NCBI GenBank assembly: GCA_003427395.1
Contig: BFEA01000014.1
Span: 5,394,470 to 5,458,469, forward strand
DNA: 64,000 nt
Direction: 5' to 3'
Source of the DNA: Chara braunii
Lineage: Eukaryota; Plantae; Charophyceae
How positions within the stretch are numbered: the first letter of the stretch is position 1; every line of letters begins with the position of its first letter. The notes under the pieces are model-generated. The model saw nothing but the letters and a program-made list of their open reading frames with translations, was not told where the DNA came from and searched no databases. The position numbers and the translations under genes were made by a program. Below, one piece after another: positions 1 to 64,000 of this stretch.

Positions 1-200
1 TCGTACCTCAGGCTCGTCAAGCCGGCCGGTCAAAGACGAAGGTTCACTGAAAAGGAAACACATTCACACTGAGTTTTCAGATGAAGCTTCATTCAAAACG
101 ACCACCTTCTCTCATTGCCGCATCGCCGAGGTCTGTACCCGGATCGCTATGGCAAACCAACAGAGACATAAAGGCCCTGGAGAACACGTCTACATCCTCA

Positions 201-311
<111 letters not shown>

Positions 312-876
312 NNNNNNNNNNNNNNNNNNNNNNNNNNNNNNNNNNNNNNNNNNNNNNNNNNNNNNNNNNNNNNNNNNNNNNNNNNNNNNNNNNNNNNNNN
401 NNNNNNNNNNNNNNNNNNNNNNNNNNNNNNNNNNNNNNNNNNNNNNNNNNNNNNNNNNNNNNNNNNNNNNNNNNNNNNNNNNNNNNNNNNNNNNNNNNNN
501 NNNNNNNNNNNNNNNNNNNNNNNNNNNNNNNNNNNNNNNNNNNNNNNNNNNNNNNNNNNNNNNNNNNNNNNNNNNNNNNNNNNNNNNNNNNNNNNNNNNN
601 NNNNNNNNNNNNNNNNNNNNNNNNNNNNNNNNNNNNNNNNNNNNNNNNNNNNNNNNNNNNNNNNNNNNNNNNNNNNNNNNNNNNNNNNNNNNNNNNNNNN
701 NNNNNNNNNNNNNNNNNNNNNNNNNNNNNNNNNNNNNNNNNNNNNNNNNNNNNNNNNNNNNNNNNNNNNNNNNNNNNNNNNNNNNNNNNNNNNNNNNNNN
801 NNNNNNNNNNNNNNNNNNNNNNNNNNNNNNNNNNNNNNNNNNNNNNNNNNNNNNNNNNNNNNNNNNNNNNNNNNNN

Positions 877-959
<83 letters not shown>

Positions 960-1177
960 CCTCAGAGTACCCCTTTCCTGTCGTTTTTCTGCAATATCTG
1001 AGGGTGAGGTGTTCTCACATCGCCCTCAATAACCCCGACCTCATTCTTCACCGCTCCGATGTCAGCAGGCTGTGCCTGAAGTCCGTTCGTTCTTTCGTTA
1101 CACGCAGAAAAGACACAGCGTACGTAAATATGGCCTCAGAAAACTGCCCTCGCCAACTGCTTTCGGGCGTACTTACA

Positions 1178-1287
1178 CTACCTTCCTTCCCCGAATACAA
1201 CGTACCGTCATTATAGCTGTATTAGACTGAAAGATATCTCAAATACAGCTTTAATGACGGTTCGTTGTATTCGGGGGAAGAAGGTAG
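1178..1287. mobile_element. MITE family A (about 105 bp fold-back, TA TSD at CTAG sites)
   Basis: About 45-bp arms ccttccttccccgaatacaacgtaccgtcattatagctgtatt / aatacagctttaatgacggttcgttgtattcgggggaagaagg, flanked by cTA..TAg. Confidence 0.9.
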
Positions 1288-1339
1288 CCAGACCTGGATG
1301 TATCTGGCCGGCGTCCGCAGTTACTTCCGGTAACAAGTC

Positions 1340-1483
1340 CCACTAGCAGCGTTGAGCTACCTCAACGCCTGAATGTGGACGCTTTTGCGGAGATGTGCAG
1401 AAATGGTGTTGAGTTTCCTGAACTGCACGTCTCCACAAACACATCCAGATTCAGGCGTTGAGGTAGCTCAACGCTGCTAGTGG
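1340..1483. mobile_element. Fold-back element with perfect 35-bp inverted arms, each holding an internal hairpin
   Basis: ccactagcagcgttgagctacctcaacgcctgaat (1340-1374) / reverse complement at 1449-1483. 12-bp direct repeat ccggtaacaagt at 1327-1338 and 1494-1505. Confidence 0.8.
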
Positions 1484-1826
1484 AGCTTGGCCCCCGGTAA
1501 CAAGTAAAAAAGTACTAAAAACTTAAAAAGTCCTACAGTAGTGTGAGTATTATTTGAATTTATTTCCTTATTGATGTTTGGCAAAAAGAAATTAAAAAAA
1601 CAATCCTACGCCCTTAGACTCGTTTTTCTTTCTTTTTCTTTTCTCTAGATTTATGCGTGCCATCCTAGACTCCACAGGCCATACTAATCTTCCTTCTTTT
1701 TTTTGTTTTCTTTTTTTTTTCTTTTTGTTTTGTCCTTCTCTGTACAGTTCCGTATTGAATTTCAAGGCCTTTGGTCAGGCACTCGATGCCCTGAACCACT
1801 GCCATATATCACCGTCTAAAATCTGC

Positions 1827-1866
1827 CTACCTTCTTCCCCCGAATACAACGTACTGTCATTATAGT

Positions 1867-1920
<54 letters not shown>

Positions 1921-1969
1921 CCTCTCTCTGCTATAATGACCGTACGCTGTATTCGGAGGAAGAAGCTAG
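1827..1969. mobile_element. MITE family A copy with (CT)n(GT)n microsatellite in the loop
   Basis: Same arms as 1178-1287. Confidence 0.85.
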
Positions 1970-2165
1970 CACCTCTACGGAAAAGGAACACTGTCCTATC
2001 CGGATGGATCGGCGAGGAGATTAGCGCCCTGGATACGATGAGCCCACACATGGGACACAGTCTTGTGAAGTGCCCTGGTGACACTGGATGTATCTGTCAC
2101 CTTTTAGGCTCAGAGGTGGATGCACCTGACTGCAATTATGGCTCCCGCAGAGAAGTTGAAGAAGT

Positions 2166-2167
<2 letters not shown>

Positions 2168-2197
<30 letters not shown>

Positions 2198-2584
2198 GAA
2201 AGGGCCATGGCCTCTGGGTATTATCATCTGATTCTGGGTATTATCATCTGATTAACCAGCCCAGGGGAATTCAATCATGTGTCTCATGTGTCTAATCTTT
2301 TTTTTTTTGGCCTTTTCAGCCCCTGGTGGCCTTATTGCCATCAGGGAACCCCCAGTGGGCGACACCGGCCAGGGACAGACAGATGATGCCGCCATGCCTC
2401 CCTAATTACCCCTCCCCCTATGAGCATAGGGGCTCACAGACTGCTTTGTGGGGGGACCAACGGGCTTTCCCCAGGTGGGGGGCGCCAAGCATGCCCAGGA
2501 AGGTATATGCGGCCGGTGGGGATTGAACCCATGACCTCCTGAATGCCACTTGCGTGCCTGACCGACTGAGCTACGCCGCTGGAC
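2168..2584 (-). mobile_element. tRNA-derived SINE, complete (about 417 bp)
   Basis: Head gcggcgTAGCTCAGTCGG...GGGTTCAATCCC (A and B boxes; tRNA-Ala-like, anticodon stem broken). 30-nt poly(A) at 2168-2197. Perfect 14-bp TSD agttgaagaagtcc at 2154-2167 and 2585-2598. Confidence 0.92.
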
Positions 2585-3126
2585 AGTTGAAGAAGTCCTA
2601 GTGTGAGTATATGCCGTAAGAAAAGCGAAGGCAAAATTCTCTCACGGTTGTAGCATAGAGCTATGTAACTCTCTGTACGTCGTACGGGGGTTCTTTCGTA
2701 CGGCCGTACGGACGGTCCCGTACAAAGTGACGAACCCGCCCCCCCCAAAAAACGTAAAAAAATAAAATAAAATATGGGGATGTGCTCTAGACCCCCATAT
2801 TTTTTATTTTATTTTATTGTCTTTTTTATATTAAAAAAAATAATAAAAAACATCAGAACGCAGAAAAAAAATAAATAAATAAAGAAATAAAAATTGATTG
2901 ATTGATTGATTGATTGACCAAAAAAAGAAAAAGGGAAAACAAGGGCACTTTTAAGGTTTTCGGTTTTAAATGTGTTTCAGTCACCGTTTGGTAAATTTTG
3001 CTCCAAAGCGAGGAACATCGTGAATGTATCCAACCCAGCTTTAGGGTTGGGTGGGGATTAGTTGTGTTCGAAGGATGCCTGAAGTGGATTTGAAACTCAA
3101 AACGTGACTGCGTCCTAGTTACCCAA

Positions 3127-3193
<67 letters not shown>

Positions 3194-3221
3194 GTGCATG
3201 CACGCGCGCGCGCGCGCGTGC

Positions 3222-3284
<63 letters not shown>

Positions 3285-3351
3285 NNNNNNNNNNNNNNNN
3301 NNNNNNNNNNNNNNNNNNNNNNNNNNNNNNNNNNNNNNNNNNNNNNNNNNN

Positions 3352-3385
<34 letters not shown>

Positions 3386-4078
3386 ATGCCTTGCATTCCT
3401 GTGCATTTTGCATGTCTGATGTGTAGTTTGGCTGGTCTGCCCCGTTAACAATACCTGGTGCTTCGCTGAGCTGCTGCCTTGCTTGCTGCTGTGTTCCATT
3501 TGTTGTGTAATCTGCATGTTGCCCACTTTCAACAGGGGTCAAAAGAAAAAAGAGAAAAAAAGAAAGAAAAAAAAAAAGAGTCCCATGACACAAAGCATGG
3601 CTTTCATGGGGATTGTGCAGACTGTTGTTATGAAACAATCTTGGACTATTATGATCACTTTAAATTTAAATTTATTATTTTTGCTCTTTGTTGCTTTTGG
3701 CACTGAGTCTCTTACTTTTTGCCCTCAAGTTGTTGCTTTTTGTCTTGCCGTCACTTTTATTATTTTCGCTCTTTGTTGCTTTTGTGGCACTCTTACTTTT
3801 TGCCTTTGTTGCCTTGTTGCCTTTTGGCTTGCTGTCTTTTCTTCCACTTGAAGTTCTCTCTGTTGTTTGTCTGCACATCCGGCTACCCCTGCCCTTCCCA
3901 GCCCATCTCCCTTGCTGCCACTCGCACTCGCACTCGCACTCGTTCTGCAATGCCTTGTCGCCTCCTGCTCTTCACCTTGTGCATGTTTTTTAATCGCCGT
4001 TCTAAGCGTTCTTGCCTTCAAGTTGCTGCTGTTTGGCTTTGCTGCTTTTTGCCTTAAAAAAAAAAAAGTTACACTTGT

Positions 4079-4335
4079 TTTGCTTCATGACCTTTCAGAG
4101 CACGACAATAAGCGCGTTCGTTTTATGGGCTTACCTGGCCGCAGGCTCTCACTCAAGCGTTGCTTAAAAGTGTACTGTTTTTTCGATGCAGTATGCCACA
4201 ACACGGTCACCGTGTTGCTTCATGGCCTTTCAGAGCACGACAACAAGCGCGCTCGTTTTATGGGCTTACGTGGCCGCAATCTCTTCTTCGAGTGTTTGCT
4301 TAAAAACGAAATATTATGCCACAACACGGTCGCGG
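4079..4335. repeat. Tandem duplication, about 135 bp x2
   Basis: ttgcttcatg(a/g)cctttcagagcacgacaa...tatgccacaacacggtc occurs twice. Confidence 0.9.
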
Positions 4336-4440
4336 ACGTCTTATGACTTTTATCCCCTCCCACACACACACACACACAAAACAACAACAACAGAAGAAGA
4401 AGAAAAAAAAAGACAAACAAACAAACAAAGTGTGTGCTGT

Positions 4441-4540
4441 GTGCTTCCACACCTGTTAAATTTGGAACAATACAGAGAAAGAAGATTAGCATAGCCCCTG
4501 TGCACAAGGATGACACACAAAAATCCAGAAATGGTCCTAA
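4441..4540 (+). pseudogene. U6: U6 snRNA-derived retrocopy 1
   Basis: ttggaacaatacagaga[aaga]agattagcatagcccctgtgcacaaggatgacacacaaaaatccagaaatggtcc, followed by an A/C-rich tail. Direct repeat gtgtgctgtgt at 4432-4442 and 4581-4591. Confidence 0.88.
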
Positions 4541-4929
4541 TAAAACAACTTGAAACAACAAACACACAAACAAACAAGGAGTGTGCTGTGTTCAGTGACA
4601 AGAAAGAGGGTGTCACATGAATGAGGTGTTTGTGAAGATGGATGTGTGTACACTGTACATGGACCTAGTTGCAAAAGGGAAGAGCAGACGAAGGGGCTCC
4701 TTGATTTCGTTCAAAAAATATAATATGTCCGTTTTGACGAAATGGCTGTTATAGAAGATAGTGAGATACATCTGCCGCTCCGAATACCAGGCGATGTATC
4801 TTGCCACCAAGTATGGGAAGATTCACTCGCAACTTTTCAAGTCTGGTGGTTAGTGTTGTGTGGCCCTATCTCACACGTCAACCCATCAGTGATATGGCTG
4901 ACTAACTGTTACAGCTTTTCACTACATTC

Positions 4930-4960
<31 letters not shown>

Positions 4961-5172
4961 GAACTTCAAAAGAGAAAGGGCATATGCACACTGACAGCTT
5001 TTGACATGTTTTCGGACGGAAATGCAGCCGGATGCAATGCACGTGGAAAAGCACTTGGTCAAACCGAGCAACAGGAGGATCACATCTACTAGCAAGCCGG
5101 ATCGGGAGATAAACGTCGGAAGTGGTAGATAGGTAGGCCGAGGTGAAATTGAGAGAAAACTGAAGCTTACTC

Positions 5173-5205
<33 letters not shown>

Positions 5206-5500
5206 ATAGAAGTCAGAACGAATGGCGATAAATCAAATCAATTAACAATTTAAGTTATTTTACGCATTTAAAAAAAAAAAAAAAACATAAATCATAAATG
5301 TATATTGTCATGTATCACGCGCCTATGGGGCAAAAGGCATGAACCGTAAAATACGCTGAAGAATCAATATACTCGGACGATTGATTCTTACTCAGAGTCT
5401 TTCTTTATTTACCCCTAGCCACAAGTCATCCCTGTATTTTGCCACATACGTGGGTTCGGTCCTCCAAGGCCTGTTCGGACTCTCTTCAACCTGCTCAAGG

Positions 5501-5637
5501 CTAGATCACCCGGTTTCGGGTCCTGCGCGCTTAGTATTAGTATATGCTCCGGGCTTGGTATAGATCACCCGGTTTCGGGTCCCGCGCGCTTAGTATTTGC
5601 ACCATGTACTACTGCTAGATCGCCCGGTTTCGGGTCC
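5501..5637. repeat. Three copies of tagatc(a/g)cccggtttcgggtcc with a small hairpin
   Basis: Units at about 5501, 5560 and 5615. Confidence 0.85.
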
Positions 5638-6392
5638 AGGCTTGAACCATGTCTCCCAAAATAAATCAGTACATACGGCGTAAGACGATTTCACGGATCG
5701 AGGTCGGAATGGGATCGGGTGTTTTCACGTCCTACAGGTGTGTTTTTGTGTGTTTTATTTATTATATTATTCATGTATTTTTCATCAAGTTAATTGCAGA
5801 TTTGTCGTATCTAGTCTAAGAGTCCTTCTGCTGTGCTCTTTGTTTTTCTCTGTTTTTCAGTTTCTTTTTGTTCAAACCTTCCGAGTCTGCAGCAATGAAT
5901 ATGATTTTGTCACATGGAGGAGTTTTGTATTTTGATTACAGGTGTTACCTTATCCAATACAAAAAAGATACAAATTAGTACTCATATGAACTAAATGCAC
6001 ACACTTTGCAAAACGAATAAATAATAAATATAGACATAAAAACTGTCTTCGGCGATATCTTCTCCCTGCAATTTGCAATCACAGCATGAAGGAACTCCTT
6101 CCAAGTTCACACACGACTTCAGGAGAAAAAAAAAAACAAAAAACAAAACAAAAAAAAAAACTATGTCTTGTCTTCCTGAGTCAATTTGTTCGCCGACAAC
6201 GTAGCAGTTGGAGCAAGGACCACAACTTGCCCTACTTTTTCTCTTCGCTGTGAAGCATGAACGAAAATGAAGACGGGAAACCGAGCCAAACGAATCCGTG
6301 ACGAGCGTTCCCTCTCAAAAAAGCAGCTAGTATTTTTCTCACACAGCAATAACTCTGCCCATTTCGTCAAACCGGATAGACAAAAATATTAA

Positions 6393-6577
6393 CCCACCAG
6401 TACCCACCGTGTTTTTAGTTGTTAACGAGGTGGATGAATCGGCCTACTGCGCGGGTCTGTTTTTAGTGACCACCGTGTTTTTAGTTGTTAACGAGGTGGA
6501 TGAATCGGCCTACCGCACTGGTCTGTATTCATTCACGTGAGAGGGGGCCTAAGAACCCAGCAGTAGGTACCGGTGGT
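6393..6577. mobile_element. Family-B-related element with an internal ~65-bp duplication
   Basis: TTAA-cccaccagtacc...ggtaccggtggt-TTAA. Other family-B termini at 34725, 48737, 50338, about 51220 and about 59885. Confidence 0.72.
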
Positions 6578-6960
6578 TTAAATACCCTTCCATGCATTCA
6601 CAGACACTGGAAACATATGCCTGTGCAGGACATGCCAGGCCCCGTTTAACAAATGCCAAGGCCGGCCCCCTGTGGAAAGCATGCATGTGCAATGCATGCC
6701 TGGCCAAGTCGAACGCATGCCCTGTGCAAACAAATGCCCCGTGGATTCCGCGTGGGTTCGCTGTGGAACACATGCTCAGTAACTTGGCGTTTTCTTTTTT
6801 TTGAGTACAGTGTACACCCAATTCCTAACTGCCTGATTGAAAAAAAATACTGCCACGAACTATATGAAACTATGTGAAACTATGTGAAACTATTTGAAAC
6901 TATTTGAAAGGAAGGACAAATGTGTTGAGCTGCGCGTCGAGGGACTATAATGTGAAACAA

Positions 6961-6995
<35 letters not shown>

Positions 6996-7199
6996 CGGGG
7001 GGGACTAGGTACAAATGTGTTGAACTGACAATGTGCGAACTGAGGGAAACTGTACGGAAATGGTGCAAAATGACGTGAAAACACTGAAAAGGTGGGGGGA
7101 ACTGCGTGAAACGGGGTTGACGAGAGTGGAAATGTGTGAAACCATGCCAACCAGTGTGAGAGTGAGACTGTGGTCAAACTGTGTGAACCGGAACAAGTT

Positions 7200-7975
7200 G
7201 TTATCGAACGGTGCCAAACGATCATGTTAAATGCCGACAAACTGTGCAGCTGTGAATTGCAGCTGTGGAACAGAGTGATACTGTGTGAATCGGTATCAGA
7301 ATGTCAGAATGTGCTGTCAGATGGTGTGGAACAGTGAAACCGTTTCAAACGGTGCCAAAAGATGTCCATTGCTGTCAAATGTCGTCAAACGGCATCAAAC
7401 GGTATCAAACAATGTTCAACGGTGTCAAACAGTATCAAGCGGAATCAAAAGGTACCAAACGGTTTGTCAAACGGTGCTAAACGGTATCAAATGGTATCAA
7501 ACGGTTGGTGAACTGCTGTCAAACGGTGCTAAGCAGCATCAAACAGTTTGTCAAAAGGTGCTAAATGGTATCAAACGGCCTGTCAAATGCTGGCAAAATG
7601 CTGTTGGACGGCGTCAAACAGTATCGAACAGTATCAAACGGTGCTAAATGGTGTCAAACGGTTTGTCAAACAGTGCTAAACGGTGTCAAACAGTGTTAAA
7701 CAGTGTCAAATGATATCAAATGTCGTCCAATGCTGTCTAACGGTGTCAAACGGTATCAAACAGTATCAAACGGTATCAAACGGTATCAAACGGTGCTAAA
7801 CAGTATCAAACGAAACGGTGCTAAGCGGTATCCAACAGTTTGTCAAATGCTGTCAAATGCTGTCAAATGCTGTCGAGCGGCGTCAAACGGTATCAAACAG
7901 TGCTAAACCGTATCAAACGGTTTATCAGTGATGAACGGTATCAAACAGTTTGTCAAACTCTGTCAAATGCAGCTG
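7200..7975. repeat. Degenerate ~10-bp minisatellite (caaacggtat / caaacggtgt)
   Basis: Dozens of tcaaacgg(t/c) units. Confidence 0.9.
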
Positions 7976-8133
7976 AGGAAAGTGTGAAATGGCGTGAAAA
8001 GGTGTGAAGCAGTGAGACCCTACAAACCTCGAGAAGAGCAACCCCACCCACCAACCCCTACCCCCCACCCCCCCTTTACCAGATGCTAGAGACAGAGCAG
8101 AAATGCCAACCATCTCCTGACCCCACACTTCTG

Positions 8134-8360
8134 GATACGCATCTTCATCAATACTAGCATCATGGCCAAAACCATTCTGTGCACTTGCAGATACGCATCT
8201 TATTCAATACTAGATCATGGCCAAAACCATCCTGACAGTGGGCACTTGCAGATATTACGCATCTGAATCGACACTAGGATCATGGCCAAAACCATTCTGT
8301 GCACTTGCAGATACCCCTCTGAATCAATTCTACGCTACTAGCATCATGGCCAAAACCATT
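8134..8360. repeat. Four ~55-65-bp tandem units
   Basis: gatacgcatct...tactag(c)atcatggccaaaaccat repeated four times. Confidence 0.9.
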
Positions 8361-9227
8361 ATATGCGCGCTCATTACACACTGACAAAAGCCCACAACAC
8401 AATCCACTCAGGCTGCAGATGCTTCAAGCGCTTTTCTTAAAAACTCGCCCATGTGCGACACATGAACATCAGGCAGAGTCATCGGAAAAGCATTCCTGCC
8501 CCCCCCCCCCCTCCTCCCCCAGCAGCCCACATGGCATACTCGTCCCACTTGCGCCTCGAGTGCTTTTTGAAACTCGCTCACTCCAAGCAAGCTTTCAAGT
8601 TTCAGCCCACATGGTCGACTTGTCCTGCTCACGGGGAACGGGACATTCGCCACGACGAGGAATCCAATGCGGACGATACCCGCACCATCATCAAGTGCTT
8701 CTCCATGCATGAACACCGTGACCAGCCCCCGCCGCCGTCGCCGACAACCCAGACACCCACTGTGTGCCAGAGGAGATCACTTCTCCAAGCCGATCGATCA
8801 CAATGACGTTGAAAGTTGAAACCACCATGGGGGCTGGTCGGCAGGGCTGTACATGTCGGCTGGCGCCAGCTGTTCAGTCCACAGCTCTGTGCGCCAGTTG
8901 TTCGTTTTACAGCTGTGCCGAGTCTCCACACGACATGTACAGCCCCGCTGACCGAAGCGTTTTTTTTTTGTTTTTTCTTTTTGTTTTTTTGGGAGCTTGA
9001 AAAAGCTAGAGAAGTGTAGGGTGAATCACAAAATGTCATATGAAGTGTGTAACTAGGTGTACCACCCGAATAACAGCGCTAAGCCTTTCAAATTGCTACT
9101 CGCACAAGTAGAGTGGGGGTCGCTCATTCTCAGCAAGATTGTTGTGCCACCATGTACCTGGACACTTCTGTCATCAATGTTAATACCAAACAACTTCACA
9201 TTTCAATCCTTTACCAACTTGAAGAAA

Positions 9228-10200
9228 GAAGATGGCTGGTTCCAACTCATTGGGATGAAAAAAAGGTGGCTGGTTCCAACTCAGGTTCCAACTGGTTGGC
9301 AACCAAGATGGACTGTTCCAACTCAGGTTCCAACGCAGGTTCCAACTCAGGTTCCAACTCAGGTTCCAACTCACTGGGAAGAAAAGAAGATGGCTGGTTC
9401 CAACTCAGGTTCCAACTCAGGTTCCATTGGAACTCAGGTTCCAACTCAGGTTCCAACTAATTGGGAAGAAAAGAAAGATGGCTGGTTCCAACTCAGGTAC
9501 CAACTCGTTGGCAAGAAAAAAAAAGATGGCTGGTTCCAGCTCAAGTTCCAACTCAAGTTCCAACTCATTCCCAAGAATAGCGCCTGGTTCCGGCTCAGAG
9601 TCATTGGCAAGAAAAAGACGGATGGTTCCAACTCAGGTTCCAACTCAGGTTCCAACTCGTCGGCAAGAAAGATGGATGATTCCAACACAAGTTCCAATTC
9701 GTTCCCAAGAAACATCGCTGGTTCCAACTCATTCCCAAGAAAGATGGCTGGTTCCAACTAAGGGTCCAACTTGTCGGCAAGAAAGATGGATGGTTCCAAC
9801 ACAAGTTCCAACTCATTCCCAAGAAACATTGCTGGTTCCAACTCATTCCCGAGAAACATCTCTGGTTCCAACTCATTCCCAAGAAACATCGCTGGTTCCA
9901 ACTCGTTCCCAAGAAACATCGCTGGTTCCAACTCGTTCCCAAGGAAGATGGATGGTTCCAACTTAGGTTCCAACTTGTCGTCAAGAAAGATGGATGGTTC
10001 CAACGCAAATTCCAACTCATTCCCAAGAAACACGGCTGGTTCCAATGCAAGTTCCAACTCATTCCCAAGAAACATTGCTGGTTCCAACGCAAGTTCCAAC
10101 TCGTTGGCAAGAAAGATCGATGGTTCCAACTCGGGTTCCAACTCATGGCCAAGAAAGGTGGTGGATGGTCCCAACACTAGTTCCAACTCATTAGCAAGAC
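9228..10200. repeat. Hierarchical minisatellite built on ggttccaact (12-, 30- and 42-bp periods)
   Basis: ggttccaactca and tcccaagaaacatcgctggttccaactcat units. Confidence 0.95.
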
Positions 10201-10790
10201 AGATGGCCGCTTCACTGACCTCCGTTCCGCCAACAACGAGTTCGGTATAACGAACGAGAATCGGAAGGGCCCTTCACCTGCCACCAACATTACCATCATC
10301 TTTGACAACGATGATGATGATGATGATGAGGAGGAGGAGGAGGAGGAGGAGGAGGAGGAGGAGGAGGAGGTTCATGATGGCGATGGTGACTAGGAGAATT
10401 GCTGCACCAGCATGCTTGGCCTGCTGACATTCAGTCTGAGACAACCAATCGACATGAAAGACAAGAGGACACAACAGTGACCGTGCACAATTATACCAAA
10501 CGAACTCATGAAGGATCTGACTAAAGCAGAAAAAAATCCAAGCAACTGAACTACTCTGCAACCGTACAATAAAAAGGATGGACGTGACGTCACCTGTCCA
10601 TCTGTCTTCAACAAGATCCTGAAGCTTAGGACAGCTTTTGCACCCCTTCAGCAACCGGCAGCCCGATTCATCATCTATAGGCGCCAAAGTCATAATCATG
10701 CACCCCCCTTTACCGACTGCCAACACTTTCTTCATGATTATCGCCACCCACTAGTAAACAAACAGCAGTCCATGTCACCATCCTGCACCC

Positions 10791-10857
<67 letters not shown>

Positions 10858-12280
10858 ACNNNNNNNNNNNNNNNNNNNNNNNNNNNNNNNNNNNNNNNNN
10901 NNNNNNNNNNNNNNNNNNNNNNNNNNNNNNNNNNNNNNNNNNNNNNNNNNNNNNNNNNNNNNNNNNNNNNNNNNNNNNNNNNNNNNNNNNNNNNNNNNNN
11001 NNNNNNNNNNNNNNNNNNNNNNNNNNNNNNNNNNNNNNNNNNNNNNNNNNNNNNNNNNNNNNNNNNNNNNNNNNNNNNNNNNNNNNNNNNNNNNNNNNNN
11101 NNNNNNNNNNNNNNNNNNNNNNNNNNNNNNNNNNNNNNNNNNNNNNNNNNNNNNNNNNNNNNNNNNNNNNNNNNNNNNNNNNNNNNNNNNNNNNNNNNNN
11201 NNNNNNNNNNNNNNNNNNNNNNNNNNNNNNNNNNNNNNNNNNNNNNNNNNNNNNNNNNNNNNNNNNNNNNNNNNNNNNNNNNNNNNNNNNNNNNNNNNNN
11301 NNNNNNNNNNNNNNNNNNNNNNNNNNNNNNNNNNNNNNNNNNNNNNNNNNNNNNNNNNNNNNNNNNNNNNNNNNNNNNNNNNNNNNNNNNNNNNNNNNNN
11401 NNNNNNNNNNNNNNNNNNNNNNNNNNNNNNNNNNNNNNNNNNNNNNNNNNNNNNNNNNNNNNNNNNNNNNNNNNNNNNNNNNNNNNNNNNNNNNNNNNNN
11501 NNNNNNNNNNNNNNNNNNNNNNNNNNNNNNNNNNNNNNNNNNNNNNNNNNNNNNNNNNNNNNNNNNNNNNNNNNNNNNNNNNNNNNNNNNNNNNNNNNNN
11601 NNNNNNNNNNNNNNNNNNNNNNNNNNNNNNNNNNNNNNNNNNNNNNNNNNNNNNNNNNNNNNNNNNNNNNNNNNNNNNNNNNNNNNNNNNNNNNNNNGGT
11701 CAGATACACTAGTTCAATGCCGCATTTGCATCCAGAGGTATCCAGGAATTCCAAAGTCAAGAGTGCTACCGTGTTCACCCGGCAAATAGTTCACCCGCCG
11801 GTCAGTATAACCGCATTTGGCACAACTGTCAGTCCAGTTGCAGCGAAGATAATGACTGGGCGTTTCATTGACAGGTGAAGATGGTAGTGGGAGTAGTTAA
11901 TATGCTCTTAGTACTGGGAACTGCCGATTGCTGTCAAAGCGACAGCGGACATCTTTCCAGGAGTGGGTGAGCAGAACGTGTCGATTGCGAGGGCAATCCA
12001 CACTGCACAGCAGTGGAGTAGGCTGCGAGTAGGGTCCATCCCTCAAGCCCTGCATCAGTCTGAGACTTCATTCCTCCTACTGAGGAACTGAGGAAGACAG
12101 TCACTCTGATGCAGCCCCCCTTCTAGCACTTTCTAGAGTAAAAAAAAATGATGTGAATCTGCCCGATGTTTGGCATCGTGACCACACAATTGGCATTCGT
12201 CGGATAGTTTTAAAGATCGCCCCGTCCTGTCAAGTGTTGTGCTCCTCGGCCCATTTGTTGGGCCGCATACCCCTGAGACT

Positions 12281-12361
12281 TTACACAATGTCGTCCTTCT
12301 GCAGGGTGTCGGTATCCCGTGAGTGCTCTGCAATCGGCTTGGCCTTCGCTTCTGCATCATC
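12281..12361 (-). CDS. CHX: Probable terminal CHX exon (DDAEAKAKPIAEHSRDTDTLQKDDIV*)
   Basis: A 67-nt GT..AG intron at 12428-12362 joins ...TPRKE to DDAEAKAKPIAE, completing a third copy of the PRKADLHAGAKAKAIAE repeat seen twice upstream. Stop TAA at 12283-12281. Confidence 0.6.
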   Translation of the reverse strand, partial: DDAEAKAKPIAEHSRDTDTLQKDDIV

Positions 12362-12428
12362 CTGTCATGTGTTGTGCCCCTCACCCCATTTGTTTGATTT
12401 TATATATACCCCTAAAGGCTTTTCACAC

Positions 12429-13937
12429 TTCCTTTCGTGGGGTATTGGAATCTGGCACGTCCTCCGCAGTCGCCTTGGCCTTCGCTCCTGCATGCAGGTC
12501 TGCCTTGCGCGGCGAATCTGGCATGTCCTCCGCAATCGCCTTGGCCTTCGCTCCTGCATGCAGGTCTGCCTTGCGCGGCTCGGGGTGCGATGCTGTCTTC
12601 TTGAACAACCTCGACGAGAGACCGGTGTGTGCGGGCACAAAGTCGGGATCATGCTGCTGGACGACCAGGATAGAGGCAGACATTTTCATTTCTTTGCCTG
12701 TCAGCACATCACCAATCACGCCCAATTCGTGTGCATCGACACGGTTCGCGTGCTCTGGAACAGGAAGACGCGCAACGATCCGGGAAGGACGCCTACCCCT
12801 CCCAATGATCACAAGGTCGACGCCCTGTGCAGTAGCCAGGTGAATCACCCTTCCAATAACATCGTCGGCCGGCACTTGCTCCACCGAGAACCGCAGCTCG
12901 CCATTGTTCTGCGGCATTTCCTGCATCAGACTGTCTGCGGTAGCCTGGGTGTCGGCGATCGCAGCGTCGTCTTTCGCCAACTCCTCCTCCTCACGCCGGC
13001 GAAGCTCTGCGGGATCGATGGTTTGGAGCTTGCCATGACGATGGTCGTGGCTGCTTCCGGCAGTCCAGTTGAAGAACTGGTAGTGATGTCGGTCATGCGA
13101 CACATTTTCGATACTGCTGCCGCCCGCAACATGCAGAGAAGTATCCTTGGAAGCACTCTCCTTGAACCGCACAACTCTGACGACTGCGTTCGGGCGCTCC
13201 AGCATGCGTCGACCGAGAGCAAGACACTCTCTGTCGTCTTGGCCGCCGAAGAAAAGAATCAAGATGTGATAGGTCACCTCGTTTGACGGAATATGCGACG
13301 AATTGCCGATTCCTCGGTCCACTAGGATTCCAACCGAGCATGGCGCATGTCGCAGGACGTTCCTGTTGACGTGATGGAAGCCTGGGTGTGCAACGTCAAG
13401 CAGTCCATCGAGAGCTGAGTCCTTGTGGAAAGGTACGATGATCATATTGGCCCGCTTTTCCGCAGCAGTACTGCATATATCTTCGTGCATCTGGCTCGTC
13501 GTTGCGATAGCGATCATAGGCCGCACAAGAATCTTTGCGACTCGCCCGTACGCTTGGAACATCGTTCCCACGTTATCGACGCCGTCAATGTTCTTGTTCA
13601 CAAAGGGCTTTCCTTCTTTCCTGGCCTTCGCTACCATCTTGATTGCAGATGAACGCTCCGAATACTCTATCAAATGCAGGAGGTACACTCTCAATGCCTT
13701 CTTTCTCCTTCCCTTGACGAGCTCCGACACGTGAACCATCGAAGCAATGTTGCGAATGCCGTGGACACACATAAACAACCGAATCTCGTCGCTGCCATCA
13801 TCCATGGCGATCCTCCGCCGGTCGTACGCCACCGCCTTTTCCTTGGGAGCCGTAAGTAGGCTGACAATGGGACTCGTCATGAAAGTTGTAATAATTGCCA
13901 TCAGGACCAAAATCGCAAACAGCCGGTTGCCGAGAAC
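12429..13937 (-). CDS. CHX: CHX exon: last TM helix plus C-terminal cytosolic (USP-like) domain
   Basis: Acceptor ggacAG at 13939-13938 joins in frame to give VLGNRLFAILVLMAIITTFMTSP. Motifs LLHLIEYSERSS, MHEDIC, IIVPFHK, VLRHAPCSVGILVDRG, FFGGQDDRECL, ELGVIGDVL, SILVVQQH. If unspliced, it reads to the stop at 12423. Confidence 0.95.
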
Positions 13938-14356
13938 CTGTCCATATAACGAAATCCATGTTGATCAAACAGAGCACGGACGAGTTGAAATTAGTGTTTA
14001 CCNNNNNNNNNNNNNNNNNNNNNNNNNNNNNNNNNNNNNNNNNNNNNNNNNNNNNNNNNNNNNNNNNNNNNNNNNNNNNNNNNNNNNNNNNNNNNNNNNN
14101 NNNNNNNNNNNNNNNNNNNNNNNNNNNNNNNNNNNNNNNNNNNNNNNNNNNNNNNNNNNNNNNNNNNNNNNNNNNNNNNNNNNNNNNNNNNNNNNNNNNN
14201 NNNNNNNNNNNNNNNNNNNNNNNNNNNNNNNNNNNNNNNNNNNNNNNNNNNNNNNNNNNNNNNNNNNNNNNNNNNNNNNNNNNNNNNNNNNNNNNNNNNN
14301 NNNNNNNNNNNNNNNNNNNNNNGTTTGTGACGATATATATATATCATCACAGATAT

Positions 14357-14535
14357 ATGGTAAAGAATTTCGATGTGACCGTGAGGCAAAAGTTGTTCAG
14401 TTTTTTTTTCTGCATAACATAGTTTTTTTTCGGATTTTTTTTTTTTTTTTTTTTTGCTAGGACCGTCGCTGGTCTTTGCATGGCCGGACCGTCCAGGAAA
14501 ATAGGGTGACCCGGGCGGCCCGGCTGGTAGCCTAG
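14357..14535. mobile_element. MITE family C right half (left end not seen, probably in the gap)
   Basis: aagaatttcgat...aaaagttgttcagttt...gacccgggcggcccggctggtagcctag matches about 60485-60653. Confidence 0.75.
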
Positions 14536-15589
14536 GTGTTTACACAGGAGGAAAAAAAAAAAAAAAAAAAAAAAAAGGCTTCAGTCCCTTGACGGGAAAC
14601 AACACTCCATAAACTAGTAGTCACTGACAGGCAATGGCAGACTCTGAGAGGATAACCTAATTAACAGGATAACCTAATTAATGAATTATAGCCTAGGTGA
14701 TGATGAACTACAAAGGCAAGTCCAGTACAAAAGGTACCCTGAATAACAGGAAAAAGTCCCATGACTCATTTGGACCAAAAGCACAAAACGTCCACACAGT
14801 CACAACATCCTGTGATGTAACAGACTGCATCTCACAGAGTGTAGAATCATATCATACCTGCACGGTGCAATGCGCAAAATGCGCGATACACACTTGGCTA
14901 ATTGCACGCGCGCACTCACGCACCGAGGGCACAGGTGCTTGCGACTGCCCCTCAGGCTGATGCATGTGCAGCGTGCAATTTTTCATTATTATTATTATTA
15001 TTTTTATGTATATATGCAGCTCTCGTGCTCGCTTTAGGCTTCGTGAGAAACTCTTCCCTACACGCAAGCGGTGACGTTCTGGCGACAGAACGATGCTTTT
15101 ACTTTCCCCGCCAATTCAAAGATTAGTCTGGACCTCGCTCCACTGCGCGGCTTTCTTTTTTCTCTTTTTTTAAGTTTCTTATGGTTTTCACAACTTCTCA
15201 GATTCAATACAGCCATGATGAGGGTGTCAGACGTCTGACAAGCACAACGGACCCTCATTATGGCTGTATCGGACCTCAAAGATAGCTTGGAAACATTTGG
15301 AATTCTGGGGGGCTGCAAATACACGGTACAATTTTTCTGTGCGCAGGCTGCTGTCATGCACGGCACTGTTTTTTTTTTTTTTTTTTTGTCACTTGATTTT
15401 TTAGCAGGGAGGGTGTGTCCGGCCACATACCCCGCCCCTCTGAGAGCTCTTCCCTGACGCCTATGTTCGGGATGTGATGCATCACCGTGCCCGTGCACAC
15501 ATGCGTGCTGTAGGTATGGTTAGAATCCTTGTTTTTTGTTTTTCTTTTGAAACAACGGCGGACGCGGCATGTTTTGAGTTCCTAAAGGC

Positions 15590-15658
15590 GGGCCTGAGTT
15601 CGAAAAGGCATTCGTAACTCAGGCCGGCGGTGGTGTCAGGGCGGAGGTTTCATTAAGG

Positions 15659-15695
<37 letters not shown>

Positions 15696-16310
15696 GGTCG
15701 GTCGGGCCGCGCTATGCCCTGTCTCTTATACACATCTAGATGTGTATAAGANNNNNNNNNNNNNNNNNNNNNNNNNNNNNNNNNNNNNNNNNNNNNNNNN
15801 NNNNNNNNNNNNNNNNNNNNNNNNNNNNNNNNNNNNNNNNNNNNNNNNNNNNNNNNNNNNNNNNNNNNNNNNNNNNNNNNNNNNNNNNNNNNNNNNNNNN
15901 NNNNNNNNNNNNNNNNNNNNNNNNNNNNNNNNNNNNNNNNNNNNNNNNNNNNNNNNNNNNNNNNNNNNNNNNNNNNNNNNNNNNNNNNNNNNNNNNNNNN
16001 NNNNNNNNNNNNNNNNNNNNNNNNNNNNNNNNNNNNNNNNNNNNNNNNNNNNNNNNNNNNNNNNNNNNNNNNNNNNNNNNNNNNNNNNNNNNNNNNNNNN
16101 NNNNNNNNNNNNNNNNNNNNNNNNNNNNNNNNNNNNNNNNNNNNNNNNNNNNNNNNNNNNNNNNNNNNNNNNNNNNNNNNNNNNNNNNNNNNNNNNNNNN
16201 NNNNNNNNNNNNNNNNNNNNNNNNNNNAAAAAACATAACCGCGTTAATGAATCCTCCGCCCTGACACCACCGCCGACCTGAGTTACGGATGCCTTTCCGA
16301 ACCCAGGCCC
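15590..16310. mobile_element. Probable MITE with ~66-bp inverted arms spanning a gap in the CHX intron
   Basis: gggcctgagttcgaaaaggcattcgtaactcagg...cattaa / reverse complement at 16244-16310, with several mismatches. Confidence 0.6.
15719..15751. other. Nextera mate-pair junction adapter (Tn5 mosaic ends), an assembly contaminant
   Basis: Exact CTGTCTCTTATACACATCT+AGATGTGTATAAGA at a contig edge next to an N-gap. Confidence 0.97.
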
Positions 16311-16989
16311 TGACACAGACGCCGGTGCCTGTTTTTTCTGCCCATTACGAACTCCCATGTGACATAAACGTACTTCCCCCTTTTCTTTTTCCCCTTTTTT
16401 TTCCCAGTTCCGCTTGCATCAAGCAAATAGCATTCTCCCTTCTGCCCCTTTGTGTGTTTTTTCTTCTTCTTCCTCTTCTTCACCATCTCCCTTCTATCCT
16501 GTTCCTGGTTCTGTTGTCCTGATGTGTGAGCTGGTTGATGAGTGACTGGTTTTTGAAGTCAGTTTGTCTTTTCGTCAACTGCAGCCTCTGCCAGGCAAAT
16601 AAGATCCTTTTCTTTTGTGGGGGAGGGAAAAAAAAAAAAAAAAAAAAAAAAGTTGGCAGTGTTGACATCTTGGCAGTCCGCCTCAATCAGCCTCGTATGA
16701 CAAGGCAACCTCGCGGCGGGGGATTTTACGCCACAGGACAAACATAGAACCACCCAGTTCTTTTTGCTGAATCCTTTTAAAAAATATGGCCTGCTTCTCT
16801 ATGACTCAGCGTAGGATAATATTCCATTGGCTCCAGTAAGTTGTGAGGTCTGCTTTTTACCCAGGGTGGTATCTTGCGAGGGGTGATACGAGGATCCGCG
16901 AGTAGCACCGTTGGAAGTAAATTCATGAGGGCATTAACAAAAACGTTGGCTAAGTTAAGTAGCATGATAGGGATATAAATGAAACTTAC

Positions 16990-17969
16990 CCCTTTCTCTC
17001 TTCCGATGTTGAGAACAATCAGCTCGACCAGACCCTTGGTGTTCATGAGCACGCCGAAAACAAACGACTTCTTTGGAGGCAGTTTAGTTAACCGAGCCGC
17101 GACATAAACCCCTCCGACTTTGCCGGCTGTTGCAACGGAGACGACGAGGATGAGAACGCCGACCAGACGCAGAGAATCAATGGAGCCGATTTCCGTTTTC
17201 AGACCAGACGACACGAAATAGAGAGGCAGGAGCAAAGTGCTGGTGAAGTCTTCCACCTTCTCGATCAACGCCCCCGCGAAATGACCGTCTTTAGGAATGA
17301 TCAGACCGAATAGGAATGCGCCGAAAATCGCATGGATCCCGCAGAGGTCCGTCGCAAATGCCGAAGCAAGGCAGAGGAGTAGGGTTATGGCAACAATCTG
17401 CTCAGGGATTGGCTCGTCGGCCGGACAACGCTGCGCTAGTTTCGCCATGAAAGGCTTTACGAGAACGAAGGTTACAAGGCAGAAGAGAAGGCCCATGAGG
17501 AGATCGTAGACGCAAAACACCGGTTTGTCTGAATTGGTAAGCGAAACAGCCAGTGCAAGGAACACCCATGCAACCACGTCTCCGACAGCAGCGGCTGCCA
17601 TAGCCAAACCTCCAACGTCTGTAGTCAGCAACTTGAACTCCGCCAAAATACGAGCGAGGACAGGAAAGGCCGTGATGGACATGGAGACTCCCATGAAAAC
17701 CACAAAGGCGCCGAAGCCAGTGCCAGAGTTCTTTACGATGTCGCCCATGACTTCACCATCATCATACAGAAATTTAGCAACGCCCACTCCTAGCACAAAC
17801 GGTACCGCGATCCCTGCCACCGATATTGCAGCTGTAGCTGCTCCTGCCGTCTTCAAAGACTCCGGATCCAGCTCCAGTCCAACCAGAAATAAGAAAAAGA
17901 TAAGCCCAATGGTAGCAAAGGACTCGAGGACATGCAACGAACTTTTGGGAAAGAGGTGCTCCGTGAAGC
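16990..17969 (-). CDS. CHX: Cation/H+ exchanger (plant CHX, CPA2 family), transmembrane Na_H_Exchanger exon
   Basis: ORF 16777..17985 has CHX motifs (GLIFFLFLVGLELD, SITAFPVLARILAEFKLLTTDVG, GIHAIFGAFLFGL, LLLPLYFVSSGLKT, LMNTKGLVELIVLNIG). Acceptor ttttgtgcAG at 17971-17970; donor GTAAGT begins at 16989 after ...REKG. N-terminal exon(s) not found. Confidence 0.95.
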
Positions 17970-18049
17970 CTGCACAAAACCACACACCAAATCGTACATC
18001 GAACGCACCTCCTTGTCGTTATGGATCCGTACATGGCGGCTCAGACATC

Positions 18050-18297
18050 CCCCTTGCACGCACAGATTCGGAGTCACACGCTTCCACACAAGAGACCCAA
18101 GTGTCTTCACCACTACAGGCCAAGTGTCTTAATCACTACAGCCAGGAAAAAAATAGAAAAAAATAAAAGTATAATTTTAAAAGTAGAACCATACCAGTCC
18201 GTGCATTGTGCCTCAGACCCCCTTCGTGCAGGCACGGATTTGAACCCACGCCCTTGGCCACAAGAACCAAGTTATCTTCACAACTACAGACAGGACA
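18050..18297 (-). mobile_element. Two degenerate tRNA-like SINE heads in tandem, upstream of the first visible CHX exon
   Basis: Related blocks about 18050-18146 and 18219-18297; B-box-like gggttcaaatcc in the second. Confidence 0.4.
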
Positions 18298-18865
18298 TGG
18301 TGTTTAAAAACGGTAACCATACTGGTCGTGACGTCCACCCCGCCCCTTGCAAGGCTGTAGAGTCCACCAGACTCCACAACTCGCACACACCCCACACACA
18401 TCGCTTCAATCAGCATGTAAACCCCACATGGACAAGGTAATCCCCACACACTTCGCTTCAATCAGCATCCCCGCACACTTCGCTTCAATCAGCACGTCAC
18501 CCCTACTGGTACGTTACTTGGTCCCACGGACGGGTCTTAAACTGCTCCCCACGTACAACGTCCAAAAAAAAAAAAAAAAAAAAGAAGGAATGTCACTTCT
18601 CCTTGCGTTTAACTCTGTTGGGGTCGGCGCATTGTCAAGGGGAAAGAAGAATGTGCAAGGAAAATGAGCAGTAGCGAGATGACAATATTCAGATCGCACA
18701 ATCACATTGAAAGCCAGATCGTAACACAGTGTTCAGAAAGTATCATTGCACCAAATTGAATATAACACCAATGGAGAATAGTAGCACTGAAAGCCAATGT
18801 CAATGAGAGCTTGCTCTCGCCACCACCAACAGATGTATCCAGTGATTCCAGTCCCTATCTCCCTA

Positions 18866-19039
18866 CCTGGCGCTCGGCGCCCAGCCTACTCCCTACAAAG
18901 CTACTACTAGCCTACTAATTGACAATGCAACTGTTGACGTCAGCAGCACCCGAAGTACTTGAAGATGTCGCCCATGCACATTGTCAACCATCGCCAATAC
19001 CAGGTCTGTGCCCTCGCATCATCATCCTCATCCTCATCC

Positions 19040-19073
<34 letters not shown>

Positions 19074-19715
19074 TCTCTCTCTCCCTTGACTCTCTCCCAC
19101 GTCTTCCCTTGTAGTACACCCGAAGACCACCCCTGCGCCTCACTGGGCATCCAAGCCCTGCCAGCTATTGAGGCTGGGCTATGGCGCTGCCCTCAGCAGC
19201 GCCCTCCTCCTTGCACGACCACACGTGCTTGCACCTCGCCTCTCAGCACTAGCAGCAGCCCGCGAGCTTCAGCTCCAGCAGCGCTGTCGCCAGCATGCAA
19301 GTGCCCGAATGCCTGGCCAGGCAGCGAGCTCTTTCCTATATGAAAAGAGCCTGCCTCATTTGGCAGCCTGCTTGGACTGGCCTGGGCCCAGAAGCTTCCG
19401 GTAGGCCCCAGGATGCTGCGCCTCTGGTGCAGCTACCAGGCCTCATTCGGTTGGGCCTCGCAACTGTCTGTGTATGAGGCTGCGAATCTCGCCCAGGGCC
19501 TGTGCTTTCGGAAAGGCCTAGAAGGCCTGGGAATTTCCACGCTGCTCGGCCTGTGTTTTCCTTCAACCAACTGGCGCGACGAAACTGCCTGAACCCCAAA
19601 TATGAAATTGACAGACAAGGGCCTCTCCTAATTTGTTTGGACCGCCTTCACTTAGGGCGGGCGCATTTGCTGCAGAGGGCCCCTTAGGCCTTCCGAGGAC
19701 CCATATCCTCGCAAA
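18866..19715 (+). repeat. Unclassified dispersed repeat family D (about 650-850 bp), copy 1
   Basis: Shares ggcgcccagc, aagatgtcgcccatgca and ctttcctatatg(a/g)aaagag with 38068-38750, and matches 21765-22401 in inverted orientation. Confidence 0.7.
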
Positions 19716-21764
19716 TGAGCAATTAATAAAGTAAATGTGGATCCACTCCGATCGACCTTTTTTGGTTGTCATTTCCACAGAAACAATGTGATGGTGGTCC
19801 CCACAGCAGTGGTTATGTGGAGACAGACAACTGATTTCTGGCCTGCTACTGCTTCTGACATGCAGAGCAGAGCAGAGCATTGTGGGGACCACCGCATATA
19901 CTGTTGTTCTCTTTTCCTTTTCCAATTCCATTGCATTTCGACTCCGTTTGTTACTCTTCTCATTGCATTTATTACTATTCTCATTCTTACTTGCAATTCC
20001 ATTGGATTTAAGACCTCGTTTATTGCTATTCTCTTTCTCATTTCATTTATTGCCATTCGTGTTAGAAAATTTTCGATTAGTTAACATGACATTTTCTTAC
20101 AATGGCTCTACGGCTTTGGATTATTGAAGTTCTGTGATCATATTGCTTTCCGATTTGCTGTGATGTTGAGCACAATTGGGCACATGCCACATCCAAAAAT
20201 ACACGGGGGAGAAAAAAAAAAAAAAAAACCAGAAAATGTGAAATACAAGCAAGGAGAGAAAGCTTCAGATAAAGCACNNNNNNNNNNNNNNNNNNNNNNN
20301 NNNNNNNNNNNNNNNNNNNNNNNNNNNNNNNNNNNNNNNNNNNNNNNNNNNNNNNNNNNNNNNNNNNNNNNNNNNNNNNNNNNNNNNNNNNNNNNNNNNN
20401 NNNNNNNNNNNNNNNNNNNNNNNNNNNNNNNNNNNNNNNNNNNNNNNNNNNNNNNNNNNNNNNNNNNNNNNNNNNNNNNNNNNNNNNNNNNNNNNNNNNN
20501 NNNNNNNNNNNNNNNNNNNNNNNNNNNNNNNNNNNNNNNNNNNNNNNNNNNNNNNNNNNNNNNNNNNNNNNNNNNNNNNNNNNNNNNNNNNNNNNNNNNN
20601 NNNNNNNNNNNNNNNNNNNNNNNNNNNNNNNNNNNNNNNNNNNNNNNNNNNNNNNNNNNNNNNNNNNNNNNNNNNNNNNNNNNNNNNNNNNNNNNNNNNN
20701 NNNNNNNNNNNNNNNNNNNNNNNNNNNNNNNNNNNNNNNNNNNNNNNNNNNNNNNNNNNNNNNNNNNNNNNNNNNNNNNNNNNNNNNNNNNNNNNNNNNN
20801 NNNNNNNNNNNNNNNNNNNNNNNNNNNNNNNNNNNNNNNNNNNNNNNNNNNNNNNNNNNNNNNNNNNNNNNNNNNNNNNNNNNNNNNNNNNNNNNNNNNN
20901 NNNNNNNNNNNNNNNNNNNNNNNNNNNNNNNNNNNNNNNNNNNNNNNNNNNNNNNNNNNNNNNNNNNNNNNNNNNNNNNNNNNNNNNNNNNNNNNNNNNN
21001 NNNNNNNNNNNNNNNNNNNNNNNNNNNNNNNNNNNNNNNNNNNNNNNNNNNNNNNNNNNNNNNNNNNNNNNNNNNNNNNNNNNNNNNNNNNNNNNNNNNN
21101 NNNNNNNNNNNNNNNNNNNNNNNNNNNNNNNNNNNNNNNNNNNNNNNGAGAGAGAGAGAGAGAGAGAGAGAAGGACACCATCATTGTACGAGAGAGGCCG
21201 TCAGCACATATATATCACACAAAATGAAAAACAAGAAAAAAGCAAAAAATCAGCACAATGTGATAGTTTCGGTGCAAACTTCGCCGAAGATAACACCCCT
21301 GGTTAACCACATGTTACATATTATTATCATCTTATTATCATATTCTATTATTATTGTATGATAATAATAATTGTAATAATGTAATTGTTATTTTATTATG
21401 ATTTATAATTTATTATTATATCATAATAAGTAAAAGTATTAGTATTATTAATTTACTAATAAGATAATATATTTAGAATATTTCATATTTATATTATTAA
21501 GGTATTTTAAGATATAATAATATTATTATTTCTCATCAATGAATTGTCTCATAGATACACACAAAAAAATATAAAAACATCTCAAAAATAACAAGGAGGA
21601 GGGAATGCGAGGCCACTGCCTCTATGAGCCCGATGGTCGAAGACTGAGCTTCTCAGAGGACTGTTGAAGCTAAGGAGGAGGGAATGCGAGGCCACTGCCT
21701 CTATGAGCCCCGATTCGGCCCCTTTTTGGGAGCCTGTCGGCCGCCCTAAGTGAAGGCAGGCTCG

Positions 21765-22401
21765 ACGAGGCCCTCAAGGCCTTATTCCGGCCTCTGCGCA
21801 ACTAAGGAAATTCAGGCAGTTGCACAGCGCCAGTTGGTTGAGAGAACCCAGGCCCTGGGCCGCCTTTGTGAATGTATGGAAATCAGGCCCTGGGCTGGAT
21901 ACGTGAACTGGGCCGAACACAGGCCAAAGGCAGTTGGGCGCATGCAACCACCTCAGGCCCAAGGCCTGTTCTCAATCGTGTTGGGCCTCAGGCTACCAGG
22001 GCCTACTGGAAGCTTCCTGGGACTGGACGCAGGCAGGCCACTTCAATATAGCAAAGGGCCTGCCTCCGCATTCGGCATTTGGGTGCTGGCTACATGCTGC
22101 GCAAGCGCTGCTGCGCTAATTGCTGGCTGGCGCCTACGCGCTCACAGGTGAGCAGGGAAGGAGCAGGCAGCCATAGCCGAGCTGAGCTGCTGTAAGCTGG
22201 GTGTGGCGCAGGGTGGTCCTTGGGTGCAAGTGGCATCTGTGTGTTGGGGAACGAGGTTAAGAGTAAGGCGAGAGACATACCTGGTGCTGGAAGCGTGCGA
22301 TATTGGTCGTTGTATGCCCGTACTTCGGGAGAGCTGTTGTCATCAACTTCGGCATTGTAGTATAGGCTAGATAGGATCTGCCACATGTAGTCTGGGCGCC
22401 G
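21765..22401 (-). repeat. Dispersed repeat family D, copy 2 (inverted)
   Basis: Reverse-complement homology to copy 1, e.g. gggcctactggaagcttc, gcgcagggtggtc, ctgggcgccg. Confidence 0.7.
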
Positions 22402-24313
22402 ACAGTCAAATACCCAGAGGAACTGACAGGTTTGGACCCTAGAAAACTACGATTCAGACATTATAGATAGGGATACCAGGTCAGTCTTCAAAAATAGCAA
22501 CCAGCATTTACGGGCCAACTTAGACAGTAGTATAAAAGAAAAAAGGACAGATATCGGGGAGAAAATATAATTAGGATCAGATGATAGACAAGAAGTTATC
22601 AAGGATCACTCTAAGAGTTTCAGCACCAAACAGAGGTCAAGAGATGACTCCCAATAGTTCAGGCTAACTTGGGCAGGGGTGAAGGGTGGTATATCCTTCC
22701 TGAGGGAAGTAATCAATGCTGCCCTTCGGACCTCCACACCTTAAGGGGGAGTGGCATGAGTGAGTGCTGAAAAAAAAAAGAAAAAAGGATGCGGATATTG
22801 GATATCGAGTGGGGATTTAGGGTTTAGGGTTTTAGTGGTACCAGAAAAGGGGGGTGGGTAAGACGAGTTAGGGCTGATTAGGGCTCATGGATTGGATGGA
22901 TAAGGGGGAATAGGCTCGATAGCTTGACAATGGGCATCCTCTTTCTTGATAAGATAGAACTATTTGACAGAGCTGGTGGCCGGGTCTGAGAGGAAAGAGC
23001 GAAGTATGGCAAGCTGGCAGTTATTCCTCCATCAAGTGGAGCAATCAATGCTGCACAGGGGTCCTTCGGCCAGACGGAAGGAAGCGGGAGTGTGTCTCAA
23101 TGTAACATATATTTTGACTTGCCGGTGGAATAGGAACCGGACTGACGCTCCCCAGAATAGAAGGAGCCAGGACCATAAGGCCCTGTTTAAAATTAAAAAA
23201 AAAAAAATAAAAAAAAAATCATGGTACATGACTAAGTTCCAAGTACAAATTTAGAGGAGAGAGGGGAAGCAAGACCTCCATTTGAGAGATCTAGTTTGTT
23301 ACTAATGAGAGGATGCGACGAACTCAGACTGCCGTCAAATGTTTGTCCCTCGAGAATGTGAGATACATCCACAGTGAGTGCGACGCACCGTGCCGGTGCC
23401 GATTTGTCATACATCGAGTGACATGGACCTTGAACACTGAAGGGCTCTGCCGCCAAAGAGTAGACTGCACGCAAGGAATCAACTGAGTCCAGCAGTGCGG
23501 CTCGAACTGAGGTCTTTACTCAGTGTGACACTGTTATAAACTGGACCACTGGCAGGTGCAGTTCTGGACATGGGGTGACATCACTGAGTCCTGTGCGCTC
23601 CGAACCAAGTCCAGTTCGTGCTGGGAAGTACATCAACTGAGTCCAGAACGGTTAAAACTGAGGTCGAGGTCGTTGAGCAATGCATTTCGAAGACTCTCTC
23701 GTCAACTCCTGGGAAGTACATACGTAGTCCCCCCCCCTCCTCCTCCACCGCTTGTTTTTCTAGGGTCACCGTCACAGTGACGATCTTGAGATACCATCTT
23801 CAGACTGTCCGAGCCTGGCAGGTGAATTCAAGAGTTGTTTTACGCATCTAAGTCGCCAGTGGGATTCAAACTCGGGTCTGTATTTCAAAGGTCCATGGGT
23901 GTACTACCAGTCGGCCCGTTGGTAGTACATGTGTGGGTGCACCAGATCTCAACCTCACCTTTTCACCTGTCCTTGACGAGCAGAAGAAAGGAACAGTGTC
24001 ACAGGTCTTTTTCCATTTTCGGGGCGGCCGGGGGGAGGGTGGCGGAGTACCCCTCCAAGACATGCCTTTTCTGAGAGGAAGACTTAGTCTCCGGCAACAG
24101 CAATTCATCACCCTTAGTCTACCAGAAATGTGCATGGGGAAAAAAAGAAAAAGAAAAAGAAAAAGAAGGAAAGAGAGAAAGAAAGAAATGTGCATGGCAC
24201 TGCATGCCCATGCAGCGCAAACTAGGAGGCTGGGACCACAGCCACTGCAGAAATCCTGGACAGCAGAGAGAACACACTGAATCAGATTCCCGTTGAGAGG
24301 AGAAGCATGTATG

Positions 24314-24425
24314 CTACCATCTTCACCAGAATAGAACGCCCTGTCGTTATAACCCATGTATTTAGCGCAACTTTCGTTCTGGATACAGTTATAATGACCA
24401 GGTGTTCTTTTCGGGGGTGAAGAAG
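24314..24425. mobile_element. MITE family A copy (diverged)
   Basis: ctaccatcttcaccagaatagaacgccc...gttcttttcgggggtgaaga. Confidence 0.75.
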
Positions 24426-24798
24426 CCATGCAGGCTGATCAGGTTGGTGTGGCAACAGAGACCGCATGCGCACAGAAAAAACAGACACAGTCAGGACCCC
24501 TAAATGAACAGCATGGGTAGAAGGATGGACATAATGATGATTGGCAGACACAAAGACAGACCGAGATAGAGAGGCGGTTCCCACCAAAAAAAAGGAAAAA
24601 AAACGGCGATGGAGACTATCAGAGAGTCAAGAAGGGACTGAACCAAATAGGGACTGAAACGCACGTATGACAAAACAGATAGGGCCCGAAACGCGCGTTT
24701 GGCTCCGGGTTGGTCTGCTGGCCCCGGTGTTTCAGATAGGACGATCAGTGACACCCCAAATAGGGACTGAAACACAAGTATTGCGGAGGGCACGTTCG

Positions 24799-24868
<70 letters not shown>

Positions 24869-25251
24869 GGACACACACAGGGAAGCAGCAGCTGAGTGAA
24901 GGTCCAGTCCGCCTCCATGAAAGAACGAATGAACAATTGAATGAACCAACCTACCGCCCTGGGCCTAGGCCAAAGTGATATACCGGCCTCGGTTCAGGTA
25001 CGGAACAACCTGGTACCGACCAGGGTCAAGCCGACAGCCTGAAACTGGTCCGGCCTCACTGCCGGGCTGTAGGGGTACCGCTACATGATCCTCGGACCTG
25101 TGAATGGATCAAGCGATACATCAAACACGCCATCCGCTGAAATAGCAGAAACCCAAAAGGAACGGCAAAAGAAACAATCCTAGATGCGGAGCAGGCTCCA
25201 TGCAAGAAAAGGGATGCAATGCAGACTAAGCCTCAAGCTTTATCTATACAA

Positions 25252-25395
25252 CAATGTCTGGTCTGTATCGACCCAAAAAAGTAGAAAAATGTCTGACCTG
25301 TGTCGACCAAGAAAGAGAAAAATGTCTGACCTGTGTCGGCCAAGAAAGAGAAAAATGTCTGACTTGTGTCGGCCAAGGAAGAGAAAAAATGTCTC
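25252..25395. repeat. 33-bp tandem repeat, about 4 copies
   Basis: aaaatgtctgacctgtgtcggccaagaaagaga. Confidence 0.9.
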
Positions 25396-26225
25396 ATGAG
25401 CCAAATAGGCTGAATATAAATCGACACCAGGGCCCTAAAGGCCAAAGAATACCTAGACCAATGTCCTAAGTCGAAAACGGATGTGGCACAATCTCACGTG
25501 CCCTGTACACAATGCACAATACCTGAACAAAAGAGAAGGGAACTCAGTCGCATGGCAGGGGTAGGAATGGGTGGGAAGGCGGTAGGTACAACTCTCAGAG
25601 TAAACTCCAAGGGGGCACCCACACAACCAGGTAAGGTTCATCACGCTCAGAGGGAGAGTAACAACACGACACCTGGCTCAATGGAAACCATCAAACGGGT
25701 ACCGCCAGCTGAAAGGGGAAGGGCACTCACACAAGGGAGCACACATAAGGTGAGCCTGGAAGGGGAGAGAGGCTATGCCGCCATAGACATGTGGCCAAAA
25801 GCCGCGAGCAAAGAAAACGTACACTCCAAAGGAGAGCGCGCAGCATAAGGTAAGGCAGAAGGGCGGCAAACAGACACACCCACATAGACAGGGAAAATAG
25901 GGGTCATCATGCAACTGGAGGGTAACTCGAGGGTAAGGATACATGGGGATGATGGGAACTCCGTAGCCGAAAAAGTGAAGTAGTCCAACTGACGAGTCTC
26001 CAAACAGGAGTCGAGTCGAAGTAGCCAGGATGAAGTAGGAGTAATGCAGAAACCGAGTAGAAGTCCGGAACGATGCGAGATGTACTCTGGTACTGAAGAG
26101 AAGCACTGAGATCGGAAGTCGGTGTAGAAGCCGAATGTAGAAGCCGAATGTAGAAGCTGAAACCAGGAGCTGCTGCATAAGTGTCCAGGAGTGGTAAAAG
26201 ATAGAGAGCGTATGGGGGATATAGA

Positions 26226-27990
26226 TCAGTCACGATAACGAGAAGGAAGTCGATGGGTCCGATGAGGGCGCGAGGACTCGACTGCAACAACAGGCGAAAC
26301 CACATCCACAGGGGAAGGAGGACCTAAGGCGGGTACCGGTGGAGCAGGAGGACCCATCGATGGAGGAGGGGGAATGTTAGTGGTCGCAGAGGTAGATGGG
26401 TCAGTAGTAGAAGGAAGAGAAGTAGAGGAGGAGGATGATGAAGGGAAAGGATGAACACGATCGTAAGCACGCATGAAAGTCATGGCATGCTTCAGATGCT
26501 CAAGAGGCTCCCATGTAGACTCCTCGTCAGGGTAACCCTTCCATCGAACGAGGTACTCGAGGCGGGGAGGGTCACCATCAGTCATACACCGGGACACAAT
26601 ATAAGAGACGACAAACTCCTTGTGACCTTCAATGATGATGGGAGAAGGACGAGGGTAAGGTCGACCATGAAACTCGGGAGGAGACCATCTGAAGGGGGGC
26701 AAAAGAGATACATGGAACACGTCATGTAAGTTAGCGCGGTACATCGAATCGGGGAGCTTCAATTTGAAGCTCACCTACAATCATGATTGGGTCCGACGGG
26801 TGCAAGAATGGTGCATGGTCCAATATATCGATGTTTGAATTTCCGAAGCGTGTCAGCTTCGGGCTGGAAGTGACGTGCGTCGACAAGAACCTCGTCGCCA
26901 ACTTTGAGGGGATGGTCGATGCGAGAGCGGTTAGCGCGAGTGGCCATGTGAGCCTGAGAGTCAGCAATGCTCTCACGAGCCTTGCTAAGAAGCGCATCCA
27001 TCTCCTTTACCCAGTCATCGAGGGCAGGGCATTTGGTTTCGAAATGGATCTCAGATGGACGAAGAAGATCAGATGGGACACGAGGATGGTATCCCAAGTC
27101 ACAGTAGTAGGGAGACATGCCAGTGGCAGGTGAAATAGCATGGTTATAAGCAATCTCTGCATGAGCAAGGTGGAGATCCCAATCAGAGTCATTCTCAACA
27201 AACTTCTTGAGGATACTCCCAAGAGTTTTCTTGGTGACCTTGGTCTGTCCATCTTACTGGGGTGATAGGAGGAGGAAAGACGGAGCTCGGAGCCATAGAT
27301 CTCATGGAGTCCATGCCAGAAATGAGAAGTAAAGTGGGGATCGCGATCAAAGACGATGCTAGTAGGAAGACCGTGATGAATGGCAATGCGGGTAAAGTAT
27401 AAGGAGGCGATGTCTTTGGCGGGACTAGCATATTTGCAAGGGAGAAAGTGAGCATGCTTAGTCAACCGATAGACAACGACGAAGATGGCGTCGTGGCCTC
27501 GTGGGGTAGGGGGGCGAAGAGGACCGATGAAGTCCATGGAGACAGAAGTCCAATGCTGAGTGGGAATGGGTAAGGGCTGAAGAAGACCGTAGGGGGGGTG
27601 GTTGGGAATGTTGGCCTCTTGGCAGATCTTGCAGGTGCGGACGTACTCCTTAGTGAAGGGACGACAATGCTCCCAGTAGTAATGGCTGTACAGGCGGTCA
27701 AGTGTCTTGAAGACATCGATGTCAGGCAGTGCGCTAGTCATGACACTCAGCGACAGCCCGAACGCGGAGCCGGCCAGTAGAGGGCACACATAAGCAAGGA
27801 GTACAAGTACCTTGGCGACCAAGCCAGTAAAGGAGTCCACAGGGATCGAGTTGCAAGTTAGGGACGAACTTGCCAGCCTGTAGGTCAGCATAGATGGACT
27901 GAAACTCAGGGCACGGGGTGTATGCGTAGCAGTACTCATCCAGGAAGGCGGGGTGAATGGTGGGAGCTGAAATAGCAGATAGCTGACGAT
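26226..27990 (-). pseudogene. pol: pol: integrase with GPY/F motif and C-terminal chromodomain
   Basis: HHCC-type region (YVRTCKICQ), LQPLPIP..WTSVSMDFI, GLPTSIVFDRDPHFTS, RYIGPC, HDVFHVSLL, and chromodomain EYLVRWKGYPDEESTWEP. Confidence 0.92.
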
Positions 27991-30300
27991 CCTCGCACTG
28001 AAGGTCGGGGCGGCGGGATAAGGCATCTGCGACGCGATTGCTTTCGCTGTAAATCTTCTTGATGGTCAAGTCGAACTTTGAGAGATCACGCCACCAACGA
28101 GCCTGGCAAGAAGTGAGCTTAGGCTTTGTCTGTAAGGCGGCGAGGACAGAATTGTCCGTCAAAACCGTGAAAGTTTGACCGTGCAAGTGATGACGCCACT
28201 TCTTAACAGCGTAGAACAGCGCAAGGACCTCACGATCGTCGGCAGTATAGTTACGCTCAGCGGGAAGTAGCTATCGAGATAGATAAGCAACCATACACTC
28301 TCCATCGCGAGACTCGACTGTACCGTCATTAGCGACTTCAGGGATATAAGGGGGTGGGGCCCCTGCGGGGGTGGGCTGGATGGGTGCAAGATGAGCCACA
28401 GTCGCTGGAGGTGGAGGAGGGAAGAGAGGAATGCGAGGGAGGCAGGACTCTGTGGAATCGGGAGAAGTAGAAGGGGCTGGGTAGATCTGGAAGAGAACAA
28501 CTCGAATAGCGAAGTCGGACGCATCGGTGGTGACGATGAATGGACGTGAGTAGTCGGGTAAGTGTAAGACAGGAGTTGATGTGACAAGTCGCTTGAGAGA
28601 GCGGAAAGCATCCTCATGAGCCGGGGTCAAATGAAAAGGGAGACGTCCGCGGGTCAAAGGGGTAAGCTGGGAAGAATACTGCGCGTAGTTTTTGAGAAAG
28701 GGACTATAGTAGCTGGTCAAACCAAAAAAATTGCGCAGGGCGGGGAGAGATGTGGGGGTAGGCCAATTGACGATGGCCTGGATCTTCGAGTCGTCCATGT
28801 GGAGGCCGTGCTCGGATACCTGATGCCCGAGGAAGTCGACTTTGGGTTGAGCAAAGTTGCATTTGGAAAGCTTTGCATAAAACCCGTGGTCGCGTAGTCG
28901 CTGCAGGACAGTGCAAAGGTGGATCAGATGCTCCTCTAAGGTACGACTGTAGATCAGGATGTCATAAATGCAGACTAGAACAGAGTCCTCAAGGAGGTCT
29001 TGGAACCTGGTGTTCATAGCCGTCTGGAAAGTGGCGAGGGCATTACGGAGACCGAAAGGCATGACGGTAAACTCATAGTGCCCGAATCGAGAACGAAAAG
29101 CAGTCTTGGGCTGGTCCTCCTCGGCTACACGGATCTGGTGATATCCGCTACGAAGATCGATCTTCGTGAAGAAATGGTGGCCGGCGAGGCGGTCAAACAG
29201 ATCATCCGCACGAGGCATGGGATAGCTGTTTTTGACCATGTAGTGGTTGAGACCGCGGTAGTCAATACAGAGACGAAGGGTGTCGTCCTTCTTGTGATCG
29301 AAGAGGACCGGGGCACTCCATGGGGAAGTACTCGGTTTAATGAAAGCCCTGACCAAGCAGCTCCTCAAGTTGGCGCTCGAGTTCCTGGCTTCGGGAACCG
29401 AAAGGCGATATGGGGCGCGATTCTGAATGTGATAGTTGGGTTCAAGCTGGATGTGGTGCTCGATATCGCGCATGGGAGGGATAATGTTGTAAGAGACAGA
29501 TGGTGGGAAGACATCACGATACTCGCGAAGGAGGGCACCAACGCTAGGCGGCAAGGAAGAGAGAAGGGTGTCAAATTCCTTGGCAGCGGCGGCGTATGAA
29601 GCAAAGGTAGAGGGAGTCTGTGTGGAGGTAGGGAGTGAGGGTGTATCCGTGGTAAGGGAAGCGAGGAAGTGAGATGGGCTAGCAGGGGTAGAGGAGGATA
29701 AGGGAGTTGAGGAATCAGGAGGGTCGGGGGGCTCGGGAGGTGGTGGATCGAGCTCGACCAACTCAACGTCCTGATGCATGGAGTTGGAGGTGAGGAGATC
29801 CGTGATGTCGACAACATAAAGTTCTCCATCAAGCTCACGAAGGAGGTGGTGGAACTGGGTAGGTGTACAAATGGTGACATTAACAGGGGGGGGAAGTGTA
29901 GAGTCCGATTTGCCCAACAACGAAATACAATATTGCTTCCCATCCTTGGCGTCGAGGATGATATCGTTGTGGGTCCAATCGGGGCCGGCATGGCGAACTG
30001 ATGGGAGTAGGCAGTGCCAAGAACAAGATCATATAGGGTTTCCATGACATCAAAGGTCCACTTGTCATGGAACCGAGGGGCCTTGCGAAGGTTGAGGGGC
30101 ATCCGCAAGGGGAAGGAGAATGGAAGATCAGGCACCACCGAATCGACGAAGGATTTGGCCTGATTGTCGCCAAGCGTGACAGTGACAGTGGAAGGGTAGG
30201 CGGATATATAGAGAGATGCCTCCTTAACTACGCGAGGATGAATAAAGTCACCAGTAGAGCCAGAGTCCCATAGTGCGTGATACACTCTAGTAGAGGTCTC
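27990..30300 (-). pseudogene. pol: pol: aspartic protease, reverse transcriptase, RNase H
   Basis: Protease ALWDSGSTGDFI (about 30275-30240). RT motifs SPWSAPVLF, LRLCIDYRGLN, KIDLRSGYHQIR, YEFTVMPFGL. The catalytic YLDD has decayed to CIYD. RNase H IVTTDASDFA...FTVLTDN. Confidence 0.93.
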
Positions 30301-31499
30301 GAGGCGTACTGGAATAATCGGTAAGGTGCGATCGGGATTGTGTAGGCACTGAGACATCGCGGACAGGGTGCGNNNNNNNNNNNNNNNNNNNNNNNNNNNN
30401 NNNNNNNNNNNNNNNNNNNNNNNNNNNNNNNNNNNNNNNNNNNNNNNNNNNNNNNNNNNNNNNNNNNNNNNNNNNNNNNNNNNNNNNNNNNNNNNNNNNN
30501 NNNNNNNNNNNNNNNNNNNNNNNNNNNNNNNNNNNNNNNNNNNNNNNNNNNNNNNNNNNNNNNNNNNNNNNNNNNNNNNNNNNNNNNNNNNNNNNNNNNN
30601 NNNNNNNNNNNNNNNNNNNNNNNNNNNNNNNNNNNNNNNNNNNNNNNNNNNNNNNNNNNNNNNNNNNNNNNNNNNNNNNNNNNNNNNNNNNNNNNNNNNN
30701 NNNNNNNNNNNNNNNNNNNNNNNNNNNNNNNNNNNNNNNNNNNNNNNNNNNNNNNNNNNNNNNNNNNNNNNNNNNNNNNNNNNNNNNNNNNNTGCGCTCT
30801 TTAAGGCGGAGACGTTCCTCGTGGACCTTAACACACTCAAGGTCCAGGAAGTCAATGATATCCTCGGCTGCAATAAGGGAAGCACTGCAGCGGGCCGTAC
30901 GAAGAGCACGCCTGGTAGGAGGACGTGGAGGGGGGGGGTCACGAGGGACGTTAGGCAAGGAAGGAGAAGGCATACTAGTGTCGATAGGGTCACCCAAAGA
31001 TAAGGTTGGACCAAAGTCATTGGGAAGAGTAGCAAGCGGTGCAAAGGTAGAGTTATGACGGGTATGCCAGCTACAGGAGAGTGAGGGGAATGGGACATCG
31101 CAGCTAGGTGGGTGCTGCGCTGGAGGTCGAGACGGGGGGAACAGCCTGTGGGCGAGCCTGTTGTGCGAAGTGACTCTGGAGGGCGTCTGCGTACGGGCAG
31201 GTAGAGGAGGTATGGCCGACGAGGCGGCAGCGGGTGCAAATGCCTCGTGTGAAGGTCCTCACTCTCAACGATGGTCAAGCGGCTAGGGGGGAACACAAAG
31301 CCCGCTGGGAGGGGTAGTTGAGTGACCGTAGAGCGAGTCCTAGAGGATGAGGGCTGACGTCGGAGGAGGGTGGAAAGGGCACGGACAAGATGGTCGTCAT
31401 GGGAAGAGGCGTCGTCCTCCGCGGGGGACTGAGGGTCGGGTCCCTGATCTGGGTCACTTGCAGAATGATCTGAGGCAGTGCCATCATCAATGCTCGACG

Positions 31500-33165
31500 G
31501 ATCACGAAGCAGCGCATGCAAGCGACGAGAGAGGAATCGTCCAGAACCTCTACGCGGGCCACGACGGCATGTGGAGGACTGTCGAGGCTGGGAGGGGCGA
31601 GGTGCTGCAGTAGTAGCGGAATGGGCAACTGAGGCGAGGGGCTGACGAGTGGAGCATAAGTGAGATGAATGAACCTAGCAATGTTGAAAGCCTCTGGTAA
31701 GGTGGAAATCGAGTATGCCAACATCTGCAACTGGAATGGTTGGGGTAGGCCTGCGCGAAATCGCTGGATCATGGTGTCCTCTGGTACGGCTGTGGCAGAA
31801 ATCTGAGCGCGTACACGGTGGAATGTCGTGATGTATGACTCTAAGGCTTGTCGCCACCAAGCCATCTGATCTCAGTCGCACGAGTAATCGGATCGCGGGT
31901 TGGCGCAGGGCAAGAAAAGTAAGGAAGTCGCGAAACTCGGGATAAGACATGCCCTCATGCACGTCGCGCTGTGAGCGAAGGGCGAGGAAGTCGCGCCAAG
32001 TGGAGGCTGCACGAACTGTAAAGCGAGAGGACATCTCGACGGGCCACAGTTCCATGGCGACACCATGGTAGCGAAGCTGCTCCTCAGCAGTAGTGATCCA
32101 TCCTTGGAGCTCGGAGGCCCTGCCGTCAAACTGTGGGAGGTGATCCCGTCGAAACTGTGGAACATACGTCGGGGGCCGATAATGGATAGGGAGAGGGAGA
32201 TCCGATTGTGACAAGAGGACAGAAGTAGTGGTACCATCAAGATTACTAGAAGAGCGGGAAGCTGGGGCAAAGGTCCCAAACACATTGTGGTGGCCGGTGG
32301 TGGGAGCGTGAAATGCATCGTAGCGGCCTGTGTCTGATGTTGTTGATAGATGAAAGGGGCGACAGGTTGTGCCGCGAGATGGGGAGGCATGGGTTGACCT
32401 CCTTGGAGCTGACGGATGTGATCATGGGCCAGGGTGAGCTGGCGTTGGCGCTTGGCATTCCGTGTCCTGGGTGTAAAGGGGGGTGGGGGGGGGGAGGGGG
32501 AAGGAGCGGGGGGTGATGAGGGAGGTGTTGGGGAAACTAACGTCAAGGAGGTGGCGGGACAAGATGCCATGGGTCTTGAGGGGGGGGGTTGCAGGGACGG
32601 GAACCTGGGACGAAGAGATGGCTGCAGAGGAAGGTTGGGACAGGGGTGAGGACATGCAACCCGTAGAAGAGACAAGCGTGTAGATGACGCCAGCCGAAGA
32701 AGGAGAGGAAGCTGGCATAGATGCAGATGAGGGGGGTGGGGAGGGAGGTGCACTGGTACAGGGCTCCAACTGTAACACGCGGGACGACAAGGATGAAAAG
32801 TCGATATGGGGGGTCGTGAATTTGACCTCTAATCTGGCCTCGAATCTAGCCTGCATGTTCTCGAGGAGAGTCACTAGGCGATCCGATTCGGCGGTTGGGC
32901 CCGAACTGGTGGCCATAGGGGTGGAAATGTGATCCGAATCGGCCATGGTATCGCGAGCTAGTAGCGCAAGCCATTCACTGATGGAGCGGGAGGGGCTCAC
33001 CGAATCTGCACTTTGCATGGAATCAACAGATGAAGAAGATGAAGATGATGTCGAGGGAGCACTGTGACGAGAGGAACGATCGGATCGGTGCGTTAAAGCG
33101 AGCGAGTCGATTGGCGGCACGAGCGTCTCGAGCGTGATTTTGGAGTGCGCGCTATTGGATGTCAC
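31500..33165 (-). pseudogene. gag: gag (frameshifted)
   Basis: LPQFDGRASELQGWITTAEEQL and LESYITTFHRVRAQI...MIQRFRAGLP resemble retrotransposon gag, split over ORFs 32422-33165, 31675-32283 and 31275-31865. Confidence 0.75.
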
Positions 33166-33984
33166 GGGGAGCCAGGCTGACAGGCAGAAAGGGGAGTAAG
33201 GGACTGCAAGAGGGAGGCGAGTAGAAATGAGGTCTAACGAACTTCTGAGATTAAATCAAGAAAATTAAAAATCGGATTGAGGGAGGAAAAGTAAAATTTC
33301 CAATCTGGGTGGGGGAATTGAGGAAATTTCCAAAGGATGACGTGGGGTATGGAAGAAGGTATGTATAACACAATCACGAGGTCAAAATAAAATTCCGAAA
33401 TTGTTTGGGCATAAATTCCGAATTTTAAGGAAATTGAAGCAAAATTCAACAAATTTGAAAAATATTCGTAAGAATTACCAAAAGTTCAGGGGGATGATAG
33501 AAGAGATAGAGATGAGTTGAGAGGAAAATTTTTGAAGTAGAATGGAAAATTCCTCAACATATTTTCGAAATTAAAAGAATTTCAAAGACAATTTGAAATA
33601 AAAGTAGAAAACTAATTCTTAAATTAAGAATGTACGATGAAATTTCATAAAGAATTAGTGATAGCCGCATAAAGTAAGTCGAGAGAAATTCCAAAATTAT
33701 AGATCAAATGACTAAAATTTATTGACTTGTTACAAGATTAAGATGAATTTCAAAAAAAAATTAAAAGAATTTCAAAAGAATTTCGAAGGAGTTTCAAAAA
33801 CAACGAAAGAATTTTGAAATTTTACAAGAGGTAGAAAATAGCCAGAAATTCAACATTGGAAGAATTCTTTGTAGTAAATTCCAAAATTTCTTTCACGAAT
33901 TTCTGAAATGAAATCGAATTTTGAAATTAAATAACGAAATGAATCAAGAAAGTAAAGAAATCTGCATAGCTTTTGAACAAAAAC

Positions 33985-34059
33985 GCCCTCAATAGGATGA
34001 GCAAAATCGAATGAATCTGGCGCTATAGCATGGGAATATACACTGCCATACTTGTTTTT

Positions 34060-34091
<32 letters not shown>

Positions 34092-34096
34092 CTGTG

Positions 34097-34143
<47 letters not shown>

Positions 34144-34246
34144 GCGGCTGGCCTCATGGTACTGCGCCCTCGATAGGATGAGCAAAATCGAATGAATATG
34201 GCGCTATAGCGTGGGAATATACACTGCCATACTTGTTTTTGTGTGA

Positions 34247-34280
<34 letters not shown>

Positions 34281-34530
34281 GAGAGATGGAGAGAGAGAGG
34301 TGCGGCGAATTCGCCGCGACCCTCCGTGCAGGTCGCCGCCTCTCTCTCTCTCTCTCTCTCTCATCGCGGCTAGCCTCATGGTACTGCGCCCTCCATAGCA
34401 TGAGCAAAATCGAATGAATCTAGCGCTATAGCATGGGAATATACACTGCCATACTTGTTTTTGTGTGAGTGTGTGTGTGTGTGAGAGAGAGAGAGGGGCA
34501 GCGAGGTAGCCGCCTCTCTCTCTCTCTCTC
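33985..34530. repeat. Three ~180-220-bp units, each a conserved block plus (GT)n(CT)n, upstream of gag
   Basis: atgagcaaaatcgaatgaat...gggaatatacactgccatacttgtttttgtgtgag x3. Confidence 0.92.
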
Positions 34531-34949
34531 TCTGAACCCATTTTTTATTTATTTATTTTTTTTCGTTTTTTTTTTTTTCGTTTTTTTCGTTTCTGTCGGC
34601 CTGCGCCCGGTAGTCCGAGAGAGGGGCAGCGAGGTCGCCTGCGCCCGATAGTCCGAGCCTCGGCACGGATAAGCGTACCGGTGGACCGAGGCCCGGACTC
34701 GATAGCTGGGCCAGGTACTGGTGGTTTAAAAGTAATTGACTGCAACATTATCAATCAGTGTTCTTATACACAGAGAGAGATGGGGATCTCCATCATCACA
34801 CCAGATGACGTTGCTACTTTCAACGAAGTCCTTTTATCTCTACCAGACCATTATCAGTGCCCCCCCCCCCCCCCTAACTCCTACGAGCATTCCAGAAGGC
34901 TTGGGGATTTCGAGCCATGTTAATGGATGGTTGCTGACTTTTGCCCCTA

Positions 34950-35157
34950 AATAACTGGGTACAGATAAGGGGCCACTTAACTATAGGGTGCAGACGAAGG
35001 GCCAGAAAATTACAGATGCAGCGGATAAGGCTGCACTAAATTACCATGTGTAGATAAGGGGTCACTAAATTACCATGTGCAGATAAGGGGCCACTAAATT
35101 ACCATGTGCAGATAACAGGGCACTAAATTACCGGGTGCGGATAAGGGGGCACTCAAT
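34950..35157. repeat. 29-30-bp tandem repeat, about 7 copies
   Basis: cagataaggggccactaaattaccatgtg. Confidence 0.88.
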
Positions 35158-36218
35158 TCCCTACTCGCAGTTAACGACCACCTGAAATTTCAGAATGAAA
35201 GATTCTGAAGTGGTCTGAAACCGTTGAAATGGCCTGAAGACACTTCAAGTCATTTCGGAAGTTTCGGGTGGTTTGCAGGACAAGTTTTATGTTTTTCTTT
35301 TTTTTTTTTCTACCTGTTTTTTCAGCCAATTCAAGTCATTTAAGGAATTTCAGGTGGGGATCTGAAACCGCTGAAGTGGCTGAAGTTTCTGCATGGGGGT
35401 TCGGGTACCCCCATCCAAATGGTTGAATGGGGGTACCTGAAACCCTTTTCAGAAGCTTCAACCACTTCATGTCATTTCAGGAATTTCAGGTGGGGACCTG
35501 AAACCGCTGAAGTGGCTGAAGCTTCTGAAAGGGGTTTCNNNNNNNNNNNNNNNNNNNNNNNNNNNNNNNNNNNNNNNNNNNNNNNNNNNNNNNNNNNNNN
35601 NNNNNNNNNNNNNNNNNNNNNNNNNNNNNNNNNNNNNNNNNNNNNNNNNNNNNNNNNNNNNNNNNNNNNNNNNNNNNNNNNNNNNNNNNNNNNNNNNNNN
35701 NNNNNNNNNNNNNNNNNNNNNNNNNNNNNNNNNNNNNNNNNNNNNNNNNNNNNNNNNNNNNNNNNNNNNNNNNNNNNNNNNNNNNNNNNNNNNNNNNNNN
35801 NNNNNNNNNNNNNNNNNNNNNNNNNNNNNNNNNNNNNNNNNNNNNNNNNNNNNNNNNNNNNNNNNNNNNNNNNNNNNNNNNNNNNNNNNNNNNNNNNNNN
35901 NNNNNNNNNNNNNNNNNNNNNNNNNNNNNNNNNNNNNNNNNNNNNNNNNNNNNNNNNNNNNNNNNNNNNNNNNNNNNNNNNNNNNNNNNNNNNNNNNNNN
36001 NNNNNNNNNNNNNNNNNNNNNNNNNNNNNNNNNNNNNNNNNNNNNNNNNNNNNNNNNNNNNNNNNNNNNNNNNNNNNNNNNNNNNNNNNNNNNNNNNNNN
36101 NNNNNNNNNNNNNNNNNNNNNNNNNNNNNNNNNNNNNNNNNNNNNNNNNNNNNNNNNNNNNNNNNNNNNNNNNNNNNNNNNNNNNNNNNNNCACACACAC
36201 ACACACACAGCGACCTCA

Positions 36219-36273
<55 letters not shown>

Positions 36274-37542
36274 GCAGCGACCTCATTCGCCATCGGAGTG
36301 GCTTCCATCAGAAGAAGAACAAGAAGAAGAAGAAGAAGAGGAGGAAGAAGAAGAAGAAGAAGAAGAAGAAGAAGAAGAAGAAGAAGAAGAAACGAAGGAG
36401 TAGGAGAGGAGGAAGAGGAAGAGGAAGAGCGACGACAAGAAGAAGAAGAAGAAGAAGAAGAAGAAGAAGAAGAAGAGTGACGACAAGAAGAAGAAGAAGA
36501 GGCGAAGGAGGAGGAGGAGAAGAAGACGAAGCAAGGGAGGAGAAGAAGAAGAATCTCTCTCTCTCTCTTAGTACCGTGCTCACCGTGGCGCGCGTCGGGG
36601 GCCGTCGGGGGGCGTCGGAGGGCGTCTGAAGGCAACGACGGGCAGCGCGATGGCGTCCGGGGGGCGTCGACAGCGTTGGCGGGCAGCACCTTCGTCGGCG
36701 ACGAGCAACGCAGCACTCGGACAAAGTGTGCGCGGGCAGCAGCACCTCGACGGCGAGTGCAACAACCAAGGCAGCAGTCGGTGGGAAGCAGTGTGGGGAA
36801 AAAAAAGGGCCGCCAAGCCCGATTTCAAAAATTTGAAATCGCGGCCTGTCTGGGCCGTCGATCTTGGTGATCGACGGCTCAGACGGACCCCGATTGGAAA
36901 TCTTTAAAATCGGGCCTACCGGCCCTTTTTTTTTTTTTTTTTTTCCATACACAGCCTCCTTCGGGCGGGACAAGCCCCCCCGCGACGAAAAAAAAAAAAA
37001 AAACCGTTGACGATGCGCTGCGGTCGCCCGATGGCCAACCGGGGGGGACGAATTGCCAGGCGGCCCGGCCCCCCGTCCGGGCGACGAGCCGGGCGCCGGG
37101 CGGCCCGGAGTTCAGCCTAGGTTTCAGGTAACCCCATCCCACCATTTGAAATGAATCTGTAGGCAATCTTAAAGTGGTGTATCAACCTGAAGTGGTTGAA
37201 CTGCCTGAAGGCGGTTTCAGACAACCCCATGTATAGATCCACACACAATCTGAAAGTGGTGTAGTAACCTAAAGGAGACCTTAAAATATATGCACCCGTT
37301 AACCATCTCTCAAATTCCCGGGTGCTGATAGGGGTCAATCGGGGACACAAATATAAATCCCCAAAAGGGTCTTTCACCCTCATTTCTCCAAAAGAAAAAA
37401 CTAGACTGCGCATCAGTGTCTGATTACTCAGATACAGAGATATAAGTGAAGATCTGAGGGCATACCCCCACTAGAACCTTATTTCCCCAAACTTTTTGGC
37501 ATTTGCGATCCGATTCCACGATTTGTGACTTTGCCCTGCCAC

Positions 37543-37653
37543 CTACCGTCGTCACCCGAAGACAACGTACGGTCATTATAGTTGTATTTGGGGTATCTTT
37601 CCGTCCAAATACAGCAATACTGACCATATGGTGTATTCGGGTGATGAAGGTAG
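37543..37653. mobile_element. MITE family A copy
   Basis: cTAccgtcgtcacccgaa...ttcgggtgatgaaggTAg. Confidence 0.85.
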
Positions 37654-38067
37654 TCACACTGCACCTGCATTCCGATGAGACACTGTCACAATGTTCTCCC
37701 GAAAATCACATCGCGCTTGTCTCCGTGGGTAGGCACACGACAACCGAGGGAATTGTTTTTTTTCTTCTTCTAGATTTTCTATTTTCTTGATTCATTTTTT
37801 GCCCTTTTTTTTTTTTTTTTGTCCACCAAGTTGTTACGGCGCACCGACTACAATGCAAGGAAAACAAGTGAAAGCGATAGACAGAAAACCAGATTGCAAT
37901 ATCACATTGAAAACCAGATATTCGTGTTACAGTACCAAGCACAAAGTACCATGCAGTAGCATACACCGAGATACAAGCCAAACAAGAGGAATGCAATGAG
38001 CTCATATATCAATGGCAGCCCCAAGTCGCCACCATCAACAATGTATCCACTGCCACCCTTCTGTTCT

Positions 38068-38750
38068 GGCGCCCAGCGCCATCACCTATTCTATAGCCTT
38101 CAATCTACGATGGCGATGAAACTAGGAAAACACCCCGGCCGAAGACCAAAGTACAAGATGTCGCCCATGCAGACCACCTCACTCACATCAGATAGTACAT
38201 CTTTTCTCCCTCTCTCCCTTGCCTGAAGACCTCTCTCTGCCCACTGGCATCCAGCAAATGCAACCTGGCAATGGTCGCCAGGCAGCGCTCTACCCAGGCG
38301 CCCGTGTGCAGAGTACAGCCCGCGACCTCCCTCCAGCAACCGACTCAGCAGCGCTTTTGCAAGGGAGCTCCAGACTGAACATCTGCAGCGGGCGTGGCCA
38401 CTTTCCTATATGGAAAGAGTTCAGTGTTGGGGCCCTCTAGCTTCACGTCACGACGACGGATCTGCTCCCAGGCCCAGATGCAGATTCTGGGCTGGGACTG
38501 GATTGGTTGAGGCTCCCCCAGCGCGCAACGTACCGTTTGCTGCACGCCGCATTCTCATTGACCAGCAGCCAGTGAGTGACACGGCGGCCTCCGGGCGCTG
38601 GTCCAGCCACATAGCCAAGTCGGGCAAAGATCGTGAGTACGCCCGCCAGGCCAGAGGTGACCGGCCCCGCACCCAACCAGGCCTTGTTCCTGAATGGGGT
38701 AGGGCGCAGGGGGAGGAGTCAAGGACCCTGCGAGGCCTCAATTCCTCGCA
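38068..38750 (+). repeat. Dispersed repeat family D, copy 3
   Basis: Shares the motifs listed for copy 1. Confidence 0.65.
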
Positions 38751-39275
38751 ACAATTCTCACCATCCCATAAATAGAAAGACATTTGCAATCACCTGCACA
38801 GGTGACACAAATTGTCTGCCGCCGACATTTGCGACCTTGTTAACTTTGCAATCACGTTGGTGTCTAAATGGGCTCTTTCCAAATTTGCAAAAACGGTGCT
38901 AAACCTTGTCAAAGTATGCCCTGAGTTTCCAGCCACGCATGACCCGTCCTCAACAGAGTGTACTACGTGAAAGTTTGAGAAACACACAAGGAACCAACTT
39001 GGTTTATCGACTACACGGCCCTTTGGCTCCCCCTTCCCCTAAACATAAACCACCACTACCTTAAGCCAGCGCTTTTTCTGACCCTGGAAACGCCCTGACA
39101 GTGGCACCACCAGCCAAATTGAATTTGCTCCGATAGCTTAACCCCCGAAATGAAATTCGCAGCACGTCAACAGCTGCGTACTAGGCGAAAAATGGTTGGG
39201 CGAGGTCCTGGCAGTTTAAACCAACTTGAAGCCCGTGTGTTTCCTAAAATAATGGCTTGTTAATGACACAGAACA

Positions 39276-39386
39276 CTACCGTCTTCACCCCAATAGAACG
39301 CCCGGTCATTATCGCTGCATCCGGACCAGAAGTTGTGCCAAATACAGCTATGATGACCGGGCGTTCTATTCAGGTGAAGATGGTAG
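39276..39386. mobile_element. MITE family A copy
   Basis: cTAccgtcttcacccc...caggtgaagatggTAg. Confidence 0.88.
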
Positions 39387-40760
39387 TCTAAGATCTTCTT
39401 GCAATCTCAATGGAGGCTAAGGACAGCAAAGGCCTTGTCACACAAGTCACCAATTTGAAACCCATGTCTATGTGCGTGTTGTGCATCAACGCGCAACCTC
39501 AGAAAGAAAGAACCAGCAAAAACGGTGTCCCTCCAGCCAAGAACGATCTCCAGCTCAAGAGTCCTCTCTCCAACCCTCAAAGCACATCCAGCTCCGAAGA
39601 GTTGTCCCGATGTTTGGACGATCAAGGGTTTGTCATTTCGTTCCGGCACGTCGTCTGTCCTTTCCCAGCCATCTCTCAAGAGTAGTGCCTGACCTGCTCA
39701 AGAGAGCTCTGAGGAAAAGCGCAGAAGTCTCACGAAATGAGGGCTCGTCAAATTCACCGAAACCTCGCAGAAAAGGAAAATGTTAAAATTGTTTGCAGTT
39801 CCACATTATGTCCCATTAGTTCGGGTTTGGACTTCGTTTCGCGTGAGCAGAGGTTCCTAACTTCCTGCCATCAGATCTCATGGGTGTGTCTCAGTCCATG
39901 TTTGGTAGGTCATTACACTACCCCCCTCTCAAGAGCAAGGCTCGCTTCCCTTTGTGCCTACGCTTTTCACATGTGTCTAGCAAATGGCTGATGTGTTAAC
40001 GTTTGAAAAAAGAAGCTACAGAACAAAACGGATTTAGGTCCTTCGGGACATCCACTTTGAGTGTTTTCCCCGCTGCAACCCTCAATGTAACGGCCACAGG
40101 TAGTGCCCTTGCCGGTCACACACACACTCGAGCCAACAGGCACTCAGACAGACCAGCAAGCACGCACCCACACAGACTTAGAAAACTCAGCAACAAGCGG
40201 GAAACTCACTAAGGCATACATTCCAGGAGCAAAACTCAGAAATCAGCTGTGTGTCTCAGTCCGTGTTGGCAGGTCATTACACTACCCCCCTCTCAAGAGC
40301 GAGGCTCGCTTCCCTTTGACGTGTGCCTAAGCGTTTCACATGTGTCTAGCAAATGGCTGATGTGCTGAAGTTTGAAAAAAGAAGCTGCAGATCCACAGCC
40401 CCAAATTCTTTTTTTCCCCGACTAATAAACGGCGCAAACGTATCCAAAAAAAAAAAAAAACGAGCAAGAGGGAACTCACTCACAGCACTTAACAGGCAAG
40501 AACTGAAAGTAAGCAACATCGGGCAAGAGGGAACTCACAGCACTTAACAGATTCTAGTGTCTCTATCAGTCTGAGAGGCTGTTAAGTACTGGCAGAGACA
40601 CTAGACTGTTCATTTGCTCAAACACCTGAAAACAGCCATTTCGGGAAAATGGACAACATCCGACATTTTATAATTCAACTTGCAACCTACTTGTTTGGCC
40701 TTAACAATTTAAGTCACAGTCCGAAAACTCCACACCCCCTTTCAGTTGGATGTATCCAGA

Positions 40761-40940
40761 CTTCAGCTAAGTCTAAACGGACCCTCAAGAGCTAAACCCA
40801 TGGCATTATTTGGGCCAAATAAGTAGGTTTCGGTTCCCTTCAAAAACTTCAGCTAAGTCCAAAGTTCCAAACGGACCCTCAAGAGCTAAACCCATGGCAT
40901 TATTAGGGCCAAATAAGTAGGTTTCGGTTCCCTTCAAAAA
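40761..40940. repeat. Tandem duplication, about 86 bp x2
   Basis: cttcagctaagtc...aaacggaccctcaagagctaaacccatggc...cccttcaaaa occurs twice. A separate ~140-bp duplication lies at about 39885 and 40250. Confidence 0.88.
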
Positions 40941-41364
40941 ATATAAAATGTCCGTTTTAGCGAAATTGCTGTTCAATGTTCAATCAGGCTATTCCCAGTG
41001 TACGAGGTTAGAGCTTTCCACTTTGAGCCTGGGCCGTTAGAGAGGCCTGTGGAGACAAAGTAAAAGTCCCAGTTGACAGACATTTGCTAAGTCAGACTCA
41101 GAGATGTGAAAAACACAACAACAACAAGGGGTCGGGAGGAGGGAGCAAAACAATAGGGGAAAAGATGGTTTCCTTGGCTACTGATTTCAAAGAACACTCA
41201 AAGGTATTAAGGCCTTGAAGTTCCCCAGGTAACAAACTTCCTTGTTGGTGATCGACGATGTATGTGACCACTAATGCGTTTACATGCATGCACACTCGCT
41301 GGTGCTGACTAGTACTACTACTGAGCCACCGACCACAGACACACTGTGACATACACACACACAC

Positions 41365-41409
<45 letters not shown>

Positions 41410-41546
41410 CCATCCAGACAAATGGCTGCATTATGCCAGATAAAGTGTCACACCTCCAAAAGGGGTCAAGAAAAGGAGGACAAGAAGCTCGGCTCAAGAC
41501 CAATCCAGGACATCACAAAGATTAGAGCCAGTGATCTCACCCTTAA

Positions 41547-41916
41547 ATCACCAATACCTTTAACTGCTTGAGAATCGATTCCGCACCGGGTAACACTGAA
41601 GCCAAGCGGGATCGGGCCTCCGTTGATAAATTGAATCGGCCTCCCATTTTCCGTCTCAGGCCTTTTTTTCTGCTCGCGGCCGGTATGTGGGAAAGGTATT
41701 GGTGGCTTAAGCCACCAGTAGCTTTCCCCGCTTAGAAAACAAATGCCCGCCGGTTAACACGGGAGGCGGGCAGGCTTGGCAGCACCGGCACGAAATGGCT
41801 GGTGGCACCAGCCAAATCGAGTTTAATCGAGGCCCGCGCCCGTTCGTCTTTTTTTGGCGCACAGCTCGATTCTAGGCTCGGCAACAATAACTGAGATTCT
41901 GAAAGGTACCAGTCGT
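41547..41916. mobile_element. Two adjacent family-B elements sharing one TTAA (41707-41710)
   Basis: TTAA-atcaccaataccttt...gggaaaggtattggtggc-TTAA-gccaccagtagctttccc...gaaaggtaccagtcgt-ctaa. Confidence 0.75.
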
Positions 41917-43208
41917 CTAATAACTGGATGTCTTGGCCACAACAACTGTGATCCTGTGTTTCAGAGTGGACCCCTACCGCTTTAACGCCCATTCTGTCCC
42001 TTCCTTTTTTTTAAGGGGGGGAGCGGGGGGAACTTTTGCTTGCACACCTACTTGAGGAGGTGATACGAGCAAACCCCTAAAATGGACCCCTTGCTTGAGC
42101 ACTCCTGTCTATTGCAGAATCACTGGGTGCAAAATTGCCCCACTGCCCTAGAGTGGACCCCTTGCTTGATCGCTCCTCTCTACTGGTTGGGAGCAGCACC
42201 GAGTACTGGAAAACGCGTCCAGCGTCCCTTACAGAAGCATCTGCTGGACTAACTTTTGGAAGTAGCAATTAAACTGTCACTCTTGATTTCAGCAGTCCTC
42301 CCAAGTGTGCCCCTTCTCGTTCGCAGAATACACCCTAATATGCCCATCACCTAGACCTGCCTGCTGGCCAGGCGCATACTATTCAAGCTTTATAACTGTT
42401 AGCTTCTGCAGTCCTCGCAAGTGCGCCCCTTTTCGGTCGCAGAATACCCCCTCATATGCCCATCACCTACGTGCTGGCCAGGTGCATACTATCCAAGCTT
42501 TAACTTTTGGAAGCAACAGTTCAACTATCACTCTTGGTTTCCGCAGTCCTCACCAGTGCGCCCCTTCTTGTTCGCAGAATAACCCCTCATATGCCCCTCA
42601 GATATCCAGGCTCGGTGCAAACCGATCCAATGCCACCTTCCTATAATAGGTTCATGGACATTGGTGGTCCTTTAAGAGACGAACCAGTCACAGAAAAAAA
42701 AAAAAAGAAAGTATCGAGCTCTTCCCCACACCTCCCGTAGGTTTGCCAACTCCAGGATCAGATCATTGCCACAGTGACATTCCTAAAAATAAGTTAGCTG
42801 CAACAGTGATGGTTTCTACGACAAGTACCCACCACCAAAAAAGAAGCATCAAGCTCTTCCCGACACAGCCCCTAAGTTTGCCAACTCCAGGATCGCTGGA
42901 GTGCCGCATTCCTAAGAATACGTCTCACCCCCCCTGGATTTTCCAACTCCAGGCCCTTCCCCAACAACCCCCCCACTAGGCTTATAACTCCAGGGTCGGT
43001 GACATCATCAAGCGCTTCCCGACACCCCACCTAAGTTCACCAACTCCAGGAGCAATGAAATGCCATATTCCTAAAAATAGCTCTGCCAACTCCAGGGTTC
43101 GTGGAATGCCACGTTCCTAAAAATAGTTTCAAGTGTGATGGACGGTCGTGGTTAGAAACAAACTTCCCAAAGGGCTCACCAAATTTTCTCATTTTAATTT
43201 TTGAACTT

Positions 43209-43250
43209 TTGAACCCATGACCAATCGGTTAACAGCCGGCCGCTCTACCA
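43209..43250 (-). pseudogene. trnN: Organelle/bacterial-type tRNA-Asn(GTT) fragment
   Basis: Reverse complement tggtagagcggccggctGTTaaccgattggtcatgggttcaa covers the D-loop to T-loop of a trnN-GUU. Acceptor stem absent. Confidence 0.75.
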
Positions 43251-43674
43251 AGGCGACACAGTGACTGCCTCTGGGTGGAAATCAGAATGCAGGTTGTCTT
43301 CTGCGGCAGAGCGCAGGTATGTTTGTTGCCCCGCTACCGGACTGTTACTAAAAATAAATGCAGGTCATCTTCGCACATCTGCGGGTCAAACTCGTGGAGA
43401 ATTACATGTGAGCTTTTGTTTTTCTTTTTCTTTTTTTTAAGAAAGAAAGCCAGTCGGTCAGCTAGGAGAGGTGAGGCGCTAGGCTAAACTTTATATTTAT
43501 ATGTGATCTTAATTTCATTTATATATGAACTCTTGTCTACAAATCTAGTGAACATCTGNAGGAGAGGTGAGGCGCTAGGCTAAACTTTATATTTATATGT
43601 GATCTTAATTTCATTTATATATGAACTCTTGTCTACAAATCTAGTGAACATCTGAGATGCACGACTTGGACATA

Positions 43675-44133
43675 GGGCGTCGTTCGACACTCCTCGGGGA
43701 CGCGATTCCGAGGATTTCGTCTTCGTTCCACCTGTCCTCGGAGATGAAATCGGAAATGAAAATGTGAAAACACTCCGAGGGCAAATCCTTGGGCTCCGAG
43801 GATTTCCCAGCCAAATCGTCCTCGGCTCCAAGGAACCTCGCGAGGTCCCTTGGAGCCCGAGGATCCGTGTTTCATGGAGAGGAGAGGGCATGCACGTAGA
43901 GATACGTTACAACCAAGAATTCTGATCGTGGCAGCACCCTATTGGCTGAAAGCCCGAAGCACAACTTTTTTTCTTTTTTTTTTTTACTTTTTTTTTTCTG
44001 ACATTGCTCCGAGAATGAGTCCTAAAACCGATGCTCCGAGGATGAGTGGAACGAAGACGACAAAAACCCTAAACTTTTCCAAGGATTCATCCTCGGAGCC
44101 CGAGGATGGCCCGAGGAGTATCGAACGACGCCC
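43675..44133. mobile_element. PIF/Harbinger (Tourist-like) MITE, 459 bp
   Basis: TIR gggcgtcgttcga(c/t)actcctcggg; 3-bp TSD ATA (43672-43674, 44134-44136); empty site ggacatatt at about 45395; many internal ccgagg/cctcgg motifs. Confidence 0.88.
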
Positions 44134-44197
44134 ATATTCAAATGAAATGTCCGGTGCGGTGAGGTGAGGTGAGGTGAGGCGCTAACTTTATATGTGA

Positions 44198-44315
44198 TTT
44201 TTTTTTATTTTTTTTTATTTTTGGACAATTTCTCGATTTATGTGTGTCATCCTTCCGCAGAGGCCATGCTAATCTTCTCTGCATCATTCCAATTTTAACG
44301 GATGTCCCAAAGGAC
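44198..44315 (-). pseudogene. U6: U6 snRNA-derived retrocopy 2, full length with poly(A) tail
   Basis: Reverse complement gtcctttgggacatccgttaaaattggaatgatgcagagaagattagcatggcctctgcggaaggatgacacacataaatcgagaaattgtccaa plus A-tail. TSD tttatatgtga at 44187-44197 and 44325-44335. Confidence 0.95.
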
Positions 44316-44335
44316 ACTTTTTAATTTATATGTGA

Positions 44336-45320
44336 GGGGTAACTTCGGTGCAGTCACGAAAATAGTTTGTAATTGCATTCGAAACACCGATTTCGCACTT
44401 CAGTCAGGGGCCGAGTTTCAATTGCGGTTGAAACTCGTCCGTATGCAGTTCAGTCAGGGCCCTCGTCTATCCACGAACAGCAGATAAAAAAAAAAAAAAA
44501 AGCATCCCTTATGCTGTGATTGCGGTCCGATACAGGATGCTACAGTACTTGTCTGGAACTGAACGAAGCGAGGCAGTTAGCTGCCTCGCGTGAAATCCGC
44601 CCTGCCTGGCTGGCAGGGCGCTACAAGGACCTCACAACAAAAAGCAAACAAAGGAAACGACATGTCTCACGCTCCTCACATACTGGCCAGATACATTCCT
44701 TAAAGCACTGGTGTAACTTTCACCTAAGTGGATTCATACTTCCTCATTTCTTTTCTTTTCTTTTTTCTCTTTTTCTTTCCTTTTTCCTGTTTGGCCTCCA
44801 TGATCCCTCTGAATTGTGTAGGGCGGCCCCTCCACGCCCCGCCACGCGACATCTGGGCCGCGGCCAATCTGGGCCGTGGCCAATCTGGGGTGTGGCCAAG
44901 ACATCTCGGCCGTGGCCAATCTGGGGTGTGGCCGAGACATCTCGGCCGTGGCCAGTTTGGGGTGTNGCCGAGACATCTCGGCTGTGGCCCAACCGTGGGG
45001 CTGTTTTTGTTTTGTTTTTTGCTTTTTTTCCAGCCGCGGTGCGGCGCGCGACCGGAAAAAAAAACAAAAAACAAAAAACAAAAAAACAACGAAGAAAGAA
45101 AGAAACGGCCACGGCACGGCACACGACGGAAAAAAAAAAAAAAAAAAAAAAAAAGAAACGGCCATGTGCCTGACTGAACTGCTAGAAAAAGCCAGCCCGA
45201 GTTTCAAACTGCTAAAACACAGTTTCAAATGCACTTGAAACTCGGGCCCTGACTAAACTGCTAAAACGCAGTTTCAAATGCAATTACAAACTGTAACCCT
45301 GACTGCGCCGTAGTTTTCTC
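44336..45320. mobile_element. Non-autonomous Mutator-like element (MULE)
   Basis: Imperfect ~90-bp TIRs (ggggtaacttcggtgcagtca...gtttgtaattgcattcgaaac versus reverse complement at about 45240-45320). 9-bp TSD tatatgtga at 44327-44335 and 45321-45329. Internal 33-bp tandem repeat at about 44847-44990. Confidence 0.85.
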
Positions 45321-45597
45321 TATATGTGATCTTAATTTCATTTATATATGAACTCTTGTCTACAAATCTAGTGAACATCTGGGATGCACCACTTGGACAT
45401 ATTAAAATGAAAATGTCCGATGAGGTGACCGTACCACACTCAGTCAGTCTCAGACTGGTGCACTGCATATAGTCACAGGAAGATACGCTGTCAATCGTAT
45501 CAGGGAGAAAGGGCGAAAAGGACAAAAAAGTTTAAAAAACGCAGGGCTGTCACAGACTGACTGTCTTGAAACTGAACATGACGTGTACCATCCTTCA

Positions 45598-45702
45598 GCC
45601 TTCAGGACGTCCGTTAAAATTGGATCGATACTGAGAGTCTGAGAGGACTAGCATGACTCCTGTGCAAGGATGACATGCCCAAATTTAGAAACGGCCCAAC
45701 TT
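45598..45702 (+). pseudogene. U6: U6 snRNA-derived copy 3 (diverged)
   Basis: ggacgtccgttaaaattggatcgatactgaga...tagcatgactcctgtgcaaggatgacatgcccaaatttagaaacggcccaa, followed by A-rich sequence. Confidence 0.85.
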
Positions 45703-47060
45703 GAAATTGGTGGAAAAAGAAAAAACCAACAACGACGCCTACCACTGACTTCTTTTTTTTTTTTTTTGTTGTTAAGAATCTATTTCTTTTTTCCTTCAAA
45801 AAAAAAAAAAAAAACACTGACATTTGACTCCGATAAGCCTCGCCACACCTCTCACCAAATGAGAAAACAGCAAATTTAAAGAACTATTACTTCCATGTTC
45901 TAGTGGAAGATTCGTTCTCATTTTGCACATTGGCTAGGAGGCCAGCTGAGAGCGGATGTCTGATCATTATGATATTGTTATTTGATGAATTTGAATTACT
46001 TCACAGCCATCAAAATACACGCACTTCCCTCTTTTTTTTCCCTTCATTTTCTTTCTTTTGTATTATGCTTTTTTACTTTTCGAGTTGAGTGTCTGTCATC
46101 TTTCGGCATGATGCTGCACAGCTGCATACTAGTGAACTCCGAACAACGCTTCGAAAGTGCACTGCGTGATTGCATTGTTGTGATCTGGTCCATGTTGGCC
46201 TTCAGATGCAACCATGAAATCAAACGTTTGGGAAGGGCTTGAGAAGGACTAGAAGCAGATACCCATCTGATTGGCTCCTTGGCCCCCTCTTCAAGGGATA
46301 ACAATGGAGCCCAGCACTGCAGTGTTCTTTTCCATCCTCACCATCAACGAAGAGCAAAGAGATGTGGCACCCAACCAGGCAAAAGGTTTTCATCATGCCC
46401 AAAAGAAACGAAAACAACAGGACTCGGTTCAAATCAGTGACGCGACACAGAAGACGTTATTATGTGTGAGGTTGCCTCCTGGACACAGGTGTGGCAAATG
46501 GCATGCTGCTAGCAGACCAGAACAGCATACAATGGGCATTGGTAGCGCCGTTCAGACAAGCCATCTTGTGACAATCCCAACATAACCCGCAGCTAAATAC
46601 GGCATGAGGTGACACAGATACAATAGTCCTCAGGGCAACGGCTCCCGTGTTCAGGACCATGTGGTCCTACATAACCCGCATCTACATGTATCAGGACAGT
46701 CACTGCTTTTTTGTACCAGAAACATTAAATTTGCTCGAAGTTCGAACCATGCCAGTGTGGTCCTTTTTGCGATTATCAGACAGTACACATCTCACTGTCT
46801 GTGTAAATGAGGGCAGAGAAGTATCCAGTTTGACGAAGGATAAAACGCTCATATGCCCAAATCCTGACACATCATAGACTTCTCTGAAGCATCCCTGAGA
46901 TTTGTGTGTGCCTATGTGCATCATGTCTTGTGTGTAAGATCACCTAGTAATATCAACACCAGATCCAGGCAGAATCTCATGCCGGTGTGTCTGTGTAACT
47001 CAGGAAGATAATTATCTGGCTTGATGAAGGATACACGATCAGCGGTGCGACTCCGCATGG

Positions 47061-47722
47061 GGCCTGGACCCCACAGGGAAAAACCGTGGAAAAGCGGCGT
47101 GGAAAAACTTATCTCAGACTCCATCGGACAAAGCAGGCCCTGGACACTAAGTGCTGGACAATTTGATCCGTTCAGTGCTGGAGCTAACGCGTTAAGTGTC
47201 CCGCCTGGGGAGTATGCCCGCAAGAGTGAAACTCAAAGTGTGGAAAGCCGATTTCACGACTGCGGGGAGGTTTTCCGGGACCCCACACCCTGGAATATGG
47301 TACCTGGAAACTTTCCACATTTTTTGTTTTCACATCGGGAAAAGTGGCTGTGGAGGAGTGTCCGCCGTATTTTTCTGCCCTTTCCAGAGAGTAGGGGGTG
47401 GGGGGGGCAAGTCCATGGTTGGAAGTTCCTCGCCAACCCACCGGCCCATCCATTGTCCGCCCAATGCCGTTCCCTGGTCCACTGGACAGGGCTACGGACA
47501 TGCTGTTGTCGCCCAATAGGGGGGAAACAGCCCTTCGAACGGACATCAGCGACCACCATCAGGTCCATCTCCAGTTTCCAGCCTTTCCAAGCTCATGGAA
47601 ACTGGCTTTTCCAGTCACTCTGATGGGGTCCCGTCATTCCGCGGGCAAACTCTTCCAAACACTCTTCCACATAAACGCGAAACTCGTCACTTTTCCAACA
47701 GTTTTCCTGTGGGGTCCAGGCC
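47061..47722. mobile_element. MITE with TIR ggcctggaccccacagg (Harbinger-like)
   Basis: Inverted termini at 47061-47082 and 47702-47722; internal tggaaa/tttcca motifs; TSD not conserved. Confidence 0.75.
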
Positions 47723-47842
47723 TAAGTCATATGTTTCTCTGAAGCAGCCCTAAGCTCTGTGAGTGCGCGGGTGTGTGAAGTATCTGTGTAAAATCCAACT
47801 GTTATCAAATTGAAATACAATATCCGCCCAAAATCTCATGTG

Positions 47843-47942
47843 GTCCCTCGTCTCATCCGTGTAAATTGGAACAATACAGAGAAGGCTAGCATGGCCCCTG
47901 CGCAAGGATGTCACGGGTAAACCGAGAAATGGTCCAAATTTT
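47843..47942 (+). pseudogene. U6: U6 snRNA-derived copy 4
   Basis: gtccc...catccgtgtaaattggaacaatacagagaaggctagcatggcccctgcgcaaggatgtcacgggtaaaccgagaaatggtccaaatttt, then an A-rich tail. Confidence 0.92.
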
Positions 47943-49181
47943 ATATTAAAAAAAATAATAACAATCATTTCAAAAAAAGGGAAAAACTGCCGCAGCTGTG
48001 TGGCACTTTTAGTTTGAAATAGGCAAGAAAAGACAAGTGGTGCCTGTGTCATGGTGTGAGTTTCAAAATGTGCAAGTTCAGCGGGGGTCTAAAACTGTGG
48101 TAGTCATTACCCGCACAGGCGCTTGGCAGATTAAGGGTCACCTTTTTTACTCCATTAATTTTTGGGAACTGCTAAAGTTGCCTATGATCCTGAATGCTGC
48201 GTGTGTCACTGTGTGACTCGAACGTAGTACTTGCCCCTTCTGCAGCCTCCCTGAGCTCTGTGCGTGCATCCATCATGTATGGTATGTGTCTAAAATCAAA
48301 ACCCCAAATCCACACAGGTTGTGACGAGTGAAAGGATGGCCACATTTGATGGGAAGTCGGGAACAGTGCCAGTTGCCCAAACAATAATCTTCCTGAAAGG
48401 CCCATTCGTTAAAAAAGATGGTGCGCGCAGCTAAGAGCCAGGCTGAGCCTGAACCCAACAGCAAACTCAAAGCCGCATGCATTGGCACAAACGGCCGTCC
48501 TCAGAAAAACATTCGAGCAATTTGAGAAGCAACCCATGGACCAAGTCAAAGGCATTTCTGTCTTAGGCCACGAGTACCTCACCCAGCTATTGATGCCGAG
48601 CCTGAATTTGACCTGCGTACCAAAAGAAGAGTTGCCTGCTTTTGCCTGGCGCTGACAGCCATTCGGTCCAGTAAAAATGCAGCCGTAAATGAGCCGCATA
48701 TTTGTTTTCCAAGCAGGGAAAAACACTGCGGCTTAAACCACCAGTACACAACCATATATCAGCTGTGGGCCTCTCACCGCCAATTTTGAAGGCGCCAATT
48801 TCAAAGGCCTGAAATGTGACGCCGCCCATTGATGAAATTTATCAACGCGGCCCACTTGCGCCACGGCATTTTCAGAGTAGGTTACCAGAAGTTTCTCCAC
48901 AAGGCTGGGGGCCTGGGCCCATGTACTAGCGGATTAAGAGTCCTAACATGTTACCTGCTGTCATATCGGGCACGGGCAAAAAGGCTCACGTGACGGACCG
49001 ATGGTCCAAAGATCAATTCCCGAAACCACATAGGAAGTGAATGGCCCGCAAGTACGAGATGATTGTAGCCACTCAATCTACCAAGGAAGAGCGCTAGCAG
49101 GGAAGACAGCCCACGGCTTTGAATCACGACTTCACAAATTGGAATGTGGCCTCAAAAAAAAAAAAAAAAAAAAAAAAAGAC

Positions 49182-49245
<64 letters not shown>

Positions 49246-52200
49246 CTGATGCCAATCACTAAGAAGAAAGGAAGGGAAAGAGAAGAGTGGAACAAAAGAA
49301 GAGGTTACAGAGGGCACCAGGACTCCAGGAGACTGGAGAGAACTGAGGTTCCCAAGAAACACCAAGATTGGAAAAGCCCTAATGACCAAGTTCAGTACGT
49401 TTCACAGTACCTCTTCCATACAGAGGTTTGTTTCTTGATATCTAATGGAGTGGATGCAAAGGCACAAACAGACCCATCTCCAGCCTTGGGGAACATTACA
49501 AAGAACAGGGCAGGAGAAAAGGTCTCCTTTTCTTTTTTTTTTCCATCGCTCCCGGTTTCGTATATCCTTCTCCTTTATTTTTGGTCACTCGTCAAAAGCC
49601 TTTTGCTCCAAGTTTCCAGCGGAGACGAAACTTCGTAGTAACTTCCAGCAGAGAGTGCATCTCAAGTCCCAGCTGGCAGGTAGCATTCATGAATTGTCGC
49701 TTAGCAATTCAGAGAAGGTCTAAACGGGTCTTAGACTAGAGGAGGAAGGTAGCGAAGGTCTAAACAGGTCGAGAGGAGGAAGTTTGAGAGGGGTGGAGTG
49801 AGGAGTCTGACACCTTTCTTTTCATTTTTCCACGTTGGACTACTTTCGACCTACTCTTGCATTTTCCTTCGAATCGGGAGTGGTGGAGTGAGGCCCTTGG
49901 TGGTTTGGAATTCCCAAGTTTTTTCTTTTTTCTTTATCCGTCTTTTTCAAAAACATTCATCCTCTTAACTAGCTATTTTCTTCCTGCGTGTGAGTTGACC
50001 TATCGGGCTGCTGAAAGGCTCTAAGGCGGGTGGTTTTCGGTCCGAATGATCCTTGGATCAATGGTTTGGGGTTAGAGAAATTCAATGTTCTTGACATCTT
50101 GTGTATATCGCATAGCAAAAAAACAAAAAGGAAAAAAAAAGGAACACCTATAACATTAGCTGGTGCTCGGTCTACAGGAGCTTTGGGGAACGAGATTACT
50201 ATAGGATGCTGCTCGTATCAGTTCCCGTAGTGGACTTGGCCCCGGTTTTGGTAAAGGAAAAAAAAATCCAGGTCGGGAAACAGGGTCTCGGAGTGACTGG
50301 TGGTTTTAACTCGAAGCTTTTCCACAACCTCTCTTAAACCACAAGTACCTTTCCCCGCTTGGAAATCCGAGGCGCGGCGGTTAATACCGATCCGAGGCCC
50401 CTTATTCAGTCTCCGGCTCCGACCAGGTACATCGCCCGCCCTTGGCGCACAGNNNNNNNNNNNNNNNNNNNNNNNNNNNNNNNNNNNNNNNNNNNNNNNN
50501 NNNNNNNNNNNNNNNNNNNNNNNNNNNNNNNNNNNNNNNNNNNNNNNNNNNNNNNNNNNNNNNNNNNNNNNNNNNNNNNNNNNNNNNNNNNNNNNNNNNN
50601 NNNNNNNNNNNNNNNNNNNNNNNNNNNNNNNNNNNNNNNNNNNNNNNNNNNNNNNNNNNNNNNNNNNNNNNNNNNNNNNNNNNNNNNNNNNNNNNNNNNN
50701 NNNNNNNNNNNNNNNNNNNNNNNNNNNNNNNNNNNNNNNNNNNNNNNNNNNNNNNNNNNNNNNNNNNNNNNNNNNNNNNNNNNNNNNNNNNNNNNNNNNN
50801 NNNNNNNNNNNNNNNNNNNNNNNNNNNNNNNNNNNNNNNNNNNNNNNNNNNNNNNNNNNNNNNNNNNNNNNNNNNNNNNNNNNNNNNNNNNNNNNNNNNN
50901 NNNNNNNNNNNNNNNNNNNNNNNNNNNNNNNNNNNNNNNNNNNNNNNNNNNNNNNNNNNNNNNNNNNNNNNNNNNNNNNNNNNNNNNNNNNNNNNNNNNN
51001 NNNNNNNNNNNNNNNNNNNNNNNNNNNNNNNNNNNNNNNNNNNNNNNNNNNNNNNNNNNNNNNNNNNNNNNNNNNNNNNNNNNCCATTGTGGTCCGGTAG
51101 CCTCGCGCCCCAAAAAGTTCGGAGTCGGCAACCCGCGACTAATTCTCTGCAAGGCCGGGGCCGTGCACTGGCGGTTATGCCACCAGTACCCCGCCCAGCC
51201 GTTGTGCACTGGCGTTTTAAACCAGCAGTACCCTGCCCAGCCATTGATGCCGAGCCAAAATTCGCCCTCCGTGCCCAAAAAAAGGAAAAAACGAACCGAA
51301 GCGGGCCTGCTTTTTGGGCTGGCACCACCAGCCATTTTGGTCCAGCACCCGACCCCTGAAAGTCACCACGGTGTTACACTGGTGTATGCGCCGAGACTCT
51401 GGAAAAATAGCTTGCCGGGCTTCTGGTGGTTTAAGACTTAAGTTCACAAAGCCACTCCCCAGCAAGTCTTTCTTTTTTTTGGGTTTAGCTCGCAATCTTT
51501 CCACCACTTTACATAGCTCGTTCACCTGTCTCTACAATGCAGCTATGTATTACTTATACGACAAGAGCCCATTCACCTGTCGATACATACATTGTCAATA
51601 CTCTGATGTATTAGTACTCATTATACAAACCAAAGGGCCCCCTTGACAGCAGAGCAGCAGATCATACTTCGACAAACTGAAGTGGCTTCGCAAAGTTCTC
51701 CAGCAACCCTTTTTTTTCGCGTTTAGCTCGCAATTTTTTTCCCGGGTGTAACTTAGCTTGCGATCCCTCCTCTAGTTTTCAGTCCGCTATGCCTTACGCA
51801 TACCAACCGCAGTGCCCCCTTGATAGCAGAGCAGCACGTTGTTAAGATCTGCCTTCCCTGATTTGTCCCTTTGCTTTAAACAAGTCCTGATCATTCCTTC
51901 GCTTTTTTTTTTTTTTTTTTTTTTNNNNNNNNNNNNNNNNNNNNNNNNNNNNNNNNNNNNNNNNNNNNNNNNNNNNNNNNNNNNNNNNNNNNNNNNNNNN
52001 NNNNNNNNNNNNNNNNNNNNNNNNNNNNNNNNNNNNNNNNNNNNNNNNNNNNNNNNNNNNNNNNNNNNNNNNNNNNNNNNNNNNNNNNNNNNNNNNNNNN
52101 NNNNNNNNNNNNNNNNNNNNNNNNNNNNNNNNNNNNNNNNNNNNNNNNNNNNNNNNNNNNNNNNNNNNNNNNNNNNNNNNNNNNNNNNNNNNNNNNNNNN

Positions 52201-53150
52201 NNNNNNNNNNNNNNNNNNNNNNNNNNNNNNNNNNNNNNNNNNNNNNNNNNNNNNNNNACCGAGCTTCTTCGATGGGCCAGTCACTGTGCCTCCCCTCCAG
52301 TCCCCTCCCCCTATGAACATCAGCAGTCTCTGCTCAATGCCACTCGCTTTTCTGCATCCTGCTGATCATTCTTCTTCTTCTTTTTTTTTGTCCCTCGTGA
52401 TCATTCTTCGCTTTCGTGGATCCTGATTTTTTCTTTGCTTTCATTAAGGTCTCTCTCTCTTGCACGTTCTTTATCTGTCCACTGCCGATGACTGCAATAA
52501 CTTTCAAAATGCAAAAGCCGCTAATCTCAGCAAATGAGGGAAACCGGAGGGGAAAAAAAAAAAAAAAAAAAAAAAAAAAACACGCACAAGGGAAACAAAG
52601 TATGAATTAACTTTCAAACTTGAATCACAACTGAACTTCGTATCACTGAAAGGGAAAGGAAGCCAAAGTAAACTAACAAAAAACGAAATTTAATAAAGAA
52701 GAAAAAAAACGATGTAGACAAAACCGCACACACCTGCACTTGGGACACGGACCCACCACCACAGCACAGAGGGTCTAGTTGCATCACTCCGGGTCACCGC
52801 CATTACTTCAAACGCATACGGACAGGTGGGCTGTCCACATGCATTCAAAATCTTTGTGGATGGCAAGTGGCTCAACTAGGCCCAGAAAGTGGGGTCATCG
52901 TATCCACCATTAATTTAAAACAGTCTGAGGGTGTACTCACACTGGCTCTAATATCTTAATGCATCTAACCATATCTACCGCCGCACCTTCATGCACCTGA
53001 CCGCAATCACATCCGTAAATGAAGTAAAAATGTACTAGAGGTACTAAAAAAAATTGAAGGACATAACAACATGATTGTCACTTCATACGTGCAAGATTGC
53101 GAAGAGTGGGGGAAAAAAAAAAGTGCCATAACACTGAGAAGGAAGTAAGC

Positions 53151-53233
53151 CGGCCTTTTGGCCAAGATCAAGTGTAGTATCTGTTCTGATCAGTTTAATA
53201 TCTGATCCGTGGTCCATTGGGCCACACCATATT
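53151..53233 (+). pseudogene. U2: U2 snRNA 5' fragment (tailless retrocopy)
   Basis: cggccttttggccaagatcaagtgtagtatctgttctgatcagtttaatatctgat... includes the branch-pairing GTAGTA and stops before the Sm site. TSD gaag(t/c)aagccgg at 53142-53153 and 53234-53245. Confidence 0.92.
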
Positions 53234-53786
53234 GAAGCAAGCCGGGATCTATCTGAGCCGCCCCAAAAAAAACAACAAAAAAAGATTTATCTGAACGGGG
53301 AGATCTGTCAGCTCTACAAATATCCAGTGACTGAGGGCATACTCCCACTAGGAATTTTTAACCCATTTCTGGACGTACTTGTGGCCAGATACATCCACAT
53401 CCAGCCATAAACACGGTCAGATACTTTAAAGATAATGCTAGTGTGACTACGCCCTGACAGTTCTCTGTCACATCAGAGGAGAATTTATGGCCATTTGGCC
53501 CATATCCAGGGGCGATACAGCTTTTTGTTAATCTTCCCTTTTCGTTCCGCTTCCTCCTTCCACCGTTCACCACCGTGTTGCTGCTCCCCACCATTAGCTG
53601 GAGCCTCCCCCGGAGTGCTAGGGGTGCCTGCTCTTATCAGCACCTCTAGCACCGACCCGGACTGTTTCTCTTAAAAACAAAAAAAAAATCAACGTGTTAG
53701 AAGAACTGTGACAGACTTGTTCAGCAGTGTTAATTTTTAATTCCCCCCCTTTTTTTCTTTTTTTCTTCTTAAAAAAGTAAAAAAAC

Positions 53787-53885
53787 AATTGGATCCTTTC
53801 TCTCTACATGCGGGTTATCTTTGTGGAGGGGCCATGCTAATCTTCTTTCTCTGTGACGTTCCAATTTTAACGGATGTCCCGAAAT
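53787..53885 (-). pseudogene. U6: U6 snRNA-derived retrocopy 5
   Basis: Reverse complement gggacatccgttaaaattggaacgtcacagaga[aaga]agattagcatggcccctcc..., with an A-rich tail toward 53750. 21-bp direct repeat ctgtgacagacttgttcagca at 53706-53726 and 53927-53947. Confidence 0.9.
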
Positions 53886-55293
53886 CTCACCTTAAAAGTT
53901 GGCGCACTTGTTTGCTGCTGAAAGGCCTGTGACAGACTTGTTCAGCACTGTCATCTGGATTTGGGTCATCATCATCCCATGCGCAGCGAAGCCCACAACT
54001 CCCACTAATCCTTTTTCCACCGTACCTGGCCGCAACTGCGGTCATATACGTCCACTAAAGTCCGAGACAAACTTCCTTCTTTGGAAGTGTCATGATCTAG
54101 ATTCAGGTCATCATTCAATGTACCTCCGAGGCTTTCATAGGTTCTGTGACTCACTTCAAATTTCCAATCGATTTCCCATGTCCTGTCTTTTCCGCAGAGC
54201 TGCACTCACTCTCAGCCATGCTCACTTATCAAGAAAAGATACTCCACCAGTTCATCCGCAGGCGGCACCACAGANTTTGCTCTACACGAGTACCGTGCCA
54301 GAATTTGCAGTGCCCAAGCCCGGCAGAGGCTCGGCGGAAAGGGGCATCCGGAGATTGTTCTCGAAAGCCGCACCGTAGATTCCAGGCTCAGAAAAATGCA
54401 GAAGAAAAGATACTCCACCAGTTCATCCGCAGGCGGCACCACAGATTTTGCTCTACACGAGTACCGNTTTCAAAGGCCGTACCGTAGATTCCAGGCTCAG
54501 AAAAATGCAGAAGAAAAGATACTCCACCAGTTCATCCGCAGGCGGCACCACAGATTTTGCTCAACACGAGTACCGTGCCAAAATTTGCAGTGCCCAGGCC
54601 CGGCAGAGGCTCGGTGGAAAGGGGCAACCGGAGATTGTTTTCAAAGGCCGCACCATAGATTCTCGGCTCTGAGTCAGAAAAGTGCAGCGTTTGCTTTGTC
54701 AATTTAGCTTCGGATGGACCGGACGTTTAAACTTTAAAGCATATTACTCACATTCAGACGTTTATGGACGTACCTGACTGCAATTAGGGACTCCAGTCAC
54801 TTTATCTGACCATGTTTATGGACGTACCTGACTGCAATTAGGGACTCCAGTCACTGTATCTGACCATAACTATGTCCAGATACGAGTCCAAAATGGGGGG
54901 GGGTAGTGGGAATATGCCCTTGTGGGCCTTGTCCGTAGAGGCTCCGTGGGAAGGGGCAACGGTTACCGTAGATTGTTTTCAAAGGCCGCACCGTAGATTC
55001 TAGGCTCAAGAAAGTGCAACTTTTGGTTCGTCAATTTAGCTTCGGATGGACTGGTCGTTTAAGGCATAGTACTCACATTCAGACATTTTAGACAGTTATG
55101 GACGTACCTGACTGCAATTAGGGCCGTCCATTGCTGTAGCTGACCATAATTAAGTCCAGATCTGAGTCCAAAAGGGCCTTAGCTGCTAGTGGGAATATGG
55201 CCAGGCCCAGCAGAGGCTCGGTGGAAAGAGGCAACCGCAGATTGTTTTCAAACGCCGCTCTGTAGATTGTTTTCAAAAGCCGCACTGTAGATT

Positions 55294-55403
55294 CTACCTT
55301 CTTCCCCGAATACAACGTACGGTCATTATCGCTGAATTTAGACTGAAAGATAGCCCAAATTCAGCTGTAATGACCGTACATTGTATTCGGGGGAAGACGG
55401 TAG
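55294..55403. mobile_element. MITE family A copy inserted in the satellite (empty sites visible)
   Basis: attcTA-element-TAggctc versus empty attctaggctc at 54997-55007 and 55891-55901. Confidence 0.92.
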
Positions 55404-55915
55404 GCTCGAAAAAATGCAACTTTTGGTTCATCAATTTAGCTTCGGATGGACTGGTCGTTCAAAGCATGCATACTCACATGCAGACCTTTATGGACGTACC
55501 TGACTGCAATTAGGGCCGTCAGTCACTGTATCTGACCATAGATCTGACTCCAAAATGGCCCAATGGGAGCATGCCCTTGTCCGTAGAGGGTTGGTGGGAA
55601 GGGGCAACCTCATATTGTTTCAAAGGCCGCACTGTAGATTCCAGGCTCGGAAAAATGTCACTTTTGGTTCGTCAATTTGGCTTTGGATGGACGGTGGACT
55701 GGTCGTTCAAAGCATACTCAGGCGTACCTGACTGCGATTAGGGCCGTCAGTCACTGTCTCTGACCATAACTAAGTCCAGATACAAAAGGGCCTACTAGTA
55801 GTGGGAATAATATGCCCTTGTCCGTAGAGGCGCGGTGGGAAGCGGCAACCGTAGATTGTTTTCAAAGGCTGCAGTGCCGCTGCACTATGGATTCTAGGCT
55901 CGGAAAAAATGCAAG

Positions 55916-56100
55916 TTTTTTTTTTTTTTTTTTTTAAATAAAAGGGCGACCGCCTCGAGATATCATCATTGAACTGACTGGCCCTAGGTAATTCAGAAAT
56001 ATGTTATGTTGTTAATCTGACTGCAATGCATCTGGATTCGACCTTGAGTCGGATTCATGTTTCAACAGTGCATCGGTGTACCAACTGAGCTAGACCCGTT
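55916..56100 (-). mobile_element. Short tRNA-derived SINE inserted in the satellite
   Basis: Head tctagctcagttggta...ggtcgaatcc; poly(A) at 55916-55935. It interrupts the satellite motif gaaaaaatgcaa, which resumes as gaaaaacgcac at about 56104. Confidence 0.75.
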
Positions 56101-56685
56101 GGTGAAAAACGCACCTTTGGTTTCCTCAATTTAGCTGCCTGCTGATGAACTTGTCCTTTAAAGCATGCATGCTCACATTTGGACTTTTGTGGATGTACCT
56201 GACTGCAATTAGGGTACATCACTAGCTGTATCTGAGCACAATTAAGGCCAGATCTGAGTCCAAAAGGGCCTTAGCTAGTGGGAGTATGCCCTTGTCCACA
56301 GATCTGGACTTTATTGTGGTCAGATACAGCCATGATTGAACTAAGGCCAGATTTCAATCATGATACACTGCGCAAACTCACCAAAGAGATTACCATACTT
56401 GCAAACAGCAAAAAGGTGAACAAGCAGGACTTTTATGGATGCACCTGACTGCAAATAGGGCCCCGTCAGTGGCTGTATCTGACCACAATAAAGTCCAGAT
56501 CTGTGGCCAGAGTTCGATGCCATTGTCCGTGCTTGAAGGCACACTGAACAAGGAAAGAGATTAGCTTACCATTCCTCGCAAACAGCGAAAGCCCAAAAGG
56601 TGAACAAGCACCCCACACTAAGGACTTTTGTGGATGAATCCGACTGTAAATAGGGTCATCACTAGCTGAATCTGACCACAATTAA

Positions 56686-56843
56686 ACCACCAGTACCTTT
56701 CCCAGGCAAAAACAAATTGCCCGGCGGTTAACACAGAGGCTGGCCCCAGGCACGCGTGCCCGCCAGATTCATCGGATTCCCAAATGCTCGGCACGCAGGG
56801 CCCACGGTCCGCGGCCAACATATATGGGAAAGGTACTGGCGGT
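56686..56843. mobile_element. MITE family B (TTAA-specific; TIR accaccagtacctttccc)
   Basis: TTAA at 56682-56685 and TCAA at 56844-56847. The empty satellite site aattaagtccagatctgag is at about 55148. Confidence 0.88.
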
Positions 56844-57842
56844 TCAAGTCCAGATCTGAGGCCCAAGTATGCCCTCGTCCGTGCTGGCCGATTTCAGAAC
56901 ACTCAGAAAACAGATTTCCATACTCGCAAACAGCAAAAGTAGCACCACACTGAGCCAGTGAGCCTCTCTATTTTTCTTTTGGGGTAACTTCAGTAGAGTC
57001 TGCAACTCCTGCATAGTTTCCCCTTTTCTTTTCCATCTTCGTCTTTTCTTAGTGGACGAACTCGCCAAAGGCCCAAAGTTTATCTCTCTAGACCAGGAAG
57101 TACCCAAACTGCTACATCCTTTTTCCAGCTGCCCATCACACTCTCGCACAGGCTATTCGCATCTGGCCATGGAACTTGGGAAAAGGTGTAAATCATCCTA
57201 CCTGCAACAATTTGAAAGCCTTAAATTTTGTGTTCTTTCCCCCGTAAACGAGGCCAAGAGTGTGGGGGGGGGCGGCCAGGGGTCACGTCATTTTTGCACC
57301 CTGGTTTGGCCGGTAGTGCCAACAAGGGCCTGCTGTGCAAAACTGGTGGGAAAGTTTTTGGCAGGCCATGCCAGCTGAGGGTGGAAAAATGACACGAAAG
57401 TTCATTTTAGGGTCCCTCCAACAAAGGTTATGCCGTGGAAGGAATTTATAACTTTCCCAATTGATCTTCATAATCCATGGTTAAAAATACAAAAAACCTC
57501 TGTGAGCGGAACCTCGCCCCCGGGCCCGGGTGGAAGATGTGCCAACAAGGCATTTCCCCCCCACCCCCCCCACCTTCAACCATTCCGCCAACAACGCGTT
57601 GCCTCCACTTCTAATTATTCACTTCTGGCTGTTGGTCCTCGTCATCAACAGTCAGAGACAGACAGAATCTAAGCAAGTGGGACCTCGCCCGGAATCGAAT
57701 ATGTGCCAGCAAGGCATTTCCTCCACCTCTTCAAAGAATTTAGAACTTTCATCCTTCTTTAATTCTTTTGTTGCGTTCTCACTTTGGCGTTTCATTTCCA
57801 AGTCAGCTTTCCTTGTAGTGCCCACATGTCTCCATGCATGAT

Positions 57843-57887
<45 letters not shown>

Positions 57888-57941
57888 NNNNNNNNNNNNN
57901 NNNNNNNNNNNNNNNNNNNNNNNNNNNNNNNNNNNNNNNNN

Positions 57942-57980
<39 letters not shown>

Positions 57981-58272
57981 GTCGTATTCGCTATACACTC
58001 AAAAAAAAGCATGACTGTGCCAGAGAGACTGTTTCGTCGGACTTTCACAGACTCCTAAGGAGGTTGAATGTGTGTTTGTCTGTGTGTGCGAGTGCATTTT
58101 GATGTGGCCTACGCACGTGAACCCCGCCCCCAGAATATGCTAAACACACTGAGGGTTTTCCTCTGAAACCAAGGACCTGCTGGTGTCAAAGTCACTACAA
58201 CTACCTGACCTCCCAAAACCACGGTTAAACCAGCCACCAGTCCGCCACCTGACCTCCTAAAACCACCCTTAA

Positions 58273-58451
58273 ACCGCCAGTACCTTTCCCAGTCAAAAAT
58301 AAAATGCCCGTCGGTTAACACGGAGGCTGTCCCCAGGCAGCCAGGCCAGCCAGATACATTCCAAAATTAATGCTCGGAGCGCTGGCCAGATACGTTCCAA
58401 ATGCTCGGCGCACAGGGCCTTCGGCCAACATATGGGAAAGGTACTGGCGGT
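58273..58451. mobile_element. MITE family B copy
   Basis: TTAA-accgccagtacctttccc...gggaaaggtactggcggt-TTGA; interior homologous to 56686-56843. Confidence 0.88.
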
Positions 58452-58876
58452 TTGAACTACCAGTCCGCCGGAGCCTCTTTTTCCCATGCCGATTTCTGCT
58501 GAGCACCAATCCCTACCTAGTAACCAGCATGGCATGCGATTTGTCTGCCAACCCCAGCGCTTTCCGCCTGGTAGACCCTACCTAGCTGGGCAGTGGATTG
58601 TCGGTGACGTCGAAACTTGAAACGCCTTCCGCCTTACACATTCACAATTTCACAAGAGTCTGCAATTGTGTGGGACTCAGCTCTCCCATCTTCACCACAA
58701 TTGAACACCCAGTCATTCTAGCTGTAGTGGGTCCAGCTTGCAGTCTAGGTACAGCGATAACGCCTGTCAGTGAGCAGAATTCTCTTTGGGTGACGACGGT
58801 AGTGGTTTTCTCAAGCACGGCAGAATCTGTTGTGGGATTCATGGCATGCGACCGGCGTGCCACTGTCTATCAACCC

Positions 58877-59100
58877 ACCACACTCCTTTGGACTATAGCG
58901 CTCAACCGTGCCTGTAGCACTCAACACTACTTTGGACTACAGCGCTCGACTGTGCCTGTAGCACTCAACACACTCCTTTGGACTATAGCTCTCAACTGCA
59001 CCTGTAGCACTCGAAACTACTTTGGACTATAGTGCTCAACTGTGCCTGTAGCACTCAACACTACTTTGGACTATAGAGCTCAACTGTGCCTGCAGCACTC
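58877..59100. repeat. 42-44-bp tandem repeat, about 5 copies
   Basis: cactactttggactatagcgctcaactgtgcctgtagcactcaa. Confidence 0.92.
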
Positions 59101-59149
59101 GTTGCCAACTGTGCATTTGACTGATGGATGGAGTCACCATGTCCCTGCG

Positions 59150-59220
59150 AAAGTGATTCAGTAGGTTTCATGCCAGGGCTGCACTGAGTAGGTGCTGGGT
59201 TCAAAACCCATTGCTGTCAC
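59150..59220 (+). mobile_element. Degenerate tRNA-like SINE head
   Basis: A-box-like gtgattcagtagg and B-box-like gggttcaaaaccc. No tail or TSD identified. Confidence 0.3.
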
Positions 59221-60264
59221 TCTCAGTGGCCTGAGGATGGCAGAGGTCACAGAATGACGCTGGTCAGTTTCACTGCCAGTGGGGCGACTGGCGCTGCCCT
59301 GTAACCCACCGGTATCATTGCGGGAGCATGAGGCCTGGCGGAGAGATGTCGGGAAGTCCCAGCATGCGTCGGCAACGCCTGGTAATTATCGCCGTATCTG
59401 GGCTGAAAGTTGCACCAAATACAGTGATAATGTCCGGCTGTTCTATTCGGGTGACGACAGTAGTATCCGGTGGGAAACCCCTGCTCAGGTTCTACTGCGG
59501 GCAGTGTTGGGACATATCCCTCACGAATTCTGTAGTTTTCCTCCCGTCTTCACCGGAGTACAACCATACTACTACAACCTACAATCATTATTGCTGTATT
59601 AGACTGAAAGCTACCCCAAACTTTACCCGAATAAAATGTACCATCATTATTCCTGTATTTAGTCTGAAAGATACCCCAGATACGGCTTTAATGACCGTAC
59701 GGTATATTCTGGTTAGACCAACACTGAGTACCTACCGCATTCTTAGGCTGGCTCTGAGTCGAATTAAGTTTTTTTTTTTTTTTTCGTTTTTCTTTTTCTT
59801 TTTCTGTGGAATGCATTTGGCTCTGCGCGGCAGGCTGATTCCTCCACTGCGTTAACGGCCTAAGAACGTGGAGGTACTGGTGGTGTAAGACTGTAGACAG
59901 AATCATCTTTAGCTGAGGCCTGGCAGAGAGATCTGGACAAGTGGCCCCCACATCACCAGCAGGCTGGGAGCGGGCCAGAAGGATACACACAGTGGCATTT
60001 CTCTGCCCATATCGGATTTTTATGGCCAACACCATCAGAACTAGTAAGAAATAAAGCCACAGCACATCGGAAACGGGGCGAAAGGGACTCAAAGTACCAG
60101 TTCAATCCTAAGATCATTCTGCGCGTATGGTCAACATTTTACTCCACTCCATCCTCCCCACTCCCCCCCCCCCCCCCCCCCCCTCCTCTTCCTCCACCAT
60201 CACTAACTCTCCTTGCCTAATTAGGAAAAAAGGACAAACACGAGTTTATGCCATTAAACACACA

Positions 60265-60386
60265 GTCCTCCGGGGCATCGGTTACAATAGGAACAATATG
60301 GAGAATGAAGATTATCACGGCCCCTGCACAAGGATGACACGCCCCTGCACAAGGATGACACGCCTAAATCAAGAAGTGGTTCAAAT
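60265..60386 (+). pseudogene. U6: U6 snRNA-derived copy 6 with internal 21-bp duplication
   Basis: gtcctccggggcatcggttacaataggaacaatatggaga[atga]agattatcacg(gcccctgcacaaggatgacac)x2 gcctaaatcaagaagtggttcaaat. Confidence 0.85.
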
Positions 60387-60390
60387 GCTA

Positions 60391-60650
60391 GGCTACCAGA
60401 GTGGCCTGGGGTCACTTGCCCGTCCGGGCCAAAAAAAATAAAAATAANNNNNNNNNNNNNNNNNNNNNNNNNTTTTTTTTGGTGAAGAATTTCGATAAGA
60501 CCCTGAGGGAAAAGTTGTTCAGTTTATTTTTCTGTATAACAGAGGTTTTTTAGGGATCTTTGGGATTTGTTTTGTTTTTTTTTTTGCTGGGGCCTTCCCT
60601 GGTCCTCTTACGGGCTTGCCACCGGGACCCGGGCGGCCCGGCTGGCAGCC
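60391..60650. mobile_element. MITE family C (ggctaccag...ctggcagcc) within a CTAG context
   Basis: Short TIR. Right half is homologous to 14357-14534 in the CHX intron; a related right end lies at about 37090-37120. All three end in CTAG. Confidence 0.75.
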
Positions 60651-63348
60651 TAGTTGTCATCATGTGAGTTTGGAAAGGTGCAAAAGTTTAGCGGGGGTCT
60701 ATATTGCCCTACTAGTCATTCATTTTACCCGCAGTGGCCCTCTGCAGATTTTGGGTCACCTTTTTTTGCTCCATTTTAGGCAACTGCTAAAAAGTTGCCT
60801 ATTCTGAACGCTGCGTGTGCAATGACTGAGTCTCCAACATACTTGCCCCAAATTTCCCAAAAAAAGGGGGGAAGCTGTGGCTGTGACCCACTTTTAGTTT
60901 GAAATATTAGGCAAAAGAAAACACAAAGTGGCGCCGCTGTCATGGTGCGAGTTTCGAAATGCGGAAGTTTTGTGGGGGTCTAAAATTGGGTGCGCCCTGA
61001 AACGGAGGAACTCTGACAGATGTGTTTGGCTTTCTCGCATCAAACTCTCTTCCTTCCTTGGGCAATGAACGCATCTGGCCATCCATGTTGTCCCTGTCCA
61101 TTTTACAAATGGTGACCTCCTGTCCCCTCACCACCGAAAGTATCCTTTTTCGTGTTTCATTTCTCCGAGTTCCGTAATCAGAAATAAGGAGAAAAGCTGT
61201 TTCTAGCGCTTTTTTATTTCTTGTTTTGAATTTATTAATGTCACAATGTTGTTACACGGTTGCGGTTTCTAAACTTAAACTTAGGCGGTGTTTATTTCCC
61301 CTACCCGTGAAAAAAAAAAACAAGTTGCCATAATGATTCTTCTTCTTCCAGTTTCTTTACCGGCACGGCACCTCCGAACCTCTTTCCTGGTGCGGGTCTT
61401 CCCTGCCCACCCAAAGAAAACGAATCTGGTGTGGACTTCCCCTACCCGTGAATGAATAACGAATCGCCTCGGGTGCACTTTCTTTTTTTTTTCTTTTTTT
61501 GGCATCCCCAGCCATTTTGGTCCGGCCACACTGTTCATCCAAAGGAATTGGAGTAATTTAAAGCCAATTCGTTGGCCCCTTGTGTCTGAGGGCATACACA
61601 CTCGCATTCTCACATATTTTCACAAAATCGCAAATCATACGTGATCTTTTGGGTCACAAGGGGCACCTATTTTGCGTTATCACGCAAATTTTAAAGGGAA
61701 CGTATATGTCAGCGGCCTGGACAGCCGCGGGGTCATGCATTTTGCGGGGACCTGTAGATGTCCCCGGAAAATCGTATTTCTATTTCTGCTGTTTCTTTCT
61801 GGAAACAAAACCAAAATTCGCAGTGTGCAGGTTTGTAGGATTCGATTTTGCAAACGTACATGCGGGAGGTCTCTGTCGCTGTGTAAAGGGGGGAAAAAAA
61901 GAAAAAGAAAAAAAGAAAAGGGAAGGGCGTTTATTGTGTCTTGCACTGTCTGAGCTCAAGGATCACATTGAATTTTGGAGATCTGGTCGCTACAGGGTCG
62001 TTTCTGTTTCAGGGTGAATAGGGGTGCGGTCTGTGGCCATGACGTGACGTACAATCGCAAGTTGATGGCACCCGTAAACTACGGGGTGACCGTTGTGTGA
62101 GTATGCCCTGAGAAAGGTAGTGGTGATGTAAAGGGGGGTAACTTACCGTAGTCCATAACTTTAGTGTTGATCTGATCTCATCAGTATTCGAACTCATGTT
62201 ATGTTTATCAGCGGTTGCGTATGTGCCATCCAACCAGATGGGCTAGACAGGGGTTAATATGTCGCTGCAGTGCAAAGCAGGGGACCGGTCACTGTGGCAT
62301 CCNNNNNNNNNNNNNNNNNNNNNNNNNNNNNNNNNNNNNNNNNNNNNNNNNNNNNNNNNNNNNNNNNNNNNNNNNNNNNNNNNNNNNNNNNNNNNNNNNN
62401 NNNNNNNNNNNNNNNNNNNNNNNNNNNNNNNNNNNNNNNNNNNNNNNNNNNNNNNNNNNNNNNNNNNNNNNNNNNNNNNNNNNNNNNNNNNNNNNNNNNN
62501 NNNNNNNNNNNNNNNNNNNNNNNNNNNNNNNNNNNNNNNNNNNNNNNNNNNNNNNNNNNNNNNNNNNNNNNNNNNNNNNNNNNNNNNNNNNNNNNNNNNN
62601 NNNNNNNNNNNNNNNNNNNNNNNNNNNNNNNNNNNNNNNNNNNNNNNNNNNNNNNNNNNNNNNNNNNNNNNNNNNNNNNNNNNNNNNNGGGGGCGGGTAC
62701 ATGGTTTCCTGCCCAAACCGAAAGGGCCAAAGCACACGACAAAACGGATTTCATGTCAAAGAAAAAATCTACAAAACGACCAAATCTAACAGGTTATTCT
62801 CCTGTATTTCCACACCACTAGATTCGCAATACATCAACGGCAGAGCTCCCTTCCACCATGCCACACGTGATAGAAAGCTCAGCGTTGTGAAAACTGAACT
62901 TCGGCGGTGGGACTTCTCCCCAGGAAAGAGGTTCAGAGGTGCCGGCGATAAAGAAAAAAGGAAGAAGAAGAGTGGCGATTTGTTATTTGTTCGCGGGCAG
63001 GGGAGATCCACGCCAGATTGAATTTCGGTGTTTTTTGGCGAGCACGGGTAATGTGCACCTGGTCCAGGAAAGAGGTTCGGAGCAGCCGCTGGTAAGGAAA
63101 AAGGAAGAAGAAGAGTGTCATCAAGTACTTAATTTTTCGTGGGCAGGGGAATTCCACACCAGATTCGTTTCTCTTTTTCTTGGTGGGCAGGGGAAATGCG
63201 CACCTTGTCCAGGAAAGAGGTCCGATTCGGAAGGTGCCGCTGGTAAAGATCTCAAGGTCCACCGCACTCACCCCACACAGATTATACATCTGCACTCCTT
63301 CGTGATCAGGTGGATTTTCTGCCCGGGTGATTTTCGGTTCTTTACATG

Positions 63349-63462
63349 CTACCGTCTTCACCCGAATAGAACGCCCGCCGGTCATTATCGCTGCACCTGG
63401 ACCGAAAGTTGTGCCAAATACAGCTATAACGACCGGGCATTCTATTCGAGTGAAGACGGTAG
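63349..63462. mobile_element. MITE family A copy
   Basis: cTAccgtcttcacccgaatagaacgccc...tctattcgagtgaagacggTAg. More degenerate copies at about 58683-58802, 59370-59463 and 59541-59712. Confidence 0.88.
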
Positions 63463-63956
63463 ACTAATAAATGATAGGCTATTTTGGACCTTTTCTTTCT
63501 TACCACGTTCTTTCAATCAGAGTTTCAATTGAAAAGAAAAAAAAAAAAACGTTTTCTTTACTTCCGGATGAGTTGCCTGAGGAAGTCTTTATGTTCCACA
63601 AAAAAAGAACATTACTCTCAGCGTCTCAGATCATGGTCACATTAGAAATTTCCTGACTGTATCTAACCGCATCTAGGAAAGCGACAGGATGTATCTGACC
63701 GGCATTACATCCAAAAACATCAGTCGAAGTGGCCTACCTAGTGTCAGTACGCCCTACTAAGAATGTGCATGCCCTTCTACAAGTCTTGCTGCCCTCAGAA
63801 TGTACATGCACTTCTGTAAGTTTTGCTACAGACACTGTAACTGCACCTTGGAACATCAACAGTGTTCAAGCATTTGCAAGATTCGGGGAATTCCCTCCTT
63901 TCTTGTATTATTATTTGTCGGACAGCAACTAGAACTAATCTCCAAATTTATTTTTA

Positions 63957-64000
<44 letters not shown>

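Follow-up and report, generated by a model that had tools for sequence, protein, structure and literature searches.

Dispersed U6 snRNA retrocopies, probably made by LINE enzymes, in the streptophyte alga Chara braunii

Results

U6 copies of the window

The stretch of Chara braunii DNA analysed here (the window; 64,000 nt, of which 58,358 nt are resolved sequence) contains six U6-like sequences that are real, independently inserted and dead RNA-derived copies of U6 snRNA. We favour the reading, to which we give a probability of about 0.78, that these are LINE-made processed pseudogenes (retrocopies) of U6, present in unusual abundance. The Rfam U6 model RF00026 matches the window at six places with 45–83 bits each, the gathering score of 44 bits being our cut-off for calling copies, and every match covers model positions 1–105; the E-values (4e-8 to 1e-19) therefore exclude chance. 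All six of the near-full-length sequences named in a preliminary description of the window are thus recovered, four on the plus strand and two on the minus strand, and with pairwise identities of 70–82% each carries its own mutations, as that description had said. The copies resemble one another in the U6 core alone, and the likeness ends at its edges, so that flanks are not shared; homology extends over the mature RNA only, with +1 and the 3' U run as its limits. A-rich 3' sequence, earlier ascribed to most copies, accompanies all six, in copy 6 after 44 unrelated bases. Target-site duplications (TSDs) of 11–26 nt flank copies 1, 2 and 5, those of 25 and 26 nt being strong and that of 11 nt marginal; these are the three duplications previously proposed. 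No copy, tail or TSD spans a run of N.

Copy 1 (4441–4541, plus strand; 63 bits over 4432–4545, also found by nhmmer and alignment) is about 16% diverged from canonical Chara U6, and the alignment places a duplicated AGAA in the region 4472–4489. Its 5' TSD at 4417–4442 (exact core 4432–4442) is 26 nt long and 92% identical (E 4e-5) to the 3' TSD at 4566–4591, whose exact core of 11 nt lies at 4581–4591; the A-rich tail fills 4542–4565. Copy 2 (44220–44315, minus strand; 83 bits over 44215–44315) is of canonical type and, at 9% divergence, the best preserved of the window. Nine extra bases separate its U6 start from the 11 nt 5' TSD at 44325–44335, and the tail (44198–44219) is followed directly by the 3' TSD (44187–44197); the TSD score of 10, against a shuffle 95th percentile of 9 and maximum of 11, is marginal, yet the repeat sits exactly at the tail end. 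Copy 5 (53783–53887, minus strand; 60.5 bits over 53783–53890) is 21% diverged and carries the AGAA duplication, with a T run leading into an A-rich tail (53731–53782). Sequence comparison against a shuffle null gives it a strong TSD, at 53927–53951 on the 5' side and 53706–53730 on the 3' side (21 nt exact, or 25 nt with one mismatch; score 22, null maximum 11). Between the 5' TSD and U6 lie 39 extra bases (53888–53926), which are possibly a template-switch add-on.

The remaining three copies, all on the plus strand, have no TSD detectable by sequence inspection and shuffle scoring. Copy 3 with its A-rich 3' sequence occupies 45597–45735 (46 bits over 45590–45705), is 19% diverged and has an 8 nt tandem duplication of its own in the ACAGAGA region. 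Copy 4 (47843–47986; 80 bits over 47840–47943) is of canonical type and 13% diverged; its terminal T run is preserved, ahead of an A-rich tail. Copy 6 (60265–60386; 45 bits over 60265–60368) is 17% diverged, includes the 4 nt insertion and contains a perfect internal tandem duplication of 21 nt (60320–60340 and 60341–60361). It has a chimeric U6-X-poly(A) layout, the 44 unrelated bases and an A tail extending over 60387–60447, and its 3' TSD is beyond assessment because the tail abuts a gap of 25 N at 60448–60472.

Two further snRNA-derived sequences accompany the six. A 5'-truncated U6 fragment with A-rich flanks lies at 1644–1692 on the minus strand (local nhmmer E 5e-6, model positions 39–85), and the 5' part of a U2 snRNA lies, as a retrocopy, at 53146–53288 on the plus strand (RF00004, 79 bits), 500 nt from copy 5; its U2 sequence is followed by about 12 further bases and then an A-rich tract (53266–53288), and the event is of the same kind as those that gave the U6 copies. 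None of the added sequences (copy 5, copy 6 and the U2 copy) has another match in the window or in 12 other loci. A sub-threshold match to bacterial-type SSU rRNA at 47004–47325 was not reproduced on a narrower stretch and was discarded.

Copies elsewhere in the genome

A biased sample of 12 other Chara scaffolds, amounting to 270 kb of resolved DNA, yielded five further U6 copies, on three of the scaffolds, four of the copies with an A-rich tail. Those at L006:4437, L007:29990 and L007:23657 are only 2–4% diverged, and all three carry an A tail together with a TSD (13, 10 and at least 6 nt, respectively); their consensus is canonical plant-type U6, from which these youngest copies differ by private changes only. 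U2 5' parts with A tracts adjoin U6 copies both in the window and in L007, which suggests a general retroposition of snRNAs.

The density in this sample is about one copy per 54 kb (five in 270 kb). The figure of one per 10 kb given in the preliminary description is correct arithmetic for the window and does not carry over to the genome, the window being a local cluster (Poisson P of about 9e-4). The density of the sample would mean, as a very rough estimate, some 10,000–75,000 U6 copies genome-wide (order 10^4–10^5). The suggestion of a massively amplified U6 retroposon stands as regards number, which even so roughly estimated is far above that in mammals, and is not supported as regards a self-propagating element.

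One LINE reverse transcriptase fragment with a FADD motif was found at L004:22007–22810, with human L1 ORF2p as its best match (98 bits, versus 77 for R2); neither a 3' end nor a tail was seen with it, and a protein search for its Chara relatives returned no Chara protein. No U6-LINE chimera was seen and no LINE is tied to the U6 copies, and the starts of the TSDs, at six sites only, offer no obvious L1-type TT/AAAA target.

Promoters, substitutions and the AGAA duplication

U6 promoters lie upstream of the transcribed sequence in plants and animals. Neither a USE of land-plant type (up to two mismatches) nor a TATA box near -30, the elements by which true U6 genes were earlier proposed to be recognized, occurs upstream of any copy, the consensus used being that of land plants, which may not be Chara's. 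No conserved upstream sequence was found among the copies, and outside U6 and the A-rich stretches their alignments reveal neither a common body nor a tail of LINE origin. The substitutions radiate star-like from canonical plant-type U6, and derived changes are shared at chance level (11 observed, 10.9 expected), a pattern in keeping with an unchanging source RNA that was copied again and again.

The one sign of subfamily structure among the 11 copies, far too small a sample to judge such structure by, is a 4 nt duplication of AGAA after the ACAGAG box in four of them (copies 1, 5 and 6 and L007:30568). This hints, from the alignment, at a second, variant source lineage. Spacing is critical in the part of U6 where the change falls, so that the RNA it came from was probably not a U6 at work in the spliceosome. 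Further short tandem duplications occur in copy 3, copy 6 and the copy L007c, so that recurrent slippage on the purine tract is a possible origin of the AGAA duplication as well.

Discussion

The combination of an A-rich tail with a TSD of variable length at independent insertions is the signature of LINE target-primed reverse transcription, as the preliminary description had recognized. On the reading of the copies as processed pseudogenes, the template would be mature or oligo-adenylated U6, or else U6 onto which the enzyme had switched templates from a poly(A) RNA, and reverse transcription would take place at nicked chromosomal sites through poly(A)-dependent, L1-type LINE enzymes acting in trans. 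Each event would leave a nearly full-length U6 with an A-rich tail and a TSD of variable length, and some would add extra sequence, as on the 5' side of copy 5 and the 3' side of copy 6. Lacking an upstream promoter, the copies would be dead on arrival and each would therefore decay on its own; the range of divergence, from 2% to 21%, indicates that copying has run long. Canonical U6 would have been one source; for older copies a variant U6 transcript bearing the AGAA duplication was probably another. The data show the homology to U6, the tails and TSDs, the unshared flanks, the occurrence on further scaffolds, the star-like divergence and an L1-like reverse transcriptase in the genome; the identity of the copying LINE, the way the A tail is gained and the genome-wide number are inferences. 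Several observations weigh on the other side: half of the window copies have no detectable TSD, the six available TSD starts offer no obvious TT/AAAA site, no LINE is tied to the copies and no U6-LINE chimera was seen, the AGAA duplication in 4 of 11 copies is left unexplained by a single canonical source, and the density is far above that of any system in which such a passive mechanism is documented.

Processed pseudogenes of U6 in mammals are reportedly the work of LINE-1 (Doucet et al., 2015, who cite Buzdin, 2002, and Garcia-Perez, 2007). The Chara copies resemble the mammalian ones (Doucet et al., 2015; PMC4476161) in comprising nearly full-length U6 with an A-rich 3' extension or chimera and variable TSDs, and in lying scattered over both strands as dead-on-arrival copies, with 3'-truncated U2 copies alongside. 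The L1-made set in mammals includes U6 with poly(A), U6 chimeras and copies truncated at the 3' end, and TSDs accompany about 80% (PMC4476161). The Chara copies differ in their host, a streptophyte alga, in the U6-LINE chimera unseen so far, in the want of a clear TT/AAAA target site, and in the recurrent AGAA variant. They differ also in density: the human genome holds 906 U6 copies at 90% identity or more (PMC4476161), about one per 3.4 Mb, whereas such copies occur in Chara at about one per 90 kb (three in 270 kb), so that young copies are about 40 times as dense as in human, a very rough figure from a biased sample. The layouts of copies 5 and 6 are those expected of a reverse transcriptase jumping between RNAs, as in template-switch chimeric retrogenes of mammals and Magnaporthe (PMC2104539), although here the partner sequences find no match in the window or the 12 loci.

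The principal alternative is a true U6-headed SINE, in which one or a few transcriptionally competent U6-derived masters, for example the AGAA variant, propagate through LINE machinery in the manner of Alu. The very high copy number would suit such an element, as would the identical 4 nt duplication in copies 1, 5 and 6 and L007:30568, whose position makes a working spliceosomal U6 a doubtful source. Yet the copies have no common body or LINE-derived tail, carry no promoter motif or conserved upstream sequence, and apart from the AGAA indel share derived changes no more often than chance would have it, while the youngest are canonical with private changes only; moreover, internal promoters are unreported for snRNA genes (PMC4494074), and the other tandem duplications (copy 3, copy 6 and L007c) leave room for slippage. 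For these reasons the SINE-like, self-propagating family of the preliminary description finds no support in the body, tail, upstream sequence or substitution pattern of the copies, and we consider a U6-headed SINE unlikely. The composite proposal that U6 is a major interspersed repeat of tens of thousands of copies, derived in part from a transcribed, retropositionally competent master with the AGAA duplication in the interval that separates its ACAGAGA box from its AGC triad, and so the first U6-headed SINE-like lineage, is also improbable, if marginally less so.

Known SINEs illustrate the difference. The SINEU elements of crocodilians (Kojima, 2015; PMC4494074) likewise have an snRNA-derived 5' end and are LINE-mobilized units, as we propose for the Chara copies; their heads, U1 or U2, are joined to a shared body and 3' terminus, which together define families, whereas U6 and an A-rich tail are all that the Chara copies have in common. 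Alu and B1, the 7SL-derived, poly(A)-tailed and L1-dependent SINEs, resemble the Chara copies in being small units derived from a Pol III RNA, with an A tail, TSDs and very high copy number, and, on the favoured reading, in using the machinery of a poly(A)-dependent LINE in trans; Alu, however, has an internal Pol III promoter and hierarchical subfamilies, where the Chara copies are star-like.

A second possibility is that some copies, especially 3, 4 and 6, which have no TSD, were spread as cargo of LTR elements or DNA transposons with U6 cassettes. A repeat 28–294 nt downstream of copy 4 does recur 290–620 nt downstream of copy 6 and at 14358–14539, and the U6 at L003:15504, highly diverged, sits in a setting of another kind. 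The repeat, however, lies at differing distances and in differing internal order by copies 4 and 6 and occurs without U6 too, and the Gypsy element of the window (about 24–34 kb) contains none of the six copies. Copies 3, 4 and 6, at 13–19% divergence, are old enough that decay could have erased a short TSD, and the 3' side of copy 6 is lost in a gap; we regard carriage as cargo as very improbable.

That the copies form a cluster of real U6 genes, arose by segmental or tandem duplication, or are artefacts of assembly is scarcely credible: five copies do lie within 16 kb, with several gaps nearby and duplicated stretches next to single-N gaps, but the flanks are unshared (so that the segmental duplication earlier named as a potential refutation is rejected, the more so with five copies on 3 of 12 other scaffolds), the copies lie on both strands, 9–21% diverged and with disabling indels, they have tails and TSDs, and the intact sequence and conserved upstream elements of functional genes are not found among them.

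The processed-pseudogene reading has consequences for Chara and beyond. Should the rough density be borne out, no case of snRNA retroposition more extreme than that of Chara would be known; by our literature search it would also be the first found in the green lineage, and the trans-mobilization of U6 known from vertebrate LINEs would operate at large scale in streptophyte algae too. No account of U6 retrocopies in Chara, other plants or algae came up in that search, in keeping with the earlier statement that the family was not recognized as described; the Chara genome paper lay outside it. Such retrocopies inflate Rfam-based counts of snRNA genes and complicate annotation of the Chara genome, and dated copies could mark LINE activity through time, as in mammals. 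The AGAA-duplication lineage would offer a direct test of how a dead copy of a small RNA might become a source of retroposons.

Identification and anatomy of the U6 copies

Six places in the window exceed the gathering cut-off of the Rfam U6 model (RF00026), each covering the entire model: copy 1 at 4432-4545(+) with 63 bits, copy 2 at 44215-44315(-) with 83 bits, copy 3 at 45590-45705(+) with 46 bits, copy 4 at 47840-47943(+) with 80 bits, copy 5 at 53783-53890(-) with 60.5 bits and copy 6 at 60265-60368(+) with 45 bits. These coordinates agree within a few bases with those of the preliminary description, and a local nhmmer search of the window adds a 5'-truncated U6 piece at 1644-1692(-). 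The window contains 5,642 N in 17 runs, and gaps cross none of the U6 copies, tails or TSDs; distances between copies are uncertain across gaps, although the tally of 6 per 58,358 resolved bases is unaffected. A single N at 43559 separates two 95-nt stretches (43464-43558 and 43560-43654) that are 100% identical, and the single-N positions 54275 and 54467 are bordered by near-identical stretches of 65-170 nt; these duplicated stretches have the look of tandem repeats or of artefacts from gap closing.

A-rich 3' sequence, previously claimed for most copies, is found in all six, and the three TSDs claimed are all present. That of copy 1 comprises 11 exact nt (4432-4442 / 4581-4591), or 26 nt at 92% when extended; that of copy 2, also 11 exact nt (44325-44335 / 44187-44197), is marginal against shuffled controls and lies directly after the tail; and that of copy 5, which is exact over 21 nt and reaches 25 nt if one mismatch is allowed, is far above the null. 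No TSD was found for copies 3, 4 and 6, the 3' junction of copy 6 being unreadable because its A tail abuts a 25-N gap at 60448-60472. In copy 5, 39 unexplained bases separate the 5' TSD from U6, and in copy 6 the U6 is followed by 44 unrelated bases and then the A tail. Neither add-on occurs a second time in the window or the sampled loci, and both layouts are of the kind that template switching during reverse transcription yields in mammals (PMC4476161).

Parts of U2 lie beside the U6 copies. Rfam places a U2 5' part at 53146-53253 (79 bits); it belongs to one of two U2 5'-part retrocopies (window 53146-53288; 22777-22878(-) in L007, a locus on another Chara scaffold) that are each within 1 kb of a U6 retrocopy. 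The window retrocopy stops near U2 position 95 and is followed by about 12 bases and an A-rich tract; the other stops near position 78 and is directly continued by 24 A.

Copies elsewhere in the genome

The Gypsy RT ORF of the window shows 78-88% identity to annotated Chara braunii proteins, and the related annotated proteins, which map to assembly GCA_003427395.1, were used to retrieve 12 loci on 12 scaffolds (318,895 nt in total, 269,838 of them resolved). At the Rfam gathering threshold this sample holds five U6 copies, the one U2 5' part in L007 and an ordinary tRNA-Met gene. Three of the U6 copies are young and have A-rich tails: L006:4437-4537 (TSD 13 nt), L007:29990-30090 (TSD 10 nt) and L007:23657-23757(-) (TSD at least 6 nt). 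They differ by 2-4% from their own common consensus, which is canonical plant-type U6, and the window copies diverge from that consensus by 9-21%; U6 retroposition is therefore long-lasting and not restricted to the window. The highly diverged U6-like sequence at L003:15504-15608(+), 37% from canonical and without an A tail, lies in a GC-rich setting, has a tRNA-like stretch upstream, and may be a repeat-borne U6 cassette.

In the outside loci a copy occurs about every 54 kb (95% interval under a Poisson model, 1/23 kb to 1/166 kb), and the true uncertainty of this density exceeds the interval because the sample is small, Gypsy-chosen and clustered, with three copies in one locus. The Chara braunii assembly comprises about 1.75 Gb, to which the outside density scales, very roughly, as 10,000-75,000 U6 copies. 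Its six copies put the window about 5.5-fold above the outside rate (P about 9e-4), so that the density of one per 10 kb proposed earlier holds for the window as a local cluster but not genome-wide. Clustering is strong overall: five U6 and one U2 retrocopies are packed into 16 kb of the window (44.2-60.4 kb), three U6 and one U2 into 8 kb of L007 (22.7-30.7 kb), and 9 of the 12 outside loci have no snRNA retrocopy. The human genome has 906 U6 matches of at least 90% identity (PMC4476161), which amounts to one in about 3.4 Mb; with three such copies in 270 kb, the outside sample is some 40 times denser.

Mechanism

The copies combine a 5'-complete U6, terminal T in varying number, an A-rich tail and TSDs of 6-26 nt with unrelated sequences; some have extra bases on the 5' or 3' side, and U2 5' parts followed by A tracts lie close by. 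This anatomy is the hallmark that a LINE leaves when it copies U6 RNA in trans by target-primed reverse transcription, a process worked out for L1 in mammals (PMC4476161); the tail and variable-length TSD had been read in this way beforehand, and the match to the mammalian L1 case bears this out. U6 RNA would be reverse-transcribed at the target site by the LINE acting in trans, and every copy would be newly produced from a constant source RNA, then decay alone.

An L1-like element exists in the Chara genome, because a LINE-type RT fragment at L004:22007-22810 (FADD motif, Pfam RVT_1) scores higher against human L1 ORF2p than against R2 proteins (98 versus 77 bits). The wider region L004:22007-24700(+) is a decayed L1-like LINE whose downstream frames look, by eye, like the zinc-finger part of a plant L1 ORF2. 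Since a search for relatives of the RT fragment gave no Chara protein from which a complete element could be traced, no U6-LINE chimera was seen in the window or the sampled loci, and none of the six readable TSD starts has a clear TT/AAAA site, which LINE copied U6 and how the tail arises are matters that we infer.

SINE family or processed pseudogenes

The preliminary description proposed a SINE-like family; with the exception of one variant lineage, the tests run do not support self-propagation of this kind. A search for a module common to the copies returned nothing besides U6 and A-rich sequence, whereas SINEU links its U1/U2 heads to a common body and terminus (PMC4494074). Upstream sequences are unrelated, with neither a USE (up to 2 mismatches) nor a TATA near -30 before any copy, these being land-plant motifs that may not be Chara's own; an internal promoter, moreover, is not reported for snRNA genes (PMC4494074). 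Among ten copies, 11 non-CpG derived-substitution (site, base) classes occur in at least two, against 10.9 expected under random placement of the changes within each copy. Sharing is thus at chance level, and the pattern is star-like, as expected for fresh copying from a constant source RNA followed by solitary decay.

The exception is a 4-nt insertion common to copies 1, 5 and 6 and the copy at L007:30568, all four old (11-21% diverged), in a sample without power for linkage. It reads as a tandem AGAA duplication immediately 3' of the ACAGAG box. Four independent identical events seem unlikely, and a variant source transcript is therefore the better reading; these copies are, however, rich in other short tandem duplications (copy 3, copy 6 and L007c, one of the three in L007), so recurrent slippage may instead be responsible. 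Segmental or tandem duplication as the origin of the copies is excluded, since their 70-82% identity is confined to the U6 core in an all-against-all comparison with 300 nt of flank per side.

LINE-made U6 retrocopies in very large number are supported, and of the massively amplified U6-derived retroposon first envisaged it is the self-propagating family that finds no support in these tests outside the one variant lineage. U6 processed pseudogenes are known; here they occur in a new lineage and at unusual density. A literature search of incomplete coverage found no report of U6 retrocopies in Chara, other green plants or algae, which accords with the earlier remark that nothing of the kind was recognised as described.

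Neighbouring repeats and genes

One retroposon 3' end of about 95 nt, rare in the sample, has inverted copies (window 53595-53690(+); L006:4612-4705(-); 71-73% identical) whose poly(A) ends are 15-25 nt away from copy 5 and from the young L006 copy, respectively; insertion close to older A/T tails may account for the coincidence. An unclassified repeat of 73-78% identity (47971-48237, 60655-60988 and 14358-14539) is found downstream of copies 4 and 6 at differing distances and with differing internal order, one occurrence being without U6. A Ty3/Gypsy retrotransposon at about 24000-34000(-), with RT, RNase H and integrase ORFs and a strong purine skew, is interrupted by a gap (30373-30792) and contains no U6 copy. 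The exons at 12423-17985(-) belong to a gene for a plant CHX-type cation/H+ antiporter, with the Na_H_Exchanger domain and the second and C-terminal domains of CHX17. Palindromic hairpins at 45004-45085 and 55292-55405 matched a number of miRNA precursor models in both orientations, at scores far under the gathering level, and are probably inverted-repeat (MITE-like) elements.
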